From Candidatus Zambryskiibacteriota bacterium (GTDB taxonomy: Bacteria; Patescibacteriota; Minisyncoccia; Phycocordibacterales; DATDWN01), in contig PPGI01000010.1 of the NCBI GenBank assembly GCA_003173855.1, positions 62,304 to 126,303 on the forward strand: DNA of 64,000 nt, in the 5' to 3' direction. The translations under genes were made by a program, and so were the position numbers. The notes under the pieces are model-generated. The model was not told the origin of the DNA and did not search any database. It was given only the letters and a program-made list of their open reading frames with translations. Shown piece by piece: positions 1 through 64,000 of the stretch; the stretch's first letter is position 1; every line of letters begins with the position of its first letter.

Positions 1-30
1 ACGATTAGAAATAACGGATAGACAAATACT

Positions 31-345
31 ATGGAAAACGATGTAAAATTTCTGGATTTTATTGTGAAATCTCTTGTAGAAAAACCAGAAGAAGTAAAAA
101 TCACACGAACAGTTGATGAAATGGGAGTGCTTATGACTTTGGATGTTTCCCCATCAGATATGGGGAAAATTATTGGACGTGAAGGAAATACTGCAAAAGC
201 AATCCGTACACTTCTTCGTGTCGTTGGTATGAAAAATAATGCTCGCGTTAATTTGAAAATTAATGAACCAGTGGGCGGAATGAAGGAGACAAAGGGATCG
301 TCAAGTAAATCTCTAGATGAAGCAATGAATGACCTGAAGCTTTAG
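31..345 (+). CDS. KH-domain RNA-binding protein (YlqC/UPF0109-like)
   Basis: 104-aa ORF with the KH-like GKIIGREGNTAKAIR motif. Sits at the position of the KH gene in the conserved rpsP-KH-rimM-trmD cluster. Confidence 0.65.
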   Translation: MENDVKFLDFIVKSLVEKPEEVKITRTVDEMGVLMTLDVSPSDMGKIIGREGNTAKAIRTLLRVVGMKNNARVNLKINEPVGGMKETKGSSSKSLDEAMNDLKL

Positions 346-434
346 TTTGACGAGGTGCATAACTTGATTGTTTTATATTTTTATAGTGCTAAAGTAAGGA
401 TTAGATTGTAGATCCATTTGAATTGAGGTGGGTA

Positions 435-587
435 ATGAGCGAGACATGTCCTGTCTGTCACGCTGGTCCGTGCTTGTGCTGGGTATTGGAGAGAAGACCT
501 GATGCTACCAGCTCTTGGAGTATGGCAACTAACACCTCCAAGAAAGATCGCGAAGTTTCTTCGCCAAACCCCACTCCTAAGAAATGA
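435..587 (+). CDS. Small Cys-rich ORF (50 aa, MSETCPVCHAGPCLCW...) inside a GC-rich patch. Protein-coding versus structured RNA is unresolved.
   Basis: Strong SD GAGGTGGG 4 nt before ATG 435. Stop TGA 585-587, then a terminator hairpin. Missing from the ORF track because of size. Local GC is far above the flanks. Confidence 0.3.
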   Translation: MSETCPVCHAGPCLCWVLERRPDATSSWSMATNTSKKDREVSSPNPTPKK

Positions 588-597
588 ACCAAAAGGA

Positions 598-624
598 AAG
601 GGCGCAATGTGCGCCCTTTGTCGT
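598..624. terminator. Rho-independent terminator hairpin (AAAGGGCGCA/TGCGCCCTTT)
   Basis: Perfect 10-bp GC-rich stem with a 3-nt loop and a T-rich tail. Lies between the small ORF and the trmD start. Confidence 0.5.
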
Positions 625-658
625 ATACAAAACTCTACTTTTGTGTTATAAATTCGAA

Positions 659-1315
659 GTGAATTATCACGTAATAACATTGTTTCCAAAAGCCTTCGAC
701 TCATATTTAAATGAGTCTATTATTTCGCGGGCAATTGAGGATAAGAAAATTAAAGTCAATTTTTATAATCCACGAGATTATTCAGATGATAAATGGAAGA
801 GAGTCGACCAGAAACCATACAGCGGCGGCCCAGGCATGGTCATTCAGGCACTTCCTGTCATCAAGGCAATTGAAAAAGCAGTCCAAAAAATCAAAAAAAA
901 TAAAAAAACAAAAATAAAAATTGTTTTCCTTTCACCTGGTGGAAAACAGTTTCAAACTCAAGTTGCAAAAAAATTTTCCAAATTTACTGACATCGTTATA
1001 GTTTCTGGAAGATATGAAGGTATTGATGCCCGTGTTAAAAAAATTTTTAAGATGGAAGAAGTTTCTGTCGGTCCATATGTTTTAACTGGGGGAGAGTTAC
1101 CTGCGATGATTTTAATTGATTCAATTTCGCGTCAAATTCCCGGAGTTTTGGGAAATTTCGGATCACTTGAAGAGACTAGAATTTCAGCTCATGATGTCTA
1201 TACACGTCCAGAAGTATTCGAATATAAAGGAAAGAAATATCGAGTTCCAAAGGTACTATTAAGTGGTCATCACAAAAAAATCGATGCATGGAAACTTGGT
1301 AGAAAACTATTTTAA
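659..1315 (+). CDS. trmD: tRNA (guanine37-N1)-methyltransferase TrmD
   Basis: HVITLFP, LSPGG and SGRYEGID motifs typical of TrmD. GTG 659 is in frame. The upstream ATG 584 would read through the terminator hairpin, so 659 is preferred. Confidence 0.8.
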   Translation: MNYHVITLFPKAFDSYLNESIISRAIEDKKIKVNFYNPRDYSDDKWKRVDQKPYSGGPGMVIQALPVIKAIEKAVQKIKKNKKTKIKIVFLSPGGKQFQTQVAKKFSKFTDIVIVSGRYEGIDARVKKIFKMEEVSVGPYVLTGGELPAMILIDSISRQIPGVLGNFGSLEETRISAHDVYTRPEVFEYKGKKYRVPKVLLSGHHKKIDAWKLGRKLF

Positions 1316-1363
1316 CTGAACATTCATTGCGTGTTCACAAATCTTCATTTATACTAAATCTCT

Positions 1364-2167
1364 ATGAAAATTATTGACGTTAAAGGAGTCTCCAAAAAAT
1401 TCGGAAATTTCGAGGCGGTTAAAAATATCTCCTTTGCAGTTGAACAGGGTACAATCTTTGCTTTTCTTGGTCCAAATGGTGCCGGCAAAACGACAACTAT
1501 AAAAATGCTAACAACTCTTCTCCATCCAACAGATGGCAGCATTAGTTTAAATGGATTTGACCCAGTTCATCATCCTGAACAAGCTAGGCATTCATTTGGC
1601 ATAGTTTTTCAAGATCCATCTCTAGACACGGAATTAACTGCTTACGAAAATATGGAATTTCACGCAGTTTTGTATGGAGTTAAATCCGATGTTTACAAAC
1701 CACGCATTCAAGAACTAATGGAGCTTGTTGATTTGTGGGACAGAAAAGATTCTTTAGTTAAAGATTTTTCTGGAGGAATGAAACGTCGTCTTGAAATTGC
1801 TCGTGGACTCTTACATCATCCAAAAGTTTTGTTTCTCGACGAGCCAACATTGGGACTTGATCCACAAACACGAAATCATATTTGGGGTTACATTCAAAAT
1901 TTAAATAAAAAAGAGGGTCTGACTGTTTTCTTTACAACCCACTACATGGATGAGGCGGATCGTGTTGCAAATACTGTTTCGATTATTGATCATGGGAAAA
2001 TTATTTCGAGCGGAAGCCCAGAGGAATTGAAACAAAAAACGAACACTAAATCTTTGGAGGAAGCCTTTCTTGCATTGACTGGAAATGAGGTACGACATGA
2101 AGAAGCAAGTTCAAAAGATTCAATGAGGCAAGCCCGAAGAATGTGGCAAGGAGGTAATCGAAGATAA
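1364..2167 (+). CDS. ABC transporter ATP-binding protein (ABC-2 / DrrA-like exporter)
   Basis: Walker A GPNGAGKTT, ABC signature FSGGMKRRL, Walker B LFLDEPT. Confidence 0.85.
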   Translation: MKIIDVKGVSKKFGNFEAVKNISFAVEQGTIFAFLGPNGAGKTTTIKMLTTLLHPTDGSISLNGFDPVHHPEQARHSFGIVFQDPSLDTELTAYENMEFHAVLYGVKSDVYKPRIQELMELVDLWDRKDSLVKDFSGGMKRRLEIARGLLHHPKVLFLDEPTLGLDPQTRNHIWGYIQNLNKKEGLTVFFTTHYMDEADRVANTVSIIDHGKIISSGSPEELKQKTNTKSLEEAFLALTGNEVRHEEASSKDSMRQARRMWQGGNRR

Positions 2168-2172
2168 AAAAT

Positions 2173-2916
2173 ATGAACACAATATATATACTTTGGTTAA
2201 GACAACTTAAAAGATATTTTAGATCAAAATCTAGAATTTTTGCCTCACTTGCTCAACCATTACTTTTTTTATTTGCTTTTGGTTATGGTTTTAGTTCAAT
2301 TTTCGCACGTGCTGGTGGGGGAAATTATATTAATTTTCTTGCTCCTGGAATTATTTCTATGTCGGTTATGTTTACTGCAGTTTTTTCTGGTATCGAAATA
2401 ATTTGGGACAAGCAATTCGGATTTCTAAAAGAAACGCTTGTGGCACCAGTTTCTCGATTTAACATTATGTTAGGGAGAACCATTGGAGGTTCAACCGTTG
2501 CTTTTATTCAAGGTCTAATTGTCCTTCTAATCACACTTCTTGTTGGATTCAGGCCATCATTATCGCTTTTATTTTTTGCACTAGTATTTATGTTTTTATT
2601 GGCATTATTTTTTACTGCACTTGGTACTGCTATTGCCTCAAAACTAGATGATATGCAGGGATTTCCACTCATCATGAATTTTCTTGTTATGCCACTTTTT
2701 TTTCTTTCGGGAGCTCTTTTTCCAGTTGCAGGTTTGCCAAAAATTTTCAGTTACATTGTTAAATTAAATCCTTTAACTTATGCAGTTGATGGAATTCGTG
2801 GAACTATGAATGGCATGCATGCATTTTCACTAACATTAGATTTTTTTGTTGTAGTAATTGTCGCAGTTGTTTGTATTTGGATTGGTTCATTACTATTCCG
2901 CAGCATCGAAGCCTAG
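2173..2916 (+). CDS. ABC-2 family transporter permease
   Basis: About six predicted TM helices. Immediately downstream of the ABC ATPase in the same operon. Confidence 0.75.
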   Translation: MNTIYILWLRQLKRYFRSKSRIFASLAQPLLFLFAFGYGFSSIFARAGGGNYINFLAPGIISMSVMFTAVFSGIEIIWDKQFGFLKETLVAPVSRFNIMLGRTIGGSTVAFIQGLIVLLITLLVGFRPSLSLLFFALVFMFLLALFFTALGTAIASKLDDMQGFPLIMNFLVMPLFFLSGALFPVAGLPKIFSYIVKLNPLTYAVDGIRGTMNGMHAFSLTLDFFVVVIVAVVCIWIGSLLFRSIEA

Positions 2917-2924
2917 TAAGAAAC

Positions 2925-2952
2925 CGCCAAAGGACGGGCGGTTCCTTGGCGG
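2925..2952. terminator. Bidirectional terminator hairpin between convergent genes
   Basis: CCGCC-A-AAGGA / TCCTT-GGCGG stem. Abuts the stop codons of the + permease and the - lipoprotein gene. Confidence 0.45.
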
Positions 2953-3399
2953 CTATTTAAGCAAGATAAGTCTCAGATACTCGGCTTCTACCTCGCTTGC
3001 TGTCATGATGACAAAATCTTCTGTTTTGTAGACTTTGCCACTCTCAAGAAAACAGTTTGCCAGCTTCACCTTGAGTGCAGAATTTCCTCGAATCTTTTGA
3101 AGGATTTTTGGTAAATCCTCACGCAAGAGAACATACGGTTCTCCGTGGAAACTGACTTCCCAAACATCACCAGCTTCTTTCTTCTCTTCCACGATTGGAA
3201 GAAAGTTTATTGAGCCAGTTGTCAGCTTGAAAAAATTCTTTGCAACTTCTTTGCACATTTTAGATATTTCGAATGAAGTGATAACCACTCGATCCTTGAA
3301 ATGTCCGTCGATCCTTACCTCAAGGAACTCTTCGGAGCAGGCTGTCATTGGGCAGAAAATTATTACTAGGAAAACAAGCGATCTTAAGAGCTTTTTCAT
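2953..3399 (-). CDS. Hypothetical lipoprotein
   Basis: MKKLLRSLVFLVIIFCPMTAC signal with a lipobox-like Cys. The ORF-track start at 3462 is probably an upstream extension. Confidence 0.45.
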   Translation of the reverse strand: MKKLLRSLVFLVIIFCPMTACSEEFLEVRIDGHFKDRVVITSFEISKMCKEVAKNFFKLTTGSINFLPIVEEKKEAGDVWEVSFHGEPYVLLREDLPKILQKIRGNSALKVKLANCFLESGKVYKTEDFVIMTASEVEAEYLRLILLK

Positions 3400-3484
3400 C
3401 GGTACACCTCTGAATCGAATGTTTCCACAAAATTCAATATCTGTAAACAGAAAACCCACCATCGAGATGGGTTCTCTGGTGGGT

Positions 3485-4606
3485 CTAGTAGTTCGTCTGG
3501 CACATCTTCTCCAGACGTTCGACGCGTTTGTTGTCTATCTCCATTCCAGCGATATCCAATTGCCGTTTTTCGTGCGGCACAAAATCTTTTTTCAAGATTT
3601 TTGCCCAATGACATTCTCCTTTGTAAATCGGGAGTATGGCCACGATATCTGCTTCCCACTGGCTTCTAAAAATATACTCTAAGTAATTCTGGCTAAGACC
3701 GGTCACAGCGTAATCTTTCTTGTAATCACGCCTAAAGATGGTATGACCAAACTCGTGACCCAAAAGAACGGCTAAATCCTCAGGGTCTTCCAGAATTTCG
3801 CGCAGGATTTGGATGCTGAGTCTGATTTCGAATCCGTTCTTACGCGAAATATTTTCAGCTACACCCACTTCTTTTATCACCTTGATTCTAACTCTACGGA
3901 GCTGGGGTTCCTGCCCTGGAAAAATACAGTACAAAACTTTGTATGCGAATTTCCTCCAAGTTCTTATGTTGGACTCTTTTTTTGGAAGAGCTTTGGGTAA
4001 TGGACAGGAATTGAGAAGTCTTTTTGGAGAAGTTGAATCAAAGATGTTATCAATATTGTTCAACCGAAGAAAGAGAGAAGAAGTAACTTGATCTGCTTCT
4101 TCTTTGGGAAGATTCTTCATTTCTTCGACCCATTCAGGAATCATCCTGTCTAGAAGACTAGAAACTGCATAAGCTCTTGGAGAAACAAGAAGGCTAAAAA
4201 TATCTGCCTCAAGTTCCTCCTTCCTTTTCTCTGTCCAATCAACAGCTTGATTTCCGTTCTGCTGAGAACTTTTGTGATCAAGCAGCCTATGGGCCATTTT
4301 GTGAGCCAGTAATGCTGCATACTCATACTGATCGTTTACGCACCGAATCAGCCGAGTCGTGATGGTTATTTTTGAATCACCAACATCATTTTCAGCAATG
4401 CTGTCACTCTCCAAGATTTGAATCTGAATTTTGCGTACGAATTCGAGCCGATTTGGGAAAAGGATTTCAAGTACATTACGGGAGTAATTTTCCCAAGTTT
4501 CTTTCGAAATTACTACTCGTGTGGGTAGTGGTGGAAGAGTCTCGGCCTCCAATTGAATATTGAAAAGAAAAATCAGTGTTAAAAACGCGAGTGCTTTATT
4601 TCTCAT
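3485..4606 (-). CDS. Secreted zinc metallopeptidase-like protein (HExxH)
   Basis: N-terminal signal peptide. HEFGH zinc-binding motif plus a degenerate second HKMAH. Two similar halves suggest an internal duplication. Confidence 0.5.
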   Translation of the reverse strand: MRNKALAFLTLIFLFNIQLEAETLPPLPTRVVISKETWENYSRNVLEILFPNRLEFVRKIQIQILESDSIAENDVGDSKITITTRLIRCVNDQYEYAALLAHKMAHRLLDHKSSQQNGNQAVDWTEKRKEELEADIFSLLVSPRAYAVSSLLDRMIPEWVEEMKNLPKEEADQVTSSLFLRLNNIDNIFDSTSPKRLLNSCPLPKALPKKESNIRTWRKFAYKVLYCIFPGQEPQLRRVRIKVIKEVGVAENISRKNGFEIRLSIQILREILEDPEDLAVLLGHEFGHTIFRRDYKKDYAVTGLSQNYLEYIFRSQWEADIVAILPIYKGECHWAKILKKDFVPHEKRQLDIAGMEIDNKRVERLEKMCQTNY

Positions 4607-4692
4607 TTATCACCTCAATTCAAAGAGCGTTTGTTAAACATTAGAACTTAAAAAAATAATGTCAATTTTAAATTTTCGATAGTATTGATACA

Positions 4693-6069
4693 ATGATTTT
4701 TATGTTGCAATCGGAAGCTCTAGAAATTTTAAAGATGGGAAAGAATGTATATCTTACAGGCGCTGCAGGAAGTGGCAAAACTTATGTACTAAATTCCTAT
4801 ATTAAATATTTAAAAACTCACGGCGTTGATGTTGCTGTTACTGCTTCGACGGGAATTGCTGCCACACATTTAGGCGGTACAACAATCCACTCATGGTCAG
4901 GTCTAGGAGTGCGCTCGCAATTAACTGACTACGATATTGATGAATTGATGCAGCGTCATTATTTATATAAAAGATTTGAAAAAACAAAAGTTTTAATTAT
5001 TGATGAGATTTCAATGCTCCACCATTTTCGTTTCGATATGATCGAGTGGATTTCGCGCCAAATGAAAAGATCCGAGCTACCTTTTGGGGGAATGCAAATT
5101 ATTGTTTGTGGAGATTTTTTCCAACTTCCTCCTGTAACAAAAAACGATATAGACCAAACTTTTTTTGCTTACAAATCGCACAGTTGGAAGGATTGCAAAT
5201 TTACAGTTTGTTATTTATCTGAACAGCATCGGCAGAAAGATCGAACATATTTAAATATCTTAAACGAAATTCGATCCAACAGAGTTTCAAATCAAACGAT
5301 AAAACTTCTAAATTCACGACTGAACAAAGATCCTGAAACTTTAGGTGAAGCTACTCGTTTATACACTCACAATATTGATGTTGACGTAGTAAATAATAAA
5401 TATCTTAGCTTGATTGATGCCGAACCGAAAAAATTTGAGATGTTAAAAAAAGGTTCGCGATTGCTTGCTGAAACACTGGCTAAAACTTGTCTTTCACCAG
5501 AAACTTTAGTGCTTAAAGTTGGTGCCAGAGTAATGTTTACTAAAAATCAGCCTGAAGGCGGTTATGTAAATGGAACTTTGGGTGTTGTCGTCGAATTCAA
5601 CTCGTTTAATGAGCCGGTTGTAAGAACTCAGTCTGGAATGGAATTTAACGTTCGGCCAGAATCTTGGAAAATTGAAGAAGAGAGCAAAGTTAAAGCAGAA
5701 ATAATTCAGCTCCCGCTTCGTTTGGCATGGGCAATTACAGTACACAAAAGCCAGGGAATGTCGCTCGATGCGATGGAAGTAGATCTTTCGAAATCATTTG
5801 TATCAGGCATGGGTTATGTTGCACTTTCACGCGTTCGAACACTTTCAGGAATGAAACTACTTGGGTTGAATGACAAAGCTCTTCAAATCGACCCAGATAT
5901 TATTGTGATGGACAAAAAATTCCAATCTGAATCAATTGCTGCTCAAGAGAAACTAAAATCTATATCTAAATCTGAAATTAAAGCAGTTCAAGAGGAATTT
6001 TTGAAAAAAGTTGAGCCGATTGAAAAGACAAAAATCAAGAAAAAGAAAAAATATTCACACATATATTAA
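4693..6069 (+). CDS. PIF1/RecD-like 5'-3' DNA helicase
   Basis: Walker A GAAGSGKT, Walker B LIIDEISM, and a C-terminal AAA_30/UvrD_C-like region (TVHKSQGMSLD). Confidence 0.8.
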   Translation: MIFMLQSEALEILKMGKNVYLTGAAGSGKTYVLNSYIKYLKTHGVDVAVTASTGIAATHLGGTTIHSWSGLGVRSQLTDYDIDELMQRHYLYKRFEKTKVLIIDEISMLHHFRFDMIEWISRQMKRSELPFGGMQIIVCGDFFQLPPVTKNDIDQTFFAYKSHSWKDCKFTVCYLSEQHRQKDRTYLNILNEIRSNRVSNQTIKLLNSRLNKDPETLGEATRLYTHNIDVDVVNNKYLSLIDAEPKKFEMLKKGSRLLAETLAKTCLSPETLVLKVGARVMFTKNQPEGGYVNGTLGVVVEFNSFNEPVVRTQSGMEFNVRPESWKIEEESKVKAEIIQLPLRLAWAITVHKSQGMSLDAMEVDLSKSFVSGMGYVALSRVRTLSGMKLLGLNDKALQIDPDIIVMDKKFQSESIAAQEKLKSISKSEIKAVQEEFLKKVEPIEKTKIKKKKKYSHIY

Positions 6070-6086
6070 TTTGTTATAATTTTATT

Positions 6087-7373
6087 ATGAAATTGAAGAA
6101 AGATTGGCTTTTGGTTATTTCTGTCTCAACCCTTTTAATTATTTCTGGTATTTATTTGCATTTTCATGCGCCAAATATAAATCCAAAATATCAAACTGCT
6201 GCAGAACGTGATAAATATGTCAGATTTGATATGGAAGTTTATGATGAAATTGCTAAAGTATATTGGCAAAAATCTAAAGACTCTGATTTAGCAAATCTTT
6301 TCATGCTCTCAGTAAATAAAGCTGCAAATACAAATTTAAGTCTCTCCACTTCGACTAGAGCTGGAACTGCAGAATTGCTTTCAAAAATATTTTCCGAAGC
6401 AACTTCAACAGAGTCAAAAAAGCAACTAGCCATAAACACAGTAATTATCGCACTTTACAATATTGTTCCAGTCGGGCGTGACCAACTACTCTCGCAGAAA
6501 CAAGAAACAGAGCTTCGCCAAAACGTTTCGAATATTAATCCAAGTAAAGATCTCTATGGTGATCTTGGTTTGGCAAAGGGTGCTGATATTAATGAAGTGG
6601 ACCAAGCATATAAGCAAAAAACGAGTGAATTAAAAAATGCAACAACATCTGAGGCTAAAGCTGAACTCGAGAAAGTGAAATATTCTCATTCGGTTCTAGC
6701 TGATCGAGATTCAAAATCCTTTTATGACGAAGCAAAGATTGAACCTACTCTTGGCAAAAAAATAATTGGCAGCACACTTTATTTAGATTTAAGTAAAATT
6801 TCCCCAACAACTTTAATTGAACTTGCTCGTGCAGTGGACAATGCCTCGACAACCAAGGGACTTAATTCTTTGATTTTGGATCTTCGTGGAAATATCGGCG
6901 GATCGTTAGATTTCCTGCCTAACTTTTTTGGACTTTTTGTTGGAAAAGATCAGTACGCTTTTGATTTTTACCAACAAGGGAATTATATTCCAGAACGAAC
7001 TGTTCAGTCAAAATTTCCTGAACTTGATCGATTTAAAGAAATTGTTATTTTGACTGACAATATGACCCAATCAACAGCTGAGTTGACTACAGCAACATTC
7101 AAAAAATTTCACATGGCAACAATTGTTGGTCAAACCACTCGAGGATGGGGAACAATTGAAAATACTTATCCAATAAATACTGAAATTGATCCAACGGAAA
7201 AATATTCACTACTTTTGGTAAATAGTATTACTCTTCGCGAAGATAATCAGCCTATTGAAGGACGCGGAGTAGATCCTGATGTAAATATTAGAAATCCAAA
7301 TTGGAAAAATGAACTTTCTAAGTTTATTAAGTCTCAAAGTTTAATTGAGGCAGTTAAGAGTCAATTTAAATAG
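6087..7373 (+). CDS. Membrane-anchored S41-family peptidase with an N-terminal J-like domain lacking HPD
   Basis: ILDLRGNIGGSLD and TDNMTQSTAE...FKKF (Ser/Lys dyad region) typical of tail-specific proteases. N-terminal TM helix. DLYGDLGL...AYKQK...VLADRDSKSFYDE resembles a J domain without an HPD loop. Confidence 0.55.
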   Translation: MKLKKDWLLVISVSTLLIISGIYLHFHAPNINPKYQTAAERDKYVRFDMEVYDEIAKVYWQKSKDSDLANLFMLSVNKAANTNLSLSTSTRAGTAELLSKIFSEATSTESKKQLAINTVIIALYNIVPVGRDQLLSQKQETELRQNVSNINPSKDLYGDLGLAKGADINEVDQAYKQKTSELKNATTSEAKAELEKVKYSHSVLADRDSKSFYDEAKIEPTLGKKIIGSTLYLDLSKISPTTLIELARAVDNASTTKGLNSLILDLRGNIGGSLDFLPNFFGLFVGKDQYAFDFYQQGNYIPERTVQSKFPELDRFKEIVILTDNMTQSTAELTTATFKKFHMATIVGQTTRGWGTIENTYPINTEIDPTEKYSLLLVNSITLREDNQPIEGRGVDPDVNIRNPNWKNELSKFIKSQSLIEAVKSQFK

Positions 7374-7382
7374 GCAATTTTT

Positions 7383-7406
7383 AATAGGAAAGAGCCACCT
7401 TGCGAG
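7383..7406. terminator. Bidirectional terminator hairpin (AGAGCCAC ttgcga GTGGCTCT)
   Basis: Perfect 8-bp stem. A T-rich tract follows on the minus strand and the S41 gene lies just upstream on plus. Confidence 0.5.
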
Positions 7407-7450
7407 TGGCTCTTGTGGCGGCGGGATGGTCGTGCGGGGTTCGTGGCAGG

Positions 7451-7636
7451 TTAATGTCGAATGCCGATTTCCGGAGTGAGATTCCTGTGCCTTCGAATCC
7501 TGTTTGGATTTTCAACTGGAGCTTGATTCCAGTTGTGAAAGGCGATTGCGCCTTGAAGTCGGCTCACAGAAGCACGAAATTCGTACCTCTTTCGGCGAAT
7601 TCTCCTACGTCTTTCACGCAGGTGCTCAAATTTCAT
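7451..7636 (-). CDS. Small Arg-rich ORF (60 aa, MKFEHLRERRRRIRRKRYEF...) in a GC-rich 260-bp element. Could instead be an ncRNA.
   Basis: Near-consensus SD AGAGGAGAAATCT before ATG (rc of 7634-7636). Candidate promoter TTGACA-N15-GATAAT upstream on minus. A 3' UTR runs into the 7383-7406 terminator. Codon usage is foreign to the host. Confidence 0.25.
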   Translation of the reverse strand: MKFEHLRERRRRIRRKRYEFRASVSRLQGAIAFHNWNQAPVENPNRIRRHRNLTPEIGIRH

Positions 7637-7728
7637 AGATTTCTCCTCTGGCAATAAATTATCATATTAATTGATTTATGTCAAATATTATTTTTTATTT
7701 TGTTATCCACAGAATTTCACTTGCGGAG

Positions 7729-7744
7729 GTGAACTAGAGTTCAC
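7729..7744. promoter_or_regulatory. LexA (SOS) box, Cheo-type palindrome GTGAAC-TAGA-GTTCAC, directly abutting a TATAAT -10
   Basis: Perfect GAAC-N4-GTTC inverted repeat immediately 5' of TATAAT (7745-7750). It sits upstream of the operon that contains lexA. Confidence 0.6.
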
Positions 7745-7777
7745 TATAATACTTTTATTATAAAACTATGAAAAAAT

Positions 7778-7978
7778 ATGAGCAAATATAATTTAGAAAA
7801 ATCATTGAGAAAAGAGTTAAGCCAATTAAACGATATTATTGATGAAAAAATATTGCGAGGTTATTCGTATGCAAGAGAAGCCAAACGTCACAAATTTATT
7901 CTTTCAAGAATTCAGGAGATTAAAAGAAAATCAAAGTCAGGAACGAATTGGTTATCTCGGACTTTAAGTATTGTTTAA
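7778..7978 (+). CDS. Small hypothetical protein, first gene of the lexA operon
   Basis: 66-aa charged, helical ORF between the LexA box and lexA. Confidence 0.4.
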   Translation: MSKYNLEKSLRKELSQLNDIIDEKILRGYSYAREAKRHKFILSRIQEIKRKSKSGTNWLSRTLSIV

Positions 7979-7990
7979 CTAATTAATATT

Positions 7991-8572
7991 ATGTCAGAAG
8001 AAAATTATTCAAGTTACAAAACTAAAATCCTCACTTTTTATCGTAATAATAGGCGTATGCCTGGTTATAAAGAGATCATGAAACTTGTTGGTTTCAAATC
8101 TAAAAATGCAGTTTATAAACTTATAAATAAATTGGTAAATGATGGTGTTGTTGAAAAGGACTCACTTGGAAGACTGACACCTATGAAAATTTTTGGTGAA
8201 GTTCCGCTTCTCGGAATTGTAGAAGCGGGAATTCCAACGACTACTGAAGAGGACACCTCTGACACCATGAGTATTGATGAGTATATGCTTGGAGATAAAA
8301 AGGGTGCAGTATATTTACTTGAAGTGAAGGGTGACTCAATGATTGATGAAGGAATTCGCGAAGGCGATCTTGTTCTAGCTGAAAGAAATAGCGAGCCAAA
8401 AGATGGCGACATTGTTATCGCAGAAGTAGATGGAGGATGGACAATGAAATATTTCAAGAAAAAAGGAAATAATATTTACCTTAAAGCTGCAAATAAAAAT
8501 TATTCACCAATTTATCCGCAGTACGATCTTCGTGTAGCTGCAATAGTAAAAGGAGTAATACGTAAATACTAA
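7991..8572 (+). CDS. lexA: LexA repressor (S24 peptidase)
   Basis: N-terminal winged HTH. Ala-Gly cleavage region (VEAGIP), Ser (GDSM) and Lys (KYFKK) of the S24 autoprotease. Confidence 0.9.
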   Translation: MSEENYSSYKTKILTFYRNNRRMPGYKEIMKLVGFKSKNAVYKLINKLVNDGVVEKDSLGRLTPMKIFGEVPLLGIVEAGIPTTTEEDTSDTMSIDEYMLGDKKGAVYLLEVKGDSMIDEGIREGDLVLAERNSEPKDGDIVIAEVDGGWTMKYFKKKGNNIYLKAANKNYSPIYPQYDLRVAAIVKGVIRKY

Positions 8573-8573
8573 A

Positions 8574-8819
8574 ATGACATTCATTCATCCTGAAATAAAA
8601 ACTGGAGAAATATTCTTTACGAATGCAACTAGGGATCAATTTAAAAGTATGAAATGGGTTACGAAACGGCTTGGTGCAATTGCATATAATGGAAATGGGG
8701 AAAAATTAAACATTGAAAAATGGTACCCAGTGTTCTTGCTCAAAGAAGAATTGAAATTAAGTAAGATTGATCTGGGTGATGCAAGAAAGCAATTTAGGGA
8801 AATTGTCGAATCATCATGA
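8574..8819 (+). CDS. Hypothetical protein (81 aa) in the SOS operon
   Basis: Starts 2 nt after the lexA stop. No recognisable motif. Confidence 0.45.
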   Translation: MTFIHPEIKTGEIFFTNATRDQFKSMKWVTKRLGAIAYNGNGEKLNIEKWYPVFLLKEELKLSKIDLGDARKQFREIVESS

Positions 8820-8837
8820 GGTAGTTATAATAGCTCG

Positions 8838-9341
8838 ATGATTTTAAAAAATAATTTTTTTGATCGAAGTTCGGTTATAGTCGCTAAAGATTTAATAGGA
8901 AAGTACCTTGTAAGAAAAGTTGATGGGAAAATAGTTCGTTCAAAAATAATAGAAACAGAAGCTTATGAAGGTTTAAATGACAAAGCTTCGCATGCTCACC
9001 GAGGAAAAACTCCAAGAAATACACCCATGTTTAGTAAGCCTGGCACGATTTATGTTTACTTTACATATGGAATGCACTGGATGTTAAATATTACTTGTGG
9101 GAAAGTCGGGTATCCAGCAGCAGTTCTCATCCGAGGAGTAGATGTTGCAATTGGTCCAGCGAGACTGACAAAAAAACTAAGAATTGATAAGAGTTTAAAT
9201 GGGAAAACGCTGGGAAGAACATCAGGGTTGTGGATTGAAGATAGTAATGAGAAATTAAAAATTAAAAGAACTCCTAGAATTGGTATAAAATATGCTGGAC
9301 CGATCTGGGAGAAAAAACTTTATAGGTTCCTAATAAATTAA
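8838..9341 (+). CDS. DNA-3-methyladenine glycosylase (Mpg/AAG family)
   Basis: IIETEAYEG...ASHA and the YVYFTYGMHWMLN core of the MPG family. Confidence 0.8.
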   Translation: MILKNNFFDRSSVIVAKDLIGKYLVRKVDGKIVRSKIIETEAYEGLNDKASHAHRGKTPRNTPMFSKPGTIYVYFTYGMHWMLNITCGKVGYPAAVLIRGVDVAIGPARLTKKLRIDKSLNGKTLGRTSGLWIEDSNEKLKIKRTPRIGIKYAGPIWEKKLYRFLIN

Positions 9342-9342
9342 A

Positions 9343-9609
9343 ATGAAAACTAACACATTCAAAGAAAAAGTTCTATCAATTGTTAAGGCAATACCTAAGG
9401 GAAAAGTTCTAACTTACAAAGAAGTGGCTAGGCGTGCTGGTAGTCCAAATGCAGGGAGAGCAGTTGGAAACATTATGAAAGCTAATTTTAAAAAGGAAAT
9501 TCCATGTCATCGCGTCATACGATCTGATGGTGGGATTGGTGGGTACAATAGAGGAGGGATTAAAAAGAAAATGCAAATTCTTAAAAATGAAGGTTTTAAG
9601 TTTGCATAG
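9343..9609 (+). CDS. Methylated-DNA-protein-cysteine methyltransferase DNA-binding domain protein (MGMT/Ogt-like, short)
   Basis: PCHRVI active-site motif with the Cys retained. 88 aa, so only the C-terminal domain is present. Confidence 0.7.
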   Translation: MKTNTFKEKVLSIVKAIPKGKVLTYKEVARRAGSPNAGRAVGNIMKANFKKEIPCHRVIRSDGGIGGYNRGGIKKKMQILKNEGFKFA

Positions 9610-9648
9610 CTTTGATATAATAATTCTATTAAAAGCTAAATAATTAAT

Positions 9649-10041
9649 ATGTGGTCAATTTTAGTAACAGCAATCGTTTTATTTGCCTTCGGTGCATTGT
9701 GGTTTACTGTGCTCTTTGGAAAAACTTGGGCTAAGCTCATGCAATTTCCGCAAGATATGGCGGGGATGTCAAAAAAAAGCATGACCAAGTCACTAGTTCT
9801 AAATTTTATTCTTAATTTGATTATTGCTAGCGTAGTTTACTATCTTTTCCCAGCAATTTTAGCTACTTCATATTCTGAATTTCTGAAGGTCATTTTAATA
9901 ATTTGGCTTGGGTTCTCATTCCCAATATATGCAAATCAGGTGTTATGGGAGGGAAAGTCATGGAAGCTTCTTATTTTAAACTCGGCTCAAGGGATTATTT
10001 CATTTATTCTTGCTAGTTCAGTTATATACTACATGCAGTAA
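9649..10041 (+). CDS. Hypothetical membrane protein (4 TM)
   Basis: Hydrophobic 130-aa ORF. Confidence 0.45.
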   Translation: MWSILVTAIVLFAFGALWFTVLFGKTWAKLMQFPQDMAGMSKKSMTKSLVLNFILNLIIASVVYYLFPAILATSYSEFLKVILIIWLGFSFPIYANQVLWEGKSWKLLILNSAQGIISFILASSVIYYMQ

Positions 10042-10065
10042 CTGTGGATAAGCCATTTGACATAT

Positions 10066-10094
10066 TTGACAGGATTTTAACGTTCGTATATACT
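10066..10094 (+). promoter_or_regulatory. Candidate sigma70 promoter of the rpoBC operon (tandem TTGACA, then TATACT)
   Basis: TTGACA at 10057 and at 10066. TATACT lies 17 bp after the second copy. Confidence 0.4.
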
Positions 10095-10187
10095 ACAAAT
10101 CTACTTCACATGATTGAGTCACGGATGATCGAAGTGATAAACAATTACTATTTTGGGGTTTAACCGATAAACAGCACAAAACAAAAT

Positions 10188-10232
10188 AAGCCTTCGAGAA
10201 AAAAGGCCTATTTTTGTCTGTTTTTGCGTTTT
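10188..10232 (+). terminator. Leader hairpin/attenuator upstream of rpoB
   Basis: GCCTT-N8-AAGGC stem followed by CTATTTTTGTCTGTTTTTGCGTTTT, about 40 nt before the rpoB ATG. Confidence 0.4.
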
Positions 10233-10268
10233 AATTAAGAGTTTAATAAAAAAGAGTACACATTTTTT

Positions 10269-13200
10269 ATGAAAGAGACACAACGTCCACAGAAATTTTT
10301 TAGTCGATTCAAAAAACCACTTGTAGCCACACCAAATTTTGTAGAGCCACAACTTGAATCTTTCAAATGGTTAATTGAGAAAGGACTTTCTGAAGTCTTC
10401 GAAGAATTTTCGTCTATTCGGGATTTTTCTGAAAAGAAATTTACGCTTGATTTTACTGGGTTTGAATTGGCTGATGCAAAATATGATGAATATTATGCAA
10501 AGGACAATAAGCTCTCTTACGAGGCTCCACTTAAAGTAAAAGTTAAGCTAAAAAATCACATACTAAACACAGAAAAGGAACAAGAAATCTTTATGGCTGA
10601 TTTTCCTCTAATGACTCCGCATGGAACATTTATTATTTCTGGAATTGAGAGAGTAATTGTTCCGCAACTTGCAAGATCTTACGGAGTTTTCTTTACAGAA
10701 TCAGAAGTTAAAGGACGAAAACTTTTTGGAGCAAAAATAATTCCTTCTCGAGGAGCCTGGGTTGAAATTGAGTCAGATGGAGATGGAATGATTTATGTGC
10801 GAATTGACCGCAAGCGAAAGTTTCCAGGAACAACGCTTCTCAGGGCAATGGGAGCAAAAGATGATGAACAAATCAAAAAACTTTTTTCTGGGGATGAATT
10901 GGCTAAAACTGCCATTGAAAAAACACTCCTAAAAGACCATACCAAAACTGTAGATGAAGCTTTTGTTGAAATTTACAAACGACTTCGAGATGGAGACATG
11001 GCTACAGCTGAGAATGCAAAGGAATTTGTCACTTCTATTTTTGATCAGGAAAGATACGACCTTTCGCCAGTAGGACGATATCGATTCAACAAAAGATTTA
11101 ATAAGAAAATGGACGAGAAAGAGCTAAAGAGAAAAACAATCTCTCTTGATGATGTGGTAACAATCATGACAAATATTGCTCTTCTTAATAATACACCACA
11201 TTCCATGGCCGATGATATCGATCATCTTGGATCACGACGAGTTCGATTTGTTGGCGAACTTTTCCAACAGCAAATAAGGAAAGGTATGGCCCAAATTCGC
11301 CGAAACATTCAGAACCGAATGTCGACAATTGATACTGACGTAACTCTTCCTGTTCAATTTATTTCCCCAAAACCCCTGCAAGCAAGAATCAAGGAATTTT
11401 TTACGACAAATCAGCTTTCACAATTTATGACTCAGGAAAATCCTCTTGCTGAAATTGAAAATCTTCGAACTCTCTCTGCTTTAGGTCCTGGAGGTTTGAA
11501 CAGAACTCGAGCAGGTTTCGAAGTTCGCGACGTTCACACTTCTCACTACGGCCGACTTTGTCCAATTCATACACCAGAAGGTCCAAACATTGGTCTCGTA
11601 CTTCGACTTTCAATTTATGCAAAAATTAACAGCTTTGGAATGATTGAAACTCCTTATGCTAAAGTTAAAAATGGAAAAGTAACTGGCGAAATTGTTTATT
11701 TAAATGCTTCCGAAGAAGAAGGATATGCTATTGCTCATGCTGCAACTCCTGTTGATAAAGACGGAAAAATTCTTGTTGATGAAGTTGAAGTTCGAATTGA
11801 AGGAAATCCAAGTACGGTCTCACGCAATCAAGTTCAATTTATTGATGTTGCTACAAACCAGGCTTTTTCTATTGCAACAGCAATGATTCCATTCCTAAAC
11901 CATGATGAGGCGAACCGAGCTCTGATGGCATCGAACATGCAGCGACAAGCAACACCTTGCATTATTCCTGAGGTGCCACTTGTGGCTACTGGTATGGAAG
12001 CTGATGCACTTCGCGACACTGGCCGACTTTTGATAGCAGATGAAGAAGGTACAGTAACTCATGCAGATGGAGTAAAAATTGTTGTTAAAAATAATAAAGG
12101 TAAAGAAAAAACACATAAACTTGTTCAATTTTCAAGAACAAACGGTTTTACTGCTTTTCATCAGCGACCATCAGTTAATGTCGGTGACAAAGTGAAAGTC
12201 GGCGATGTATTGGCTGACACTTCAGCTTCGGAAAATGGTCAGACAGCTATTGGCCAAAACATGCTTGTAGCCTTTATGTCATGGTCCGGATCAAACTATG
12301 AAGACGCAATTATTCTTTCTGAACGAGTGGTTAAAAATTCAAAATTTACATCAATTCATATCGAAGAATTTGTTATTAATGTTCGAGACACAAAACTTGG
12401 TCCAGAAATTACAACTTGCGATATTCCAAACATTGGCGAGTCAAAATTAAAGAACTTGGCTGAAGACGGAATTGTTCAAGTTGGTTCGGAAGTGAGACCG
12501 GGAGATATTTTGGTTGGAAAAGTAACACCAAAAGGCGAGACTCAACTTACTCCAGAAGAAAGATTGCTCCGATCACTTTTCGGCGAAAAAGCTCACGATG
12601 TTAAAGATACTTCAAAAAGAATGGAGGGAGGAAAAAGAGGACGAGTCATTCGAGTTCAGATTTTCTCACGAGAAAAAGGTGACAAACTTGAATCAGGAAT
12701 TATAAAAAGAATTCACGTTGAAGTTGCTCAACTTCGAAATGTTTCTGTTGGCGACAAACTGGCTGGACGACACGGAAATAAAGGAGTCATTTCAAAAATT
12801 TTGCCAGAGGAAGATATGCCATACATGAAAGATGGTACTCCTATTGATGTAATTTTGACGCCTCTTGGAGTGCCATCTCGTATGAACTTGGGTCAAATTT
12901 TGGAATTGCACTTGGGTCTAGCTGCAAACACACTAAATTATCAAGCAATTGTTCCACCATTTGCCGGAGCAACAGGTGAAGAAATTAAATCTGAGCTCAA
13001 GCTTGCCGGTTTTCCAGAATCAGGAAAAATTCAACTTTTTGATGGACGAACAGGAGATGCCTTCGAACAAGAAGTAGCGGTTGGCTATATGTACATTTTG
13101 AAACTTCACCACATGGTTGAAGATAAAATTCATATGCGATCGATTGGTCCATACTCACTTATCACTCAACAGCCTCTTGGAGGAAAAGCTCAAAACGGAG

Positions 13201-13487
13201 GACAGAGATTTGGAGAAATGGAAGTTTGGGCATTACTTGGACACGGAGCAGCACACACTTTGCAAGAAATCTTAACTATTAAATCTGACGATATTGTCGG
13301 AAGAAGTGCTGCATTTGACGCTATTGTTAAAGGCTTGCCAATTACTCAACTAAACACCCCAGCATCATTTAACGTTTTACTAAACAATCTTCGCGGTTTG
13401 GCACTAGATGTTCAAATCAAACGCGGGTCGAAAGAATTAATGGATGCTCATCAAAGGGCGGGAGCAGCTATGGAAGTTTATAAATAA
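10269..13487 (+). CDS. rpoB: DNA-directed RNA polymerase beta subunit
   Basis: 1072 aa with typical RpoB blocks (GPGGL, NMQRQA, RHGNKGV). Confidence 0.95.
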   Translation: MKETQRPQKFFSRFKKPLVATPNFVEPQLESFKWLIEKGLSEVFEEFSSIRDFSEKKFTLDFTGFELADAKYDEYYAKDNKLSYEAPLKVKVKLKNHILNTEKEQEIFMADFPLMTPHGTFIISGIERVIVPQLARSYGVFFTESEVKGRKLFGAKIIPSRGAWVEIESDGDGMIYVRIDRKRKFPGTTLLRAMGAKDDEQIKKLFSGDELAKTAIEKTLLKDHTKTVDEAFVEIYKRLRDGDMATAENAKEFVTSIFDQERYDLSPVGRYRFNKRFNKKMDEKELKRKTISLDDVVTIMTNIALLNNTPHSMADDIDHLGSRRVRFVGELFQQQIRKGMAQIRRNIQNRMSTIDTDVTLPVQFISPKPLQARIKEFFTTNQLSQFMTQENPLAEIENLRTLSALGPGGLNRTRAGFEVRDVHTSHYGRLCPIHTPEGPNIGLVLRLSIYAKINSFGMIETPYAKVKNGKVTGEIVYLNASEEEGYAIAHAATPVDKDGKILVDEVEVRIEGNPSTVSRNQVQFIDVATNQAFSIATAMIPFLNHDEANRALMASNMQRQATPCIIPEVPLVATGMEADALRDTGRLLIADEEGTVTHADGVKIVVKNNKGKEKTHKLVQFSRTNGFTAFHQRPSVNVGDKVKVGDVLADTSASENGQTAIGQNMLVAFMSWSGSNYEDAIILSERVVKNSKFTSIHIEEFVINVRDTKLGPEITTCDIPNIGESKLKNLAEDGIVQVGSEVRPGDILVGKVTPKGETQLTPEERLLRSLFGEKAHDVKDTSKRMEGGKRGRVIRVQIFSREKGDKLESGIIKRIHVEVAQLRNVSVGDKLAGRHGNKGVISKILPEEDMPYMKDGTPIDVILTPLGVPSRMNLGQILELHLGLAANTLNYQAIVPPFAGATGEEIKSELKLAGFPESGKIQLFDGRTGDAFEQEVAVGYMYILKLHHMVEDKIHMRSIGPYSLITQQPLGGKAQNGGQRFGEMEVWALLGHGAAHTLQEILTIKSDDIVGRSAAFDAIVKGLPITQLNTPASFNVLLNNLRGLALDVQIKRGSKELMDAHQRAGAAMEVYK

Positions 13488-13504
13488 TAATTTAAATCAA
13501 GATT

Positions 13505-16500
13505 ATGAAACCAAGAATTATAGAACAAAATGATTTTGAAACAATTGCATTAAAACTTGCTTCTCCTGAGCGAATTAAAGAGTGGTCATTTGGGGAGGTT
13601 ACAAAACCAGAAACAATTAACTACAGAACTCAACGTTCAGAAAAAAACGGCCTCTTTGATGAGAAAATTTTCGGTCCAGACCGAGATTACGAATGCTACT
13701 GTGGAAAATATCGAGGTATTCGATACAAGGGAATTATCTGTGAAAAATGCGGTGTTGAAATCACACGTTCAATTGTTCGACGTGAACGAATGGGTCACAT
13801 CGAATTGGCCACTGTTGTCTCACACATTTGGTTTCTAAAATCAATGCCGTCTCGAATCAGTTTGATTTTGGGAATTCCTACAAATGATATTGAAAAAGTC
13901 GTTTACTTTGCAGGCTATATTATTACAAAAGTTTCTGAAGACGACAGGATCAAATATTTGAAGGATCTCGATTCTGAATACAAAACAAAAATCAAATCTC
14001 TAAAAGATGATAAAACAAAAGAGGCAGTAAAAGAGATGCTTGTAAATGCTAAGCGAGAAATCGAATCAATTCAGGAAGGAAAAGTGCTGGACGAAGTTGA
14101 ATATTACAACTTCGGAATGAAATACGGCACAATGTTTGAAGCTTCAATTGGGGCAGAAGCAATCTTCAATATTTTTAAAAAAATTGACTTAAATAAATTG
14201 TTAAGTCAATTAAAAGCAGAGCTTGATAAAGCTTCAAGTTTGGAAGCACAAAAAATTAACAAGAGAATTGGAGTGGTAAGTTCAATGATTCACTCAAATG
14301 CTCGACCAGAGTGGATGTTTCTAACGTCAATTCCTGTCATTCCTCCAGCACTTCGACCGATGGTTCCGCTAGATGGGGGACGATATGCAACTTCTGATGT
14401 TAACGATTTGTACCGACGTGTAATCAATCGAAACAACCGATTAAAAAAACTTAAGGAAATTCATGCTCCTGACGTAATTTTGCGAAACGAAAAAAGAATT
14501 CTTCAAGAAGCTGTTGATGCGCTGATCGATAACTCAATTCGACATGGATCAGCTAGTGGTGCAGTTAATCAATCTCAGAGACGACCTCTTAAATCTCTTG
14601 CAGACAATCTAAAGGGTAAGCGAGGAATTTTCCGACAAAACCTATTAGGTAAACGAGTCGACTATTCTGGCCGATCAGTTATTGTTGTTGGTCCTGATCT
14701 TCACTTAAATCAATGTGGTCTTCCAAAACATATGGCACTTGAGCTCTTTAAGCCATTTGTTATTTCAGATTTGCTTCGAAAAGAACTTGCTTACAACATT
14801 CGTGGTGCATCAAAACTTATTGAAGATGGAATTCCAGAAGTTTGGGCCATTCTAGAAGATGTTATACGAGATCGCTTTGTGTTGCTTAACCGAGCACCGA
14901 CACTTCACAGGCTTGGAATTCAAGCATTCAAACCGATTCTAATTGAAGGAAATGCTATCCAGTTGCATCCATTAGTTTGTAGCGCTTTTAACGCTGACTT
15001 CGATGGTGACCAAATGGCTGTTCACGTTCCACTTTCAGATGAAGCACAACTTGAGGCTCGAGAAATTATGGCATCAGATAAAAATATTCTAAAGCCTGGT
15101 TCAGGTGATCCGACAGTTTCTGCAAAAATGCTTGATATCGTTCTTGGCTGTTACTGGATGACAAAAGAAATTGAGGGCGAAAAGGGAGAAGGTAAAATTT
15201 ACCAAAATCCAAATGCGGCAATCATGGCTTTTGACATGGGGGTTGTTTCATTCCGTGCAAAAATAAAAGTTCTTCCAGGCTCTGGAGAAAAATACAAGCA
15301 ATTTGAACATAAGCCATTTGATACAACAGTTGGAAGACTTCTATTCAATTCTGTTTTGCCAAAAGATTATCCATTTATTAACTCTGAAATTAATCGTGAC
15401 AAAATCTCAATTCTTGTTGATGATTTAATTGAACGATATGGAATTGAAAATGTTCCAAAAATTATTGATCAGATAAAGGCATTCGGATTCAAATATGCAA
15501 CTTACTCTGGAATTACTTGGGGTCTTGATGATGTTTTGATTCCCGAAGGAAAGAAAGATATTGTGGCAAAAGCCAATGAAAAAGAAGCAACAATTCGTGA
15601 GCACTTTAATCAAGGACTAATTTCAAAAGAAGAAAGATTACGACAGGTAATTGAAATTTGGCATGGTGCCAAAGCAGAACTTGAAAAATTAATGCCTCAA
15701 ACACTTCCAAAAAATGGATCTGTTTCAGACATGGTGCTTTCAAAAGCTCGAGGTTCAATGTCAAACATTACTCAAATGGCAGGTATGAAAGGATTGATTA
15801 CAAACACTGCTGGTGAGACGATCGAATTCCCGATTATCTCATGTTCAAAAGAAGGATTAACTCCGCTTGAGTATTTCATTACTACTCATGGAGCAAGAAA
15901 AGGTCTGACTGACACAGCTCTTAACACAGCAAAATCTGGATATTTGACTCGAAAAATGTTCGTTGTAGCACAAGACACTATAATTATTGAAGAAGATTGT
16001 GGAACAAAAGAGGGAATGGTTATCGACAAGTTTGCGATTTCTGGAATCGAAACTCCGATTGCAAAACATATTAAGGGACGATTTCTTTCGGAAGATGTTA
16101 TGAGTCCAGATGGCAAAGTGATGTTCAAACGAGATCATCTGCTTTCTAAAAAAGATGCACAAGCTATTGAAAATGCTGGTGTGACTGCAGTAACTGTCAG
16201 ATCTCCTTTGTCATGTAAGACTTTGAATGGTATTTGCGTCAAATGTTACGGAGTCGATCTTGGTAAAAATAAAGTTGTTGATATTGGTGAAGCTGTTGGA
16301 ACTGTTGCCGGACAAGCTATTGGTGAGCCCGGAACACAGCTAACTATGCGAACTTTCCACGCTGGAGGAACAGCTCAAGTTGGAGGAGACATTGTTTCCG
16401 GTTTGCCTAGAGTAGAAGAACTATTTGAGAAGCGAAAGCCAAAGAACCCTGCGGTTGTTGCTTCGGTTTCTGGAACAGTTTCTGATATTAAAATTACTGA

Positions 16501-17170
16501 AAAAGAAAAAGTTATTACTGTTACTCCAAATCTTGAAGACAGAACAAAATCAAAAACAAAAATCGAATACTCGACAGCTTTGACTCGAACAATTCTTGTA
16601 AAAGTTGGTGATGAAGTACAAAAAGGTGACATGTTAACTGACGGAAGCGCCGATATTGATGATCTCTTTAAATATGCGGGACGGGATAAAACAATCGATT
16701 ACATCATTCACGAAATCAACAAACCTTATGAACTTCAAGGAGAAACTGTATCGCGAAAACACATTGAAACAATTGTTCGCCAAATGTTTTCTCGAAAGCG
16801 AATCAAAACTCCCGGAGATACTGGTTTTATCGCAGGAGATATTGTGGAAATGAGCTTATTGTCTGAAGAAAATGCACGAGTTAAAGAAAATGGAGGAGAG
16901 GAAGCAAAAGCTGAACCGGTTGTAATGGGTATTACAGATGTCTCACTTTCACGACAAAGCTTCCTTTCTGCAGCATCGTTCCAGCACACAACTAGAATTT
17001 TGATTTCAAACGCAATGCGCGGTTCAAAAGATAAACTCTCAGGGCTAATGGAAAATGTTATTCTTGGCCGACTAATTCCAGCAGGAACTGGTTTCAAGGG
17101 ATCAACAAAAAATAAAATGATCCAAGAATTGCGAGCAAATCGACCTCAAGTTTTCGAAGATTTGCGCTAG
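13505..17170 (+). CDS. rpoC: DNA-directed RNA polymerase beta' subunit
   Basis: 1221 aa with the zinc finger CxxC...CxKC, NADFDGD catalytic motif and trigger loop. Confidence 0.95.
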
Positions 17171-17171
17171 T

Positions 17172-17344
17172 TCGAACTTATCTGTATCTACAAAAGAGAC
17201 TTCGCAAGCCGAAAGCCTGGTCTTGTCAACGTCTAGCTTTGCTAGCTCATTGACAAGTTGGAGAGCTGAGAACAAAGCGAGCGTAGCGCTGGCGGAGCGA
17301 GCGGTCTCTTTTTAGATACAGGAAGGTCGAACTTATAGACAATA
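17172..17344. repeat. Long inverted repeat (~29-bp arms) enclosing nested hairpins, directly after rpoC
   Basis: TTCGAACTTATCTGTATCTACAAAAGAGAC (17172-17200) pairs with GTCTCTTTTTAGATACAGGAAGGTCGAAC (17314-17342). The inner CTTGTCAA...TTGACAAG hairpin is GC-rich relative to the flanks. Confidence 0.55.
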
Positions 17345-17371
17345 ATTTAATTGATGCTAGTGTAATGAATC

Positions 17372-19117
17372 ATGTCGTCCTCTGTTGATCAAATCAAGTC
17401 AAAACTCGATATTGTAACCGTTGTGGGCTCCTATATGAAGCTTGAAAAAGCTGGAGCTAACTATAAAGGAAGGTGTCCATTTCACAATGAAAAAACACCG
17501 TCTTTTTTTGTTTCCCCTGATCGCGGAACTTATTATTGTTTTGGCTGCCAGGCAAAAGGTGACATTTTTACTTTTGTTCAGGAATTTGAAGGACTCGATT
17601 TCGTCGGGAGTTTAAAAGTCTTGGCTGATAGAGCTGGCGTACCGCTTGAACAATTTAATCCTGGTAACAAAACAGAGAAAGACAAATTACATCAAGTTTT
17701 AGAACAAGCAGTTTTGTTTTACGAAAAAAATTTAGCCGAAAATAAACAAGCTCTCGATTATTTAAAAAATCGTGGAGTAAATGAGCAAACGATAAAAGAA
17801 TTTCGAATCGGCTGGAGTTCAAGCGAATGGCGAGATTTGTTTAATTATCTCCAATCTAGAGGAGTGTCGGAAAAAGAAATGCTTCGCGCAGGACTCGTTA
17901 AGCAAAAAGAAGGCGGTATTTCTCAGTACTATGATACATTTCGCGGACGAATAATTTTTTCCATCAATGATTCCTCTGGCAGAGTGGTTGGATTTTCTGG
18001 TCGAATTTTGGTTGATGATGGAAAATCGCCAAAATATTTAAATAGTCCGGAAACCGAACTCTTTAATAAATCGGAAATTCTTTTTGGTTTGGACAAAGCA
18101 AAAAAAGATATTCGGCAAAAAGATTATTCAATCTTGGTAGAGGGGCAAATGGATCTCGTTATGCTTCACCAGGTTGGAATAAAAAACACTGTAGCTTCTT
18201 CGGGAACTGCTCTCTCTGAAATGCATCTTGAAAAACTCCGCCGATTATCAAACAGAATAATAATGGCTTACGATGGTGACAGTGCAGGTTTTTCGGCATC
18301 AAATAGAAGCGCTCAAATTGCACTTTCGCTTGGTATGGAATTAAAAATTGCCGAATTGCCTTTGGGTAAAGATCCAGCCGACCTTGCAAAGGAAAATCCC
18401 GAATTGCTTCGCGAGTGCTTGCGAAATTCTAAACATATTATAGATTTCTATACGGATTCGCTCTTAAGTCGAAAATTACCTCCACGCGAGCTTGGACTAG
18501 AAATCCAAAAAAACGTTCTTCCTTATGTCTCAATGCTCCAGAGCAATATTGAGAAATCGCACTTTGTAAAAAATATTGCCCAAAAGGCTTTTATTAACGA
18601 AGAAGCACTCTGGGCAGACTTAGCTAATTTAGGCCAATATTCGCCAAAATTGGGTCAAAAACCAGTCAATTTAAGCCAAAATGTGAGCAAAGTAGACATA
18701 ATCGAAAGACGGATCTTAGGGGTCATAATGTGGCAAAAAGCAAATAAAAGTGCGAGCTCAAATGTAGATAGTGTGGTAAATAGTAATTTAAATATTAAAG
18801 ACATTGAAAGGCGAGCTAAAGGAGTTTTGGGTGCCAGGTATGATGATTTAATGAGGGAATTAGAAAAAGAGAAAGACTCACTATTATTTGAGACAGAAAG
18901 TTATTATAATAATAAAACTAACTTATTGAACGATATTGCAGAGCTTCTTCTTCGATTAGAGGAAGAATATTTAAAACGCGAGCTTAGTAATGCAATGACC
19001 AAATTGCAACAAGCGGAACAGACAAAAAATAGTTCAGAAGTTCTCCGTTATCTTGAGGAATGCCAAAAAATAACGCAGAAGATAAATGTGATCAAACAAG
19101 TTTATGCCAAAAAGTAA
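17372..19117 (+). CDS. dnaG: DNA primase
   Basis: Zinc-binding [11 protein letters not shown]...CFGC and TOPRIM EGQMD...DGDSAG. Confidence 0.9.
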
Positions 19118-20360
19118 ATTAAAAGTAAAAAAGAATAAGACCCGAGCTGCCAAAACAAAAAAAGTTAAGGCCAGATCAATTCGCGTACCTAAAATTCGAA
19201 AATCAAAGAAAAAAATATTAGCTTTAGCAACCCGTGCTTCAAAAGAGGTCATAGCAAAATTTGGCAAAGTGAAAAAAGCTGATCGCCAAGAGCAGGGCAT
19301 GACCCGGTTGCTTGCTAAGGGTAAAGAGCGTGGATATGTAACATACGATGAGATTTTAAAAGAATTTCCAACAATCGAGGAAGATATTACATTTCTCGAC
19401 GAGATGTACGAGAAACTTTCACAATCTGGAATCGATGTTCTCGAAGGCGGCGGTTTGCTTGAGAGTCAAAACATTGATGATTTGATAAGTAAAAAATATA
19501 CCTATGGTAAAGCAAGTGAAGCTTCATACGACTCCATCCAGATGTATCTAAAAGAAATCGGTCAGTATCCACTAATTTCCGGTGGAATGGAAAAAGAATT
19601 GGCAAAGAGAATTGAAAAAGGCGATGTTGAAGCCAAAAATCTTTTAGCTAGAGCAAACCTTCGTTTGGTTGTCTCCATTGCTAAAAAATATGCAAACAGA
19701 AGTGCTGATTTGACTTTGCTTGATCTAATACAAGAAGGGAATCTTGGACTTTTTAAAGCAGTCGACAAATTTGATTGGACAAAGGGTTATAAGTTTTCAA
19801 CATATGCTACTTGGTGGATACGTCAGGCTATTACTCGAGCATTGGCAGACCAATCACGAACTATCCGGGTTCCAGTGCATATGGTAGAAACCATTGCCAA
19901 ATACAAACAAGTAGTTAGGAGACTTTCTCAGGATCTAGGACGTGATCCTCTGCCTGAAGAAATTGCAACGGAAATGAATCTAGCAGTGGACAAGGTTTAT
20001 ACAATTGAAAAAATCGATCAATCAACACTTTCGCTAGAAACTCCAATTGGCGAAGAAGGAGATGATTCGAAATCAAAACTTGGAGATTTTCTAGCGGATG
20101 AAAAAATACTTTCACCGGATCAAGAATCTGCACGCAGAATTGTCTCTGACCAAGTCCGAGAGATTTTAAATGATTTACCAGAAAAAGAGAGAAAAATTCT
20201 AGAACTTCGTCATGGTTTAGTTGATGGAGTGACACATACTTTGGAAGAAGTGGGGAAGGAATTTGGTGTAACAAGAGAGCGTATTCGACAAATCGAGGCG
20301 AAGGCACATGAAAAAATTCGCCAGCACGACAAAATTAACAGATTGAGAAATTATTATTAA
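19104..20360 (+). CDS. rpoD: RNA polymerase sigma factor RpoD (sigma-70)
   Basis: Regions 2.x to 4.2 are recognisable ([29 protein letters not shown]). Overlaps dnaG by 14 nt, as in the classic operon. Confidence 0.9.
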
Positions 20361-20543
20361 CCTCGGTCTTTTTTGTCCGATTTCTGTGTTACTCTCTCCG
20401 GTGCTCCTTCACCTTACTATTAGTAAGGCTCAGTTCGCTCCTCACTCGTGTCTTGAACTCGAACAAAAATCCTCGAGGATTCTTTATGTAATTGTATTTG
20501 ACATGGTTTGATAAATGTGCTATTTTCATTGCAGGAGGTTTCT

Positions 20544-20744
20544 ATGTTGCTTACGGTGATCTGGGAAGCCATTGGGTGGTCAGCTGACATCCTATTTCTT
20601 GTGTCTTACTTTCTGGTTTCCAGGAAAAAGATTACAGGTGAGGGATCAGTTTTCAACTGGATGAACCTTGGTGGCGCAACCTCCTATGGCATCTACGCCA
20701 TACACAAAGATGCCTATCCCGTCCTCATCCTCGAAATCTTCTAG
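20544..20744 (+). CDS. Small membrane protein (66 aa)
   Basis: Consensus SD GCAGGAGG before ATG 20544. One or two TM helices. Confidence 0.4.
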   Translation: MLLTVIWEAIGWSADILFLVSYFLVSRKKITGEGSVFNWMNLGGATSYGIYAIHKDAYPVLILEIF

Positions 20745-20850
20745 GGAGCTATTGCAGTTACAGCACTTCGTAAACTGTATCTTTCCAGGAAAGAACCTTC
20801 CATCACACAGGTCTTTAATTGACCTCCTACCAAAGAAGACAATGTCTTCT

Positions 20851-20880
20851 CCGCCGCGATCCTTTGCGGCGTTTTTTATT
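20851..20880 (+). terminator. Rho-independent terminator (CGCCGC gatccttt GCGGCG TTTTTTATT)
   Basis: Stem, loop and U-tract. Confidence 0.5.
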
Positions 20881-20892
20881 GCATTTGAAAAT

Positions 20893-20909
20893 TTACATTA
20901 TTAATGTAA
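20893..20909. promoter_or_regulatory. 17-bp perfect palindrome TTACATTA-T-TAATGTAA inside the promoter (TTGAAA -35) of the next gene
   Basis: Inverted-repeat, operator-like site between the TTGAAA at 20885 and the SD/ATG at 20931. Confidence 0.45.
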
Positions 20910-20930
20910 TGTATTATCGGAGGTTTTTTG

Positions 20931-21299
20931 ATGATCAATGTTTACTCATATCGAGGGAATGTACCTGCTCTGTTTATTCTTGTTCTGGCAATCGTTGGGA
21001 TATGGGTTAGAACAGCTCCAGTGAAATCAGAAACACAGCAAACAGAGTCGGAAAAGTACGAGCATGGAGCTTGCTACTACGAAAAGGAACAACAAAATTC
21101 GACTGTAAAGAAAATTTATCTTGCAAAGGGAGAAAAACTTCGATTTCCAAGCGTAACGGTTCATGCTGGTTACTCTCATGGTATTGAGCCAATCACAAGC
21201 CCACATCAATCAGATGAGCGTCCAACTTGCTACACAGTTTGGGGTAGGGACGATGATGTACGTCAACCTTATCTCTATATTTTCGAATGGGGATTCTGA
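20931..21299 (+). CDS. Hypothetical exported/anchored protein (122 aa) with an N-terminal TM helix and Cys pairs
   Basis: SD GGAGG 7 nt upstream. Terminator immediately downstream. Confidence 0.45.
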   Translation: MINVYSYRGNVPALFILVLAIVGIWVRTAPVKSETQQTESEKYEHGACYYEKEQQNSTVKKIYLAKGEKLRFPSVTVHAGYSHGIEPITSPHQSDERPTCYTVWGRDDDVRQPYLYIFEWGF

Positions 21300-21302
21300 A
21301 AC

Positions 21303-21345
21303 CAACGTCGCGACAAAATATCGTCGCGGCGTTTTCATTTTAAAA
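21303..21345 (+). terminator. Rho-independent terminator
   Basis: ACGTCGCGAC-loop-GTCGCGGCGT stem with one G-U pair, followed by TTTTCATTTT. Confidence 0.45.
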
Positions 21346-21375
21346 AATTTAAAGTAAAATAAATTCGGAGGGGCC

Positions 21376-21534
21376 ATGAGCAGACCGAAAAGATGTTCAC
21401 GCTGCGGAAGTTCAAACATCCAAGTAATCACCAGTGGTTACAAATGTGGGGACTGCAAGAAGCCTGCTGCAACAGTCGAAACAGTTCTCACTCATGCAGT
21501 GAAAGGGACGCAAGCAATCGAGCGTCCAAACTAA
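21376..21534 (+). CDS. Zinc-ribbon small protein (52 aa; CxxC...CxxC)
   Basis: SD GGAGGGG before ATG 21376. Sequence MSRPKRCSRCGSSNIQVITSGYKCGDCKKPA. Strong terminator follows. Below the ORF-track size cutoff. Confidence 0.5.
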   Translation: MSRPKRCSRCGSSNIQVITSGYKCGDCKKPAATVETVLTHAVKGTQAIERPN

Positions 21535-21540
21535 TATTTA

Positions 21541-21572
21541 ACCCCGCACTTCAACCGAAGTGCGGGGTTCGT
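21541..21572 (+). terminator. Rho-independent terminator (CCCCGCACTTC aacc GAAGTGCGGGG)
   Basis: 11-bp perfect stem followed by TTCGTGATATTCT. Confidence 0.5.
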
Positions 21573-21586
21573 GATATTCTATATTC

Positions 21587-24526
21587 ATGCCAAAAACTGA
21601 CTTTGAGAATAAATTTGAAGAACGATACAAAAAACTTAATCCTGACCAGAAAAAAGCAGTCGACACAATCGAGGGTCCGGTGCTTGTTGTCGCAGGTCCA
21701 GGAACCGGAAAAACCACTATTTTAACCTTGAGAATCGCCCAAATTCTGCGTAAAACCCAAACATCTCCTTATAGTATTTTAGCAATTACCTACACAAATG
21801 CTGGTGTTAAAGCCATGCGAGAAAAATTGCGAGAAATCATTGGAAACACTGCTCACGATGTCTATATCCATACATTTCACAGCTTTGCTTCAGCCATGAT
21901 GAGCGAGTATCCGGATCACTTTGTTCGACTGACGAATTTCAAGCAAATAACAGATGTCGAACAGGAATCTTTGATTCGAAATATTTTAACTATTCCGGAT
22001 TTTCAAATTCTTCGCCCGTTTGGCAATCCTGACGTTTATTTGGGTCAAATTATCCGAACAATTTCTGATGCCAAAAAAGACGCCTTAACTCCCGATATGG
22101 TCCGCGAATATTCATCCAAAAAAATCGAAGAAGTAGAAAATGACCAGTCGAACATTTCTGATCGAGGAATATCCAAGGGACAATTAAAAGCTACTGCTAA
22201 AGATGATATTGCTAAACTTCAAAAAACTCTTTTATTTGCTGATGTTTACGAACGATACGAGGAAACCAAACAGAAAAATAAATTACGAGACTATGATGAC
22301 TTGATTATTGAATTGCTCCTGACACTTAAAAATGATGAACTTTTGCTCCGATTAATTCAAGAAAGATTCCAGTACATTTTGGTTGACGAGCACCAGGACA
22401 CAAATGACGCTCAAAATTTCATTGTTGGAATGATTGCAGAATTTTTTGAAACCCCGAACATTTTCGTGGTTGGAGATGAAAAGCAGGCAATTTACAGGTT
22501 TCAAGGAGCTTCTGTTCTAAATTTCCTTCGGTTTCAGAAGCTTTGGCCAGATATTAAAGTAATTTCCCTTGGGACAAACTATCGCTCCCATCAAGCAATT
22601 CTCGACGCTAGTTTTAAAATGATTGAAAATAATTATAAAGATGATGAGCACAAGGATTTGCGAATTGAACTTACATCTGGAAGCGAATATAAAAAACAAC
22701 CTATAGATATAGTTAGCGCAGAAAATAACCAAGCTCAAGAAGAATATTTTGTAAGAGAAATTAAAAAAATTACAGTCAAAGAACCAAACGCTTCAGTGGC
22801 TATTATTACTAGACGAAACAGAGAACTTGAACGCGTTCTTCGACTTCTTGAATCAAACGATATTGCAGTCTCATCTGAGCGAAGTATTGATATTTTCCAT
22901 CACCCAGTTGGCAGTGCTTTTTTTGATTTGATTACATATCTCTCAGACTTTTCTAGAATCGATGCGTTGTCAAGAACGATTTCCGTCGGCATGTGGGGAC
23001 TAGCTTTTGGTCAATCAATTGAGCTTGCACGGATGGTAAAGGGCAGGCTAAAAGACATTGGAGATCATTTGCCAGGTCTGTCCCGAATCAGAAAATTACT
23101 ATTTAAAAATGGAGCTTTGGGCGGAATAATCGGCATTGGTGAGGAATCCGGTTTTACTGCTCTTCTTACGCGAGATCCAAGTTTTGTTGCCGTTTGGCGG
23201 AGAATCGTTACGCTTGCAGAATCAATTGCTCGAGATGAGGATTTGGATAATCCGCATGAGCTGATGCTTCGAATGCTCGAGTATCGCGAATCAGCTGAGT
23301 CAAAACCAGTAAAAGTTTCAGTTGGTACTCCAGACTTGCCAATTCGAGCGATGACAGCACATGGATCAAAAGGTCTTGAGTTTGATTACGTTTTTATTCC
23401 ATATGCAAACGACGAGATCTGGGTTGGCAGATCTTGGGGTTCTTCGTTTTCTTTGCCTCAGAAAAATCAAAGCAGAAATGATGTTTCCGATATTAGACGG
23501 TTATTTTATGTAGCTATAACGCGAGCAAGAAAACATGTTTCCATTTGTTATGCTCTTGAAGAATCTGACGGTAAAACACTTACACCGCTGCGTTTTCTTT
23601 CTGAACTCGACGATAAATCTACAAAAATAACAAAACTTTTGCGCTCACAAATATCTGTTGATCCAAAAAATAAAAAATTGGAAATTATTGAACATGACGA
23701 CCTCTTAACTCACGAAGCTAAAAAAGTCTTACTTGAAAATGGCCTTTCTGTCACAGCTCTCAATCATTTTATAGAATGTCCAAGCAAGTTTATTTACGAG
23801 AGTGTTTTAAAACTACCTCAGGCTCCATCAATAACTGCTGAAAAAGGGTCCGCCATGCACGAAGCAATCTCAAAAATTTGGTCGACTTCCAAGCGAACGG
23901 AGAAAGTTATTGAAAAAATAATTTCCGAAACTGCAACGGAGTACATTGATAAATCATTGCTTAGCTTAAAAGAAAAAGAAGCAGTTAAAAAAGATATTAT
24001 TACTTCAGCTCCAGTTGTAGCAAAAGGACTTGCCTCGCATTTTAGAAGATCTGATAATGTAAGCGTGGAAAGATGGATGGAGAATCCATTTGATACAGAG
24101 TTTCAAGGAAAAAAAATAGCTATTGGTTTACATGGAAAACTGGATGCCATTTTAGAATCAGTCGATAGTGTTGATGTTTATGACTACAAAACACGAAAGG
24201 GAATGTCAGTCGCTGCCATTAAAGGTGAGACAAAAAATGATGATGGCAATTATTTTAGACAATTAGTTTTTTATAAGTTGCTTTTAGAAAACGATTCAAA
24301 GTTTAGGAAGAAAAAAATTTCTACATCGCTGGTATTTTTGACTCCAGATGATTATGGTCGGACTCCAACAATTACTTTGGCAGTCTCTGATGCTGATGTA
24401 AAAAAAGTTAAAGAGGAAATTAAAAATTTAATTGATGATGTTTGGTCAGGCAGGATTAGTGAAAATTATTGTGGTGAAAAGGATTGCCAGTATTGTGGAA
24501 TGAGGCAATTGATTAAGAAAATATAG
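21587..24526 (+). CDS. UvrD/PcrA-family helicase fused to a C-terminal PD-(D/E)xK nuclease with a Cys cluster (AddA/Cas4-like)
   Basis: Walker A AGPGTGKT. DExx box VDEHQDTN. Helicase motifs through VTRARKHV. C-terminal DVYDYKT nuclease core and CGEKDCQYCGMRQ cluster. Confidence 0.8.
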   Translation: MPKTDFENKFEERYKKLNPDQKKAVDTIEGPVLVVAGPGTGKTTILTLRIAQILRKTQTSPYSILAITYTNAGVKAMREKLREIIGNTAHDVYIHTFHSFASAMMSEYPDHFVRLTNFKQITDVEQESLIRNILTIPDFQILRPFGNPDVYLGQIIRTISDAKKDALTPDMVREYSSKKIEEVENDQSNISDRGISKGQLKATAKDDIAKLQKTLLFADVYERYEETKQKNKLRDYDDLIIELLLTLKNDELLLRLIQERFQYILVDEHQDTNDAQNFIVGMIAEFFETPNIFVVGDEKQAIYRFQGASVLNFLRFQKLWPDIKVISLGTNYRSHQAILDASFKMIENNYKDDEHKDLRIELTSGSEYKKQPIDIVSAENNQAQEEYFVREIKKITVKEPNASVAIITRRNRELERVLRLLESNDIAVSSERSIDIFHHPVGSAFFDLITYLSDFSRIDALSRTISVGMWGLAFGQSIELARMVKGRLKDIGDHLPGLSRIRKLLFKNGALGGIIGIGEESGFTALLTRDPSFVAVWRRIVTLAESIARDEDLDNPHELMLRMLEYRESAESKPVKVSVGTPDLPIRAMTAHGSKGLEFDYVFIPYANDEIWVGRSWGSSFSLPQKNQSRNDVSDIRRLFYVAITRARKHVSICYALEESDGKTLTPLRFLSELDDKSTKITKLLRSQISVDPKNKKLEIIEHDDLLTHEAKKVLLENGLSVTALNHFIECPSKFIYESVLKLPQAPSITAEKGSAMHEAISKIWSTSKRTEKVIEKIISETATEYIDKSLLSLKEKEAVKKDIITSAPVVAKGLASHFRRSDNVSVERWMENPFDTEFQGKKIAIGLHGKLDAILESVDSVDVYDYKTRKGMSVAAIKGETKNDDGNYFRQLVFYKLLLENDSKFRKKKISTSLVFLTPDDYGRTPTITLAVSDADVKKVKEEIKNLIDDVWSGRISENYCGEKDCQYCGMRQLIKKI

Positions 24527-24527
24527 A

Positions 24528-25244
24528 TTAAGGAGCAAGAAGAGCGTCAATTGTTGCTTTTATATTTGCGTAAGGTTGAGCACCTTCAACAACTGTTTTT
24601 GTTCCGTCGCTTGAAATAATTACAGAAGTTGGAGTTCCTTGTCCGCCAGCTTTGATCGCATCATCATAATCTGCTTGCACTTTTGCAGCATATTTTCCAC
24701 TAGACAGGCATGAGTTAAAAGCATTTACATCTAAACCAATTTGACCTGCTATTTTTGGAAGTTGAGCCGGATCAAGAGTGTTGTTTGATGTTGTTGTGTC
24801 ATATATTAGGTTTTCGTACTGCCAGAATTTTGCTGCTCCACCCAACTCATTTGCACATTCAAGAGCTTCAGCTTCCTTTGGAGCTTTGGAGTGCAATGAA
24901 GCGATAGGGAAATGTCTGTAAACCCAAGCCACTTTTCCATTTTTTCCATACTGATCCATAATTTGTCGCAAAGTTGTATTGAATTGCTTGCAGAACGGAC
25001 ATTCTGTGTCGGAATATTCAACGATAATTAATTGAGCATTTGGATTGCCAAGAATATGATCTTCACTAGAGACTGGTCTCATATTTATTTCGCCATTTGA
25101 GGCATTTGCAACATTTGCTGTTGTTGTATCGTTTTTAACCAGAGGTTCTTTGTTTAACTTTAAATTCGAATAATAAAGTGCTCCGGCAATAAGTCCTCCG
25201 GCAATTACAATAGCTATTGGTACTGAAAGTTTTTCTATGTTCAT
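24528..25244 (-). CDS. DsbA-like thiol:disulfide oxidoreductase, membrane anchored
   Basis: CPFC active site, N-terminal TM anchor, thioredoxin-fold length. Confidence 0.75.
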   Translation of the reverse strand: MNIEKLSVPIAIVIAGGLIAGALYYSNLKLNKEPLVKNDTTTANVANASNGEINMRPVSSEDHILGNPNAQLIIVEYSDTECPFCKQFNTTLRQIMDQYGKNGKVAWVYRHFPIASLHSKAPKEAEALECANELGGAAKFWQYENLIYDTTTSNNTLDPAQLPKIAGQIGLDVNAFNSCLSSGKYAAKVQADYDDAIKAGGQGTPTSVIISSDGTKTVVEGAQPYANIKATIDALLAP

Positions 25245-25260
25245 GGTACGATAATACTAT

Positions 25261-26055
25261 ATGAGTCATTTTGTAGCAATTATTCTCGGAGCTGTTGAAG
25301 GATTAACAGAGTTTATTCCTATTTCTTCGTCAGGGCATTTGATAGTTGTTCGTGAACTTTTGCATGTTAATGATTCAAACGGACTGGCATTTGATGCCAT
25401 AATTCAGCTTGCAGCAACTCTGGCTTTAGTTTTTTACTTTTGGAAAGACATCTGGCATTTGATTGTCACTTTTTTTAAATTTATTTTTGGCAGGTCCATT
25501 GAACAGAGAGATCTTACGTTTTTGGTTGCAATAATTATTGGAACTATTCCGGCTGTAATTCTAGGCTTATTTTTAGAAAAAACACTGGAGACGCTTTTTA
25601 GAAATATTCATTTAGTAGCTTTTGCTTTGCTCGCAGGAAGTGCACTGATGTGGTATGCCCAAAGAGTGGCAAAACATAATAAAGGATTGCATGTAAAAAA
25701 TGCATTCATAATTGGACTATATCAATGTCTTGCATTAATTCCTGGGATCTCACGATCAGGGGCAACTATTTCTGGAGGATTAATTGAAGGTCTTGATCAA
25801 GAACAAGCAGTCAGATTTTCATTTCTTTTATCAGTTCCAATTCTAATAGGTTCTGGTTTAAAGAAATTATTTGAAGTTAGGCATTTAATATTAGGAAATA
25901 CATTTGGATCTTCATTGTTTTTAGGCTCAATCACTGCCTTTATTGTCGGATTATTATCCATTAGATTTCTTATTAAATATCTTAAAACAAACAATCTAAA
26001 TATCTTCATATACTACAGAATAGCCTTATTTTTAGCCATATTTTTACTATTTTAG
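25261..26055 (+). CDS. uppP: Undecaprenyl-diphosphatase
   Basis: VEGLTEFIPISSSGHL and SRSGATISGGL signature motifs. Confidence 0.85.
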   Translation: MSHFVAIILGAVEGLTEFIPISSSGHLIVVRELLHVNDSNGLAFDAIIQLAATLALVFYFWKDIWHLIVTFFKFIFGRSIEQRDLTFLVAIIIGTIPAVILGLFLEKTLETLFRNIHLVAFALLAGSALMWYAQRVAKHNKGLHVKNAFIIGLYQCLALIPGISRSGATISGGLIEGLDQEQAVRFSFLLSVPILIGSGLKKLFEVRHLILGNTFGSSLFLGSITAFIVGLLSIRFLIKYLKTNNLNIFIYYRIALFLAIFLLF

Positions 26056-26073
26056 TAATTAAATTAAATCTGC

Positions 26074-26102
26074 TTGACATAGTTTAAGTAGTATGTTAAT
26101 CT
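26074..26102 (+). promoter_or_regulatory. Promoter TGCTTGACA-N17-TAATCTTA (copy 1)
   Basis: Consensus -35, 17-bp spacer, TAATCT -10. Extended identity with copy 2 (AAATnTGCTTGAC...TAATCTTA). Confidence 0.5.
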
Positions 26103-26161
26103 TATTTCCAGAAACATGGGGCAATTTCGCCTCAGAGTTCTCAAAAGGTAGGGCAAAAGTC

Positions 26162-26794
26162 ATGGCCAAGGAAATGCTGACTCTCGACCAGGTCACCGAA
26201 AACGTCGGAGGCCTCATCAAGACCATGAAGTCCGTCAAGGGCTTCCGGATCGGCGAGCCGATCACAGGCTTCGTCAAGAAGATGGCCGATGCCATCGAGG
26301 CCGGCAAGCAGGCCGACGCCATCGATGTCGGTGAGGAGCTCGTCTCCGTGGGTCGCTCGATCCTCGGCAAGTTCATCAGGAACTCAGTCGTGGATCAGAA
26401 GAGCGAGGCGGACGAGATGCTCCTCCGCCAGGCACACTTCAACAAGATCCTGTCGCGGGTCGTCGCCGAGGGTTACGACGAAGACATCGTCGCTCGTCTC
26501 GAGAAGCTTCGCAAGGAACTCGAGGAGGCGGTGAACGTCGAGCGCAACGGAACCTTCGAAGTTCGCATCGGCGCCTACAACGCCATGTCTCAGGCAGCGG
26601 AAGATGCTGACAAGGAACAGGAGAAGCGTGACAGAGTTCGTCGTGTTCAGAGGCAAGAAGCCGCTCGCGCTGCGGCGTCGAACGGCAAGAAGGACGCTCT
26701 TCCGCAGGTTCCGACGAACAAGGGCACCGAACAGCGCGCCACCCTGCTCGCCGCTCGCAAGCAGCAAGCCGACGCCCTGAAGGCACTCCTCTAA
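26162..26794 (+). CDS. Hypothetical alpha-helical Ala/Glu/Lys/Arg-rich protein (211 aa) with foreign high-GC codon usage
   Basis: ATG 26162 after AAGGTAGGG. GC3-biased codons (AAG, GTC, GCC, CGC) unlike the host. Terminator downstream. Confidence 0.5.
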   Translation: MAKEMLTLDQVTENVGGLIKTMKSVKGFRIGEPITGFVKKMADAIEAGKQADAIDVGEELVSVGRSILGKFIRNSVVDQKSEADEMLLRQAHFNKILSRVVAEGYDEDIVARLEKLRKELEEAVNVERNGTFEVRIGAYNAMSQAAEDADKEQEKRDRVRRVQRQEAARAAASNGKKDALPQVPTNKGTEQRATLLAARKQQADALKALL

Positions 26795-26819
26795 TCCGTC
26801 GGTCGACGACGTGTTCCAC

Positions 26820-26860
26820 AAGTCCGGGAAGGACAGCAAACTTCCCGGACTTTTCTATTG
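26820..26860 (+). terminator. Rho-independent terminator (AGTCCGGGAAG...CTTCCCGGACT TTTTCTATTG)
   Basis: 11-bp stem plus U-tract. Confidence 0.5.
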
Positions 26861-26871
26861 TTTAAATGTGC

Positions 26872-26900
26872 TTGACGAAAAGTGAAGATCATGATAATCT
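26872..26900 (+). promoter_or_regulatory. Promoter TGCTTGACG-N17-TAATCTTA (copy 2)
   Basis: Same architecture and extended flanks as copy 1. Confidence 0.5.
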
Positions 26901-26974
26901 TACCTTGTTGATACATTAGTTCATTCAGATCACCGTTCGCCTTGAGGCGAACACAAGCGAAGGGAGCGCAGACA

Positions 26975-27172
26975 ATGAGGACACACTCGCCGCCGATGGC
27001 GGCCCACACCTTCGGGGGAGCGCAGAGCGCTCAGCCCCAGCATTGCATGGTTTCCAGCACGATCATCGCGATTCACGAGCAGCTCGGCGCGCGCCGCGGC
27101 CTGACCGCCGGCGACGGCGTCTCGGAGGGGACATGCTTCGCTTATACCAGTCCGGCAACTCGAGCCCGTTGA
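26975..27172 (+). CDS. GC-rich small ORF (65 aa). The whole ~350-nt transcript is highly structured, so it may instead be an ncRNA.
   Basis: SD AAGGGAG before ATG 26975. Numerous local GC hairpins. Flanked by the promoter and the 27205 terminator. Confidence 0.25.
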   Translation: MRTHSPPMAAHTFGGAQSAQPQHCMVSSTIIAIHEQLGARRGLTAGDGVSEGTCFAYTSPATRAR

Positions 27173-27204
27173 AGGGCATCCTCTGAAGAGGACTTGCGAC
27201 GGCC

Positions 27205-27245
27205 GTTGAACGGCAAACCCGGGGGAGATTTCTCTCCCGGGTGTT
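27205..27245 (+). terminator. Rho-independent terminator (CCCGGGGGAGA ttt TCTCTCCCGGG TGTTTTTATT)
   Basis: Perfect 11-bp stem plus U-tract. Marks the end of the GC-rich island. Confidence 0.55.
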
Positions 27246-27400
27246 TTTATTATTTTAATTTTTAATTACCAATTAACTAAGATTTTCAGATTTGGATGCA
27301 GTTCTAGGCGGACAAGAAAAATGCGAGGAGCCTTACAACTGTAAGGTGACGAAGATTTTTTGAAGTCCAACAACGAAATGCGCCAAATGTGAAAATCGAG

Positions 27401-27982
27401 CTAGAATAAACTTTGTGTTTTAACTTCAGGTACTGGCTCCCAATGCTTAGTTTCCAATTTTATTTCTTTAATAAATGGTCCATCTTTAAACATTAGTTTT
27501 TTATTTTTCAGTGCATATTCGTAAACATCACGGGTTATACGGACATCATCAATACAGTATTTTTTAATCTCTTCAACACGTCCTGTCCGCCACCAGACGA
27601 TTGCATCAAAACCATGACCGCTTTTATTTATTCCAAATGTTCCTTCTGCTATTTTATCTAGACTCATTCTCCGACCATACTGTGATTTTATTTCTTTTAG
27701 GACATCGAGAGACCTGATAGATTTTAGATCGCCTTTGCCAGCACGTCTATAATATTTATTTAAAAGTGGAATATCAAAATGATCCCCAGTAAATGTAATT
27801 AATACATCAGCTTTTTCAAAATATGGCCACATTTTGTCGAATTCTTCTTCAGTAAAACATTTGAATTCATTAGTTTCGTAATCATAAATTCCGACAACAG
27901 AAATATCCAAATCAGCTGGATTGTTTGATCCCACATCCTGAAAAATATTTTTTGTTTCTATATCAAAAACTAACTTTCTCAT
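27401..27982 (-). CDS. DEDD-type 3'-5' exonuclease (RNase H-like, PolB-exonuclease-like stand-alone)
   Basis: Exo I FDIET, Exo II FTGDHFDIPLL, Exo III YCIDDV. Confidence 0.65.
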   Translation of the reverse strand: MRKLVFDIETKNIFQDVGSNNPADLDISVVGIYDYETNEFKCFTEEEFDKMWPYFEKADVLITFTGDHFDIPLLNKYYRRAGKGDLKSIRSLDVLKEIKSQYGRRMSLDKIAEGTFGINKSGHGFDAIVWWRTGRVEEIKKYCIDDVRITRDVYEYALKNKKLMFKDGPFIKEIKLETKHWEPVPEVKTQSLF

Positions 27983-28788
27983 TTGCTCATCGGAAGATTG
28001 TGTGTTTCTAGAAAGTCACGAATGGTAATATCGCCCATTCCGAAACCAACCATAGGCATAGGATCTGCTCCAAATATTTCCATTAGATTGTCATATCTTC
28101 CACCACCACAAATTGAGCGTGGGTTATCTGAATTCCTATCAAAAATTTCAAAAACCATGCCTGTGTAGTATGTTTGTCCTCGTGCAAGGGTTTTATCAAT
28201 TCTAGTATTGGTAATACCCTCATCATTCAATCTTTTAATTAGATCTTCTAAATTTTCCTTTGTATTATTTGGATAATTTAATCTAATTTCGAAATCGTCT
28301 TTTGTTGCACCAAATTTTATTAAAATCTCGTAAGCAATTTTTATAATTTCCGCATCATTTTCTTGGGGATTATTATCGATTCCAATAAGATCACAATTTA
28401 GTTGGTAGTGTTCGCGCTTACGACCTCTTTGTGGCCGCTCATATCGAAAAAGATTTGGAATAGAATACCAACGCAGAGGAAATTTAAGAGATTTACGTCT
28501 GGCGGCGACCATTCGCGCTAATGTTGGAGTCATTTCTGGACGTAAGGTAACTGAACGATTACCCCTATCAATAAAAGTAAATGTCTGTTCATTTACAATT
28601 TCTGACCCACTTTTTTCTGTATAAAGTTCTGTAGGTTCAAGTGGGGAAGCGCTGTACTCAACATATCCTTTATTCTCGCAAATCTTGCGCCAAGTGTTAA
28701 AAATATAGTTCTGTATTTTCATATCTTCCGGGTAGAAATCGCGCACTCCTTTATATGGTTCGGTAGATAGTTTTTCTTTGTCAGTCAT
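27979..28788 (-). CDS. Histidyl-tRNA synthetase catalytic-core paralog (HisZ-like, no anticodon-binding domain)
   Basis: KGVRDFYPE N-terminus, class II motif 2 region, GGGRYDNL and GFGMGD motif 3. Ends right after the catalytic core at 269 aa. Confidence 0.6.
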   Translation of the reverse strand: MTDKEKLSTEPYKGVRDFYPEDMKIQNYIFNTWRKICENKGYVEYSASPLEPTELYTEKSGSEIVNEQTFTFIDRGNRSVTLRPEMTPTLARMVAARRKSLKFPLRWYSIPNLFRYERPQRGRKREHYQLNCDLIGIDNNPQENDAEIIKIAYEILIKFGATKDDFEIRLNYPNNTKENLEDLIKRLNDEGITNTRIDKTLARGQTYYTGMVFEIFDRNSDNPRSICGGGRYDNLMEIFGADPMPMVGFGMGDITIRDFLETHNLPMSK

Positions 28789-28896
28789 TTGATATAGTGT
28801 AGCAGAAAATTGTTAAAGGTCTATAAACAGAGTCGCTCTTGGAAGTTTTTGTTGATTATGCTTAAATTCAAATAGAAACCTTACAGCGGAGGCTCG

Positions 28897-29262
28897 ATGA
28901 TTTCACAGTCTGACAGACGCGAGATGCTGGCTGCGATTGGGAGGATTCTGTGGGCATGCAGAGTGAAAAGGTGTCTCACAAGTAAAAACATAGGCTATAG
29001 AGCTGGAGTGCCTCGAGAAATTGTTGAGATGATCGAACGAGGGGAAGTGGCGGTCAAAAGCCAGATTGAAAGGGTGGTTGCTGCTTATCATTTTCACGAT
29101 GAAAGAGTGGAAGTGATCGCCAACTATTTGGCTGAAGTTTTTCCTTTCGGTGATCAAGTCGTTCAGATTGAAGTTCCTGTAACGAGAGATCCTGCGCCAA
29201 GGATTAGAAACAGGGCGCCAAAACAGGCAATACGACCATCTCATGGATGGTCCGGTCGGTAA
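28897..29262 (+). CDS. XRE-family HTH transcriptional regulator (paralog 1)
   Basis: YRAGVPREIVEMIERGE helix-turn-helix. Elevated GC. Confidence 0.55.
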   Translation: MISQSDRREMLAAIGRILWACRVKRCLTSKNIGYRAGVPREIVEMIERGEVAVKSQIERVVAAYHFHDERVEVIANYLAEVFPFGDQVVQIEVPVTRDPAPRIRNRAPKQAIRPSHGWSGR

Positions 29263-29266
29263 AGAT

Positions 29267-29303
29267 AGAGCACCAGTTTCGGCTGGTGCTCTTTGATTTT
29301 TAC
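29267..29303 (+). terminator. Rho-independent terminator (AGAGCACCAG tttcgg CTGGTGCTCT TTGATTTTTAC)
   Basis: Perfect 10-bp stem plus U-tract. Confidence 0.55.
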
Positions 29304-29368
29304 TCCAAAATTTGCAATAATTGATGATGGACTCTGTTTGCGAATGAACGCAAATAGGGAAATCGGAG

Positions 29369-29713
29369 GTGGCGATGCATATTCGCAATTCACCTGCAGA
29401 GATTCTTGGCAAGCTCATCCGCATAAATCGTGTGCTAACGATGAGTATGGGCAGCAAGGAAGAGCTTGCCGCAAAAGCGAATGTACCCGTCCAGGTGATT
29501 ACCTGGTTGGAGAAAGGAGAAGGAGAAAAACCTGACAGATCATTTGCCGAAAGAGTTCTTGATACTTTCAAGTTGACTGACAGGCCTCGCAGGTATCTTC
29601 AAGGACTGTTAAACACAGTCTTTGAACCCTCCACCATTCCGGTTGTCAAAGCCCCATTGGCTGCTTGGCAACCTCCAATTCGATGGAGGAGAGACACTCA
29701 ATTCCATAGATAA
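29369..29713 (+). CDS. XRE-family HTH transcriptional regulator (paralog 2)
   Basis: LAAKANVPVQVITWLEKGE HTH. Alignable with paralog 1. SD GGAGGTGG. Confidence 0.55.
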   Translation: MAMHIRNSPAEILGKLIRINRVLTMSMGSKEELAAKANVPVQVITWLEKGEGEKPDRSFAERVLDTFKLTDRPRRYLQGLLNTVFEPSTIPVVKAPLAAWQPPIRWRRDTQFHR

Positions 29714-29726
29714 ACTTCAAAATCCC

Positions 29727-29776
29727 AAGGCACTGACCCGCGAACCCAGCGGTCAGTGCCTTTTCCATTATTTTTT
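29727..29776. terminator. Bidirectional terminator between XRE paralog 2 and typA
   Basis: AAGGCACTGACC...GGTCAGTGCCTT stem with T-runs on both sides. Confidence 0.5.
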
Positions 29777-31516
29777 CAAATTTTTCTTTCGCAGCCTGAC
29801 AGATTTTGGAGTAATTTCTATAAACTCATCTTCAGACATAATTTCCATTGCTTTTTCAATATCAAGTTTAATCGTTGCAGCAAGATAAACCGAATCATCT
29901 GACCCTGCTGCTCGCATGTTTGTAAGTTGCTTTCCTTTTGTTGGATTAACGAATAAATCTTCTCCTTTTGAAACATTTCCTATAACCATTCCTTCGTAAA
30001 TTTCATCGCCTGGTTCAATGTAGAGTGTGCCTCTCTGTTGCAAATTGTCTAATGCAAAAGCCAGAGCTTTGCCTGCCGCCATTGAAACCATCGAACCATA
30101 TTGTGTCTTTTTAATTTCGCCAACATGCGGTCGAAATTCTATAAATCGAGATGAAAGAATGCCTTGTCCTTTCGTATCAACAACAAATTGTCCACGATAA
30201 CCGAGCAGGCCTCGTGTCGGGATTTCAAAAGTTAAACGCTGTTCACCAGATTCTTGTTTAATGTTCATTAGTAAACCTTTTCGTTCAGTTAGTCGAGAAA
30301 TAATTGAACTAGCCAATTCGTCTTTAACATCGACAATCACTTCTTCAAAAGGCTCCATCATCACTCCATTAACTTCCTTAATAATTACTTGAGGTTGGGA
30401 AACTTGAAGTTCATATCCTTCTCGGCGCATATTTTCGCAAAGAATAGCAATGTGCAGTTCGCCACGACCGTAAACGGTCATTTGATCCCCAAAATCAACC
30501 TTCAATCCCACATTCACTTGAAGTTCTTTCTCAAGTCTTTCCCGGATTTGCCTGCCGGTAACAAATTTTCCTTCTCGTCCTGCAAATGGCGAGTCATTAA
30601 CTAAAAAATTAAGAGAAATTGTTGGTTCATCGATATTGATCGAAGGCAAAAGTTCAGCGTTTTCGTCTTTAGCAATAGTGTCGCCAATGTAGACTTCAGG
30701 AAGCCCGGAAATCATTACTATATCTCCAGCTCCTGCATCCTTTACCTCAACTCGTTTTGTTCCTTCGAAACTAAAAATTTTTGTTAATTTTCCTGAAGTT
30801 GTTTTTTCTTTGTTTTTTGCAAAAAATTGATCGCCAACTTTTATAACTCCTTCGTAAATCCTGCAAATTGCCATTCGTCCCAAGAAATTATCATAGGCAA
30901 GATTAAATGATTGGAGTCGTGCAGGTAAATCAAGATCGCCTTTTGCAGGAGGAACAACTTCAAGAATTGTGTCTAAAAGGGGAGTTAAGTCTCGTGAATC
31001 ATCGTTCAAATTTTTCTTTGCAATACCATCGCGGCCAATAGCATAAACGGTTTTAAAATCAAGCTGTTCGTTTGTTGCACCTAATTCTAAGAAAAGTTCG
31101 AGAACCATTTCGTGAACTTCATCTGGACGAGCTGCAGGTTTATCAATCTTATTAATAATTACAATTGGTTTTAAACCAAGCTCGAGAGATTTTTTAAGCA
31201 CAAATCTTGTCTGCGGCATCGGTCCTTCTTGCGCGTCAACCAAAAGCAAAACTGTGTCGATTGATCTCAGTACGCGTTCAACTTCTGATCCGAAATCAGC
31301 GTGTCCTGGGGTGTCAACAATATTTATTTTAGTGCTTTTATAAAAAACAGAAGTATTTTTTGCATAAATAGTAATGCCACGCTCTTGTTCGAGAGCGTTT
31401 GAATCCATCGTCTGGCCTTCTGCCAAATTCTGACCTGTTTGACGCATTAGGGCGTCAGTAAGTGTGGTTTTACCATGATCCACATGCGCGATTATTGCAA
31501 TATTACGAATCTCCAT
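29768..31516 (-). CDS. typA: Translational GTPase TypA/BipA
   Basis: [16 protein letters not shown]1, DTPGHADF G3, NKIDK G4. EF-G-like domain order. 582 aa. Confidence 0.9.
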
Positions 31517-31613
31517 AAAAATTAAAAACCGCTGGAGCGGTGATATGTATTAAATCATAAAAATTAATGCAAAGCAAATTGCTAAAAATGAAGATTATTG
31601 AGATTATTAACAC

Positions 31614-32219
31614 GTGTTTTTAACAATCACTCACGATATCGTTCTTTTGGAACAATTTAAATACCTTCTGATTTTTCCGATCATGGTTATTGAAGGTCCG
31701 ATTATTACTGTTATTTCGGGATTTTTAATTAAACTTGGTTTTTTGAATGCTACCATCACCGTGCCATTATTAATTGTAGGAGATATTACAGGCGACTTGC
31801 TGCATTACTATGTTGGAAAGTACATTAGTAGGTTTGGCTGGGCTCAAAATCTTGGATATTTATTCGGTTATAAAAAGAAAAAAGAAAAAACACTTGAAGA
31901 AAATTTTAAAAAAAATACTGGTCGAACAATTTTACTTTCAAAAATTTCTCATGGAATTGGCGGCATTATCCAAATTTCAGCCGGAGTAGCTAAAGTCGAT
32001 GTAAAAGAATTTCTCACTTATAGCTTTATTGGAACTGTACCAAAGGCTCTGATCCTGCTTTTACTCGGATATTATATTGGCAGTTCATATCAAAAAATTG
32101 ATTCAATTTTCGATGCAGTTGCAAATGTAACAATCACGATTTTTGTTTTAGTAATTCTTTATATCTTGGCAAGAACATTGACTCGCAAATTAAATAAATC
32201 TGTGGATAGAGATCAGTGA
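31614..32219 (+). CDS. DedA/TVP38-family membrane protein
   Basis: VIEGPII...SGF DedA core motif. GTG start. Confidence 0.6.
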   Translation: MFLTITHDIVLLEQFKYLLIFPIMVIEGPIITVISGFLIKLGFLNATITVPLLIVGDITGDLLHYYVGKYISRFGWAQNLGYLFGYKKKKEKTLEENFKKNTGRTILLSKISHGIGGIIQISAGVAKVDVKEFLTYSFIGTVPKALILLLLGYYIGSSYQKIDSIFDAVANVTITIFVLVILYILARTLTRKLNKSVDRDQ

Positions 32220-32239
32220 AATATTGATATAATAATCTT

Positions 32240-32485
32240 ATGACAATACCTAAGCTTACTTTAGTTTTTCCACATCTTGCCCTCAATTTAATTATAAGTA
32301 CTCCAGCGCTGGTTATTATTTTGCTCGGATTTTTTGTAATTTATGCTATTTTTTCTTTAGTACTTTACTATCACTGGCTTTCATATGGCATGGGCAATAA
32401 GGGTATTTTGGCGGCAGAAGGACTTTATTTTATGGTTTCTGTTTTTTTATTTGTTATTTCTGCACTGGCTATAACTTATTATTAA
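32240..32485 (+). CDS. Small hypothetical membrane protein
   Basis: 81 aa with two TM helices. Confidence 0.4.
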   Translation: MTIPKLTLVFPHLALNLIISTPALVIILLGFFVIYAIFSLVLYYHWLSYGMGNKGILAAEGLYFMVSVFLFVISALAITYY

Positions 32486-32486
32486 C

Positions 32487-33053
32487 ATGGCTTATGAAGC
32501 ATTACATTTAGAAAAAGACGAGCATGTTATTTTAGAAGTTCGTAAGCATTGGATTGTTTTTGCCGGACACGCAATTGGATTAATTTTTTGCGCCTTCCTT
32601 CCTTTTATTATTTTTACATTTTTAAAAATTTACGCGCCACAAGTATTTTCGATTTCTCTTCCTGGGAATGTTTACGCGCTTGGATTATTTTTCTATACCC
32701 TTTGGCTTTTGGCTTTGTGGCTTTCATTTTTTGTTGATTGGACAAAATATTACTTGGACGTTTGGTATGTTACTGAAAAACGCATCATTATTATTGAGCA
32801 AAAATATCTTTTTGATAGGGAAGTCTCAAATGTTCGGTTTGATAAAATCCAAGATGTCACCATCGAAGTCGATGGTTTTATTCCTACTATGTTAAAATTC
32901 GGAAACGTTAAGGTCCAAACAGCTAGTGAGGATAATTTTAATTTCTTTATGACAACTGTTAGATACCCAGAGGAGGTCCGGCGAGTTATTTTTAGCCAGC
33001 ATAATGAGATCGGAGACAGGAGTTTTCCATTTGGTAATACACAGTCTTCATGA
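32487..33053 (+). CDS. Membrane protein with a bacterial PH (YdbS/YdbT-like) domain
   Basis: Two N-terminal TM helices, then the YVTEKRIIII...VRFDKIQDV pattern. Confidence 0.5.
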   Translation: MAYEALHLEKDEHVILEVRKHWIVFAGHAIGLIFCAFLPFIIFTFLKIYAPQVFSISLPGNVYALGLFFYTLWLLALWLSFFVDWTKYYLDVWYVTEKRIIIIEQKYLFDREVSNVRFDKIQDVTIEVDGFIPTMLKFGNVKVQTASEDNFNFFMTTVRYPEEVRRVIFSQHNEIGDRSFPFGNTQSS

Positions 33054-33107
33054 CATAAGCTCGGATTTTCGGTATAATATTATCGTTACTAATTAATTGT
33101 TAATATT

Positions 33108-33323
33108 ATGAAGTCATTGCACACAGTAGCCTTTATTCTTCTTATAATTGGAGGTTTAAACTGGGGTCTAACTGCACTTGTCGGTCACGACGTCGTTGCT
33201 GGTTTTCTAGGTGGAACAATTTCAATGATTGTCTATGTCCTTGTAGGTCTTTCAGCAATTTACGAAGTTGCTACTCACAAGACTAATTGCAGGCATTGCA
33301 ATCCAAGCGGTGCATCAATGTAA
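33108..33323 (+). CDS. DUF378-like small membrane protein
   Basis: GGLNWGLTALVG motif characteristic of DUF378. Confidence 0.5.
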   Translation: MKSLHTVAFILLIIGGLNWGLTALVGHDVVAGFLGGTISMIVYVLVGLSAIYEVATHKTNCRHCNPSGASM

Positions 33324-33382
33324 TTTATTTAAAAAAAACAAGAGCCCGTGAAAGCGGGTTTTTGTTATGCTAAAATTTTACT

Positions 33383-34180
33383 ATGAGACGAACTCGAAGA
33401 AGCCATCATTACGCCTATGCGATAACTGCGGGTGAACGTTTGTATTCCATATTTCTCGGTCCATTTTTTGTAATTTGTGTTTTGTTCTTAGCAGTAAAAT
33501 TTTTTTCTGTTCCGTCTGCAACAAATGTAAATTTCTCCGATTTATTGACTGCAACTAGCTTTACTCTTGGACGTTTGCTTGTGGCCTATGTGATTGCAGT
33601 TATACTTGCTATCCCGATTGCCATTTTAGCTGTTAAAAACACATTTACTGAAAAAATATTTTTACCGATGTTTGATGTTCTTGAGTCTGTGCCGATTTTA
33701 GCTTTCTTTCCCATTCTAATTTTATTTTTCTTGCGAATTAATTTGCCCAACGGTGCCGCAATATTTATTTTATTTTTGTCTATGCTCTGGAATATTGTTT
33801 TTACTATAGCTTCTGGTCTGAAACTTATTCCCAGAGATATTATTTATGCAGCAGAAGTTTTCGGCATCAAGGGTTTTCGATATTTTAAAGAAGTGACATT
33901 GCCCGCAATATTTCCAGAAATTGTCACTGGCTCAATTTTAGCTTTTGCACAGGGCTGGAACCTTATAATTGTTGCTGAAGTATTGCATACCTATATACCA
34001 GGCGGAACAAATAGCCAAGATTTATTTGGGATTGGAAGTATTTTGGTCAGAGCATCAAATCAAGGGGACACCAATTTGTTTATTGCTTCCATTGCGGTGA
34101 TGGTTGTAGTTATTGCTCTTTTTAATTTCTTTATTTGGCAGAATTTGATCCACTATTCAGAGCGCTTTAAATTCGAGTAA
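33383..34180 (+). CDS. ABC transporter permease (NitT/TauT-type binding-protein-dependent family)
   Basis: Six TM helices and an EAA-like loop. Confidence 0.65.
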   Translation: MRRTRRSHHYAYAITAGERLYSIFLGPFFVICVLFLAVKFFSVPSATNVNFSDLLTATSFTLGRLLVAYVIAVILAIPIAILAVKNTFTEKIFLPMFDVLESVPILAFFPILILFFLRINLPNGAAIFILFLSMLWNIVFTIASGLKLIPRDIIYAAEVFGIKGFRYFKEVTLPAIFPEIVTGSILAFAQGWNLIIVAEVLHTYIPGGTNSQDLFGIGSILVRASNQGDTNLFIASIAVMVVVIALFNFFIWQNLIHYSERFKFE

Positions 34181-34181
34181 T

Positions 34182-34877
34182 ATGACTATTGAGTTCAAAC
34201 ATGTAAATAAATCCTACGAGAAGATCCACGCACTGGAAGATATAAGTTTTTTAATTAAAAAAGGGGAGTTTGTTTCTTTTATCGGTCCATCTGGGGAAGG
34301 CAAATCAACTATTTTAAAAATAATTGCTGGAATTGAAAAAGAAACATCAGGCACCGTAATTCGGCCAGAAAAAATTGGCATGGTTTTTCAGACGATTGCT
34401 CTTTTTCCTTGGCTTAATGTTTATGAAAATGTCGCACTTGGCTTGCGTTCTAAAAAAATTCCTGAAAAAGAAATTCATTTGATTGTGCACAAATATATAA
34501 AAATGATGAAATTAGAAAATTTTGTTACCCATCGTCCGGCAGATCTCTCAGGCGGACAAAGACAGCGTGTAGGCATTGCCAGGGCTTTAGCAATTGATCC
34601 GGAGGTGCTTTTGTTAGACGAGCCGTTTAGTGCACTCGACCCAAAAATAACTGCAGAATTGCACGATGACATTATTTCGATTTGGCGAAATACTGGGAAG
34701 ACAATTGTGCTTGTTTCGCATTTAATTGAAGAGGCCGTTTCGATGACCGAGAAAATATTTTTAATTAAAGGCAATCGATTAACAAATACATTTTTAATTG
34801 ATCTTCCTTATCCTAGACGTGAACATGGCAGATTCATGGAAGAAGTTTCTAAAATAAGACGTGAGTTTTTTAAATAA
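34182..34877 (+). CDS. ABC transporter ATP-binding protein (NitT/TauT family)
   Basis: Walker A GPSGEGKST, LSGGQRQRV signature, LLLDEPFSALD Walker B. Confidence 0.85.
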   Translation: MTIEFKHVNKSYEKIHALEDISFLIKKGEFVSFIGPSGEGKSTILKIIAGIEKETSGTVIRPEKIGMVFQTIALFPWLNVYENVALGLRSKKIPEKEIHLIVHKYIKMMKLENFVTHRPADLSGGQRQRVGIARALAIDPEVLLLDEPFSALDPKITAELHDDIISIWRNTGKTIVLVSHLIEEAVSMTEKIFLIKGNRLTNTFLIDLPYPRREHGRFMEEVSKIRREFFK

Positions 34878-35172
34878 TTTTGGAAAGGTCGATTTGATTG
34901 TGGTCTGCACTATAGATGACTTTGCCATGATCAAGAACGATAATTTGAGGAGTTTCGTGTTTAATATTAAACCATTCTGAAATATTTTTTGATAAAACTG
35001 GTTGATTTTGAACAGTTACCAAATAAATTTCCTGTTTTAATTTTTTCGACTCAATTTCTTTTTTTAGCCGGTCACTTGAGCCGCAATTATTAGAATATTT
35101 GAATATAATTGTTGGTTTTATGTTTGATTTCTCAATTATTAGAGTTAAGTGAGTTGTTTCTTTAAATTTCAT
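34870..35172 (-). CDS. YtxJ-like thioredoxin-fold protein (DUF2847)
   Basis: Single Cys in an NNCGSS context and a TPQIIVL...GKV pattern. 100 aa. Confidence 0.45.
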   Translation of the reverse strand: MKFKETTHLTLIIEKSNIKPTIIFKYSNNCGSSDRLKKEIESKKLKQEIYLVTVQNQPVLSKNISEWFNIKHETPQIIVLDHGKVIYSADHNQIDLSKII

Positions 35173-35186
35173 TTAACAGGTTCTTT

Positions 35187-36347
35187 TTAAAAGTAACTAT
35201 AGTATGAAGTAGCAACATTGCTGCACATTGAACGATATTCGGCATCGACAGTATTGCAAAATACTTTAGCTTGCGTATCCGAATGATAATAAGAAATTAT
35301 TTCTTTCACTGCTCCTATAATACAATTTGTTGTAGCACTCGTTTCATTTGGAATGTCACAACGATTTTTTGTGAGCTGAGGCTCATGGCTTGATTGATTG
35401 GCGACATCGCGGCCCATACTTTGATTGCAAATATCTCTATATGGTTCAGCTACAGCTTGGCACATGTCAAAAACTTTTTTGAAATCATATCCTGTTTGTT
35501 GGAGGGCATAAGAACTTTGACCTAAATAACATTGAGATTTATATTTATCACCGACAATATTGCAAGGATACATTGGCTCATTTGGTTTTAGATATTTAAC
35601 TATATTATCGGTATCAGCTACATTAGTACTGTCTATAATATTTTGCATAAAAACACCTCCATAACATGAATTTTGCTCCCAATCTCCCTTTAAAATATCA
35701 CAAGATTTAAGCGAATCAAGAACTTCGTCTCCAGATAAAGCCATGACACCATGGCCAATACCATGCACGCAATTAAAATAATCAAAGCTATATTTAGCTT
35801 TTCCAGGAATGTCAGAACAAATATTATTAAGATCACTCAGCAATCTATCCTTTCCCATTTTTAAAATCATTCCTTCCATAATGCCGTGATAATATCCACT
35901 CCAACAATATGAGTCTCCGGCTAGAAAAGCACTAGATACTTTGTCATATGAAAGTGCAGCTTGGCGACCAATAACATGCATTAATGGATGGCAATTTCCC
36001 AAAACTCCGGAATTTTCTGCTGCGCGTTCTTTTATATCAGCAATAGCCACTTTAGACCCAAATGCTGCTGTTAATTTTTTATAATAATCAGCAAAACATA
36101 GATAAGATCCTGAATCGCAAGCAGTTTTGTCATATGTGTATCCCTTAATATTTTTTATTTCGGCAGTTTCTGTGGCGCCTTTTTGGCCAACAGCTTGAGC
36201 TTGATCAACCATTGTTCCTTCTGGCTGGAAACCAAGATTTTTTGAAACTAAAGCATTTTCTTTGCTGTTTTTATAGACTAAAAATCCACCAAAAGTTCCG
36301 GCAATAAGTACCAAAATAATAATTATTTTTAATGTTTTTTCCTTCAT
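35187..36347 (-). CDS. Secreted Cys-rich hypothetical protein
   Basis: N-terminal TM/signal. More than 20 Cys in the mature region. Confidence 0.45.
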   Translation of the reverse strand: MKEKTLKIIIILVLIAGTFGGFLVYKNSKENALVSKNLGFQPEGTMVDQAQAVGQKGATETAEIKNIKGYTYDKTACDSGSYLCFADYYKKLTAAFGSKVAIADIKERAAENSGVLGNCHPLMHVIGRQAALSYDKVSSAFLAGDSYCWSGYYHGIMEGMILKMGKDRLLSDLNNICSDIPGKAKYSFDYFNCVHGIGHGVMALSGDEVLDSLKSCDILKGDWEQNSCYGGVFMQNIIDSTNVADTDNIVKYLKPNEPMYPCNIVGDKYKSQCYLGQSSYALQQTGYDFKKVFDMCQAVAEPYRDICNQSMGRDVANQSSHEPQLTKNRCDIPNETSATTNCIIGAVKEIISYYHSDTQAKVFCNTVDAEYRSMCSNVATSYYSYF

Positions 36348-36916
36348 TATTTATGTTTCTTTTCTATGGAGTACAAGATTATAAAACTAATAAAGACAAT
36401 AAACAACCAAGCCCAAATAGCCATATCAAAAATCTTATCTTCACGTTTCTCGATTTCTCTTAAAGATCTTCCAGCCATTACAAAACCTGCATTATATGGA
36501 ACTACAACAATTGCACTGCGAACATTTTTTTGCGGTTGCCAAGTGACTAAATCTTCTCCATTTGCTTTTGCAGCCTCAAAGACACCTTTAGGAAGGGAAG
36601 GCAGGGTTCCATCGAGAACTCCAGTTCCAGTTAAAGCATTTCCGCCTCCATCATAAATTACAACATATGTAGCCAGACTTTTTGCGATGTCCGTTCTTAT
36701 GGAGCTTGAGAAATCTGTAATCTTTTGTCCGTCATTTAAGGAATTTACAATATCTTCAGCAATCTGAATTTGCGGATCATTTGCGCCAGCTCTAATCGAT
36801 TGTTGAACAGTTGCATATATTAATAGGCACAATATAAGAGAAATAATGGAAATAAGTACCCACCACCATCTGAAAAATTTTAATTTATGCATCAACATAG
36901 TATAACACAGGAGCAT
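36347..36916 (-). CDS. Hypothetical two-TM membrane protein
   Basis: N- and C-terminal TM helices flank a soluble domain. Confidence 0.45.
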   Translation of the reverse strand: MLLCYTMLMHKLKFFRWWWVLISIISLILCLLIYATVQQSIRAGANDPQIQIAEDIVNSLNDGQKITDFSSSIRTDIAKSLATYVVIYDGGGNALTGTGVLDGTLPSLPKGVFEAAKANGEDLVTWQPQKNVRSAIVVVPYNAGFVMAGRSLREIEKREDKIFDMAIWAWLFIVFISFIILYSIEKKHK

Positions 36917-36995
36917 TTCATAAATGGATTTATTAACCTCTATTTAACAACAAGTTCATTTTTTGTTTATATAATGTTGATAGATTGTTGATAAG

Positions 36996-37014
36996 TTTAA
37001 CAAAAATTTAACAA
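36996..37014 (+). promoter_or_regulatory. Direct repeat TTTAACAAAAA-TTTAACAAA (TTAACA with 11-bp phasing) upstream of a response regulator gene
   Basis: About 60 bp upstream of ATG 37073. Same half-site and phasing as the sites at 40261 and 52318. Confidence 0.4.
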
Positions 37015-37072
37015 ATAACCTTGCATTTTTTGATTGAAGATGCTATAAATTTTAACAATCTTTTTAAAAAAA

Positions 37073-37741
37073 ATGACTATTCTAATTGTTGAAGACGAAA
37101 AAAAGCTTGTCGATATTTTAAAGCGAGCCCTAAAAAGTGAACGTTATTCTGTAGATGTGGCTTACGATGGACTTGATGGTTTGTCTAAGGGCCTCAAAAA
37201 TAACTACAGCCTAATTATCCTCGACATTATGCTTCCAAAGAAAGATGGTTTTCAAGTCTGTAAGGAGTTGCGCGAGCATCAAATTCATACGCCTATTATT
37301 ATGCTTACTGCTAGAGGCAATACGGAAGACAGGGTCTCAGGACTTGATGTTGGCGCTGATGACTATTTAGTAAAACCATTTGGACTTGATGAATTGTTTG
37401 CAAGAATAAGAGCGGTTATGCGTCGACGAAAAACTACGGATGCTGATGTTAGAAAAGTATCTGACCTAATTTTGGATAAAAAGAAGCATGAAGTTACTAG
37501 AGGCGGCAAAGTGGTTGTTCTCACACCAAAAGAGTACAAACTTCTTGATGCCCTGATTACCCACGCAGGAGAAGCAATGAAGCGAAGGGAGCTAATTGAC
37601 TATGCTTGGGGTCCGTTATTTGAAGAATCAAACAATGAGCTTAACGTTCATATAAAATACTTACGAAATAAGATTGATGGGCCAAAAATGAAACCTCTAA
37701 TTCATACAATTCGCGGTGTCGGGTTTGTTCTTCGAGAATAA
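37073..37741 (+). CDS. OmpR-family response regulator
   Basis: Receiver domain (VEDE...LDIMLP...K) plus a winged-helix trans_reg_C domain. Confidence 0.85.
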   Translation: MTILIVEDEKKLVDILKRALKSERYSVDVAYDGLDGLSKGLKNNYSLIILDIMLPKKDGFQVCKELREHQIHTPIIMLTARGNTEDRVSGLDVGADDYLVKPFGLDELFARIRAVMRRRKTTDADVRKVSDLILDKKKHEVTRGGKVVVLTPKEYKLLDALITHAGEAMKRRELIDYAWGPLFEESNNELNVHIKYLRNKIDGPKMKPLIHTIRGVGFVLRE

Positions 37742-37797
37742 GTGGATAACTTTCTTGACAGCAAAAATTGTGTTACAATAGCTCCAGAGGAGGACCT

Positions 37798-38622
37798 ATG
37801 AGAAAGCTTAAGCTAGTGCAAGATACGACGCTTGGGCTCTTATTGGCCCAACAGGAAAACCTTAAAAACTTCTGGGATAAAAAAGTACGAGATCCATATG
37901 CCTTTGTCCCACATGAGTTGAAGGGTAAAATCAGTGAGGAGTTAGCTCGGGAAGAAAATGTAGCTCTTGGCCGATTTAGTACCGATTTTCTAAAAGAAGT
38001 CTTGAGGGATGTACGAGCCATAACAATCGAGAGACGACGAAACGAAAGAAATAAAATCGCTTCAATTGGTTATGGTTGTGGTTACGACAGTACAGGTGAA
38101 AATCGCTGGCTTAGATACGCAGCAGAAGCGAATCTAGAGACTGTTTGGATTGATGTCTCAGAGGTTGCTTACGCTGAAGCGTATCGGAAGCTACAAAAAG
38201 AGTACGTTGAACTTCAAGCAGAGAATACCTATTGCGGAGTAGCAAAACCTCAAATTATCTGTGGAGATATTCACAGAGTATTGTTTGAAGGTTTTGACTT
38301 CCCATTCAAACTCATTGAAATGTGGTATCTCTGCAGAATAGTTGGGTGTCTTTCAAAAAAAAGCGCGCCATTCGTTCTGCAGTCAATTGGAGAATCACTT
38401 TCAGTCGATTGCGACGAGTTCAATACACATCGGATTATTATCATAAACGCATTTCTTGATGATAATCCAAAGAGAGTTACCCAAACTAACACCTTGTACC
38501 GGAAGAGCTTGGTTTTAAAAAACCTTGAAGTCGGTGCAAATCGTCCTGTCGTTCCTTATGCTGAAGATACCTATCGCTACTTTGACCAGACCTATCGAGC
38601 GATAGCTATCAAGGCTAAATGA
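37798..38622 (+). CDS. Hypothetical protein, possibly a class I SAM-methyltransferase fold, inserted between RR and HK
   Basis: SD AGAGGAGG before ATG 37798. IGYGCGYD is glycine-rich and motif-I-like. GC is higher than the neighbours. Confidence 0.4.
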   Translation: MRKLKLVQDTTLGLLLAQQENLKNFWDKKVRDPYAFVPHELKGKISEELAREENVALGRFSTDFLKEVLRDVRAITIERRRNERNKIASIGYGCGYDSTGENRWLRYAAEANLETVWIDVSEVAYAEAYRKLQKEYVELQAENTYCGVAKPQIICGDIHRVLFEGFDFPFKLIEMWYLCRIVGCLSKKSAPFVLQSIGESLSVDCDEFNTHRIIIINAFLDDNPKRVTQTNTLYRKSLVLKNLEVGANRPVVPYAEDTYRYFDQTYRAIAIKAK

Positions 38623-38654
38623 TTGGCGGACACTCGTGCCCGCCAATTTATTTT

Positions 38655-40259
38655 ATGATTTCTGACAAAATAGCATTATTAAATCAAACAGTTCTAGAAT
38701 CTTTTAATGAAACAGATGAAAGAAAAATCATCGAAGCATTTAGCGAAGTTGGAATTAAAGTTTTGGAAGCAGATCACGCTTTCGTTTGGCTTAATTCATA
38801 CGCTTCACAGCATTTAGAATTGGTTTATACAAGCAAAAATTTACCATTTAAACCTAGAACACCGCGCGAAAAGGGAAGAAATTACAAGGCTTATTTAAGC
38901 GGGAAAGCAGATTTTGTAAGTGATGTCAGCAAAGTCGAAGATGCGAGCTATTTGAATAAATATATAAAAAGTTTTGTCATAATCCCAATTTGCTTTAGAG
39001 AGAAAATTTATGGGAATATAGTTTTTTGTTTTAAAAATAAGGAGCCATTTTTAGATGAGAAAAAAAGCCTGTGTTCTTTTATTGGTAATAGCTTAGCCCA
39101 AGCAATTACGATTAGAAGATTATTCGCTGGTGAGCAGGAAGCCAGAGCACTTTCTGAAAGGCATAAAGCATATTTTCAGGCACTAATTGAAAATAGCTAT
39201 GAAATCGAGATGCTAGTTGATAAAAACGGCATAATTTTATATAGCAGTCCATCAGTTAAAAACTTTTTTGGTCTAACAGTTAAACAAATAATAAATCATA
39301 ATATCAAAGAATTCATAAACAATAATGATTCTCAGAGCGTCACAAAATATCTAAAAAAAATACTTGAAAATCCTGGAGAAAATCATGTCAGAGAATTTTC
39401 TTATAAGAACAGAGATGGCATAATTAGAACTCTTGAATCCACTGGCTACAATATGCTCGATAATTTTAATGTTTCAGGAATTGTTATTAATATGCGAGAT
39501 ATTACATCGAGAAAAAGACTTGAAAGCGAAAAAGAAAGTCGACGATTATTATATGAGGAGAAAAAGAAAATTGAATTTATTGCTGAAGCGAATCACGAAC
39601 TTAGGACACCCTTAGCAATTATCAAGGGCAATGTCGATCTTATTTTGAGAGAAGCTGGTCCAAAAAGAAAAAGAAGGTATGCAGATGCCGCTCTTCGTCA
39701 AATTAATGCTGAGGTTAAACATTTAACGAATATTTTGTCGGATTTTTCGCTATTAACCACGCGAATCGAAGAATCTCCGTATAGAATTATCAAAAAGAAC
39801 GTGGCTTTAGACAAAATTATAAAGAGAGTTGTTAATAGATGTAAGATTATTGCTAGAAAGAAAAAAATTTCAATTAGAAAAAAACTTGCTGAAACGAATA
39901 TATTTGGTGATGCAAAATACCTCGATCGCCTTGTAATGAACTTAATTAAAAATGCTATTACATATGGCACTGAAAAAGGCTGGATTTTAGTAGAGATGTC
40001 AAAAAATGATGATCAAATCGTCTTAAAGGTTAGTGACAATGGTGTTGGCATAGGTGAGAATGATTTACCTTATATCTTTGAAAGATTTTATCGGGCTGAT
40101 AAGTCACATAGTGCGGAAGAGAAGAGAACCGGACTAGGATTGGCTATTTCAAAGTGGATTGTGGAAGCACATGGCGGCAAAATTGCTGTAGACAGCACCT
40201 TAGGCAAGGGGACGATTTTTACGGTTTCTCTTCCTACGAAGGGTCTAGAAACTGTCTAG
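38655..40259 (+). CDS. Soluble sensor histidine kinase (GAF-like + PAS + HisKA + HATPase)
   Basis: H-box NHELRTPL and N, G1, G2 boxes. No TM helices. The alternative start at 38619 overlaps the upstream stop. Confidence 0.8.
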   Translation: MISDKIALLNQTVLESFNETDERKIIEAFSEVGIKVLEADHAFVWLNSYASQHLELVYTSKNLPFKPRTPREKGRNYKAYLSGKADFVSDVSKVEDASYLNKYIKSFVIIPICFREKIYGNIVFCFKNKEPFLDEKKSLCSFIGNSLAQAITIRRLFAGEQEARALSERHKAYFQALIENSYEIEMLVDKNGIILYSSPSVKNFFGLTVKQIINHNIKEFINNNDSQSVTKYLKKILENPGENHVREFSYKNRDGIIRTLESTGYNMLDNFNVSGIVINMRDITSRKRLESEKESRRLLYEEKKKIEFIAEANHELRTPLAIIKGNVDLILREAGPKRKRRYADAALRQINAEVKHLTNILSDFSLLTTRIEESPYRIIKKNVALDKIIKRVVNRCKIIARKKKISIRKKLAETNIFGDAKYLDRLVMNLIKNAITYGTEKGWILVEMSKNDDQIVLKVSDNGVGIGENDLPYIFERFYRADKSHSAEEKRTGLGLAISKWIVEAHGGKIAVDSTLGKGTIFTVSLPTKGLETV

Positions 40260-40260
40260 T

Positions 40261-40292
40261 TTATTAAGAACTTATTAACAGTTTATTAACAA
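40261..40292 (+). promoter_or_regulatory. Three tandem 11-bp repeats TTATTAAGAAC / TTATTAACAGT / TTATTAACAA
   Basis: Immediately after the HK stop and about 125 bp upstream of the next HK gene. Confidence 0.45.
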
Positions 40293-40416
40293 TTTTTCCT
40301 TCATCAATAGGGAAGTATCTTTTGACAGTAACAAATTATTAAGATAAGATTAAATTTGTCATTTAAAAATTTAAATAATTTTTTCATGAAGAGGTTCGAT
40401 ATCAAAAAAAATACCT

Positions 40417-41511
40417 ATGATCAACAACTCGAGAATAAATCGGAGTCAAGGGATATTACAGGACGAAAAATTATTACGTTTACTTTTTGATAATACAAAC
40501 GAGCATGCAATCTGCATAATTACAAATAATGGGATCATTCGAACTTGGAATAAAAGTGCCGAAAAACTGCTTGGATTCAGCGCTGAAAATATAATTGGAA
40601 AAAATTATTCAATTCTATTTTCAAAAGAAGGTATAAAAAAAAGATTGCCCAAGAAACTTATTGCTGAGGCATCTCGAAAAGAAATCTCACGATCAGAAAA
40701 TGTTTGCGTACGAAAAGACAACACCTTTTTTTGGGGAAGCCTTTGTGTAACACCAATAAAAAATGGGTCTCGCCCGCATAATTTTGTCTTAATTATGCAA
40801 AATATTTCTGAAAAAAAAGAAATTGAACGTCAGAAAGACGAATATATTGGAATTGCTTCCCATGAATTAAAAACTCCAGTAGCCGCACTTTCACTATATT
40901 CTGAACTTTTAGCTGATAGATTAAAAACTGAGCATGATAAAAAAACTCTTCAATTATTTAATGATATGAAAGCTCAAGTCAGCAGGATGGTGAACTTGAT
41001 TGATGATTTGTTGGTTGTTAGTGAAATTGAGCGGAACAAATTGTCGCTAAATATCAAATCATTTAATATAAATCAGTTAATTAGAAAGGTTATTCATGAT
41101 TTTCAGACATCAACAATGACTCACAATGTGATTGTTGATGGAAAAGCCAAGGGAAATGTTTCAGGTGACCCAAATAGAATTACCCAAGTTCTGGTAAATT
41201 TAATAGCCAATGGCATTAAGTATTCTCCTCAAGCCAATAAAATATTAATTAAAATTACTAATGAAAAAAAGAAATTGATTGTCTCTGTTCAAGATTTTGG
41301 ACAGGGTATTACATTGCGAGAGCAACGTGACATTTTTAGACGTTATTTTCGATCATATAGCCTTGAAAAGGGGAATATTCCTGGATTAGGTCTTGGTTTG
41401 TATATTTCAAAAAAAATAATTGATAATCATGGCGAAAGAATTTGGGTTAGATCCCAGAGGGGAAGAGGTTCTGTGTTTTCTTTTTCATTAAGTTACGGAG
41501 CAAAACGATAG
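40417..41511 (+). CDS. Soluble PAS-domain sensor histidine kinase
   Basis: PAS followed by H-box SHELKTP and an HATPase_c domain. Confidence 0.8.
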   Translation: MINNSRINRSQGILQDEKLLRLLFDNTNEHAICIITNNGIIRTWNKSAEKLLGFSAENIIGKNYSILFSKEGIKKRLPKKLIAEASRKEISRSENVCVRKDNTFFWGSLCVTPIKNGSRPHNFVLIMQNISEKKEIERQKDEYIGIASHELKTPVAALSLYSELLADRLKTEHDKKTLQLFNDMKAQVSRMVNLIDDLLVVSEIERNKLSLNIKSFNINQLIRKVIHDFQTSTMTHNVIVDGKAKGNVSGDPNRITQVLVNLIANGIKYSPQANKILIKITNEKKKLIVSVQDFGQGITLREQRDIFRRYFRSYSLEKGNIPGLGLGLYISKKIIDNHGERIWVRSQRGRGSVFSFSLSYGAKR

Positions 41512-42167
41512 CCAAGGCCTCGTACGGTTTCAAGCAAGTGGTCACTGTTTCCAATGCCCAGTTTGCGTCTCAAATTTTTTACATGCACATCAACAACGTT
41601 GGAAAAAGATGAATAATTGAAATCCCATAAATGTGTTAATAATTCTTCGCGATTAACAACTTTGTGTGGATGTCTCATAAAATATTCTAGAAGGACAAAT
41701 TCCTTAAGAGTTAGTGAGAGTGATTTTCCACGTCGAGTAACGATATGCTTTACCGGATCGAGACTAATGTCCGAAACATTTAAAACTGAAGGAATGCTCT
41801 CTGGCGGACGCCTCAATATTGCACGAATTCGGGCTGTGAGTTCATCAAATGAAAATGGTTTTACCAGATAATCATCAGCACCCGAAAGAAGCAAATTGAC
41901 TTTTCTATCAGTTTCGCCATGCGCAGTTAAAATAAGAATTGGAGTGGTAATGCTAGTCTCCCGCATTTTTTTTGTAATCGACAGCCCGTCTTGACCTGGC
42001 AAAGTTAAATCAAGAATTATCAAATCATAATCCATGTGGTTTAATGAAATTCTCTTAAGGGCTGTTTCTCCATCATGAATAATATCCACTGCGTAGCCTT
42101 GTTTTACAAGACCTTCCATTAGGGCATCGGCAATACTTTTATCATCTTCTACGACAAGTATTCTCAT
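41493..42167 (-). CDS. OmpR-family response regulator
   Basis: Receiver and winged-helix domains. Convergent with, and overlapping, the upstream HK. Confidence 0.85.
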   Translation of the reverse strand: MRILVVEDDKSIADALMEGLVKQGYAVDIIHDGETALKRISLNHMDYDLIILDLTLPGQDGLSITKKMRETSITTPILILTAHGETDRKVNLLLSGADDYLVKPFSFDELTARIRAILRRPPESIPSVLNVSDISLDPVKHIVTRRGKSLSLTLKEFVLLEYFMRHPHKVVNREELLTHLWDFNYSSFSNVVDVHVKNLRRKLGIGNSDHLLETVRGLGYRFAP

Positions 42168-42250
42168 AATTTAAATATAATTTTAATATAAACTTAATTA
42201 TATGCAAGCAGGATGAAGGGTTCATGAAGTTTATCTGAAATTAAAACACT

Positions 42251-42277
42251 CCTGTTAGGGAGTGTTTTAATTTTTAA
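42251..42277. terminator. Terminator hairpin (AAAACACTCC tgtta GGGAGTGTTTT)
   Basis: Perfect stem with T-tracts on both strands. Confidence 0.45.
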
Positions 42278-42296
42278 TTAGATTTTTAATTTTAAC

Positions 42297-44180
42297 TTAG
42301 AAATGACATGTATCGGCACATGAACCAGTTGGAGTAAGCCCTGTCATAGTTTTATAGTGATCAGCAATTTCAGCTTCTGTGAGTAAACGATTGTATATCG
42401 CAACCTTTCCTATTGCCCCTTTGAACCATGTTTCTAGGGCCATTGTCCCAATGTTTAATGGAGAATTGTTTGAAGTTGGGATAATTTTGTACTGACTCAT
42501 ACATCCAGTTGGCATGTGATTTGCCATGCTCCACTTAATACCGTTAACCCAGATGTTTATTGAACCTGGATAAGCAGTTTGGCATCCCGTAGGTGTAGTT
42601 ATTGTCTCGTATTCTCCCACAACATGAATCCAACCTCCCTGTTTAATGAGACCAGAAATTGGTTGCCAATCTGCAGCAGAACCTAATCCTGCACTTGGAT
42701 TAAAGACATAAGCACTAATTCTATTCGTTCTTCCTTCAGGGTTATTTGTGCTATACATTCTAGATTCCCATTCACATGTTGGTCCATAGTCTTCACATTT
42801 ACCCATAAAGTCGATGTATCCATATCCACTGTCATTTGCAAATTGCAACGTATCAGGTCTTATCCATGCTTCCCATGTTAATTGATGAGTTGTTGGAATT
42901 GATAAACTTGAATTTGAAGGCACTTGAAGATACTCACTTGAACCATTGAAGTCTGCAGCATTGTCACCGTTTGGTAATTTAGCAGATAGCGGTGCACCAC
43001 CTTGGTATGTTCCGTTATTTCCATGTCCTGATTTGTCACTTTCGCTGGTACCTGGAGTAGCCATAGTAAGATACATTACAGGATTTCCAGCAAGAATAAT
43101 TGAGTCGTAACTTGAAGATGAAGGTGCAGGAATTGGAGTTGGTGATGGAGTTGGCGAAGGTGTAGGACTTGGAGTCGGAGAAAGAGTTGGAAATGGTGTC
43201 GGGCTTGGCGTTGGAGCAGGTGTTGGTACAGGAGAAGGAGTTGGAGTAGGGACTGGAGCTGGAGCGACAGCGAGAACAATTTGTGATGGTTTTGTCACAT
43301 TGAAGTTATCTAGCGAGATATCCATGAAATCAGATCTAATTCCAGTTAATCCGCTAGAAGTAATTTTTGAACTTGTAGAACCATTATCAATTGCTTGAAT
43401 TGCAAGTGTCCAATTACCTGAACCATTTTGATCTACATATAGATCTACATGAACATTTCCATTAAGATCGGTATAAGTAGAGTTTCTAATTCTCATCCAA
43501 GTATTTTTTGGAAGAACATCTGGATTTGTTGTTGAGTTGTATGTTCCAGAGAAAAATGGCTTTTCAGCAAGTGTGTAATATGCGCCATTTATTTTTTTCT
43601 TAACAATTACATGTCCATCAACACGAATACCAGTATAATAGAAATTTCCGTTTTGCATTCGGCTGATTAGAAAGATTCCATTCCATGGATTTCTGTTAAC
43701 TGAATTCGACAGATTGTCTTTGTTAATTTTTACTGATATCCAAGAATCAGAGTCAGTTTGAGGTTGCCTCAAAAGTAAAGAGAAGCTATTTTGCGGATGT
43801 AATCCCTGATCGCTTCCAATCGGATTTGAGTTTAAGTATTTTAGATACCAAGGATTTGAGCCTAAAATATCACCCTGCAAGCTTTGGCCTATTCCTCCAT
43901 TAACAAGAAGCTGCCCTCCTGATGAAATCCACCAGTAAGGACTTCCTGATCCATCGGGAGTACCGACTTCATTTAATGTGCCAGGAGCGCTGAAAGTGTA
44001 ATTCCAAGGAAGACTAATAGAAGCAGCAACAGATGCTCCAAATGCGCTTAGGGGTAAAAAGAGTAGGATTCCTAGAGCTAGACCTGCCAAAAATACAAGA
44101 TTTCTTAATAATTTGTATTTTTTCGCGGGGTTTTCTAGAGCGATTGCACGACTCTTTGATTCATTATGGCTGTAATTCAT
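42297..44180 (-). CDS. Secreted multi-domain protein: lectin/LamG-like domain, Pro/Thr/Ser linker, C-terminal beta-rich domain
   Basis: N-terminal TM/signal. The [11 protein letters not shown]...GLHPQN domain is paralogous to the 46337-47203 gene. PTPSPTP linker. Confidence 0.5.
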
Positions 44181-44431
44181 TTATATGTTATTTAATTTAT
44201 TAATACCTTCGAGTAATCCCAAAGGTATAAACAATTTTAGATAGCCAAATTTTGAATCTCAATAAGAAAACTGATTTAACAATATTTAATCTTTTTATTC
44301 ATGAAGAGAAAAATTTTATACTTGAAAAATAAGGCTGTTTTAAAATTTGATTTAAAAATTTCATTTTGACTTCAATATAAATTAATTAAGTCTTCATTAA
44401 ATACCACATTAAATTTCTTCATAATCAAAAA

Positions 44432-44460
44432 CCCCAGAAATCTGGGGTTTTTGAAACTGA
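44432..44460. terminator. Terminator hairpin (AAAACCCCAGA ttt CTGGGGTTTTT)
   Basis: Perfect stem. Serves the upstream minus-strand CE4 gene. Confidence 0.5.
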
Positions 44461-44473
44461 CGTTTTATCGAGT

Positions 44474-46306
44474 TTACTGCAAGGATTGAATTCCTTGGGA
44501 GACAGTAACAACTGGAACACCTTTAGTAACTAGATAATCAACAATTTGATTAAATATTGCCGGGGTAGTGCTAAATTGATTTCCGCTGTTATTAACTTCG
44601 TGTATTGCAAGGATAAGCCAGGTTTTATTGGCTGCAGCCTGGTCAATCCAAGCTTTTACTTGAGCAAAAGTTATATTAGAAGTTACGCCTTCACGCTCAA
44701 GCTGATATCTGTCTGATGTCGGAGTAACGAATCCATCAAGTGTTGCCACGGCATTATTAAAGCCAGCATCTTTAACAATTTGAATAGTTATTGAATCGTA
44801 GTCACCATATGGATAAGCAAACGACGTTATTGGCCCGACATTTAATGCGAGCAAATCATTTCTTGAACCCTGGATTTCAGTTTGTTGGTCAGCAGGAGAA
44901 AGTTGTGTTAGGAAAGGGTGAGTTTGGGTGTGCGCGCCGATTTCATTTCCCATTGCATAAATTTGTTTGATTTGACTTTTACTCATGAAGTCTGGAAAGC
45001 CATCGTCCGCAGTTTGCCTACTAACAATATAGAATGTTCCATTTACTCCAGCCGACTGCATTTTTGGAATGGCATTTTGGAATTGTGACAGCCAACCATC
45101 ATCGAATCTAAGAGTGACTGCTCCAGTCGAGAATACTCCGGAAACTCCAGATTTTTTAACAACGGAAACATTATCAATTGTTAAACTACCAACGCCTTCT
45201 ATTAGATGAAAGACAGTTACACTTTTAACCGCTTGGCTAACGCTGAAATCGACATTCTTTGTAGTTGGAGTACTTGCTGCTGGAAGACTAGCAATATCCT
45301 TATAGGTAATTGTTCCGTCATTGTTAATGAACTGGACAGTGATCAAACTTGAAATATTCGATTTATATGTATCAGAGTAAGTATAAATTCCTTGAGTTAC
45401 AGGAACTGGATCAAACCACCATTTAGCATCTCCAGTTGTAAAAGATGTGACGTTTATTGTTGCAGAATTTCCGCTGCCAAGTGAGGTTCCGGGATAAACA
45501 AATTGTCTAGTGTTTGTGCCCCAGCCACCTTTGTTCCAACCTTGCGGCAATCCGTTTGAACCCGGAGTTTCAAAATTACCGTTTGAAACAAGATTACCGT
45601 CAGAGCTCGTTGTCGTAATTTTATTTAAGGAGAAATCATCAATTGATAGGCTTCCGTTTGATTCGATCAAGTGAAAAACTGTTAACGAAACTACATTAGC
45701 TGGAACAGTAAAGGTTACATTATTTTGTTGGTAAGTTGAACTTGGATTAATAAATGCAACATCTTTATATACAAATGTACCATCACTCAGTTTGAATCTG
45801 ACATCAATTACTGTCGGTACATTTGAAAGTGAATAATCAGATAATTGGTAATTATCTCCCGGTGAAACTGCGACATCATCGAAGTACCATTTTGCGTCTC
45901 CGCTTACAAAATTTGTAATAGTTACTTGAGCAGCCTTAGTATCAGTGTTGCCATTCACAGGGTAAGTAAATGTTCGCGTGTTGCTGCCATAACCGCCCTT
46001 GTTCCAATTTGCTGGACCGCCAGTCGTTGTTGTGTTTTGAAAGCTTGGATTTGGAACAAGATTTGGTCCAAGTGTCTGGTTTGATACAGCTTGAGTTTGA
46101 AGTGTTGACGAAGTATTTTGAGTAGTAAGTTTTGATTGATTAGTTGATAATGGAGTGATCGGGTTGTTTAACCGTGATTTTCTTACTTCGGGAGTTGAAC
46201 TGCCTTCAACTTTTGGAGACTTTGCTCCCAGGGCAGTTTGTCCAGAAATAAGAGCAAACAAAAGCAGTACGCTCAACATTATATTTTTTTTATTTTTCTT
46301 AATCAT
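44474..46306 (-). CDS. Secreted polysaccharide deacetylase (CE4/NodB) with two N-terminal carbohydrate-binding-like repeats
   Basis: Repeats GDAKWYFDDVAVSPG and GDAKWWFDPVPV. C-terminal TLRFDDG...HTQTHP NodB motifs. Confidence 0.65.
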   Translation of the reverse strand: MIKKNKKNIMLSVLLLFALISGQTALGAKSPKVEGSSTPEVRKSRLNNPITPLSTNQSKLTTQNTSSTLQTQAVSNQTLGPNLVPNPSFQNTTTTGGPANWNKGGYGSNTRTFTYPVNGNTDTKAAQVTITNFVSGDAKWYFDDVAVSPGDNYQLSDYSLSNVPTVIDVRFKLSDGTFVYKDVAFINPSSTYQQNNVTFTVPANVVSLTVFHLIESNGSLSIDDFSLNKITTTSSDGNLVSNGNFETPGSNGLPQGWNKGGWGTNTRQFVYPGTSLGSGNSATINVTSFTTGDAKWWFDPVPVTQGIYTYSDTYKSNISSLITVQFINNDGTITYKDIASLPAASTPTTKNVDFSVSQAVKSVTVFHLIEGVGSLTIDNVSVVKKSGVSGVFSTGAVTLRFDDGWLSQFQNAIPKMQSAGVNGTFYIVSRQTADDGFPDFMSKSQIKQIYAMGNEIGAHTQTHPFLTQLSPADQQTEIQGSRNDLLALNVGPITSFAYPYGDYDSITIQIVKDAGFNNAVATLDGFVTPTSDRYQLEREGVTSNITFAQVKAWIDQAAANKTWLILAIHEVNNSGNQFSTTPAIFNQIVDYLVTKGVPVVTVSQGIQSLQ

Positions 46307-46336
46307 ATTTTTTTATTAGATTATTAATGGTTAGCT

Positions 46337-47203
46337 CTATGGGGACATAGCGCTAAAATTTTTAAATTTAACATCCATAAAATCAGTTCGAATTCCAACA
46401 TTTCCGGATGAGACTATAGGTTTTGTACCTGATAAAGTTTCGGAATCAACTACATCTAAAACCAATTTCCATTCGCCAGAATCAGTAAAATCAATAAAAA
46501 ATTGAAGTTCAACTTTTGTTGGGTCAATATTTTTAGCAATTAATTTTTCACCAATCCATTTTTGTGTTGGTAATAAAATTGGATTTGAATAATGATCGTA
46601 ATTTTTATTATCAATAAATGTGCTTGAGGCCAAAGTTGTATAAACTCCATTTATTTTTTTCTTGATTACAGCTGTACCGTCAACACGCATCCCGGCATAA
46701 TAAAGATTATCTCCATCTAAATATCGGCTCATAAGTAATACGCCATTCGACATATTACGGTTTGGGCTTCTACTTAAGTGATAATTCTCAATTTGAAAAA
46801 ATAATGATACGTCAACATCTCCCCAGACTTCTGTATTAATCAATCTAAAAATATTTTGCGGGTGAAGACCTTGGTCCGTATCCACAGGATTATTTTTTCT
46901 GTAAAGTGTTTTCCAAGGTGATTGAGCCGGAATGTCATTTTGTAATGTTTGTCCTATGCCATCTTCAACATAAAAAATTCCACCTGAATTTAACCACCAG
47001 CAATGTTCCCACGAATCATTTTTTGCATCCGATTCTTCTAAAACCCCCTCGGTAAATTGATTGCAATTTTCTGGGATGTTTGATGATCCTCCAGAATAAA
47101 GAATTTTTCTCGATGGAAATCCAAAGAGGGACAGAATATAATAAATCCCAATAATTTGAGCGAAGAGTATAAAGAAAGTTTTTGATGCAATTAATGAGTT
47201 CAT
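46337..47203 (-). CDS. Secreted lectin/LamG-like protein (paralog of the 42297 N-terminal domain)
   Basis: WWLNSGG...GLHPQNIF...GMRVDGTAVIKKKINGVYTTLA aligns with the 627-aa protein. Confidence 0.5.
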   Translation of the reverse strand: MNSLIASKTFFILFAQIIGIYYILSLFGFPSRKILYSGGSSNIPENCNQFTEGVLEESDAKNDSWEHCWWLNSGGIFYVEDGIGQTLQNDIPAQSPWKTLYRKNNPVDTDQGLHPQNIFRLINTEVWGDVDVSLFFQIENYHLSRSPNRNMSNGVLLMSRYLDGDNLYYAGMRVDGTAVIKKKINGVYTTLASSTFIDNKNYDHYSNPILLPTQKWIGEKLIAKNIDPTKVELQFFIDFTDSGEWKLVLDVVDSETLSGTKPIVSSGNVGIRTDFMDVKFKNFSAMSP

Positions 47204-48789
47204 GGCTCGATTGCTTTAACTGTTAAGTTATCAATTTCAACTTGGCTGTTTCCTGGAGTTGCATCCCAAGTTTTAATTCCAATTCCGCCGTGTGACAATG
47301 ATGGATCAAGAAAATCTGTCTGGGTAATCACGTTGCCATTAATTAGGCATTGGACACTACGGGCAACAACCCGCATGCCAATTCTGAATTGACTTTGGCC
47401 AGGATTATATGAATTGGTATTTCCAGCAATCACTCGATCCTCGCCATTTTTCACTTGTTCAATGTGGACAAGATCGTTCTTAAAATTGCATGCTGTTAAA
47501 TTTTTATCATCTGCATATCGAGAAGAGAGATAAATATTATTTCCTTTAATCCAACGAACTTGTGCGCTAATTTCATAGTCAGTCCAATCATCAGTTCCAT
47601 CGAGGACAACCGTGCTTCCTGTTCCATCGGGTAGGGCACTAATAACCATTTTGTTATTTTCCAAAGTCATTGTTCCCCAGTTCGTGTTAATCCAGCCGTC
47701 AACATTGGTAAAATTAGCGGAAAATGGCAAGGTTTTTGCTTGGCCAGAATTAAATTCCTTAATCAGATCGTTTCCTGACCAATGAGGAGAAATTCCGATT
47801 CTCTTGATCATAAATGAATTTTGACTAGGAGTTAGCGGATAATTTTGACTATATCGGTAATTGTTCGAATATTGATAAAAATTAAGTGGGTAAATATTTT
47901 CTGCTATTGGTACTATAGTTTTTTCAGCATCAGGAAAATTTACTGTCGAATATCCATAATCTCCAAATGGAAAGGCGAAAGCTATAATTGGTTTGCCAAA
48001 TGTTTCCTGAAGATTTATTTTTGATTGCAATAGATCATTTCTTGTTCTGTCACTAAATTCTGAAACTGACTCAACTCTTCCAAAATTTGAAAGCCATAAT
48101 TTGTTTGAGAAAAAATGTCCCTTATTACCTTGATCATCAATAAAATAATTTGAGTGTGATGAATATCCATGAGACTGTATCTCCCACTCATTGGTACTTG
48201 CCATTTTTTTGAGCTCATCGAGAGACAAATAATAATTGCTTGTTCCTTCAAGTGAATATTTATCAATGACAAACATTACGGCATGATAATCAAGCGAACG
48301 CAAAATTGGATCAGCAGGGTAGTAGCTGTCTTTTCGACCATCATCAAAAGTCAAAAGAAATGATTTTGGGGGGAGTTTTTTTGTGCCTTGCATGAAATCA
48401 TAAAAATCTTGCATTGTAATAGTTTGCCAACCATTTTCTTTAAGTGTTTTCATCTGATCCCAAAATGTTGCGAGATCAATATTTGTCGCTTCTCCTTCGT
48501 TGTCAGAAGTTGCTGGTCCACCAAGCACCCCGTGGTAGAGAAGTACTGGAATTGATCGAGCATATTGTTCGGTCGTGGTTGAATCACCCATAACGTGTCC
48601 GGAAATGACCATTTCCTTCAAGTTGTAGGGGATAACATAAGAATATGATTTAAGATAATAGGATTTGTAATTGGCAAACAAGTGTTCATTTTGAAAGTAA
48701 ATAAACATGCCAATTCCAAATATGGCAATAATCGTAAAACTCCAGAGAATTTTTTTATTTAATCCGGTTGATGTTGCAAAATAAACCAT
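47200..48789 (-). CDS. Membrane-anchored polysaccharide deacetylase (CE4) with a C-terminal beta-sandwich domain
   Basis: LLYHGV and LTFDDGRKDSYY NodB motifs. N-terminal TM. Confidence 0.6.
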   Translation of the reverse strand: MVYFATSTGLNKKILWSFTIIAIFGIGMFIYFQNEHLFANYKSYYLKSYSYVIPYNLKEMVISGHVMGDSTTTEQYARSIPVLLYHGVLGGPATSDNEGEATNIDLATFWDQMKTLKENGWQTITMQDFYDFMQGTKKLPPKSFLLTFDDGRKDSYYPADPILRSLDYHAVMFVIDKYSLEGTSNYYLSLDELKKMASTNEWEIQSHGYSSHSNYFIDDQGNKGHFFSNKLWLSNFGRVESVSEFSDRTRNDLLQSKINLQETFGKPIIAFAFPFGDYGYSTVNFPDAEKTIVPIAENIYPLNFYQYSNNYRYSQNYPLTPSQNSFMIKRIGISPHWSGNDLIKEFNSGQAKTLPFSANFTNVDGWINTNWGTMTLENNKMVISALPDGTGSTVVLDGTDDWTDYEISAQVRWIKGNNIYLSSRYADDKNLTACNFKNDLVHIEQVKNGEDRVIAGNTNSYNPGQSQFRIGMRVVARSVQCLINGNVITQTDFLDPSLSHGGIGIKTWDATPGNSQVEIDNLTVKAIEP

Positions 48790-48798
48790 AATTTTTGA

Positions 48799-50163
48799 TT
48801 AACGTGTGCCCCAGCGGCTGTCACGGATTTTTAAAATGGCGTACGGCAATTGCCATGCAAGAATCAAACTATAGAATGCTGTGGAAACTGAACCAGAAAG
48901 CCAGCGATTGTCTCCGGTGTATCGGTAATAGTAAAGACCGTAGATTAATGTCATTAAGAGTAAGCCGCTGAAATAATAAAGAGGAACAATTCCGCTATTA
49001 ACTGGGTGCCAAATTAAGGTTCGAATGAGAACAAATGGAGCAAGAAGTGGCAAGATAAATCCAAGATAAAACGAAAGACTCATTAGTAAATTTTTTCTCC
49101 ACATGAAAAAACATGCCATAAAACTTTCTCTGAACCATGATTTTTTCCAGCGAAGCTGTTGTTTCATATAGACTTTGAAATTGTCTGGAACAAAAGTGTG
49201 AGCGATTGAATCAGGAGCAAAAACAGTGTCAAATCCATGTTTCAGCACCCGATTGGTAAGACTTCGGTCATCACCATATGTACATTTGACCCCGAGAAAT
49301 TTTTGGTTTGTCCATTCATCAAGCATTGGTAAAATTACTGATCTTCTGTAAGCAGCAAGACATCCAGAGCAGCAAGTTACTGAACCAAAAAGAGCTTCAG
49401 CAGATTTGTAAGCTTTAAAAGCTACGTAATAACGGACTGATTGCATTCGAGTCAAAAAATTTGTTTCGGCATTTGCTACAAGTGCTTGGCCAGCGACTGC
49501 ACCGACGTTCGGCAGAGAAAAATATTTGACCATCGTTTTAAGAGCTTCCGGTTCAATAAAACTATCTGAATCGACAAACAAAATAATTTCTTTATCAGAA
49601 ATTCTGGTACATTCCGCCATCCCATCTCTTTTCCCGCGATTTATTTTCCAATCAACAACGATTACGTTCACGCCTTCAAGTGCTGCTAGGCGCTTTGCTT
49701 CATTCATTTCCTCGAGAGTGTTGTCAGTTGAACCGTCATTAATGGCGATAATGTCGAATTTATCTTTTGGGTAATTTGCTCTTGTCATTCGCATTATAGT
49801 TTCTCTTATGTGCTCACCTTCGTTTTTTGACGGCACAGCAAAGGAAACTGTCGGTTCGTAGTTCGGATCAAAAGAAGTTTCAGTGGGTGAATAAAAATAT
49901 GACAGAGCAAAACGAGAAATAACATAAGAGGCTACCATTAAGCTATAGCCAAAAAATATTATCTGGCCTTGCATCCATTGGATAGACAAAATTTTTATTA
50001 TCATTACTGAAAAAATCAAAACGTAGAAAACCACTGCAGCAAATGCTCTTGTTTTTGCTTTTCTATCAATTCGCGTATTTGCGAGGGCAATATTATTATT
50101 TGCAATTGTGTAACTCATTTTTTTATCGGCCAATTCCTTTGTAAGAGACCTGAGAATCTTCAA
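48799..50163 (-). CDS. Processive family-2 glycosyltransferase (PgaC/IcaA/cellulose-synthase-like)
   Basis: INDGSTDNT and VDSDSF DxD motifs, QQLRWKKSW (QxxRW). Multiple TM helices flank the catalytic domain. Confidence 0.75.
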   Translation of the reverse strand: MKILRSLTKELADKKMSYTIANNNIALANTRIDRKAKTRAFAAVVFYVLIFSVMIIKILSIQWMQGQIIFFGYSLMVASYVISRFALSYFYSPTETSFDPNYEPTVSFAVPSKNEGEHIRETIMRMTRANYPKDKFDIIAINDGSTDNTLEEMNEAKRLAALEGVNVIVVDWKINRGKRDGMAECTRISDKEIILFVDSDSFIEPEALKTMVKYFSLPNVGAVAGQALVANAETNFLTRMQSVRYYVAFKAYKSAEALFGSVTCCSGCLAAYRRSVILPMLDEWTNQKFLGVKCTYGDDRSLTNRVLKHGFDTVFAPDSIAHTFVPDNFKVYMKQQLRWKKSWFRESFMACFFMWRKNLLMSLSFYLGFILPLLAPFVLIRTLIWHPVNSGIVPLYYFSGLLLMTLIYGLYYYRYTGDNRWLSGSVSTAFYSLILAWQLPYAILKIRDSRWGTR

Positions 50164-51601
50164 AGATTTTTTTGTTTAAGCAATTTCGACCATCAATGAC
50201 TACTTGAATTCCATATTCACTAAGAAACTTTGGATTTAAAGTTAAAAATTCTCTATGAGCTGTTGCGATAATAATTGCCACAGCTCCAGTTAAGCTTTCG
50301 TCTAAGTTATTTGAGACAATTTCTTTCTTGACATATGGGTCGTACATATCAACATCAAAACCGTTTTGCCTCAATTCTTTATAAATTTCAAAAGATGGGC
50401 TTTCTCGAACATCAGAAATATCAGGCTTGTAAGATGCTCCAAGAACAACCACTTTTCCTTTCTCAATACCTCGTTTTTTTAATTCACGCTTTAGAAGTTT
50501 TATCGTATAACTCGGCATGTAGTTATTGATTTCTCGAGCTTGCATCAAAAATTTGTGTTCAAAACCATTTTTCTTTGCGTGCTCGATTAAGTAATACGGA
50601 TCAACAGGGATGCAGTGGCCGCCCACACCGCAACCTGGATAGTGAGCAAGAAAACTAAATGGTTTTGTCGATGCTCCACGAATTACGTTTACAATATCTA
50701 TACCTAAAACTTCAAATGACATTGCCAATTCATTTACAAAAGCAATGTTGATATCACGAAATGAATTTTCAACAATTTTGACTGCTTCAGCTTCTTTAAT
50801 GGAAGCCATCGGAGTTACTTTTCCTTTGCCTAAGATGCTTCGGTAAAACACTAAAGTTTTTCTAAGGCCTCTCTCATTTAAACTGCCTACAACACGGTTA
50901 ATATTTTCTAATGTCCAAGTGCTGTCGCCAGGATTAATTCGTTCTGGACAATGGGATAAATCAAAATCAATTCCTGCTTTTAATCCTGAACTTTTTTCTA
51001 AAATTGGAAGAACAATTGATTCACAAACACCTGGATTAACTGTTGATTCAATTATTACGAGATCTCCCGGTTTCAATTCTTTTGCAACACTTTTTGATGC
51101 TTCTATTAAAGGAACGAAGTCAGGTTTTGAATTCTCATCGATTGGGGTAGGGACGCAAACAATAATTATTTCTGATTCTCTTAAAAAAATAGGATTAGAA
51201 TTAACAAACAATTTGTTCTTTTTAAGAGAGTATCCAATTTTTTCGTCAACGAAAGGAGAGATTTGCCTTCGAATTAACTCTACTTTTTCTTCGTCAGTGT
51301 CTATTCCGATAACAGAATATCCATTTTCTTTTGCTAAAAGCGCTAAGGGCAAGCCAACATATCCTAAGCCGACAATAGCTACATTCTTATTTTTTACACC
51401 CTCTCTATTTCTTTGCTCCTTATCTTCTAAATTTAAATTTTTTTCGTAAGTCTCATGAATATTAAAATCTTTTATCTCAATCCCTTCGTTCTTTGTTGTT
51501 ACAGTATTCATTTTATTTTTTGTTAAATATTTATTAAAATTTCTCTCAGTATAAAGAAAAAAGATAAAGAATTTATGAAGCATTTGTAAGATTTTCTTCA
51601 T
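50123..51601 (-). CDS. UDP-sugar 6-dehydrogenase family (UDP-GlcNAc/ManNAc or UDP-glucose dehydrogenase)
   Basis: NAD-binding VAIVGLGYVGLPLA and catalytic GGHCIPVDP. The true start may be an internal codon, since the N-terminal ~70 aa are atypical. Confidence 0.7.
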   Translation of the reverse strand: MKKILQMLHKFFIFFLYTERNFNKYLTKNKMNTVTTKNEGIEIKDFNIHETYEKNLNLEDKEQRNREGVKNKNVAIVGLGYVGLPLALLAKENGYSVIGIDTDEEKVELIRRQISPFVDEKIGYSLKKNKLFVNSNPIFLRESEIIIVCVPTPIDENSKPDFVPLIEASKSVAKELKPGDLVIIESTVNPGVCESIVLPILEKSSGLKAGIDFDLSHCPERINPGDSTWTLENINRVVGSLNERGLRKTLVFYRSILGKGKVTPMASIKEAEAVKIVENSFRDINIAFVNELAMSFEVLGIDIVNVIRGASTKPFSFLAHYPGCGVGGHCIPVDPYYLIEHAKKNGFEHKFLMQAREINNYMPSYTIKLLKRELKKRGIEKGKVVVLGASYKPDISDVRESPSFEIYKELRQNGFDVDMYDPYVKKEIVSNNLDESLTGAVAIIIATAHREFLTLNPKFLSEYGIQVVIDGRNCLNKKIFEDSQVSYKGIGR

Positions 51602-51635
51602 CAGTTCGTCATGTTATCTGTGGCACACTGGATAT

Positions 51636-52280
51636 ATGAAAATCTTAATAATTGAAAATGATGAACATTTTCAAAATCTTTTGAAAAAAAATTTTGAATC
51701 CCATGGATTCACTGCAGAAATTGCAAAAACTCGAGAGGAAGGAATAAAATATATAGAAAACAATGAAGAAATTAATCTAATTATTCTTGATTTGTTTTCT
51801 GAAGAGGGAATATCAGCAGAAGTTTTTTGTAAAAAAATAAAATCAACAAATTTAAATCTACCAATTCTTGTTTTAAGTAAAGAATATGAAATGGTAGACG
51901 TAATGAAGGTCCTTGAAAATGGAGCCGATGACTATCTAGTCAAGCCTTTTTCAATTGATGAATTGATATCCAAGGCAGAAGGCATGCTTATGGTAAAAAA
52001 AGAGAATAATGAGGAAACAAAAGATGAAAAGAATGAAGTTGTCATCGAAGACATTCATTTAACTCCAAAGGAGGAAGCAATTTTTAACTTTCTTGCCCAT
52101 CATCCAAATGAAGTTTTATCTCGAGACACTATATTTGAGAATGTTTGGACATTTGATTCACGATCCATATCGAATGTAATTGATGTCCATATGAAGAATC
52201 TGCGCAAAAAATTTAAGCGCTCAGGAAAAAAGAATGTGATAGAGACAGTTTGGGGGCTAGGGTACAGGTTTTCAAGGTAA
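51636..52280 (+). CDS. OmpR-family response regulator, divergent from the EPS operon
   Basis: Receiver domain with a long acidic linker, then a winged helix. Confidence 0.75.
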   Translation: MKILIIENDEHFQNLLKKNFESHGFTAEIAKTREEGIKYIENNEEINLIILDLFSEEGISAEVFCKKIKSTNLNLPILVLSKEYEMVDVMKVLENGADDYLVKPFSIDELISKAEGMLMVKKENNEETKDEKNEVVIEDIHLTPKEEAIFNFLAHHPNEVLSRDTIFENVWTFDSRSISNVIDVHMKNLRKKFKRSGKKNVIETVWGLGYRFSR

Positions 52281-52317
52281 AAAGCTCTTCATAAATTGAA
52301 TATTAAATTATAATTAA

Positions 52318-52339
52318 TTATTAACAGGTTATTAACAGG
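52318..52339 (+). promoter_or_regulatory. Tandem 11-bp repeats TTATTAACAGG x2
   Basis: Directly after the RR stop and about 100 bp upstream of the 52441 gene. Confidence 0.45.
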
Positions 52340-52440
52340 TTATCCCTAAAAAATAATTTGACTTCGAAAATTTTTTAAAATAGCATATTAATATTAGATT
52401 AAAAAATCTAATGTAAAAAATTAAAAAATAATTAAAAAAT

Positions 52441-52707
52441 ATGTTAAAGAGAATACAATCAAAAGCACAAAGTTGGGTATCGAATCACAATAAAAGATTA
52501 GGAGATGCAAAAAGCCTGCGCAGGTTAACAATGTGTAAAAAATGTTTTACATTTTATTATAAAAATTCTTGGCACTTTGAAAAACCTGCATATCTTGAAA
52601 CAGAGGACGAGAGGGAAATTCCAGTTAGATTCACTCAGTGTCCTGCATGTTTAGAGCAGGAAATGTCATTTTATGAGATGGAATCTGATTTAGCATTAGG
52701 TTTTTAA
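52441..52707 (+). CDS. Hypothetical Zn-ribbon-like protein (CKKC...CPAC)
   Basis: 88 aa with four Cys in two CxxC pairs. Confidence 0.45.
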   Translation: MLKRIQSKAQSWVSNHNKRLGDAKSLRRLTMCKKCFTFYYKNSWHFEKPAYLETEDEREIPVRFTQCPACLEQEMSFYEMESDLALGF

Positions 52708-52721
52708 ATTAATAAAAATAT

Positions 52722-52871
52722 ATGTTATTAACAATTGCTGCAATATTGGTCATTCTATGGTTGCTTGGTGTAGTTACAAGCTACACAGTTGGTGGCTTTA
52801 TCCATGTTCTTTTGGTCATCGCCATAATTATGGTACTGATTAGAATCATCCAAGGCAGAAGTGTTGTCTAA
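52722..52871 (+). CDS. lmo0937-family small membrane protein (49 aa)
   Basis: MLLTIAAILVILWLLGVVTSYTVGGFIHVLLVIAIIMVLIRIIQGR matches the family pattern. Terminator at 52890. Confidence 0.55.
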   Translation: MLLTIAAILVILWLLGVVTSYTVGGFIHVLLVIAIIMVLIRIIQGRSVV

Positions 52872-52938
52872 ATTCAAATCTCCTAGAAAAAACACCAGTC
52901 GTCATGGTGTTTTTTCGTGCTTTCTATATAATAATTAG

Positions 52939-53508
52939 GTGAAAAGCAAGAATAAAATAAAATATTCTATAATTAGTGTTTGGGTAGTTTTTATTTTAGG
53001 TTCGCTTTACTTCTATTTTTTTGATAACAACTTTTTATCATCAAAATTTGAATCAATTTCTGGGTCATCAATAATATTAGGCTATATTATTTTTCTAATT
53101 GCAGGTTGTCTTCGTGGTTTTACCTTAATCCCTGTGACTTATTTTATATTTGCCGGCGTTTTATTATTTCCATTTTGGCCATTATACATGATGATATTGA
53201 TCGGGGTTTTTGCATCTTCTATTTGTGTCTATTATTTTTCACATTATCTTGATTTTGATTCATATTTTGAAAAAAAATATCCAAAACAAATTGAAAAAAT
53301 AAAAGATGTCTTAAAGCGTCATGAATTGCCAATTGTCATTTTTTGGAGTTTTGCGCCATTTTTACCAACTGACCTAATCTGTTATGTTTGCGGAACATTG
53401 AAAATCGATGTCAGAAAATTTATTCTCGGCGTAATGATAGGGGAAGGAGTTTCCTGTTTAGGATATGTTTTTATTGGCAAGCAAATACTCAATGTAATAA
53501 AAATGTAA
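52939..53508 (+). CDS. DedA/TVP38-family membrane protein
   Basis: Multi-TM protein with a DedA-like core. Confidence 0.5.
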   Translation: MKSKNKIKYSIISVWVVFILGSLYFYFFDNNFLSSKFESISGSSIILGYIIFLIAGCLRGFTLIPVTYFIFAGVLLFPFWPLYMMILIGVFASSICVYYFSHYLDFDSYFEKKYPKQIEKIKDVLKRHELPIVIFWSFAPFLPTDLICYVCGTLKIDVRKFILGVMIGEGVSCLGYVFIGKQILNVIKM

Positions 53509-54062
53509 TGCCCAAGGGAGTTCTATTTTTTAAAAATGCCTTAGTCGGAAAAAAAGTTGGAGCAATTGCTCGAAGTTCTAAATATGTTATTTCTCAAGTT
53601 TCGAAAAATATAGATGATTTAAAATTGGAAACTATTGTTGAATACGGCCCTGGAGATGGAGTTTTAACAATTGAATTGCTAAAGAAACTTCGAACTAATG
53701 GGAAAATGCTTGTCGTTGAGAACGACGAAAATTTTATTAAAAGTTTAAAAAAAATAAATGATTCTCGTTTAACTATTATTAAAGGAAAAATGGAAGATGT
53801 TTCAAAAAATTTAGCAACCTATGGCTTCGGAAATTGTGATCTAATTATTTCCAGCGTACCATTTTCATTAATACCAAAAAAGGATAGGGAAGAGATGGTA
53901 AAAAAAAGTTGCGACTCAATTACTCAAGATGGAAAATTTATAATTTTTCATCAATATTCGTTTTTAATGGAAAGAATGTTAGAAAAATATTTTAGAAATG
54001 TGATGACTGATTTTGAACCAAGAAATATTTTGCCGTGTTTTATAATGACTGCTTGGAAATAG
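53508..54062 (+). CDS. Class I SAM-dependent methyltransferase (small, rRNA/phospholipid MTase-like)
   Basis: Motif I VEYGPGDGVLT. ATG 53508 overlaps the upstream stop. The ORF track lists a longer 53388 start. Confidence 0.55.
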   Translation: MPKGVLFFKNALVGKKVGAIARSSKYVISQVSKNIDDLKLETIVEYGPGDGVLTIELLKKLRTNGKMLVVENDENFIKSLKKINDSRLTIIKGKMEDVSKNLATYGFGNCDLIISSVPFSLIPKKDREEMVKKSCDSITQDGKFIIFHQYSFLMERMLEKYFRNVMTDFEPRNILPCFIMTAWK

Positions 54063-54159
54063 ATTTTCCTTTAAATCTCTTATACACCATAACTTTTTCG
54101 TCACTGGAATATTTTTCTGCTGAAAATTTCCTCGCACTCGCCTCTACACGGGCTCCGTG

Positions 54160-54196
54160 ATGAAAAGAAAGCGCTGGTGCCTGTAGCACCAGCGCT
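54160..54196 (-). terminator. Terminator for the 54270 gene (AGCGCTGGTGC ctgta GCACCAGCGCT)
   Basis: Perfect 11-bp stem with TTCTTTTCAT on the minus strand. Confidence 0.5.
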
Positions 54197-54269
54197 CGTG
54201 TGAGTTTGTCGAACATCTGTCGACTAAACCCACGAAAGAACATCCCAAAAAGAACTTCTAGCGAACTAA

Positions 54270-55499
54270 CTACCACTTCTTGTCTCCGCCCTTGTCTCCG
54301 CCGTGATCTCCACCTTTGTCACCACCGTGATCGGGTGGTGGAGCGGGAGTTGGGTTTGGAGGCTGGACCTGTGGTGTGGCCTTTGCCTCATTGTTATTGT
54401 TGTTCGAATTCGAATTCTTTGACACAGCGTCTGAACTCGAATCTGCTCCGGCGGCTGCGCCGGCTGAGACTTTGCCGACATTTCCGCCATCTGCTTTTGA
54501 TTCGCCTCCAGTTGCCGTAACGTTTCCGTTTTTGGCACTTGAGTTTGAATTTGACTCTCCACCATTGCCGACACCGTTTGCGGTAACAGCTCCATTGGTG
54601 GCGTTGGCTTGTCCGCCGTTTGCCTGTGAGCTCGAACTTCCGTTAGCGCTCACATTACCGTTACTCGCACTCGCCTGTCCGCCGTTTGCTTGTCCACCAT
54701 TTGCTGTGTTGTTTACAACAACTGATGGTCCGCTCGATCCAGATCCGGTAGAACCCGAACTCGAGCTTGAAGTCGATGACGAACTTGAACTGGTTGCAGA
54801 CGCGCTGCCACCAGCTCCGCCTTGACCGCCTGTTGCATTTGCCGACGCTCCGGTCTGCGTTTGATTTACGTTGACAACTGGCGCCGGAATTTTCCCGATC
54901 GCTGTGGTCATCATTGACCCGATTTTCTGGGTCTGACCGGCGAGCGTTTTTCGAACAGCATCGACAGATGCTGTGTTGGCATTCACCGCATCGTAAATCT
55001 TGCCAGTGTTGTGAGCAGTGACAAGATTTGCGTATGCAGAGATTCCACCTTCGACTGTAAGAGCAAACAACCACTTGTTCGCTGTGCTTGTTGAGCCAGC
55101 GATTCGCTCTTGAGCACGTCGGCTTCGATCAGCGATTTCGTTACCACGCTTCAACTCTTCAACCACTGCAGTTGAATCGAAATTCACTTGCGGTGGTGGC
55201 GTTGCTCTCTGCAGAAGCAGAGCGAGTGCATCTCCAGTAAACGCTGGTTGCACTGGTGCCTGCGGATTTTCCACGTGGTTCTCGATCACGATCACAGGTG
55301 CGGCCGGGTGTTCCGCGGCAATGACTTCTGCTTTGGCACGCGCTCGACCACTTGTGACCGGTTTCTTTGCTTGTGTGCAGTCAACCTGAACAGTGATCTT
55401 TGATCCGTCCGGACAGGTGACTGTTGTCGGAGTGAGCTGAGCTTCCGCAAGATTTGAACTTGCGAATGCGAGCACGATAACGAGCCAGAGTTTCCTCAT
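54270..55499 (-). CDS. Secreted protein with a long Gly/Ser/Asn/Ala low-complexity region and a C-terminal HGGDKGGD repeat
   Basis: Signal peptide MRKLWLVIVLAFASSNLAEA. GC near 50%. Confidence 0.5.
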   Translation of the reverse strand: MRKLWLVIVLAFASSNLAEAQLTPTTVTCPDGSKITVQVDCTQAKKPVTSGRARAKAEVIAAEHPAAPVIVIENHVENPQAPVQPAFTGDALALLLQRATPPPQVNFDSTAVVEELKRGNEIADRSRRAQERIAGSTSTANKWLFALTVEGGISAYANLVTAHNTGKIYDAVNANTASVDAVRKTLAGQTQKIGSMMTTAIGKIPAPVVNVNQTQTGASANATGGQGGAGGSASATSSSSSSTSSSSSGSTGSGSSGPSVVVNNTANGGQANGGQASASNGNVSANGSSSSQANGGQANATNGAVTANGVGNGGESNSNSSAKNGNVTATGGESKADGGNVGKVSAGAAAGADSSSDAVSKNSNSNNNNNEAKATPQVQPPNPTPAPPPDHGGDKGGDHGGDKGGDKKW

Positions 55500-55510
55500 A
55501 GTTTCCTCTG

Positions 55511-56836
55511 CTATTGGACTAGCCCTAGAAGGGCAGCTGTTTGTCTTTGCTCCTTCTCAATTTTGTGGCGGATAAATCCACTCAAAACTGGAAGAGTTCC
55601 TTCGACTACTCCACTTACACCCCCGGTTGAGATTCCCAGTGCAACTGGAACACCGTAGGTTAAAGTTCCAAAGAGTAGTTTAGAGCCGAACGATTGTTGA
55701 CTCGGGTAAGTTGCGAGGAGTTTTCCATAACGCTTTTTTGATACGCTAGGAATTTTTTCCTCTTTGACTTTGGTTGCGTGATCTCGAAGGTCATTACTTC
55801 CGATTTCTGCAAAACGTTCTCCTCCGTGGTCAAAGACCACAGAAGAAGATTCTTGCACCGGAAGATCACGTGTCAGAACAACCTTGATTGCGTAGTTTCC
55901 ATCAGCGGTGTTCTCGATGATGGTAACTGTTTCTTTCCGATGCCAATTTCCATTCTCGTCTTTTGAAACGAGAAGTAGCGCCGGATGAGGTCCTTCTTTT
56001 ACGTCACGAAATTCTTTTCCACTAATGCGAATTTCGTAAACGCCCTTCTTTATAATTTTCAGTGAAGTTTTAGTTTCCGAAGCTATCACTCCACTACCAT
56101 CTTCGGATTTTGGATCCGGAGTCCTTTCCACTTCAGCACGAACATCATTCGTTCTGAAGGAGACCGAAACTGATCTTCCAAACGTTCCTGAGACGTACTC
56201 GGGAGCATTTGGTGTTTCCTCTACTGTCGTACCAGATTCAGGTGCCTGGGAAGTAACTTGGACAGTAGACTTCTCTGGCGAAACCTTTCGGGGTTTGCTT
56301 TGCACTTTACGTGCTACCTGAATTTTTTCTGGGTGCGGCAGATTGAACAAATCGCATGGAATCACAAGAGTCCAACCCACTTCGATGTGGTTTGGATTCC
56401 GGATCTCTACGATCCGTGATCCCACTTGCCTTGAAATAATATGGTAAGCGGAGAGCTCACCATAATAATCAAGAGCAATTTGTCCAAGCGTATCACCTTT
56501 GACCACTTCTCGTTCCAAGTTGCTGCAAGCATCTGGAGTAAGAGGTGTATCGGTGCTCTTCTTTGATGCTCCGGCTCTGCGGGCTTCAAGTTCTGCAAGA
56601 GCGGGGGCATCAATCTTTCTCTGTTGGGCTTTTCCTAATTCAAGTCCACCACCAAAGCCCAGCGCAAGAATTATTGCAGCAAGAACTGTTGCTGCAAGCG
56701 CTGAACCCAAAATGGTCTGCTTGATTCGTTCCCAACGGAGCCTTTCTCGGATCCTTGCCCATCTGTTTTCTACTACGATTACAGAGGGATTCTTACGGAC
56801 ACTCATTTGTCCACTCCTTCCCGAAAGTTTCGGCAA
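55511..56836 (-). CDS. LysM-domain membrane protein
   Basis: Cytoplasmic N-terminus, one TM helix, LysM (VKGDTLGQIALDYYG...GWTLVIP), and a C-terminal Gly-rich hydrophobic segment. Confidence 0.55.
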   Translation of the reverse strand: MPKLSGRSGQMSVRKNPSVIVVENRWARIRERLRWERIKQTILGSALAATVLAAIILALGFGGGLELGKAQQRKIDAPALAELEARRAGASKKSTDTPLTPDACSNLEREVVKGDTLGQIALDYYGELSAYHIISRQVGSRIVEIRNPNHIEVGWTLVIPCDLFNLPHPEKIQVARKVQSKPRKVSPEKSTVQVTSQAPESGTTVEETPNAPEYVSGTFGRSVSVSFRTNDVRAEVERTPDPKSEDGSGVIASETKTSLKIIKKGVYEIRISGKEFRDVKEGPHPALLLVSKDENGNWHRKETVTIIENTADGNYAIKVVLTRDLPVQESSSVVFDHGGERFAEIGSNDLRDHATKVKEEKIPSVSKKRYGKLLATYPSQQSFGSKLLFGTLTYGVPVALGISTGGVSGVVEGTLPVLSGFIRHKIEKEQRQTAALLGLVQ

Positions 56837-56873
56837 GAGCCTCTATCATCAACTTGTTTCCACTTAATAAAAC

Positions 56874-56892
56874 TGTCCCGGTTCCGGCAACA
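56874..56892. repeat. 19-bp direct repeat TGTCCCGGTTCCGGCAACA (copy 1)
   Basis: Exact 19/19 match with copy 2, 90 bp away, in the promoter region of the LysM gene. Confidence 0.6.
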
Positions 56893-56963
56893 GCTCATCT
56901 CATGGTCATTTTTGAAGATTTTGGTTTCCCGCACTTTCGAGATTCTTTTCTTTGTTTGTGTGA

Positions 56964-56982
56964 TGTCCCGGTTCCGGCAACA
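56964..56982. repeat. 19-bp direct repeat TGTCCCGGTTCCGGCAACA (copy 2)
   Basis: Exact 19/19 match with copy 1. Confidence 0.6.
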
Positions 56983-57066
56983 AAACACTATTTAAAGAAA
57001 GGAATGTACGAAAGAGTTTCCGCTTTCAAACGTTGATGTCGTGATTGTGGTTGTTAGGTCGCTTTC

Positions 57067-57777
57067 TTAGGCTGTCGGCGAGATTGCTCGAGCTGTTCTC
57101 TGCGATCTCGGTTTTCCAACCGTTCCGAGAACGATCTGCTCAGTCATATTCAAACGTGCTGACCAAGCAACTTCCACGTCTTCCTCGAGATTTTGGTTTT
57201 CGCTTGCTTTAAACAGTACTCGAGGATCACCATTTTTGATGAAGAAATCTGCGTTAGCGAACTTTCCTTTACCTGGATCTGCATTTAGAACAAACCTACA
57301 GTACACAGGTTTTTGCCCCTGAGCATAGTAGAAAGCTTTGATTTGCTCAAGTTCGGGATTTGTTATCCGAACTTTTTTTGTGTTCATGTAGATCAGTACT
57401 CCGAGAATAGTAGTAAGTATCAGAGTAATGATACTGCTGAACACAACTACATAATTTCTCGTTGACTGACTTTCTTCCCTGACCAGTTTTTCGATTCTGG
57501 TCAATCGATCGTTAGTTTTTTTCTCGAGAGCGACTTGTGAAGTCGAGAGCTGTTTTGCTCTAGTCTCACTTTTTTTGTCGATTTCATGAACCTCACTCGT
57601 CAGATCTTTTTTGACGGTGTTCAGATTTCGACGAGCTTCGGCCCGAACCGAATTGAGTTGCCGTACTGTGACGGCTTCGTCAGCTTCCGGTCTTCGAGCG
57701 TGCTGTGCCTCGAGCCTCGTATTTATTGCGAGGCAGGCAAGAATCGTGATGGTCGCGATCGTCAGTCTGCTTCGCAT
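57067..57777 (-). CDS. Hypothetical coiled-coil protein with a signal peptide and an internal TM helix
   Basis: SD GGAGAG before ATG. Coiled-coil region, then VVVFSSIITLILTTILGVLIY TM. GC near 50%. Confidence 0.5.
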   Translation of the reverse strand: MRSRLTIATITILACLAINTRLEAQHARRPEADEAVTVRQLNSVRAEARRNLNTVKKDLTSEVHEIDKKSETRAKQLSTSQVALEKKTNDRLTRIEKLVREESQSTRNYVVVFSSIITLILTTILGVLIYMNTKKVRITNPELEQIKAFYYAQGQKPVYCRFVLNADPGKGKFANADFFIKNGDPRVLFKASENQNLEEDVEVAWSARLNMTEQIVLGTVGKPRSQRTARAISPTA

Positions 57778-57946
57778 TTTCTCTCCAATTCAAAATGACG
57801 GCTAAAGGCTAGGCCTTGCCGTGTTTGTCAAAGAAACCCTAAAAATTATCACATGAGTCAAATGAATGAATCATGAATAATTTTAATCTATATTTATTAT
57901 TTTTTTAGGTTTGTCCACTCCAAAAAAACCAAAATTTATGGCTTAA

Positions 57947-58918
57947 TTATTGGGTTTGATGGTCGTAAACTAGCCTTGAAATATCAGAAATATTTTTAGA
58001 AAGAATATTAAAATCCTGGCCACTTGTCATAACACAAAGAATGTAAGGGTTTTTATCATAAACAATTCCGCAATCATGCAGTTCTTTTTTTATTAGATTT
58101 CCGTTTGTATCAAATACTTGTCTTTCTCCAAATTTGTCAGCAATATCAATTGTTTCCGGTATTCCAGACCTTAGGCCTTGAGGGAAATCTTTGTAAGTCA
58201 TTAACTGCAAGATTTTTTCGGAATTTTCACGATTTATATAAGTACTATTGTAAAGAACACGTAAAAAAAGAGCATAAGTTCGTGTCGACATAAAATCTAA
58301 GGAGTCATTTGGAATATTGATATTCAAATCTTTGTACAATTCAGATAGTGAGTTAGCATTTATATTTTCGTGAAGAACAGTTAATGCGTTATTATCTGAA
58401 TAATCCAAAACGTAAGTAATCAGATCATCGAGAGTGTAAGATTTTCCAGGCACGATTTCTTTTTCAGGTTTAAAATATTCGGCTTGGTTATTATCAAATG
58501 AACCATCATAAGTAAATCTTTGTTTAAGAATTTCTGGATGAGATTCCGAATATTTTAGCGTATCAACGACTGTTGGAACTTTAAGCATACTTGCAGGAGA
58601 AAATGATTTGTTCATATCATATCCTGCCCAACCACTGCCTGAAAGACTTAGATAATAGATTGAAATGTTATTAGACGGATTTTTTGAAACATAATCTTTA
58701 AGTAGGGTGGAAAGATTTGTGTCTTCGTTATAAGAACGAGGTATATCAATGTTGCAGAGGAGAACAGGGTTAATGTATTTGTAACCACTTTCACGCAAAA
58801 CTTTAGGACGGATAATAAGAGGAGGTTTAATGATGTAACCAATACTTCCTCCGATTAAAAAAAAGACGCCATACAGTGCCCAAGTCCAAAAAGCTTTTCT
58901 TTTTATGAAAGTTATCAT
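57947..58918 (-). CDS. Class A beta-lactamase-like serine hydrolase (membrane anchored)
   Basis: SPASMLK (SxxK), YSDNNA (SDN), and KFG in place of KTG. N-terminal TM. Confidence 0.55.
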   Translation of the reverse strand: MITFIKRKAFWTWALYGVFFLIGGSIGYIIKPPLIIRPKVLRESGYKYINPVLLCNIDIPRSYNEDTNLSTLLKDYVSKNPSNNISIYYLSLSGSGWAGYDMNKSFSPASMLKVPTVVDTLKYSESHPEILKQRFTYDGSFDNNQAEYFKPEKEIVPGKSYTLDDLITYVLDYSDNNALTVLHENINANSLSELYKDLNINIPNDSLDFMSTRTYALFLRVLYNSTYINRENSEKILQLMTYKDFPQGLRSGIPETIDIADKFGERQVFDTNGNLIKKELHDCGIVYDKNPYILCVMTSGQDFNILSKNISDISRLVYDHQTQ

Positions 58919-58959
58919 AAATTCACATTCATTCTAATGTGAATATTTTATATTCGCAA

Positions 58960-59550
58960 CTAACTTTCAATTAATTTTGTATAGACGACTATCCTGTGAT
59001 CATCAGTTTTTTCAGCAGGAATCCAATTTCCATCACAAGTAATTAAATTGAGATATCGATCCCCGTTTCGGTTAAAAAGTATTTCGAGCGGTACATCTTT
59101 ATAATAATAATTTTGAATATCAAAGACTTTGAATTTTAATTTTCTGCCATTTTTTGCTTGAACATAAACTATATCCCCTGGAACCAATTTTTTTAAATTA
59201 ATAAAAACTGCCGGTATTCCTAGGCCATTATCAACATGCCCATCAATAACTGCGCTGCCAAGTTCTCCTGGCACTGTGCCGTATTTGTACCATCCTGTGT
59301 CAGCAAATTTTTTTGGTGTAGACATATTGCCTTTAAATGTAATGCCGACTTCTTCAACTACTGCATTAACATTTATTTTCGGAATAATAATTTGAATAGG
59401 GTGAGATACAGAAAAAGAAACGCTCTGAGCTGTTTGGGCCACAGGCGTTTCTTCTTGTGGGGAATAATATGTTGAACGAATTACAGTTACTGTCCCGATA
59501 ATTATTCCGAGAATGGCTATACTTATTCCAATTACTTTTTTCTGCATCAA
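58960..59550 (-). CDS. Sortase (transpeptidase)
   Basis: N-terminal TM. Catalytic His in AVIDGHV and Cys in LITCDG. Confidence 0.75.
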   Translation of the reverse strand: MMQKKVIGISIAILGIIIGTVTVIRSTYYSPQEETPVAQTAQSVSFSVSHPIQIIIPKINVNAVVEEVGITFKGNMSTPKKFADTGWYKYGTVPGELGSAVIDGHVDNGLGIPAVFINLKKLVPGDIVYVQAKNGRKLKFKVFDIQNYYYKDVPLEILFNRNGDRYLNLITCDGNWIPAEKTDDHRIVVYTKLIES

Positions 59551-59551
59551 C

Positions 59552-59809
59552 CTATTCTAACCCATAGTCTTTGGATTTAATAAGAAGTGTTAATCCAATT
59601 GCAACTAGAATAATTGCAAGAACAATCATTGCCGCGTTGCTTACGAGCATTCCTCCAAGACCTGTTGTTGGCACACCTGGTGTTGTTATTGGAGTTGGTG
59701 ATACAGGTGTTGGCGTTGTTGATGAGCTAACTTGAGCATTAACAATGCTTGCCCCAAGAATGCTTAACAAAGCAAAACCTCTGGTGAAAATTTTTTTAAT
59801 TTTGTCCAT
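59552..59809 (-). CDS. Miniature sortase-substrate-like protein (signal peptide + PT-rich stretch + VPTTG + TM + KSK tail)
   Basis: 85 aa. A C-terminal cell-wall sorting signal occupies most of the protein. Confidence 0.5.
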   Translation of the reverse strand: MDKIKKIFTRGFALLSILGASIVNAQVSSSTTPTPVSPTPITTPGVPTTGLGGMLVSNAAMIVLAIILVAIGLTLLIKSKDYGLE

Positions 59810-59877
59810 AATTTTTTGTTACTTTTTAGCTTGTAACTACTTAATGTTAACCAATACCAGTGAAGACAAAGTGAAGG

Positions 59878-61149
59878 TTATGGTATGGCTACTATGTGCA
59901 GTGTTACATTTACAACATCTCTGCTCGTTTGTCCTGTAAATGTGTAAGTTTTGTTTCCAGTGACATAAGGAACAATTATTGAACCAGTCCCAAAGTTTCC
60001 TTCTTTGTCAGTCGTTAGTGTCATTAGGGTGTTTCCATTAGAGGACATGATTACTTGTTCGTTTGAACCGAAATGATCTCCAGCAAAGTCATCGGTGTCT
60101 CCTTCAACTACTGTCGTTTGCGCTGCTACAACATGTGCACCAGAATTGTTGTTTACTCCGTCACCCTCAAATCTTGGATGATGATTAAGTTCACTAATCA
60201 GGTTTTGAATTTGAAGTCTCAATGCGTTCAGCTGGTTTTGTAATCCCTGAATTAAGTCTAGAAGGAATTGTTTATCGATGTCGCTAAGAGGAGTTGTTGT
60301 GCCCGTGACAGGAGGAGTTGTCGTACCAGTAACCGGTGGTGTTGTAGTTCCTGTAACTGGAGGTGTAGTTGTTCCTGTCCCGCCATTTCCTGGTGTTGTC
60401 GTTGCTGTTGTCGTTGCGTTTTGAATATTGAAGACATGAAGCATGATCATTTTGTCTGTGTCTGATGCCAGATTAAAATTCATTACTCCTGATGAAGTTG
60501 TGCCAATTAGATCTTGATCATCATTATTTGGTGCAATTTGATCTGGTGTAAACAAGACTGCGCCGAAGTGACTATTTGGAGATGGATTCGTTTCGTTAAC
60601 TGTCACTTGTGAACTAGTCGATGTTAGATTTAATTCGTAACTTGATGCATCAAGGCATGTTGATGAAGCTATCGTGCCATTTAGATCGATATCAACTCCA
60701 ATGGAAGATTCACAAATTTTGTTTGGAATGTACGTTCCATTATTTTTTAGAGTCTGTGTTGTTGTACCATTTGTGTTTTGGACTTGGAAATCAAAATTTG
60801 TTCGCGGTCCAGTAATGCTTCCCGACGGTGCAACATCACCAGGAATAGCGCTTGTTGGACAATTTAATTCTGAATTGAGGAATTTTCTGTAATAAGTCTG
60901 GCCAGCACCAAGATTTAAGAAGTCATTCAGATTTGTAATATTTGAATTACAAAGATGCTTCATAATCATAATGCTGTAAGTTGTTGTTGCGACAGACCCT
61001 GTGGTTGTGCTTGTTTGTTCTGTTGTAGTTGCATTAGTTGTGGTAGCCGTTTGGGCAAACAAGAGAGCCCCAGGGGATAGAAGTGATACAACAAGAGTTG
61101 TTGCAATGGCTGCTCCCATAAGCTTATTTTTTAATTTTTTTTGAATCAT
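59878..61149 (-). CDS. Secreted Thr-rich surface protein with TTTPPVTG x3 repeats and a coiled-coil
   Basis: Signal peptide. Three exact 8-aa repeats, each containing PPVTG. Confidence 0.5.
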   Translation of the reverse strand: MIQKKLKNKLMGAAIATTLVVSLLSPGALLFAQTATTTNATTTEQTSTTTGSVATTTYSIMIMKHLCNSNITNLNDFLNLGAGQTYYRKFLNSELNCPTSAIPGDVAPSGSITGPRTNFDFQVQNTNGTTTQTLKNNGTYIPNKICESSIGVDIDLNGTIASSTCLDASSYELNLTSTSSQVTVNETNPSPNSHFGAVLFTPDQIAPNNDDQDLIGTTSSGVMNFNLASDTDKMIMLHVFNIQNATTTATTTPGNGGTGTTTPPVTGTTTPPVTGTTTPPVTGTTTPLSDIDKQFLLDLIQGLQNQLNALRLQIQNLISELNHHPRFEGDGVNNNSGAHVVAAQTTVVEGDTDDFAGDHFGSNEQVIMSSNGNTLMTLTTDKEGNFGTGSIIVPYVTGNKTYTFTGQTSRDVVNVTLHIVAIP

Positions 61150-61243
61150 AATGTAAATTTTAAGAATAATATTTTTGTACGGTAAAATAGCCCGGACTTT
61201 GCCAGTATACCTACATATCTATTAAATTTTGGTGAATCTAGTT

Positions 61244-61756
61244 CTAACTATTATAAGCTTTTTCCAAATCAGAAATTACGATTTTTTTCATCTTAAGCAT
61301 AGCTTGGGTTGCCCTCATATTTCCTTCGTTATCTGGTCCATTAAGCCACTTACTCATGTCAGGCACTACTTGCCAAGATAAGCCATATTTATCCTTAAGC
61401 CATCCGCATTGCTGGGAGTTAGGATCTCCACCTACAGTTAATTTATCCCAAAAATAATCAATTTCTTCCTGGTTTTTACAATCAATTAAAAATGAAATTC
61501 CAACATTAAAATTAAAAATAGGTCCACCATCGAGTGCCATAAAACGCTCACCATTTAGTTCAAAAACAGCAGTTAAAACTTTTCCATCAAATCCCGCCAT
61601 CGGTCCTTCTTTAATTCCCTCAGGATATTTTTTAATGCTTAAAATTTTTGATTCTGATGTTTTTTGAGGATTGCCGTTAAAAATCTGAACATAATAATTA
61701 ATCGCTTCCTCGCAATTTCTATCAAACCATAAAAATGGTGTTATTTTTTGTGTCAT
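61244..61756 (-). CDS. VOC-superfamily protein (PhnB/3-demethylubiquinone-9 3-methyltransferase-domain-like)
   Basis: ITPFLWF...AINYY N-terminal pattern of PhnB-like proteins. Confidence 0.5.
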   Translation of the reverse strand: MTQKITPFLWFDRNCEEAINYYVQIFNGNPQKTSESKILSIKKYPEGIKEGPMAGFDGKVLTAVFELNGERFMALDGGPIFNFNVGISFLIDCKNQEEIDYFWDKLTVGGDPNSQQCGWLKDKYGLSWQVVPDMSKWLNGPDNEGNMRATQAMLKMKKIVISDLEKAYNS

Positions 61757-61764
61757 ATTCGTTT

Positions 61765-62199
61765 TTACATCATTGGATCAGGTTGTAATAAACTAACTCG
61801 GTTGCCTTCAGTATCGATAACTGAAATATAAAGACCAACGCCAGGAATCATGTCTGGTTTCATTGGGTTTTCTTTATTTGAGCTTCCTTTTATTGTGCCA
61901 CCAGCATCAGTAACTTTTTTCATTGCTTCTTCTATATTATCTACAGCAATAACAAATGACGGCACTCGAGACAATGGATCTTCGCTAGCTTTGTAAAATC
62001 CACCGTTGATTCTTCCAGGTTCTTTTGGAAATTTATTCTTCTCGTCCAGTTCTGTTGTCATTGCTACAACATAATTTCCCATTTCTTGTCCAAGTTTATT
62101 TGTTTTCCATCCAAAAGCTTTTTCATAAAATGTGCACATACGATCTCGATCATTATACGGCATTTCAAAATGTACTACAGGGTTCATTTTATTTGTCAT
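61765..62199 (-). CDS. VOC/glyoxalase-bleomycin-resistance family protein
   Basis: Size and beta-alpha-beta-beta-beta module pattern (PVVHFEMP...FYEKAFGW). Confidence 0.5.
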   Translation of the reverse strand: MTNKMNPVVHFEMPYNDRDRMCTFYEKAFGWKTNKLGQEMGNYVVAMTTELDEKNKFPKEPGRINGGFYKASEDPLSRVPSFVIAVDNIEEAMKKVTDAGGTIKGSSNKENPMKPDMIPGVGLYISVIDTEGNRVSLLQPDPMM

Positions 62200-62290
62200 A
62201 ATTTTTAATTTAATAATAATTTATCCGCACACTAACTTTATTATCGACTTTGTCAGGTGCTTTGCACAATAACAAAGTTAGTGTGCTGAT

Positions 62291-62665
62291 TTATTTTGCA
62301 CTTGGGTTTGGTTCAAACAATCCAAATGTATTATTTTCCGTATCAAGAAAATATCCTTGATAGCATATACCAGGAACAGCAAATTTTGGAAGCGCGATTT
62401 GACCGCCAACGTCCAAAATTATTTTTGCTGTTTCATCATAGTTTTTAGTTTCCGTTGAACAAACATAAGCATTTGTTCCAGAACCCATTGATGCTGGAGC
62501 AGGTCTTTTTAAGAGACCTCCACGACTTGTTTTTGTCTCAATTCTCCAATATTCCACAGGCAATTTTTCATCTTTAGAAAATTTCCAAGCAAAAACTTTT
62601 TCGTAAAAATCTTTTGCTCGTTCACAGTCGTCAGCTTGTATTTCAAAATATGATGGTTCGTTCAT
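62291..62665 (-). CDS. VOC/glyoxalase family protein
   Basis: YFEIQADD...FYEKVFAWKF. Confidence 0.5.
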   Translation of the reverse strand: MNEPSYFEIQADDCERAKDFYEKVFAWKFSKDEKLPVEYWRIETKTSRGGLLKRPAPASMGSGTNAYVCSTETKNYDETAKIILDVGGQIALPKFAVPGICYQGYFLDTENNTFGLFEPNPSAK

Positions 62666-62701
62666 TACTTAATTATATATCTATTTTAAGTGAAATTTAA
62701 A

Positions 62702-64000
62702 TTAATTTGGCATCAGGGATACACCATCTTTAATTGTTAGGATTTTAATTCCTGTTGAAGTGGCGTAATCAACTATCTGTTTAAAGAAGGTTGGTGTCAT
62801 GGAATATTCTCCTCCACTTGTATCTACTTGGTGAATGCAAATTATAAACCATTTTTTCTGAGCTTTGGCATCATCGATGTATTTTTTGATAGTTGAGAAT
62901 GGTGTTGAATTGACCACGCATGCGCTATTAAGTTTGTATTTGTCAGTAGTCGTACTTACTAAAGGAGTATTGATAACATCACGAGCATTTGTATATCCTG
63001 CAGTCTTTATGAGATTTACTACAGTGTCATTGTAATCTCCATATGGATAAGCAAATGTCGTTATTTTTGTTCCAGTCAAATTTTCAAGATAAATTTTTGA
63101 ATTAGTAATCTCGCTAACTATTTGGGTATTTGTAAGTTGAGTTAAATATGGATGGGTGATTGTATGATCTCCAATCTCGTGACCACGTTGCGAAATTTCT
63201 AAAACTTGAGCTGGTGTCATAAAACCCGGCTCACTATTTTGAATAACGCCTGAAGTTGTATAAAAAGTAGCTTTTATATTGGCTGCTTCGAGAACTGGAA
63301 GAACATTCGTGTACTGTGAATTCCAGGCATCATCAAAAGTAAATGTCATCATTCCTTCCGTCCAAGTTGGTGTAGTTGTTGGAACTGGAGTTGGTGTTGG
63401 TGTCGGGATTGGCGTCGGAGTAGGAGATGGTGTTGGAGTAGGAGTTGGTGTCGGGGTTGGCGGAGGAACTGGCGGAGTTGAAGAACTTATTTTTACTAAA
63501 GAATAATCATCAGTTGTCAGAGTTCCCTTATTTGATATTAAATGATAAATAGTCATAGTCATTTGTGCTGTTCCGTTTGGAACAGTGACATTTGTGCTTA
63601 ATTGTTTCCAAGCATTTGCTGAAGAGGGAATATAAGCGAGAAAAAGATAAGAATAATTTCCATTTGAATCTTTAAATTCTGCGTCAACTTCCGAAGTTGT
63701 GTTTGATTTATACCAATCGCTAAAAGTATATATTTCACCGGAAGCAACTTTAATTGAGCTAGAGGTCCAATGAGCATCGCCAGTAGAATTTCTTCCAAGC
63801 GTCACTGTAATGCCTTTCCCGTTATGACCAGTATCGGGATATTTAAAAGTGGGAACAGGAGATCCCCAATAACTTTTTGTCCAATTTTGTGGCAGAGAGC
63901 CAGAAGCTGCTTCAACAGATGGATTTAAAATTAAATTTGTATCCGCGTGAGCAATACTTGTGTTACTTTCAAAACCTAAAAATAAAATCGTTACAATCAT
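62702..64000 (-). CDS. Secreted CE4 polysaccharide deacetylase with an N-terminal carbohydrate-binding-like domain and Pro/Thr linker (start at window edge)
   Basis: TGDAHWTSSSIKVASGEIYTFSDWYKSN repeat type, PTPTPTP linker, TFTFDDAW...HTITHP NodB motifs. Paralog of the 44474-46306 gene. Confidence 0.6.
   Translation of the reverse strand: MIVTILFLGFESNTSIAHADTNLILNPSVEAASGSLPQNWTKSYWGSPVPTFKYPDTGHNGKGITVTLGRNSTGDAHWTSSSIKVASGEIYTFSDWYKSNTTSEVDAEFKDSNGNYSYLFLAYIPSSANAWKQLSTNVTVPNGTAQMTMTIYHLISNKGTLTTDDYSLVKISSSTPPVPPPTPTPTPTPTPSPTPTPIPTPTPTPVPTTTPTWTEGMMTFTFDDAWNSQYTNVLPVLEAANIKATFYTTSGVIQNSEPGFMTPAQVLEISQRGHEIGDHTITHPYLTQLTNTQIVSEITNSKIYLENLTGTKITTFAYPYGDYNDTVVNLIKTAGYTNARDVINTPLVSTTTDKYKLNSACVVNSTPFSTIKKYIDDAKAQKKWFIICIHQVDTSGGEYSMTPTFFKQIVDYATSTGIKILTIKDGVSLMPN

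Follow-up and report, generated by a model that had tools for sequence, protein, structure and literature searches.

A putative composite promoter-operator module of 11-bp-phased direct repeats accompanies the RR1-HK1 two-component operon of Parcubacteria

Parcubacteria are tiny uncultured bacteria, and the 64-kb window analysed here (the whole stretch of DNA under study) is part of a CPR/Parcubacteria genome. The genes that concern us are the following.

37073-37741, + strand: RR1, an OmpR/PhoB-family response regulator (Pfam Response_reg and Trans_reg_C) and the proposed binder of the repeats
37768-38622, + strand: a conserved protein encoded between RR1 and HK1, with neither a Pfam match nor a TM segment
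38619-40259, + strand: HK1, a soluble histidine kinase (GAF-PAS-HisKA-HATPase), the partner of RR1
40417-41511, + strand: HK2, a soluble PAS histidine kinase, downstream of the predicted site 2 promoter
52441-52707, + strand: ZN88, the gene for an 88-aa Zn-ribbon protein, apparently the conserved target of the site 3 promoter

RR1 is a genuine winged-helix regulator of the OmpR/PhoB family, 74-84% identical among Parcubacteria, and its relatives in the PDB include DrrD, PhoP, BasR/PmrA, MtrA and KdpE. A search of HK1 for TM segments found none, and the slot between RR1 and HK1 is also filled at two other loci, L178 and L181. RR2 and RR3, the other regulators of the window, have a common recognition helix, SNV[VI]DVH[VM]KNLR, unlike that of RR1.

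An earlier note had described TTAACA direct repeats at three two-component loci, and all three sequences are found where it placed them: TTTAACAAAAA-TTTAACAAA at 36996 (site 1), TTATTAAGAAC-TTATTAACAGT-TTATTAACAA at 40261 (site 2) and TTATTAACAGG-TTATTAACAGG-TTAT... at 52318 (site 3). Exact TTAACA-N5-TTAACA occurs three times in the 64 kb (36997, 40275 and 52321), always on the + strand, against 0.01 expected from dinucleotide shuffles of the window; all three copies fall within the 7.7 kb of intergenic sequence, where shuffling intergenic DNA only gives 0.001, so that the motif lies clearly above background and is enriched between genes. Same-strand TTAACA pairs no more than 45 bp apart are spaced by 11 three times and by 13, 25, 27 and 44 once each, and the relaxed form TTAAY-N6-TTAAY has 15 matches, 14 of them intergenic, though the window is 88% coding. 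TRF reports 11-bp arrays at 36963-36993, 40261-40292, 42166-42198 and 52318-52343. Head-to-tail direct repeats with an 11-bp period, lying in promoter regions with OmpR-family regulator genes adjoining, have the anatomy of OmpR/PhoB-family operators, as had been suggested; the sites bound by known members of this family are tandem repeats of 8 bp + 3 bp (PMC1906773) or hexamer-N5-hexamer repeats (PMC9210968).

Comparison with about 80 orthologous loci, every one picked for containing RR1, resolves these repeats into two classes of 11-bp-phased direct repeats that run in opposite directions. Class 1 is TTAAYA, with the phylum consensus TTAATA-N5-TTAATA, and class 2 is TTATNNACA, present as two or three units. 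In the window they are arranged as follows.

36933-36949, + strand: a weaker pair, TTAACCtctatTTAACA, 64 bp upstream of site 1 (a one-mismatch match)
36964-36994, - strand: site 1, distal half, a class 2 TTATNNACA array of three 11-bp-phased units
36997-37013, + strand: site 1, proximal half, TTAACA-N5-TTAACA, a class 1 pair
37021-37049, + strand: predicted RR1 promoter, read from sequence (-35 TTGCAT, 37021-37026; 17-nt spacer; -10 TATAAA, 37044-37049)
40261-40291, + strand: site 2, three phased units, TTATTAAGA, TTATTAACA and TTATTAACA
40322-40355, + strand: predicted site 2 promoter facing HK2 (-35 TTGACA, 40322-40327; -10 TAAGAT, 40345-40350)
52302-52318, + strand: upstream pair of site 3, ATTAAA-N5-ATTAAT, class 1 read on the opposite strand
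52318-52348, + strand: site 3, three phased units, TTATTAACA, TTATTAACA and TTATCCCTA
52358-52404, + strand: predicted site 3 promoter (-35 TTGACT, 52358-52363; -10 TAGCAT, 52381-52386)

The distal units of site 1 start at 36964, 36975 and 36986 and read TGTTTATAT, TGTTGATAG and TGTTGATAA on the + strand, or ..TATAAACA, CTATCAACA and TTATCAACA on the - strand (TRF period 11, 2.8 copies); the class 1 pair is in phase with them and ends 7 nt 5' of the -35. Both halves recur upstream of RR1 in other genomes. Of 63 distinct orthologous RR1 promoters, 47 have TTAAY-N6-TTAAY no more than 75 nt from the -35 (0.42 in shuffles), its second hexamer starting mostly 10-13 nt 5' of the -35, and 30 of the 63 upstream regions contain TGTNNATAA (2.75 in shuffles). 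Most orthologs have the same promoter layout, TTGCAA-17-(TG)nTATAAT, and an RR1-promoter profile from 47 other genomes matches the window at 36968-37048 with E = 4.4e-8. We infer that RR1 is autoregulated at site 1, its conserved promoter, in which two TTAAYA repeats abut the -35. The weaker pair at 36933 may be a degenerate remnant of a downstream ATTAAA-N5-ATTAAAT pair from a lost divergent promoter.

Sites 2 and 3 represent the outward-facing version of the arrangement, which consists of three TTATNNACA units, a TTGACT -35 placed 10-25 nt further downstream, a -10 and an ATTAAA-N5-ATTAAAT pair. Across 34 modules, conservation exceeds 90% for TTGAC and for the downstream pair; the spacer bases diverge, and TTAA, TTAT and ACA are kept at over 90% at fixed distances from the -35. 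With window sequences left out of its construction, a module profile matches 52312-52403 (E = 4.2e-8, covering site 3), 40269-40355 (E = 3e-5, taking in site 2) and, on the - strand, 37012-36964 (E = 0.016, the distal half of site 1 aligning to profile positions 1-49); the next best match has E = 6. No match occurs in 1.3 Mb of unrelated DNA, including other OmpR-regulator loci and other CPR phyla. Because they are kept at orthologous loci of many other Parcubacteria, the sites belong together as functional cis-elements, in agreement with the earlier note. That they are not protein operators at all, being 11-bp minisatellites that arose by recent slippage duplication or AT-rich DNA whose phasing gives curvature or UP-element-like effects, seems very improbable: site 3 does contain two identical 11-mers (a 100% TRF match) and the repeats are AT-rich, but composition-preserving shuffles give essentially none, and dozens of genomes have the same architecture with diverged spacers, conserved cores and a fixed distance to the -35.

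The first unit of site 2 begins 2 nt past the HK1 stop codon, and the predicted -10 is overlapped by the pair ATTAAG-N5-ATTAAAT (40338-40355). L178 keeps the first two units, the -35 and this pair; the third unit is kept neither there nor in the closest syntenic relatives. Site 2, after HK1 and upstream of HK2, appears to be the module copy at the 3' boundary of the RR1-HK1 operon; in other genomes the module at this same place would drive a Zn-ribbon or an ECF sigma gene.

Site 3 had been assigned to the RR3 locus, an assignment that we abandon because the element travels with ZN88 whatever stands upstream: about 10 other genomes have HK1 there, 3 have RR1, and only the window has RR3. Homologs of ZN88, known only from Patescibacteria and annotated as hypothetical proteins, occur at 15 loci and in nearly all of them flank the RR1-HK operon (RR1-HK1 in 14 other loci); their CxxC...CxxC is invariant. 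Promoters of 13 ZN88 orthologs have the same layout as site 3, with TTATAAACAgtTTATAAACAnnTTATnCCC at the place equivalent to its array. In the window the upstream pair matches the conserved first block of the module consensus, and the -10 is followed at once by ATTAAT-N5-ATTAAA (52387-52404). The neighbourhood of RR3 thus appears incidental, and site 3 is best assigned to ZN88.

Across the loci compared, the module stands divergently upstream of RR1 in 32 of 61 and directly 3' of the kinase in 16 of 35; at L118 and L171, RR1 and ZN88 are divergent and have one module in common. The genes 3' of 48 module matches include 19 for ECF sigma factors, 14 for ZN88 and 5 for a secreted family of about 200 aa; small membrane proteins, a PBP and a GT2 operon also lie behind matches. 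Comparative sequence evidence therefore points to a single composite promoter-operator module, conserved across Parcubacteria, of which the window holds three copies: the proposed set is real, but it does not amount to three equal operators, one per two-component system. At these loci the module is linked to RR1-HK1, the most conserved two-component system of Parcubacteria, and we consider it probable that RR1 binds it.

Several weaker sites bear on the suggestion that the regulon extends to the EPS locus.

42182-42198, - strand: class-1-like pair ATTAAG-N5-ATTAAA (TTAATATAAACTTAAT on the + strand), with a TATAAT -10 on one side and the RR2 start codon on the other
44381-44413, - strand: TTTAAT-N6-TTTAAT-N6-TTAAT array upstream of a LamG-domain gene

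The sequence on which that suggestion rested, TTAACAATATTTAATC, is present at 44277-44293, but both profiles miss it (E > 4) and its first hexamer is not kept in the closest relative. The pair at RR2 is the third-best match of the RR1-promoter profile, though with E = 0.37 it is weak evidence; L178 has a similar pair. The LamG-gene array went undetected by the module profiles in the window and is a conserved block, amid diverged flanks, between the window and L178. In a relative, L181, a full module would drive a small membrane protein and a GT2 synthase. A class-1-like pair also stands before the UGDH start (51521). As a pair, the 44277 sequence thus has no support; the RR2 (42183), LamG and L181-type sites may instead join TCS2 and envelope/EPS genes to the regulon. 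The original proposal went further, in that RR1, RR2 and RR3 would each read TTAACA repeats at their own locus in a cross-regulated three-system regulon that includes the 44277 site. We regard this as improbable. HK2/RR2 and RR3 are indeed no more than a few hundred bp away from sites 2 and 3, and the RR2 and UGDH pairs and the GT2 module of L181 fit it; against it, site 3 follows ZN88 across genomes, site 2 occupies a conserved post-HK1 position, the RR1 helix is unlike that of RR2 and RR3, and the 44277 pair, not kept as a pair, scores as noise. The orthologous loci gave no comparative evidence that RR2 or RR3 binds the repeats.

The most likely binder would be phosphorylated RR1, acting as head-to-tail dimers or oligomers in the manner of PhoB, SphR, PmrA and WalR. 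Towards RR1, as at site 1, the class 1 pair abutting the -35 (TTGCAA) would mediate autoregulation, probably positive. In the opposite direction, the class 2 array and the TTGACT promoter would be followed by a second, reversed class 1 pair that comes after the -10, or at site 2 overlaps it, where repressor operators typically lie. This outward promoter would drive ECF sigma, ZN88 or envelope-related genes elsewhere, and in the window HK2 (site 2) and ZN88 (site 3). It is not obvious that the two classes of repeat form one motif, and a single protein may not bind both.

A division of labour between two factors is a less probable reading, though one with a real chance of being correct. RR1 would bind only the class 1 pairs (TTAAYA/TTAATA), for autoregulation and at operators around -10/+1 of the outward promoters, and the TTATNNACA array would be bound by DnaA or by a second OmpR-type regulator, for example of the RR2/RR3 type. 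The classes differ in sequence and point opposite ways, and at RR2 and the LamG gene class 1 pairs stand alone, with no class 2 repeats. As in DnaA-box arrays, the class 2 units are 9-mers with 2-bp gaps in a single orientation, and the unit nearest RR1 is exactly the DnaA-box consensus, TTATCCACA, in about 20 orthologs; single TTATCCACA boxes stand beside housekeeping promoters in the window (7703 and 10043), with isolated CTGTGGATAA(G/C) boxes abutting the -35 of the promoters that precede rpoB and the nusG/ribosomal-protein cluster. However, the units of the window and of ZN88 promoters are TTATTAACA, TTATAAACA or TTATCAACA, which lack the position-6 C of TTATNCACA, and unlike DnaA-box arrays they keep fixed distances from promoters flanking a two-component operon and are not at an origin. 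RR2 and RR3, with their distinct helix, lie near sites 2 and 3 and may be binders; genes of their type are not seen near most modules, in loci that are short. The ties of the array to RR1-HK operon boundaries and its strict 11-bp head-to-tail geometry beside the -35, classic for OmpR/PhoB, favour RR1 as the binder.

Several known systems resemble RR1-HK1 in part. The PmrA/BasR box is YTTAAK-N5-YTTAAK (structure 4S04), to which the class 1 consensus cTTAATa-N4-TTAATa is close; BasR is among the closest solved relatives of RR1, and PmrA binds direct repeats as a head-to-tail dimer, much as proposed for RR1. However, RR1 scores 196 against the PmrA cut-off of 330, its recognition helix differs, and PmrA biology (LPS modification in Proteobacteria) is unrelated. 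Among two-component systems that control ECF sigma factors, the OmpR-family system CseBC of Streptomyces coelicolor lies beside the ECF sigma gene sigE and controls its transcription according to envelope state (PMC8999054). Similarly, 15 of 44 Parcubacteria loci have an ECF sigma gene behind the module, divergent from RR1, although the RR1 partner kinase is cytoplasmic, RR1 scores 166 against the CseB cut-off of 350, and no homolog of an ECF sigma factor occurs in the window.

The WalR/YycF (VicR) boxes of Firmicutes also match in sequence: on the - strand of the window, TGTTAA-N5-TGTTAA fits TGTWAH-N5-TGTWAH exactly (PMC9210968), and the commonest form in the phylum, TGTTTATAAnnTGTTTA, agrees with TGTHH-N6-WGTNDD, the form in S. 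aureus (PMC10746227). RR1-HK1 resembles WalRK in being the most conserved two-component system of its clade, in having a PAS kinase and in the envelope-related genes (PBP, GT2, membrane and secreted proteins) behind its sites. On the other hand, RR1 scores 171.9 against the YycF cut-off of 340 and HK1 180.6 against 725 for WalK, HK1 lacks a membrane anchor and an extracellular domain, yycHIJ genes are absent, no autolysin genes were seen behind the module, and a composite bidirectional module is not described for WalR.

The Pho system differs in part: RR1 scores 194.6 against the PhoB equivalog cut-off of 296.2, HK1 is a soluble GAF-PAS kinase without a TM segment, and the module's targets are ECF sigma, Zn-ribbon and envelope proteins, with no pst, phoA or phoU genes behind the module and a nearby ABC transporter that is not Pst. 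Nonetheless, the best curated matches of HK1, below cut-off, are PnpS/PhoR-type kinases, and Pho boxes (PhoB of E. coli, SphR of Synechocystis) share features with the module. They are tandem head-to-tail 8-bp repeats with a 3-bp linker, and thus of 11-bp period, they stand beside or replace the -35, and their regulator is an OmpR/PhoB winged-helix protein like RR1. SphR needs at least three units of the consensus CTTAACCT, whose TTAAC core is common to the window repeats (PMC1906773).

The sequences claimed by the earlier note were found where it had placed them. Three exact TTAACA-N5-TTAACA pairs are present in the window, at 36997 (site 1), 40275 (site 2) and 52321 (site 3), always on the + strand, where dinucleotide shuffles predict 0.01. 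All three pairs fall within the 7.7 kb of intergenic DNA, shuffles of which alone gave 0.001. Three same-strand TTAACA pairs have a spacing of 11, and every other spacing was seen at most once. The relaxed form TTAAY-N6-TTAAY gave 15 matches; 14 of these are intergenic, and 88% of the window is coding. Tandem Repeats Finder (TRF) placed 11-bp arrays at 36963-36993, 40261-40292, 42166-42198 and 52318-52343. The earlier note had named background frequency without intergenic enrichment as the outcome that would count against its proposal; the repeats are instead in excess and intergenic.

OmpR/PhoB winged-helix regulators bind head-to-tail on direct repeats about one helical turn apart. The repeats described here are head-to-tail and direct rather than inverted, all three exact pairs being same-strand, and the 11-bp spacing found at every site, and also in orthologs, is about one helical turn. 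In kind, the element would be an ordinary OmpR-type direct-repeat operator. A known RNA element was ruled out with the Rfam covariance models, whose sole match in 36000-53500, PsrR1 (E = 0.92, with 24 bits where the gathering score is 42), is noise. The genes around the three sites are as follows.

Genes of the region (coordinates, strand, product)
36347-36916, -, membrane protein
37073-37741, +, RR1, OmpR-family response regulator
37768-38622, +, unknown protein
38619-40259, +, HK1, GAF-PAS-HisKA-HATPase histidine kinase, partner of RR1
40417-41511, +, HK2, PAS kinase
41493-42167, -, RR2, response regulator convergent with HK2
42297-44180, -, LamG-domain protein
44474-51601, -, polysaccharide operon (two deacetylases, GT2, UDP-glucose dehydrogenase)
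51636-52280, +, RR3, response regulator
52441-52707, +, ZN88, Zn-ribbon protein of 88 aa (CxxC...CxxC)
52722-52868, +, DUF5670 ORF
52939-53508, +, DedA/VTT protein

RR1 consists of Response_reg and Trans_reg_C domains, and its PDB relatives confirm the OmpR family; the closest solved ones are DrrD, M. tuberculosis PhoP, RegX3, PrrA, BasR/PmrA, MtrA and KdpE. Its conservation within CPR/Parcubacteria is, judged by sequence, unusually high, with 74-84% identity to its nearest relatives (Zambryskibacteria, Nomurabacteria, 'Paceibacterota'). Among curated models, neither RR1 nor HK1 is an equivalog of a named system, the best matches (CopR/HprR/MtrA/PmrA/PhoB for RR1, PnpS/PhoR/WalK for HK1) all lying below cut-off. 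No transmembrane segments were found in HK1, HK2 or the unknown protein. RR2 and RR3 share the helix SNV[VI]DVH[VM]KNLR, from which that of RR1, NNELNVHIKYLRNK, differs. The 3' ends of HK2 (+) and RR2 (-) overlap convergently by 19 nt (41493-41511), which is unusual for a kinase/regulator pair, and this order is kept in the comparison locus L178. The LamG-domain gene contains an 18/36-bp tandem repeat (43121-43250) that codes for a proline-rich repeat region with a weak Pfam match to Trypan_PARP. G+C content reaches 0.47 at 26001-28000 and 0.44-0.50 at 54001-58000, compared with 0.30-0.41 elsewhere in the window.

Orthologous loci were obtained by exact look-ups of RR1 homologs and by a metagenome scan with degenerate DNA for the RR1-specific recognition-helix peptide NNELNVHI, giving 83 loci in total with RR1 at at least 60% identity; the RR1 sequence of the window itself, looked up exactly, matched no contig. 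The back-translated peptide DDYLVKPF is generic to OmpR regulators, and a contig scan with it yielded relatives of 41-48% identity (L001-L080), which were reused as negative-control DNA for the module profile described below. In L084, from another Parcubacterium, adjoining bAvd and reverse transcriptase (RVT_1) genes (4657-6042, about 4 kb upstream of RR1) carry the signature of a diversity-generating retroelement and are followed by a MazEF pair.

Site 1 is the conserved RR1 promoter/operator, as predicted from comparison of 63 distinct orthologous upstream regions. Their common layout comprises two to three units of TGTNNATAA, then TTAATA-N5-TTAATA, 5-7 nt, TTGCAA, 17 nt and (TG)nTATAAT. In 47 of the 63, TTAAY-N6-TTAAY lies no more than 75 nt from the -35 (shuffles: mean 0.42, maximum 2), its second hexamer mostly starting 10-13 nt before the -35, and TGTNNATAA is present in 30 of the 63 compared with 2.75 in shuffles. 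Site 1 itself has five units in a single 11-bp register (36964, 36975, 36986, 36997 and 37008), followed by TTGCAT (37021) and TATAAA (37044); the pair stops 7 nt before the predicted -35. Because its -10 is TATAAA, this promoter was missed by a consensus promoter scan, but an RR1-promoter profile built from 47 other genomes found it at 36968-37048 with E = 4.4e-8 (next match, E = 0.12). In most RR1 orthologs (L083-L177) only 6-10 nt separate the end of the predicted -10 from the ATG, so that the RR1 mRNA would be leaderless, with its predicted start at the ATG; the distance in the window is 23 nt (37044-37073). For the three promoters of the window, transcription is predicted to begin near 37056, 40357 and 52393.

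The repeats belong to two classes, both phased at 11 bp: class 1 is a TTAAYA-type pair (TTAATA-N5-TTAATA) and class 2 an array of two to three units of TTATNNACA, which read on the other strand is TGTNNATAA, just as ATTAAA-N5-ATTAAA is TTTAAT-N5-TTTAAT. Together they form a composite promoter-operator, here called the module, whose outward face points away from RR1. The upstream half found at ZN88-type promoters is, as its reverse complement, the distal plus proximal half of the RR1 promoter, and in two loci (L118, L171) one copy serves both divergent genes, RR1 and ZN88. The side facing away from RR1 is, in many other genomes, the predicted promoter of a gene for an ECF sigma factor of about 170 aa (Sigma70_r2/r4_2; TIGR02937 above cut-off). 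Of 61 loci, 32 have the module upstream of RR1 in divergent orientation, and of 35 loci, 16 have it directly 3' of the kinase; in 15 of 44 the sigma gene and RR1 are divergent. An nhmmer profile of the module gave 48 matches in 588 kb of RR1 loci, with the downstream genes listed here, and 0 matches in 1.3 Mb of unrelated DNA that included other OmpR-regulator loci and several other CPR phyla. In L181 the module is followed by genes for a 66-aa membrane protein and a GT2 synthase.

Genes downstream of module matches
ECF sigma, 19 matches
ZN88, 14 matches
Secreted family of about 200 aa, 5 matches
PAS protein, 2 matches
DUF5670, YggT-like protein, class A PBP and HK2, one match each

A profile made from 32 sequences, all from other genomes, was then applied to the window (128 kb search space). 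The best match was 52312-52403 (+), with E = 4.2e-8, followed by 40269-40355 (+), with E = 3e-5, and 37012-36964 (-), with E = 0.016, the last covering only the repeat half of the module. As the fourth-best match had E = 6, the three sites of the earlier note are exactly the three instances of the conserved module in the window, which we regard as a real and conserved predicted operator/promoter. No ECF sigma homolog was found in the window, which fits with the outward face of site 1 being reduced to its repeat half.

The arrays of sites 2 and 3 precede the predicted -35 by 9-30 nt, and a second pair sits at -10/+1. Site 2 occupies the conserved place after HK1, and its predicted promoter here faces HK2 (TTGACA at 40322, TAAGAT at 40345, ATTAAG-N5-ATTAAAT at 40338-40355). 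L178-L180, the closest syntenic relatives (RR1 82% identical), keep the first two units of the site, the -35 and the downstream pair but not the third unit, TTATTAACA. In pairwise comparison with L178, MAFFT aligned the HK1-HK2 spacer poorly past the first 25 nt, and the conserved -35 and downstream pair were picked out by eye.

The earlier note placed site 3 after RR3, but across genomes the site goes with the Zn-ribbon gene and is not borne out as an operator of RR3; on comparative grounds its predicted owner is ZN88. Among 15 loci with ZN88 homologs, RR3 lies upstream of the gene only in the window, while ZN88 stands directly 3' of the RR1-linked kinase in about 10, 3' of RR1 in L098 and divergent from RR1 in L118 and L171. 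The shared promoter architecture (ATTAAA-N5-ATTAAA, g, TTATAAACAgt TTATAAACAnn TTATnCCC, about 20 nt, TTGACT, 17 nt, TAnAAT, ATTAAA-N5-ATTAAAT) is matched unit for unit by 52302-52404. ZN88, found only in Patescibacteria and linked to the RR1-HK1 operon in about 14 genomes, has invariant CxxC...CxxC and WH residues and belongs to no Pfam or NCBIfam family. Its AlphaFold model (pLDDT 73.7) has a zinc ribbon between two helices, and a PDB fold search with this model returned no match at E <= 0.001. Directly 3' of ZN88, the DUF5670 ORF (52722-52868, +), below the 60-aa limit of the ORF listing, encodes a 49-aa membrane protein that is 79% identical to the product of a 49-aa ORF behind a module in L103. 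Some module-driven leaders carry a G+C-rich hairpin between promoter and start codon (at the ZN88 orthologs of L105, where it is ccccgctgtggcgggg, and of L108, and at 7535-7560 of L181, where it is ccctcgaaaaacaggg), which may be an attenuator or another RNA element; the window's copy is without it.

Attempts to merge classes 1 and 2 into one motif failed: TTA/TAA is all that they have in common, too little to be significant in AT-rich DNA. The variable dinucleotide of class 2 is TA in the lineage of the window, and TTAACA is therefore read on one strand and TTAATA on the other; since this TA creates TTAACA, a single motif appeared to be present at all three sites. The difference between the classes makes it a serious rival reading that class 2 is bound by a second factor, either DnaA or a regulator of the RR2/RR3 type. 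The RR1-adjacent class 2 unit is exactly TTATCCACA, the DnaA-box consensus, in many orthologs, and single CTGTGGATAA(G/C) boxes abut the -35 at 7703, upstream of a nusG/ribosomal-protein cluster, and at 10043, upstream of rpoB; both points add to the case. The units of the window (TTATTAACA, TTATCAACA and TTATTAAGA) do not match the DnaA-box 9-mers TTATNCACA, which occur in the window only at 7703 and 10043 and are present in many orthologous RR1-proximal units. These two places, 7703-7711 (+) and 10043-10051 (-), hold the only perfect TTATCCACA 9-mers of the window, as CTGTGGATAA(G/C) or its complement, each with the -35 of a strong-looking promoter a few nt away (rpoB itself spans 10269-13487); among the units preceding RR1 in other Parcubacteria, TTATCCACA is likewise the most conserved.

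The weaker site at 44277-44293 that the earlier note had proposed for the exopolysaccharide (EPS) locus did not hold up as a phased pair: it is noise in both profiles, and its first hexamer is AATAAG in L178, although it sits in a block partly conserved with that locus (TATTGTTAAATCA). Three other candidates in the window rank above it, all of them weak.

Weak candidate sites
42183, TTAATATAAACTTAAT, pair between TATAAT and the RR2 ATG
44381-44413, TTTAAT/TTTAAT/TTAAT, conserved array upstream of the LamG gene
51521-51537, -, TTAATAAATATTTAACA, 9 nt before the probable true start of UDP-glucose dehydrogenase

The UDP-glucose dehydrogenase ORF (-), listed as starting at 51601, probably extends too far in its 51511-51601 region, because the Rossmann domain starts at residue 73; an ATG at 51511 would give a 124-nt intergenic region divergent with RR3, with TTAATAAATATTTAACA inside.

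By association, RR1 would be the most parsimonious binder of the module: dozens of genomes have the module flanking the RR1 operon, and there is hardly any variation either in the recognition helix of RR1 or in the repeats. At the RR1 promoter, the class 1 pair is placed against the -35 as an activating site would be, and autoregulation would then be positive. On outward promoters, the class 2 array precedes a T-rich stretch and the -35, an arrangement that would suit activation from upstream, while the reversed class 1 pair over -10/+1 is positioned as a putative repressor operator. A larger model, which we put forward tentatively and think rather unlikely, is a phylum-wide bidirectional Parcubacteria hub in which the soluble GAF-PAS system RR1-HK1 would act through the two-class operator on its own synthesis, the ECF sigma factor, the Patescibacteria-specific Zn-ribbon protein and envelope genes, with TTATCCACA-type units allowing a second input, possibly DnaA, that couples the envelope circuit to replication or growth. 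If true, it would give an uncultured CPR lineage its first defined regulon and cis-regulatory code.

The genomes of CPR/Patescibacteria are tiny and are reported to encode only about five two-component systems (PMC7137472), and we found no paper describing the regulon or operator of such a system in Parcubacteria or CPR. The module is a regulatory code for CPR biology that is testable by computation and biochemistry; binding could be tested with recombinant proteins without culturing the organisms. It would also permit target prediction from metagenomes for the most conserved Parcubacteria signalling system, the predicted set comprising the ECF sigma factor, the lineage-specific Zn-ribbon protein, and membrane, secreted and cell-wall proteins.

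In its mode of action the element would resemble Pho, WalR and PmrA boxes. On the features tested, it fails as a member of the Pho, WalRK and DnaA-box families. PhoB recognizes repeats of 8 bp plus 3 bp, and SphR three or more CTTAACCT units separated by linkers of 3 bp (PMC1906773). The likeness of the module to such Pho boxes (consensus CTGTCATA or CTTAACCT) is partial: the period agrees, and the TTAAC core fits 5-7 of the 8 positions of CTTAACCT. A Pho regulon is ruled out: RR1 is not a PhoB/SphR ortholog (TIGR02154, 194.6 bits compared with a cut-off of 296.2), the genes downstream of the module encode ECF sigma, ZN88 and envelope proteins rather than pst, phoA or phoU products, and the ABC transporter near the module is of the nitrate/sulfonate/taurine type, not Pst. 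The WalR operator TGTWAH-N5-TGTWAH (PMC9210968) is fitted by TGTTAA-N5-TGTTAA on the - strand of the window, whereas the forms found across the phylum, TGTTTA and TGTGGA, are off at one position. RR1 and HK1 are not WalRK orthologs (171.9 compared with 340 bits for YycF, and 180.6 compared with 725 for WalK), and the WalRK kinase is membrane-bound with an extracellular domain whereas HK1 is without a transmembrane segment. If the hub model held, RR1-HK1 would be analogous to, and independent of, the WalRK system of Firmicutes. The placement of a two-component system beside an ECF sigma gene resembles CseBC-SigE (PMC8999054).

Follow-up and report, generated by a model that had tools for sequence, protein, structure and literature searches.

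Gene content of the locus

Positions 51601 to 42297 of the window (the whole 64,000-nucleotide stretch analysed here) carry six co-directional open reading frames on the minus strand. Their coordinates and order agree with those of the initial annotation (open reading frames, Pfam and NCBIfam). These genes and the features around them are as follows.

50123–51601, minus: NDP-sugar dehydrogenase of the UDP-N-acetylhexosamine type (Pfam, NCBIfam)
48799–50163, minus: membrane-integrated, processive GT2 synthase of the HAS/NodC/chitin-synthase group (Pfam, NCBIfam, AF2 model)
47200–48789, minus: membrane-anchored extracytoplasmic CE4 (mCE4) with a PgaB/BpsB-type N-domain and a C-terminal ConA-like (DUF1080-like) domain (Pfam, NCBIfam)
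46337–47203, minus: U288, a membrane-anchored ConA-like β-sandwich of 288 residues
44474–46306, minus: secreted 610-residue protein with signal peptide, two CBM4_9-like repeats and an HfsH-like CE4 domain (Pfam, NCBIfam)
42297–44180, minus: 627-residue surface protein with N-terminal anchor or signal, U288-paralogue domain, PT-rich linker and ConA-like Laminin_G_3 domain
62702–64000, minus: distal CE4 with CBM4_9-like module, PT linker and CE4 domain (Pfam)
51636–52280, plus: divergent orphan OmpR-family response regulator (Pfam Response_reg and Trans_reg_C)
41493–42167, minus: OmpR-family response regulator downstream of the operon (Pfam)
40417–41511, plus: PAS histidine kinase, convergent with the downstream response regulator (Pfam)

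The first five genes of the operon are closely packed: neighbouring genes are separated by at most 30 nucleotides or overlap by up to 4. A gap of 293 nucleotides separates them from the gene for the 627-residue protein, which may therefore be transcribed separately from its own promoter; a candidate promoter site upstream of this gene (44262–44234) is not above chance. As the initial annotation noted, the operon holds no Wzx/Wzy or ABC exporter (open reading frames, Pfam). The count of CE4 enzymes had to be revised: three had been placed in the operon and a fourth at 62702–64000, but the operon holds two, and the distal paralogue, which is indeed present, is the third and last of the window.

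Dehydrogenase and synthase

The dehydrogenase contains all three UDPG_MGDP_dh domains (Pfam) and the catalytic-cysteine motif GGHCIPVDP. Its NCBIfam scores are 300 bits for archaeal UDP-ManNAc dehydrogenase, 234 for TviB, 212 for WecC, 170 for the UDP-glucose dehydrogenase AglM and 150 for TuaD, all of them short of the equivalog cut-offs. PDB matches are UDP-ManNAcA dehydrogenase (4r16, 254 bits), Cap5O (237 bits), UDP-GalNAcA dehydrogenase (3g79, 226 bits) and S. pyogenes HasB (1dli, 64 bits). The best named plasmid matches are TviB-like (37–40% identity), and close homologues carry the JGI label 'UDP-N-acetyl-D-glucosamine dehydrogenase'. The enzyme is thus of the N-acetylhexosamine type and not of the UDP-glucose type, in keeping with the possibly aminuronic polymer suggested in the initial annotation. 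Judged by these comparisons, it is probably a UDP-GlcNAc 6-dehydrogenase, although the archaeal UDP-ManNAc dehydrogenase profile ranks first, ahead of TviB. A route through ManNAc is disfavoured, since the window encodes no UDP-GlcNAc 2-epimerase and, of 85 related loci, a single one does. The annotated start is probably too far upstream; with homologues of about 424–445 residues, the true start would lie at 51511 or later.

The synthase matches Glyco_tranf_2_3 and Chitin_synth_2 in Pfam. Among NCBIfam profiles NodC is the best (197 bits, cut-off 550), with PgaC_IcaA at 129 bits (cut-off 422), and the nearest solved relatives by sequence are Xenopus HAS1 (E = 9e-37) and Chlorella virus HAS. 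In a Foldseek search with the AF2 model (pLDDT 81.7), the top 13 matches are 13 hyaluronan synthase structures (TM-score 0.70–0.74), whereas BcsA reaches 0.50–0.62 and chitin synthases 0.50–0.53. By sequence and predicted fold, the synthase is therefore nearest to the class I hyaluronan synthases, and it is HAS/NodC-like, not Pga/Ica-like as the analogy drawn in the initial annotation would suggest. Hydropathy analysis places transmembrane helices at residues 26–44, 53–71, 347–365 and 377–395, so that two N-terminal and at least two C-terminal helices flank the cytoplasmic GT-A domain. This is the topology of a processive synthase and bears out the synthase-dependent logic first proposed. The DxD and QQLRW motifs reported earlier are present, as DSD and QQLRW, together with GDDR. 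Across 20 homologues there is no variation at D183/D185, G282-D283-D284-R285, Q320-Q321-x-R323-W324 or the C-terminal WGTR. Translation probably starts at M16 (position 50118), downstream of the annotated start, as the 439-residue database protein (P0001) also indicates.

Class I hyaluronan synthases with hasB (streptococcal and B. cereus hasABC, Chlorella virus, vertebrate) provide the closest comparison: there a single membrane GT2 polymerizes and translocates the chain, as is predicted here. The two share the DxD, GDDRxLTN and QQxRWxKSxxRE motifs and, with B. cereus HasA, the WGTR C terminus, and as in hasAB a nucleotide-sugar 6-dehydrogenase is encoded in the same operon. However, the dehydrogenase here belongs to the UDP-HexNAc branch and not to the UDP-glucose branch, and has operons contain none of the coupled extracellular CE4 deacetylases and lectin modules found here. 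In Chlorella virus HAS, K177 and R341 recognize the GlcA carboxylate (PMC12987647). K163 and R323 are their invariant equivalents, but these residues do not discriminate, because NodC has them too. Rhizobial NodC/NodB likewise pairs a GT2 of the same group with a CE4 deacetylase, and NodC shares the CC(S/C)G...YRR motif; yet the NodC score is far under the cut-off, and neither NodA nor a NodIJ exporter is encoded here. NodB is cytoplasmic and small (217 residues), whereas the CE4 enzymes of this locus are large proteins, either anchored in the membrane or secreted, and resemble PgaB or HfsH.

Distant relatives of the synthase (38–47% identity) adjoin GH18 genes in Paenibacillus and in two MAGs, one proteobacterial and one acidobacterial. 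Viral relatives are distant (26–37% identity).

Deacetylases and ConA-like proteins

The mCE4 protein matches Polysacc_deac_1 and, weakly, 3keto-disac_hyd (Pfam). Its N-domain scores 102 bits with the PgaB profile (NCBIfam), and its best PDB matches are BpsB and PgaB, with which the DD and H...H motifs align. It shares with the PgaB/BpsB deacetylase domain the His/Asp-Asp/His/His arrangement (H86, D149, D150, H207 and H212, 88–100% conserved among 64 homologues), but a ConA-like domain replaces the GH153 domain of PgaB. Two lysines precede its single, N-terminal transmembrane helix (residues 14–32, hydropathy), so the catalytic domain is predicted to face outside. The gene begins 9 nucleotides past the GT2 stop and overlaps that of U288 by 4 nucleotides.

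In the 610-residue protein, the N terminus resembles a signal peptide, the CE4 domain matches Polysacc_deac_1 (Pfam, E = 2e-23) and the HfsH profile (NCBIfam, 106 bits), and D402, D403, H459, H463 and H569 are conserved; the catalytic Asp and His residues are thus intact in both CE4 enzymes of the operon. Its repeats share 37% identity with the module of the distal CE4 that matches CBM_4_9 (Pfam, E = 2e-4). The distal protein (Polysacc_deac_1, E = 1e-33), 34% identical to the 610-residue protein, begins at the end of the window, which its gene abuts. The CBM–CE4 of the operon has no PT linker, a feature previously ascribed to these enzymes; the 627-residue protein and the distal CE4 each have one.

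U288 matches no Pfam family, and we assign it, from its confident ConA-like β-sandwich model, to a new, unnamed family resembling carbohydrate-binding modules. The earlier label 'lectin-like' fits this model, and the two proteins so labelled are paralogues: the N-terminal half of the 627-residue protein is 39% identical to U288 over 249 residues (E = 7e-53). The remainder of that protein comprises a PT linker (residues ~300–360) and Laminin_G_3 (residues 412–606, E = 2e-11), with no CE4 domain (Pfam); the same U288-paralogue–PT–LamG architecture adjoins the cassette in two further loci (L039 and L064). The nearest comparison is with CBM66/DUF1080 modules, whose profile PF06439 does not recognize the U288 family (it matches 1 of 36 members, E = 0.011). 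Compared with these, U288 adds an N-terminal sub-structure with an invariant WWLNSGG segment, has its own set of invariant residues and is mostly stand-alone, membrane-anchored and encoded beside a synthase. In other genomes, U288 domains are fused to GH5 or GH6, to mCE4 in a single polypeptide, or to heparinase II/III and CE4, and some U288 proteins carry PG_binding_1. In the model and its homologues, many invariant Arg and Lys residues occupy alternating positions on the strands.

Conservation and proposed function

The operon is real and widely conserved in ultra-small (CPR/DPANN) microbes. The family is present in 412 GTDB species: a dehydrogenase–GT2–mCE4–U288 core recurs across Patescibacteria, DPANN archaea have U288–dehydrogenase–GT2, and Actinomycetota have dehydrogenase–GT2–CE4. 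Dehydrogenase, mCE4 and U288 occur together in 35 of the 59 evaluable species loci (those with enough flank), and mCE4 with U288 in 13. Of 79 loci, 36 have the dehydrogenase gene directly upstream of the GT2 gene and co-directional with it, and 50 have it within 7 kb. The dehydrogenase is absent from about 30% of evaluable loci, so the synthase can presumably work without it, and its product might feed another pathway. A CBM–CE4 homologue is found within 7 kb of GT2 in 13 of the 79 species loci and LamG genes in two, and all six genes recur in a relative of 73% identity (L001). What had been called an unusual stoichiometry is therefore lineage-specific decoration around a conserved four-gene core, in a cassette that is widespread and not peculiar to this genome. 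We found no literature on this operon or its polymer in CPR or DPANN organisms.

On balance, we favour synthase-dependent production of an amino-sugar polymer at the cell surface. A secreted, GlcNAc-based chain that undergoes extracellular de-N-acetylation is the likely product; inclusion of the uronic acid GlcNAcA is a more tentative proposal. The dehydrogenase would convert UDP-GlcNAc to UDP-GlcNAcA in the cytoplasm, and the GT2 would build a β-linked chain from UDP-GlcNAc, probably together or alternating with UDP-GlcNAcA. The chain would leave through the synthase's own transmembrane channel, which is why no Wzx/Wzy or ABC exporter would be needed. Outside the membrane, the PgaB-type mCE4 would de-N-acetylate part of the emerging chain, and U288 would bind the polymer and hold or guide it at the cell surface. 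In this lineage, the protein with two CBMs and CE4, the U288–PT–LamG protein and the distal CBM–PT–CE4 may alter the polymer or attach to it farther from the membrane. The polymer is most likely partly de-acetylated and chitin- or hyaluronan-like, and probably acidic. The heparinase II/III fusions and the alternating Arg and Lys residues of U288 hint at uronic acid, and the GH18 neighbours and the GH5 and GH6 fusions at β-1,4-HexNAc, whereas the kinship of mCE4 with PNAG deacetylases points to β-1,6 linkage.

Comparable gene logic is found in fungi and algal viruses, where UNGD, chitin-synthase-like (CHS8, or classes CV and ESV) and chitin deacetylase genes form clusters, combining a UDP-GlcNAc 6-dehydrogenase, a HAS/CHS-like GT2 and a polysaccharide deacetylase. 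The three enzymes stay together and have apparently moved jointly between distant lineages (PMC4059230, PMC5122149, PMC7053769). These clusters are eukaryotic or viral, with larger GT2s and no reported U288-type protein, and the likeness drawn here is one of gene logic.

U288 is fairly likely to be a non-catalytic binder. That it instead trims or cross-links the polymer, as a jelly-roll lyase, hydrolase or transglycosylase and a counterpart of BcsZ, AlgL or PelA, is somewhat unlikely, although its many invariant Arg, Lys, Tyr, Gln and Asp residues, a ConA-like fold common to GH16, PL7, PL14 and DUF1080 hydrolases, and the usual presence of a glycanase in synthase-dependent systems would suit an enzyme. 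We also consider unlikely a plain β-1,4-GlcNAc homopolymer, in which the CE4 enzymes would give a chitosan-like coat and the dehydrogenase would serve another glycan pathway. Loci lacking the dehydrogenase, the GH18 neighbours, the GH5 and GH6 fusions and the top-ranking NodC profile all agree with it. Against these stand the frequent adjacency of the dehydrogenase gene, its retention with GT2 in bacteria, archaea and the actinobacterial version, and the heparinase II/III-like lyases fused to CE4–U288, which imply a uronate-containing ligand.

The secreted CBM–CE4s, the U288/LamG protein or all accessory proteins might instead act on a host cell wall, through adhesion or de-acetylation of peptidoglycan or chitin. 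In favour of this, an episymbiotic lifestyle has been described for CPR and DPANN organisms (PMC7906910), the combination of CBM, PT linker and CE4 is one that typically marks secreted enzymes directed at insoluble glycans, PG_binding_1 occurs in some U288 proteins, and the CBM–CE4 and LamG genes are sparsely distributed. But mCE4 and U288 are anchored in the membrane, their genes lie close to that of the synthase and accompany it across phyla, and in some genomes the two are fused to each other; they thus look like dedicated synthase partners, not free-standing effectors. As a general account this is improbable; for the three outer genes, it is compatible with the surface-polymer system.

A PNAG (β-1,6-GlcNAc) system of the Pga/Ica kind is very unlikely. 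Such systems likewise secrete a GlcNAc polymer in a synthase-dependent way and then de-N-acetylate part of it outside the cytoplasm, the synthase and deacetylase genes correspond, and mCE4 is nearest to PgaB/BpsB. However, the synthase scores higher with NodC than with PgaC_IcaA and ranks with HAS in fold; PgaA and a PgaD/IcaD-like small membrane protein are missing, and the locus additionally encodes a dehydrogenase and proteins with lectin modules; and the glycanases in relatives are GH18, GH5 and GH6 (β-1,4 families), not GH153 or dispersin-like. Genuine hyaluronan (GlcA–GlcNAc), as the automatic JGI name 'hyaluronan synthase' and the HAS-like structure, motifs and gene pair would have it, is highly improbable, given a dehydrogenase far closer to HexNAc enzymes than to HasB, a GT2 only ~29–30% identical to HasA (about the same as to NodC), deacetylases for which hyaluronan synthesis has no use, and the absence of hasC/galU from the operon.

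The divergent response regulator noted initially is present and OmpR-type, but its link to the cassette is not conserved: the relative of 73% identity lacks an equivalent gene upstream of its cassette. The downstream regulator and kinase also follow the cassette in that relative, and are syntenic in this closest relative only.

Make-up of the operon and its surroundings

The locus singled out by the initial annotation is real, and more general than was first read: CPR bacteria and DPANN archaea have in common this conserved cassette of synthase-dependent type, as yet uncharacterised. All enzyme families in it are already known; what is new in detail is the synthase clade, its pairing with a HexNAc dehydrogenase and the U288 family, which takes its name from a 288-residue, membrane-anchored ConA-like protein. 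The window has a G+C content of about 36% and carries housekeeping genes (rpoB/rpoC, dnaG, rpoD and bipA, recognised by reading the translations). Nearly all relatives of the locus belong to Patescibacteria (CPR), which makes a CPR genome the most likely source of the window. Within its 64 kb, a scan found no tRNA genes and no Rfam family reached the gathering threshold. Six ORFs occupy the minus strand between 51601 and 42297 (families from Pfam and NCBIfam):

50123–51601, minus strand: NDP-sugar 6-dehydrogenase (DH)
48799–50163, minus strand: GT2 synthase, with Chitin_synth_2 and Glyco_tranf_2_3 matches
47200–48789, minus strand: mCE4, a CE4 deacetylase with a single TM helix at the N terminus and, at the C terminus, a weak DUF1080 (3keto-disac_hyd) match
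46337–47203, minus strand: U288, 288 residues, without a family
44474–46306, minus strand: secreted protein of 610 residues: two repeats plus a CE4 domain
42297–44180, minus strand: 627-residue protein with a U288-like domain, PT linker and Laminin_G_3 domain

The first five genes are spaced by −4 to 30 nt, and the sixth is preceded by a gap of 293 nt. Promoter and terminator scans gave nothing above shuffled expectation; there is a possible promoter ahead of the sixth gene. The gene order, the DxD and QQLRW motifs of the synthase and the divergent response regulator had all been described correctly, and the two lectin-like proteins are indeed paralogues (39% identity). The count of deacetylases has to be lowered: three had been assigned to the operon and a fourth to 62702–64000, whereas the operon has two and the distal paralogue, 34% identical to the 610-residue protein, is the third, with none further.

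The annotated starts at 50118–50163 and 51511–51601 are doubtful. As deposited, the DH ORF has 492 residues, about 50–65 more than most homologues, and only 34 bp would separate its start at 51601 from the divergent regulator; a start at Met31 (position 51511) or later is more plausible. The longest GT2 ORF (50118–50163 region) begins with TTG, and the database protein (P0001, 439 residues) begins 15 codons later.

The flanks of the operon hold the following genes:

37073–37741: response regulator
38619–40259: GAF-PAS histidine kinase
40417–41511: PAS histidine kinase
41493–42167: convergent response regulator
57947–58918: class-A-type beta-lactamase-like gene
58960–59550: sortase
59878–61149: 423-residue Thr-rich surface protein, no Pfam family

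The two-component cluster (37073–42167) is dense and includes a 284-residue ORF of no assigned family; a similar set of two response regulators and two histidine kinases lies downstream of the cassette in the closest relative found (locus L001, 73% identity). The beta-lactamase-like gene, the sortase and the Thr-rich protein (57947–61149) lie in the interval from the operon to the third CE4; two other loci likewise have sortase genes close to their GT2 cassette. An island of high G+C content at 54200–57800 (0.44–0.50, against about 0.35 elsewhere) may be horizontally acquired DNA. Its three minus-strand ORFs encode a 409-residue, secreted-looking, Ser/Gly/Asn-rich protein without a Pfam match, a 441-residue protein with a LysM domain and a 236-residue protein without a convincing family.

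Synthase, dehydrogenase and deacetylases

The solved proteins nearest to GT2 by sequence are Xenopus HAS1 (XlHAS1; E = 9e-37) and Chlorella virus HAS (CvHAS), and its alignments to both run on through the membrane region. D183-S-D185, G282-D-D-R285 and Q320-Q-L-R-W324 are invariant among 20 homologues and align with the motifs of CvHAS and XlHAS1; written as family motifs, DSD, GDDRSLTN and QQLRWKKSWFRE are invariant in the same 20. The C terminus is exactly WGTR, which is invariant in the family and is also how B. cereus HasA ends. Hydropathy places TM helices at 26–44, 53–71, 347–365 and 377–395, two on the N-terminal side of the cytoplasmic GT-A domain and at least two on its C-terminal side. 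An AlphaFold (AF2) model made from 20 homologues (pLDDT 81.7) has long helices at 314–430. Its best 13 matches in the PDB are all HAS (TM 0.70–0.74), compared with 0.50–0.62 for BcsA and 0.50–0.53 for chitin synthases. Hydropathy, model and fold search together predict an integral-membrane protein of HAS type with a channel of its own, and the processive-synthase topology on which the initial annotation depended is borne out by TM helices flanking the GT-A domain and by the HAS-like model.

GT2 is 29–30% identical to HasA (150 bits) and about 30% identical to Sinorhizobium meliloti NodC (144 bits). In NCBIfam it scores 196.7 bits with the NodC profile TIGR04242, below the equivalog cut-off of 550, and 129.3 bits with the PgaC/IcaA profile TIGR03937, against a cut-off of 422.3 and under its own NodC score. 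Its high likeness to HAS, equal identity to HasA and NodC and missed NodC and PgaC profiles place GT2, a processive, channel-forming synthase, in a clade of its own within the HAS/NodC/CHS group; this placement, like that of DH, is by pairwise scores, which are cruder than a formal phylogeny. CvHAS clamps the GlcA carboxylate with K177 and R341 (PMC12987647), and both have conserved equivalents in GT2 (K163 and R323). As a discriminator for uronic-acid use this pair was rejected, since NodC also has both.

Against the PDB, DH scores 254 bits with the UDP-ManNAcA dehydrogenase 4r16, 237 with Cap5O, 226 with the UDP-GalNAcA dehydrogenase 3g79 and 64 with S. pyogenes HasB; the scores are 129 bits with B. 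cereus HasB and 166 with E. coli WecC. The NCBIfam profiles of archaeal UDP-ManNAc dehydrogenase (300 bits), TviB (234) and WecC (212) all score under their cut-offs, and those of UDP-glucose dehydrogenases give 150–170. By these scores DH is not a HasB-type UDP-glucose 6-dehydrogenase supplying UDP-GlcA and, as judged from sequence, falls within the UDPG/MGDP dehydrogenase family on the UDP-N-acetylhexosamine branch. Its best named BLAST matches are TviB-like, close homologues are named UDP-N-acetyl-D-glucosamine dehydrogenase by JGI, and a UDP-GlcNAc 2-epimerase gene is absent from the window and lies near only 1 of 85 related loci. These names and the near-absence of the epimerase favour UDP-GlcNAc as the putative substrate, and UDP-GlcNAcA as the product.

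mCE4 aligns best with BpsB and PgaB, over their deacetylase halves. The residues of PgaB type (H86, D149, D150, H207 and H212) are 88–100% conserved among 64 homologues and would provide the metal-binding Asp-His-His, catalytic Asp and catalytic His of a PgaB/IcaB-type enzyme; lacking the GH153 half, mCE4 reaches only 102 bits with the PgaB profile, whose equivalog cut-off is 322. Two lysines ahead of the TM helix predict an outward-facing catalytic domain. In the NodB-homology domain of the 610-residue protein, the Asp-Asp of MT1, the His-x-x-x-His of MT2 and the catalytic His of MT5 are all present, and D402, D403, H459, H463 and H569 are conserved in 93–100% of 14 homologues. Catalytic residues are therefore present in both operon deacetylases, as activity of the kind first proposed would demand. 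The CE4 domains match Pfam with E-values of 2e-23 (610-residue protein), 9e-15 (mCE4) and 1e-33 (distal CE4).

A family of ConA-like domains

U288 matches no Pfam or NCBIfam family, and its homologues, at least 1506 in number, are all named ‘hypothetical’. A profile search of 1.84 billion representatives returned 779 clusters (50% identity level), and 362 fall below 1e-30. The Logan run SRR490130 contains a gene identical to that of U288. The modelled fold is a ConA-like β-sandwich that is predicted to be superimposable on CBM66. The CBM66/DUF1080 Pfam profile (PF06439) does not match the window U288 and matches 1 of 36 members (E = 0.011). Close kinship with the DUF1080-like C-terminal domain of mCE4 is not claimed, as the profile–profile probability is only 13.7%.

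Elsewhere, the domain is fused in several ways: heparinase II/III (N and C)–CE4–U288, CE4–PKD–U288, GH5–U288, U288–Ig–GH6–PG_binding_1, U288–CAP–GH6 and U288–PG_binding_1. Single mCE4–U288 polypeptides occur, and U288 is also present in PKD and BACON arrays and as tandem copies. GH5 and GH6 are mostly β-1,4-glycanase families. With such partners U288 behaves like a carbohydrate-binding module; the CE4 partner points to an N-acetylated sugar as the probable ligand, and the heparinase-like lyase partner to a ligand that would contain uronic acid. Invariant Arg and Lys residues at alternating strand positions (R173, K181, K183 and R272, plus R120 and R149), read from the sequence, weakly suggest that the ligand is acidic. 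U288 may have an enzymatic role; its fusion partners are those of a binding module, and we infer that it represents a new ConA-like family of putative binding modules handling the polymer. Unnamed and well folding, it would be suitable for registration with Pfam, or as a CBM family, under a new entry.

Two members (P0267 and P0268, 1163–1372 residues), with heparinase II/III-like N and C, CE4 and C-terminal U288 domains, look, from their domain content, as if they were dedicated to degrading or remodelling this polymer. In the 627-residue paralogue, the U288-like domain retains most family-invariant residues. The otherwise invariant Arg of PQNxFRL (R120 in U288) is replaced by Ser in this protein (PQNSFSLL, residues ~110–125), a change that may alter ligand or affinity.

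Distribution of the cassette, known systems and the product

Among 8000 candidates scored, 2444 match GT2 at E < 1e-10; members are named ‘glycosyltransferase’ or, by JGI, ‘hyaluronan synthase’. A GTDB scan of one genome per species placed the family in 412 species (top match 64% identical), mostly Patescibacteria and also several DPANN archaea (Woesearchaeota and Nanoarchaeota). Relatives at 43–47% identity occur in Actinomycetota (Rhodococcus, a Frankia symbiont and Pseudonocardiaceae) and in two MAGs, one acidobacterial and one proteobacterial. We labelled the ORFs of the best 80 loci with the window proteins; 79 have a GT2 ORF and 59 have enough flanking DNA. The recurrent cassette is DH–GT2–mCE4–U288, where mCE4 combines a CE4 with a ConA-like domain. 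The 79 GT2 loci include mCE4 in 69, a U288-type gene in 59 and DH in 50, with DH directly upstream on the same strand in 36. DH, mCE4 and U288 are all present in 35 of the 59 well-flanked loci, mCE4 and U288 without DH in 13, and DH with mCE4 in 4. In L001 the six genes are all present and keep their order, the DPANN order is U288–DH–GT2 followed by a DUF2334/CE4-like gene, and the actinobacterial order is DH–GT2–CE4. The extra CBM-CE4 (13/79) and the LamG protein (2/79) are lineage decorations of the cassette.

A scan of viral contigs returned distant relatives (giant-virus and chlorovirus HAS/CHS, 110–225 bits). A 66.8-kb viral-classed contig (L091, IMGVR_UViG_3300019888_000005) bears an actinobacterial-type DH–GT2 (44% identity)–CE4 cassette; the next two ORFs are faintly similar to U288 (20–27 bits). 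A prophage neighbourhood, carriage by a phage or a misclassified contig could each account for this.

Four known systems resemble the operon to different degrees. The has operons share a HAS-like synthase and a dehydrogenase; they differ in that the window DH belongs to a branch that does not fit UDP-GlcA supply and that deacetylases, for which we know of no place in hyaluronan synthesis, are present in the window operon. NodBC is alike in gene logic, but GT2 falls short of the NodC profile, and nodA, a small NodB and the NodIJ exporter (as in a nodABCIJ locus) are all absent from the operon. The likeness to Pga/Ica drawn by the initial annotation holds for the shared logic of a synthase with an extracytoplasmic de-N-acetylase and breaks down over the parts: the synthase is not PgaC-like, and an ORF survey of the operon found no PgaD/IcaD-like small membrane ORF, PgaA porin or GH153. 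The single-pass mCE4 and U288 carry large ectodomains, unlike the small PgaD/IcaD co-subunit. By gene content, compared by description, the closest analogues are the clusters of UDP-GlcNAc 6-dehydrogenase (UNGD), chitin-synthase-like (CHS) protein and chitin deacetylase (CDA) (PMC4059230, PMC5122149). Such clusters are present in fungi (CHS8; classes CV and ESV), chloroviruses and phaeoviruses, where they have been described by genomics only (PMC4059230, PMC5122149, PMC7053769). The window operon co-locates a predicted UDP-GlcNAc-type 6-dehydrogenase, a HAS/CHS-like GT2 and a deacetylase, and the cassette may also explain the fungal and algal-virus clusters. We found no description of it in CPR or DPANN in the literature searched.

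Organisms of the CPR and DPANN groups, whose genomes are tiny, are presumed to be host-attached; to our knowledge, little is known of their surface glycans. Conservation in hundreds of their species, across the divide between bacteria and archaea, makes the product of the cassette a strong candidate for a major polymer of the envelope or of attachment. This product is probably a partly de-N-acetylated, GlcNAc-based surface polymer; that it contains GlcNAcA is possible, and we hold this with some doubt. A fuller proposal is more speculative and, taken whole, rather unlikely: CPR and DPANN (and, in simpler form, some Actinomycetota) would make an undescribed acidic, β-linked copolymer of GlcNAc/GlcN and GlcNAcA by a distinct HAS-like clade, as a prokaryotic counterpart of the UNGD–CHS–CDA clusters, with U288 as the founding polymer-specific CBM family and the whole system as an episymbiont envelope or attachment matrix. 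Whatever the exact product, the cassette would add a branch, paired with a UDP-HexNAc dehydrogenase, to the group of hyaluronan, chitin and Nod-factor synthases. All parts of the cassette are small and suited to heterologous expression, making the hypothesis directly testable.

GH18 is a chitinase family, and GH18 genes adjoin relatives of GT2 in acidobacterial and proteobacterial loci, which suggests a possible β-1,4-GlcNAc backbone for the wider GT2 family. A GH18 gene also ends an annotated, uncharacterised locus of order CE4–GT2–CE4–GH18 in Paenibacillus cellulositrophicus (L086, NZ_CP045296.1, 261845–269475), whose 625-residue GT2 is 38% identical to that of the window. This replicon is an 897-kb plasmid (megaplasmid) of a cultured strain, so the locus is a possible experimental proxy for the GT2 family.

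Follow-up and report, generated by a model that had tools for sequence, protein, structure and literature searches.

Between the first two genes of a three-gene cell-envelope module in the 64-kb window (the whole stretch of DNA analyzed here), we find a leader whose pattern of substitution points to a conserved structured RNA. We think it reasonably probable that the module is an envelope operon native to Parcubacteria-type bacteria of the CPR (Patescibacteria), running g3, leader RNA, g2, g1, in which the leader tunes translation. The genes lie within an island of raised GC content:

54090–57840, no strand: GC-elevated island, from composition profiles (48% GC, against a window mean of 37% and about 29% in the immediate flanks)
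57067–57777, minus strand: g3, open reading frame for a 236-aa type-I membrane protein
55511–56806, minus strand: g2, open reading frame for a membrane-anchored LysM protein of 431 aa, with its ATG at 56804–56806
54270–55499, minus strand: g1, open reading frame for a 409-aa secreted protein, starting 11 nt past the g2 stop
54169–54197, minus strand: intrinsic-terminator-like hairpin of 13 pairs, 8 of them G-C, followed by UCUUUUCAUC, 73 nt past the g1 stop

Conservation and fold of the leader

The leader and its parts are as follows:

56800–57031, minus strand: structured non-coding leader, or intercistronic RNA, of about 232 nt, from alignments A5, A6 and A8, RNAalifold and covariance model R1
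57009–57016, minus strand: 5′ pyrimidine block CUCUUUCG, whose partner in fold 1 is the middle block and which could also pair with the Shine-Dalgarno (SD) region
56949–56997, minus strand: hairpin domain 1 (helices 3–5), holding the 19-mer at 56964–56982; local fold −11.2 kcal/mol
56931–56944, minus strand: middle block AAUCUCGAAAGUGC, whose partner is the 5′ block in fold 1 and the SD region in fold 2
56856–56909, minus strand: hairpin domain 2 (helices 6–7), holding the 19-mer at 56874–56892; local fold −17.8 kcal/mol
56814–56841, minus strand: terminal hairpin, in which anti-SD UCUU/UCCUUU pairs with the SD sequence GGAAGGAG (56814–56821); −11.2 kcal/mol

The original prediction described two exact 19-bp repeats, 90 bp apart, preceding the island. 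The repeats are real: the 19-mer TGTCCCGGTTCCGGCAACA occurs in two exact copies 90 nt apart, and these are its only 2 matches in the window even at ≤3 mismatches, against a chance expectation of 0. Rather than preceding the island, they lie inside it, between g3 and the LysM gene and 68–176 nt upstream of the g2 ATG, and each is the core of one hairpin's stem-loop. Exact repeats of 19–42 nt, spaced by 90–97 nt, occur within every locus, and the divergent loci L002 and L034 have paired hairpin repeats as well. Inside one genome the twin hairpins are near-identical, loop and flanks included, whereas between genomes they differ.

The leader is present in six genomes and, at each of the six loci, stops at the start codon of the LysM gene. 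Its mean pairwise nucleotide identity is 57%, compared with 36% and 33% for adjacent coding DNA, and its alignment holds no conserved reading frame. The window does contain a 61-codon sense open reading frame (56803–56988) that spans both repeats, each of which would translate as CCRNRD. That the spacer encodes a small protein is nevertheless extremely improbable, given that the longest frame free of stops varies between loci, both in phase and in length (16–77 codons), that 1- and 2-nt indels run along the alignment, and that substitutions keep base pairs, not codons.

Support for the structure comes from six close, phylogenetically related sequences (seven with L002). Among the alignments, A6 was fitted to the covariance model. 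Of the alignment cells, 93.9% are paired, compared with 40–56% when the partners are slid. Compensatory changes affect 21 of 53 pairs in the six sequences; shuffled alignments average 7.4, and none of 500 reaches 21. MAFFT with RNAalifold, which is independent of the model, recovers both hairpins and gives 20 of 60 pairs as compensatory. Model R1, built from four sequences, scores 205.9 bits on the window leader and has independent full-length matches in L025 (113.5 bits, E~1e-26) and L033 (105.6 bits, E~6e-25), each directly upstream of a LysM gene.

The non-Watson-Crick cells of the alignment are strongly asymmetric, with 41 G·U against 3 A·C overall and 27 against 0 in the hairpins. This bias points to a leader that acts as sense-strand RNA and not as a DNA operator. 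The repeats had been read as a dedicated regulator's binding site in the LysM promoter, which we take to mean double-stranded operators of a dimeric transcription factor. Each unit is indeed an imperfect palindrome, and the two copies, about 90 bp apart and identical within a genome, look as if one protein reads both. Duplex DNA, however, is insensitive to the strand asymmetry in the arms, the half-sites covary between genomes instead of keeping a consensus, and conservation extends over about 230 nt, including the SD-pairing helix. The spacing of 90 to 97 bp amounts to 8.6–9.2 helical turns, so that phase is not kept; the module has no gene for a DNA-binding protein, and a sigma-70 scan of the g3–g2 spacer found no promoter. 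We therefore hold the operator reading to be decidedly unlikely and poorer than that of hairpins with compensatory changes, which a regulator may bind at the RNA level. Judged by compensatory change and strand specificity in six to seven sequences, the leader qualifies as a conserved, structured and putatively cis-regulatory RNA.

Support differs among the helices. Helix 1, formed by the 5′ block, is 100% paired in the six sequences and has 2 compensatory pairs, and in hairpin domain 2 compensatory pairs number 8 of 13. The SD helix (helix 8) is 93% paired and shows zero double-sided changes; it is conserved, but covariation gives no proof of it. The two consensus folds do not agree on the closing helices. 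In addition, among purine and pyrimidine tracts alternative pairings readily turn up by chance.

From the stop codon of g3 to the first position of the leader model there are 10–53 nt across loci. Because of this short distance, and because no promoter-like site was found in the spacer, we infer that the leader is transcribed within the g3–g2 mRNA. Acting in cis on that transcript, it probably governs how the LysM gene is translated and would set the amounts of the LysM protein and of g1 by masking or freeing the ribosome-binding site of g2. Such a switch would fit the middle block, which has two conserved pairings that exclude each other.

The hairpins could instead serve RNA processing or stability, as RNase III sites or 5′ stabilizers that uncouple the mRNA amount of g3 from that of g2–g1. 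The intercistronic position, with little room for a promoter in the 10–53 nt past the g3 stop, would suit this role, as would two long, stable hairpins (−11 and −18 kcal/mol) and an SD helix that lacks covariation. We consider it unlikely, since it would leave without explanation both the within-genome identity of the hairpin loops and flanks and the strict conservation of the SD sequence and of two different partner tracts.

Genes, composition and origin of the module

Three minus-strand genes with the features originally described are present in the list of open reading frames, and their three products are also recorded for an NCBI contig of 221,174 nt. g3 has a signal peptide, an extracytoplasmic coiled coil, a transmembrane (TM) segment (residues ~108–131) and a cytoplasmic domain of about 100 aa with the pattern NPxxEQLKxF...F.L...C.A...W. 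No Pfam family matched it, and its AF2 model shows a confident helix at 34–132 and a low-confidence tail, with pLDDT <50 in the cytoplasmic domain. In L001, L009, L024, L025 and L002 a member of its family (alignment A7) directly precedes the leader, and further family genes occur in L033 and L034.

g2 consists of an N-terminal TM segment, a LysM domain (~97–150), a disordered linker, a conserved beta-domain (~250–370), a KK.Y..L...FP.KP motif and, at the C-terminus, Gly-rich hydrophobic helices. Over residues 101–150 it matches Pfam LysM (PF01476), scoring 23.1 bits where the cutoff is 20.9, and the region has the beta-alpha-alpha-beta LysM fold; a search of the PDB with the family profile hits LysM chains at E-values as low as 1.2e-20. 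The earlier description of a single-pass LysM protein thus holds for the domain, but the topology is doubtful because of the second hydrophobic, Gly-rich segment at the C-terminus (helices 373–430).

g1, which appears to be translationally coupled to g2, has a signal peptide, a Cys pair, a Pro-rich stretch, a helical core (...ANKW...) and a low-complexity G/S/N/A tail that begins at GGQGG and ends in a His/Gly/Asp/Lys C-terminus, DHGGDKGGDHGGDKGGDKKW. In L001, L009, L032, L033, L004 and L003 the LysM gene is directly followed by a g1 homologue. The suggestion of a cell-envelope module is supported by the peptidoglycan-binding LysM protein, the two signal-peptide proteins and a neighborhood that includes a sortase, a sortase substrate, a beta-lactamase-family protein and a polysaccharide deacetylase.

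Windowed recomputation bears out the predicted GC elevation. The 1-kb windows over 54001–58000 have GC contents of 0.506, 0.490, 0.458 and 0.417, against ~0.29–0.40 outside, and 200-nt windows place the steps at about 54090 and 57840. Compared with other 3.75-kb windows (mean 0.371, sd 0.022, maximum 0.445), the island, at 0.481, has z=5.0. All codon positions are elevated, GC3 reaching 0.36–0.46 against 0.20–0.31 and four-fold-site GC 0.375 against 0.223, and so are the non-coding parts (0.43–0.46). A mobile island would show such atypical composition and codon usage.

A recent acquisition from a GC-richer outside donor, or from a phage or other mobile element of which the repeats are remnants, would explain the sharp steps, the elevated GC3 and the GC-rich non-coding parts. 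It would also fit the fact that each of the three proteins is a singleton at 90% identity and, in word-based searches, an ORFan, as well as the L001 serine recombinase and tRNAs some 3–5 kb off. ORFan status is uninformative, however, since in this genome even RpoB is a singleton. An exhaustive HMMER search yielded about 20 distant g2 homologues, and those with an organism-named source all come from CPR/Parcubacteria MAGs. Genes resembling g1 and g3 flank these homologues, and the gene order g3, LysM gene, g1 recurs in about ten CPR loci. In L002, methyltransferase (MT) and VTT orthologues, 56–58% identical, abut the module in the same adjacency as in the window, and a 41% homologue of window 59878–61149 lies on its other side; in L006, a 52% homologue of window 50123–51601 lies near the module. 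Syntenic flanks thus extend beyond the MT–VTT pair in L002 and L006/L009, and gene comparison places the module in a syntenic neighborhood in three divergent genomes.

Signs of insertion were also sought. Neither tRNAs nor flanking direct repeats were found in the window, and the nine proteins scanned from 51.6–59.6 kb (the island and its immediate neighbors) include no recombinase domain. No empty site lacking the module was found in a comparison that covered distant relatives of this genome. Scans of viral contigs with the leader block and the LysM protein gave no real match. A prophage or phage-derived cassette was rejected on the strength of these empty scans and of PHROG matches that come solely from the LysM region of g2.

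Given the module's recurrence in about ten CPR loci and its syntenic position in three divergent genomes, we regard a recent insertion as very unlikely. Of the proposal that it was horizontally acquired, the foreign-looking composition stands; CPR homologues, synteny and the lack of an integrase, a tRNA, flanking repeats or viral relatives speak against recent arrival. By the same comparisons, the module is, as far as homologues indicate, a conserved set native to Parcubacteria-type CPR bacteria.

Four-fold-site GC of module and flank in six loci is 0.375/0.223, 0.607/0.216, 0.519/0.302, 0.487/0.382, 0.442/0.368 and 0.504/0.628: module values of ~0.4–0.6 across hosts that span 0.22–0.63. In L025 the module falls below its host, which again argues against a GC-richer donor. 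The module therefore has its own intermediate GC content in each host, independent of that host.

With integrase-borne genomic islands the module shares sharp compositional boundaries and atypical codon usage; it differs from them in lacking an integrase, a tRNA target and direct repeats and in being present at a syntenic site in distant relatives. O-antigen and capsule loci, with other exchangeable cassettes at fixed chromosomal sites, are likewise compositionally atypical, very fast-diverging, surface-related sets between conserved flanking genes at a syntenic site. Such polysaccharide loci carry genes for sugar-synthesis enzymes and tend to have more AT than the host, whereas this module encodes three structural envelope proteins and exceeds most of its hosts in GC.

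Related RNAs and possible partners of the twin hairpins

The closest known counterparts are the lysM motifs (lysM-TM7 and lysM-Actino as well as lysM-Prevotella), candidate cis-regulatory RNAs in potential 5′ UTRs of LysM-domain genes, one of them from a CPR phylum, TM7/Saccharibacteria; c-di-AMP binding by these motifs was not observed (2017, PMC5737381). Like them, the leader lies immediately upstream of a LysM-domain gene. It differs in its length of ~230 nt, its two near-identical hairpins, its position after g3 and its occurrence mostly in Parcubacteria-type genomes. A cmscan at E≤10 for the Rfam lysM motifs gave no match at window 56700–57150 or in L025, L001, L009, L024 or L002; the lysM models are presumed to be in the Rfam library, as sibling motifs from the same paper (e.g., Ocean-VII) are there. 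The c-di-AMP (ydaO) riboswitch model had no match at its gathering score or at E≤10, and no family matched in an Rfam search of the leader. A hit to ROSE_3, at 13.6 bits where the gathering score is 43 (E=3.4), was dismissed as noise.

SD-sequestering leaders, such as riboswitch platforms and the ROSE and fourU thermometers, likewise have a conserved pyrimidine tract that pairs with the SD sequence a few nucleotides before the AUG, as well as alternative conserved pairings. Compared with RNA thermometers, the leader is much larger and carries a further two conserved hairpin domains, and no invariant core of the aptamer type was identified in it. Two homologous units in series are also found in tandem-domain riboswitches (glycine, NAD+-I) and in the leaders read by dimeric RNA-binding proteins (e.g., the BglG/LicT-RAT type). 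Tandem riboswitch units, however, keep a universal consensus across species, while those of the leader are identical within a genome and divergent between genomes. By analogy, this within-genome identity would fit a co-evolving macromolecular partner or homogenization better than a fixed small ligand, and the divergence between genomes argues mildly against a universal ligand pocket. Since the hairpins are identical within but divergent between genomes, we infer, with less assurance than for the leader itself, that their reader is probably a trans-acting partner, itself probably a dimer, that co-evolves with them, rather than a universal small molecule.

One candidate partner is g3, which is encoded immediately upstream of the leader in loci that have the element. 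If the twin hairpins were the RNA target of its cytoplasmic domain, the two would form a one-protein transmembrane signal-to-translation circuit, carried on a cassette exchanged laterally among CPR bacteria. The extracytoplasmic coiled coil would respond to some cue from the cell wall or the interface with the host, and a g3 dimer would bind or release both hairpins, opening or closing the ribosome-binding site for LysM and g1. Were this true, co-evolution of g3 and the hairpins would account for hairpins that are alike within and different between genomes, and lateral exchange among CPR lineages for the host-independent GC. We offer it as a speculation with little chance of being right as a whole.

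For the favored reading, an operon whose translation the leader tunes, the wider interest lies in the organisms. CPR bacteria, most of them uncultivated, carry tiny genomes and rely on contact with host cells, and to our knowledge almost nothing is known of how they regulate their envelope. The module is a conserved three-gene envelope set that includes two proteins and one domain without known relatives. At a syntenic site it keeps its own base composition in hosts of 22% to 63% synonymous GC, an independence that simple amelioration models do not predict. The leader is a new, previously undescribed structured RNA, a Parcubacteria-type counterpart of the orphan lysM motifs, and its twin hairpins point to control through a macromolecular partner instead of a metabolite.

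Composition and genes of the island

GC content in 1-kb windows is 0.51, 0.49, 0.46 and 0.42 across 54001–58000, compared to 0.29–0.40 over most of the window, and in 200-nt windows the steps are abrupt, at ~54090 and ~57840, with adjoining flanks of 0.26–0.30. The GC-elevated island of the original prediction thus held up on windowed recomputation: it has 48.1% GC, and the remaining 3.75-kb windows have a mean of 37.1% (sd 2.2, maximum 44.5), which gives z = 5.0. This excess is not merely an amino-acid effect, because it is also seen at third codon positions (GC 0.36–0.46 in the island vs 0.20–0.31 in host genes), at four-fold degenerate sites (0.375 vs 0.223) and in three non-coding island stretches (0.43–0.46).

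Three co-oriented genes had been described here, encoding a low-complexity secreted protein, a LysM protein and a coiled-coil protein with signal peptide and transmembrane (TM) segment. We recovered all three with these features, and their products are exactly as recorded at NCBI for a contig of 221 kb. The features of the island are:

54270–55499, minus strand: g1, an ORF of 409 aa
55511–56806, minus strand: g2, the LysM gene, an ORF of 431 aa whose ATG has GGAAGGAG ahead of it
57067–57777, minus strand: g3, an ORF of 236 aa
54169–54197, minus strand: a strong terminator-like hairpin at the operon end
56800–57031, minus strand: the non-coding element (~232 nt) between g3 and g2, here called the leader
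56874–56892 and 56964–56982: the two exact copies of a 19-mer

The LysM assignment of the g2 product stands; its description as single-pass is doubtful, since a second hydrophobic segment at the C-terminus means that it may not be. The low-complexity part of g1 includes NGGQA-type repeats encoded by an imperfect 66-nt tandem duplication (54574–54693, 72% identity), through which the disordered tail could vary in length. The two 19-bp repeats are the sole pair in the window, with no third copy even at up to three mismatches and a chance expectation of zero. They had been placed ahead of the island, but both lie inside it, between g3 and g2.

All of the surrounding 52–64 kb concerns the envelope, with genes for a beta-lactamase-family protein, a T-rich surface protein, a polysaccharide deacetylase, a sortase and its probable substrate. 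The sortase gene (58960–59550; Pfam Sortase, 2e-22) adjoins a gene for an 85-aa protein (59552–59809), a probable sortase substrate or pilin because it ends in VPTTG, a hydrophobic segment and KSK, which resembles a sorting signal.

The module in other genomes

Each of g1, g2 and g3 is a singleton at 90% identity, and a word-indexed homolog search with all three proteins returned self matches only. This carries little weight, since RpoB, RpoC and all other housekeeping proteins that we tried from the window are likewise singletons. Exhaustive HMMER searching with g2 found ~20 distant relatives, 20–36% identical, and those with a named source organism come from 'Parcubacteria group bacterium' MAGs. 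Members of this family begin with a TM segment or signal peptide, a LysM domain and a variable linker, and end with a conserved beta-domain of ~110 residues, the motif KK.Y..L...FP.KP and a C-terminus that is hydrophobic and rich in Gly.

The gene order also recurs: a 160–270-aa gene, a spacer, the LysM-family gene and an abutting 280–470-aa gene. Homologs of g1 occupy the downstream position; they have in common a signal peptide, a pair of Cys residues, a stretch rich in Pro, a helical core around ANKW and a low-complexity tail with GGQGG at its start, and two loci (L032 and L004) also repeat the His/Gly/Asp/Lys C-terminus of g1. Homologs of g3 take the upstream position, each with signal peptide, coiled coil, TM segment and a cytoplasmic domain of ~80–100 residues starting (N/D)P..E.LK.(F/Y). 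In a variant at L024 and L025, the C-terminal half of the LysM protein is different and longer, and the downstream DNA examined showed no g1-like gene.

Apart from LysM, no domain of the module has a relative in Pfam, PHROG, NCBIfam or PDB. The g2 beta-domain is modelled confidently (pLDDT ~90–97) and has no convincing structural neighbour; in the single-sequence model of g3, a long helix is the only confident part. The suggested envelope module stands, given the LysM protein and the signal peptides of the g1 and g3 families. The only biochemical role that the domains of the three proteins suggest is attachment to peptidoglycan via LysM.

The module was also proposed to be horizontally acquired. 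Its composition is indeed atypical, but recent insertion is unlikely, given synteny and the lack of mobility features. At L002, orthologs of two proteins of the window, the methyltransferase (56% identical) and the VTT-domain protein (58%), adjoin the module with the convergent arrangement kept, and on its opposite side lies a 41% homolog of window 59878–61149. A Zambryskibacteria locus (L006/L009) has a 52% homolog of window 50123–51601 ~1.7 kb past g1. We looked for integration scars and found none: the window has no tRNA and no flanking repeats, and no recombinase occurs among nine proteins scanned around the island. Searches of viral contigs returned no relatives of the LysM protein and, for the leader, one chance match (L031) without a match to the covariance model described below.

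The module nevertheless differs from its host at every locus compared.

GC at four-fold degenerate sites in the module and its flank
Window: module 0.375, flank 0.223
L002: module 0.607, flank 0.216
L001: module 0.519, flank 0.302
L006: module 0.487, flank 0.382
L004: module 0.442, flank 0.368
L025: module 0.504, flank 0.628

At L025 the host is GC-richer than the module, the reverse of the other five loci. Because the module is distinct in every genome compared, L025 included, it keeps its own intermediate composition and should be called a 'compositionally autonomous but syntenic CPR module'. Candidate explanations are repeated in-place replacement by recombination, as in surface-polysaccharide loci, and selection on composition. 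The genes form a conserved CPR module, and a stray insertion is improbable.

At L001, the region 3–5 kb upstream of the module (1837–3716) contains genes for a large serine recombinase and an HTH_17 protein, together with hsdM and two tRNA genes (3498–3569 and 3644–3716). Because the GC step coincides with the module rather than with the tRNAs, the module shows no evident link to this integrative element. Other compositional outliers occur. In the window, a 233-aa ORF at 26093–26794 (plus strand), between bacA and an RNase_H-like gene, has GC 0.588 and GC3 0.75, against 36% GC for the genome; it is more extreme than the island, lies in sequence that is GC-rich to ~27200, has no Pfam family and forms a singleton cluster. 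Two further stretches are mildly elevated: window 28903–29571 has GC 0.465, with no Pfam match for ORFs of either strand, and 2953–4606 (an M48-peptidase gene at 3485–4606 and its neighbor at 2953–3462) has GC 0.40–0.41 and GC3 ~0.41. L002 has a second GC-rich islet at 2001–4000. Genomes of this kind may generally carry small GC-rich islets.

A conserved, structured leader upstream of g2

The g3–g2 spacer can be aligned among loci whose flanking proteins are merely 25–35% identical. Mean pairwise nucleotide identity is 57% in the leader, compared to 36% in the adjacent 300 nt of g2 and 33% in those of g3, and the leader has no conserved reading frame. Scanning genome contigs with the leader block gave 20 matches, of which only L009, L024 and L025 are real. 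A covariance model (CM) built from four leader sequences found two unseen full-length leaders, L025 (113.5 bits) and L033 (105.6 bits), each with a g3-like gene on its upstream side and a LysM-family gene directly downstream. Of the other genome-contig matches, L016, a Patescibacteria MAG, shares the pre-start block alone, and the remainder had no CM match. One metagenome scan yielded duplicates of L009 and L024, one chance match (L029) and nothing else. The L016 block (4874–4960, minus strand; AAAGTCCTTCG...CCTTTCGGGAAGGAACCATG) precedes a 27-codon ORF and comes without twin hairpins or a LysM gene; the block next to the Shine-Dalgarno (SD) sequence may serve these bacteria more widely as a translation-initiation module.

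RNAalifold on four sequences folds the leader into a helix between the 5' block (CUCUUUCG) and a middle block (CGARRG) that encloses hairpin domain 1, followed by hairpin domain 2 and a terminal hairpin in which UCCUUU pairs with the SD sequence GGAAGGA. In this alignment 93.9% of cells are paired, vs 40–56% when the partners are slid. Across six sequences aligned to the model, 21 of 53 pairs are compensatory, with both sides changed and the pair kept; shuffling gave a mean of 7.4 and reached 21 in 0 of 500 shuffles, and slid controls gave 1–9. Because that alignment had been fitted to the model, we folded the six close leaders a second time from a plain MAFFT alignment. This again gave both hairpin domains (20 of 60 pairs compensatory), but the partner of the middle block was now GC...CUUUCGGGAA at the ribosome-binding site instead of the 5' block. 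Its different partners in the two folds indicate two mutually exclusive conserved pairings, both covering the SD. We also considered a 5' pseudo-SD/anti-SD 'on' state, which is possible, yet indistinguishable from chance pairing of low-complexity tracts.

Probable twin hairpins in RNA rather than a promoter site

The 19-mers form the cores of hairpin domains 1 and 2, and the original prediction read them as a regulator binding site in a promoter. That reading is improbable. In duplex DNA, or on the opposite strand, G·U and A·C are equivalent. Non-Watson-Crick structure positions comprise 41 G·U and 3 A·C (27 and 0 in the two hairpins together), an asymmetry that indicates sense-strand RNA. The spacing of the hairpin units varies among loci from 90 to 97 nt (8.6–9.2 helical turns), so DNA helical phase is not preserved, and the compensatory pairs likewise argue against a protein site in DNA. 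An ECF or sigma-54 promoter reading of the 19-mer was dropped by eye, there being no -10/-12 element at the right distance. A promoter scan of the g3–g2 spacer found nothing, and only 10–53 nt separate the g3 stop codon from the first conserved leader position; the simplest reading of the leader is therefore as an intercistronic segment of one g3-g2-g1 transcript, and we infer that it is transcribed within that mRNA. The 19-mers should instead be read as the putative twin hairpins of a structured RNA leader occluding the ribosome-binding site.

At every locus the two units have an exact stretch in common, of 19 nt in the window and of 21–42 nt in the five other close loci, that takes in the loop and, in most loci, flanking bases, whereas compensating substitutions distinguish the units between loci. 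Two divergent loci beyond CM detection show the same duplication: CCUGAAAAGGG occurs twice, 92 nt apart, at L002, and CUCC-UUAU-GGGAG units are repeated ~127 nt apart at L034. Stems maintained independently would not hold loops and flanks identical. Possible explanations are homogenization between copies, one co-evolving partner that recognizes both units, or a need for cross-pairing between them. The leader would control translation, possibly with a trans-acting partner.

The window holds one more non-coding element, of ~100 nt (27290–27390, minus strand), just 3' of the RNase_H-like gene (27401–27982). By blastn it matches Parcubacteria GW2011_GWA2_40_14 (L028, 1800–1903) at 78% over 104 nt, with near-invariant blocks ATTTGGCGCATTTCGTTGTTGGACTTCA and GTCCGCCTAGAACTGCATCCAAAT either side of a hairpin whose stem is compensatory (CCTTACA/TGTAAGG vs ACGTAC/GTACGT). 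Neither tRNA nor tmRNA, it has no Rfam match and may be another undescribed small RNA.

At E ≤ 10, the leader has no Rfam match in the window or five other loci, the c-di-AMP riboswitch included; a ROSE thermometer match was noise. The Rfam output includes sibling motifs of Weinberg et al. 2017 (PMC5737381), such as Ocean-VII, and the lysM models are presumed to be in the library. Among the LysM-gene motifs of that study, one is from a CPR phylum, and the leader resembles them in its location and in its probable role. It appears to be a structured, cis-regulatory RNA ahead of a gene for a cell-wall-binding protein, outside every described family.
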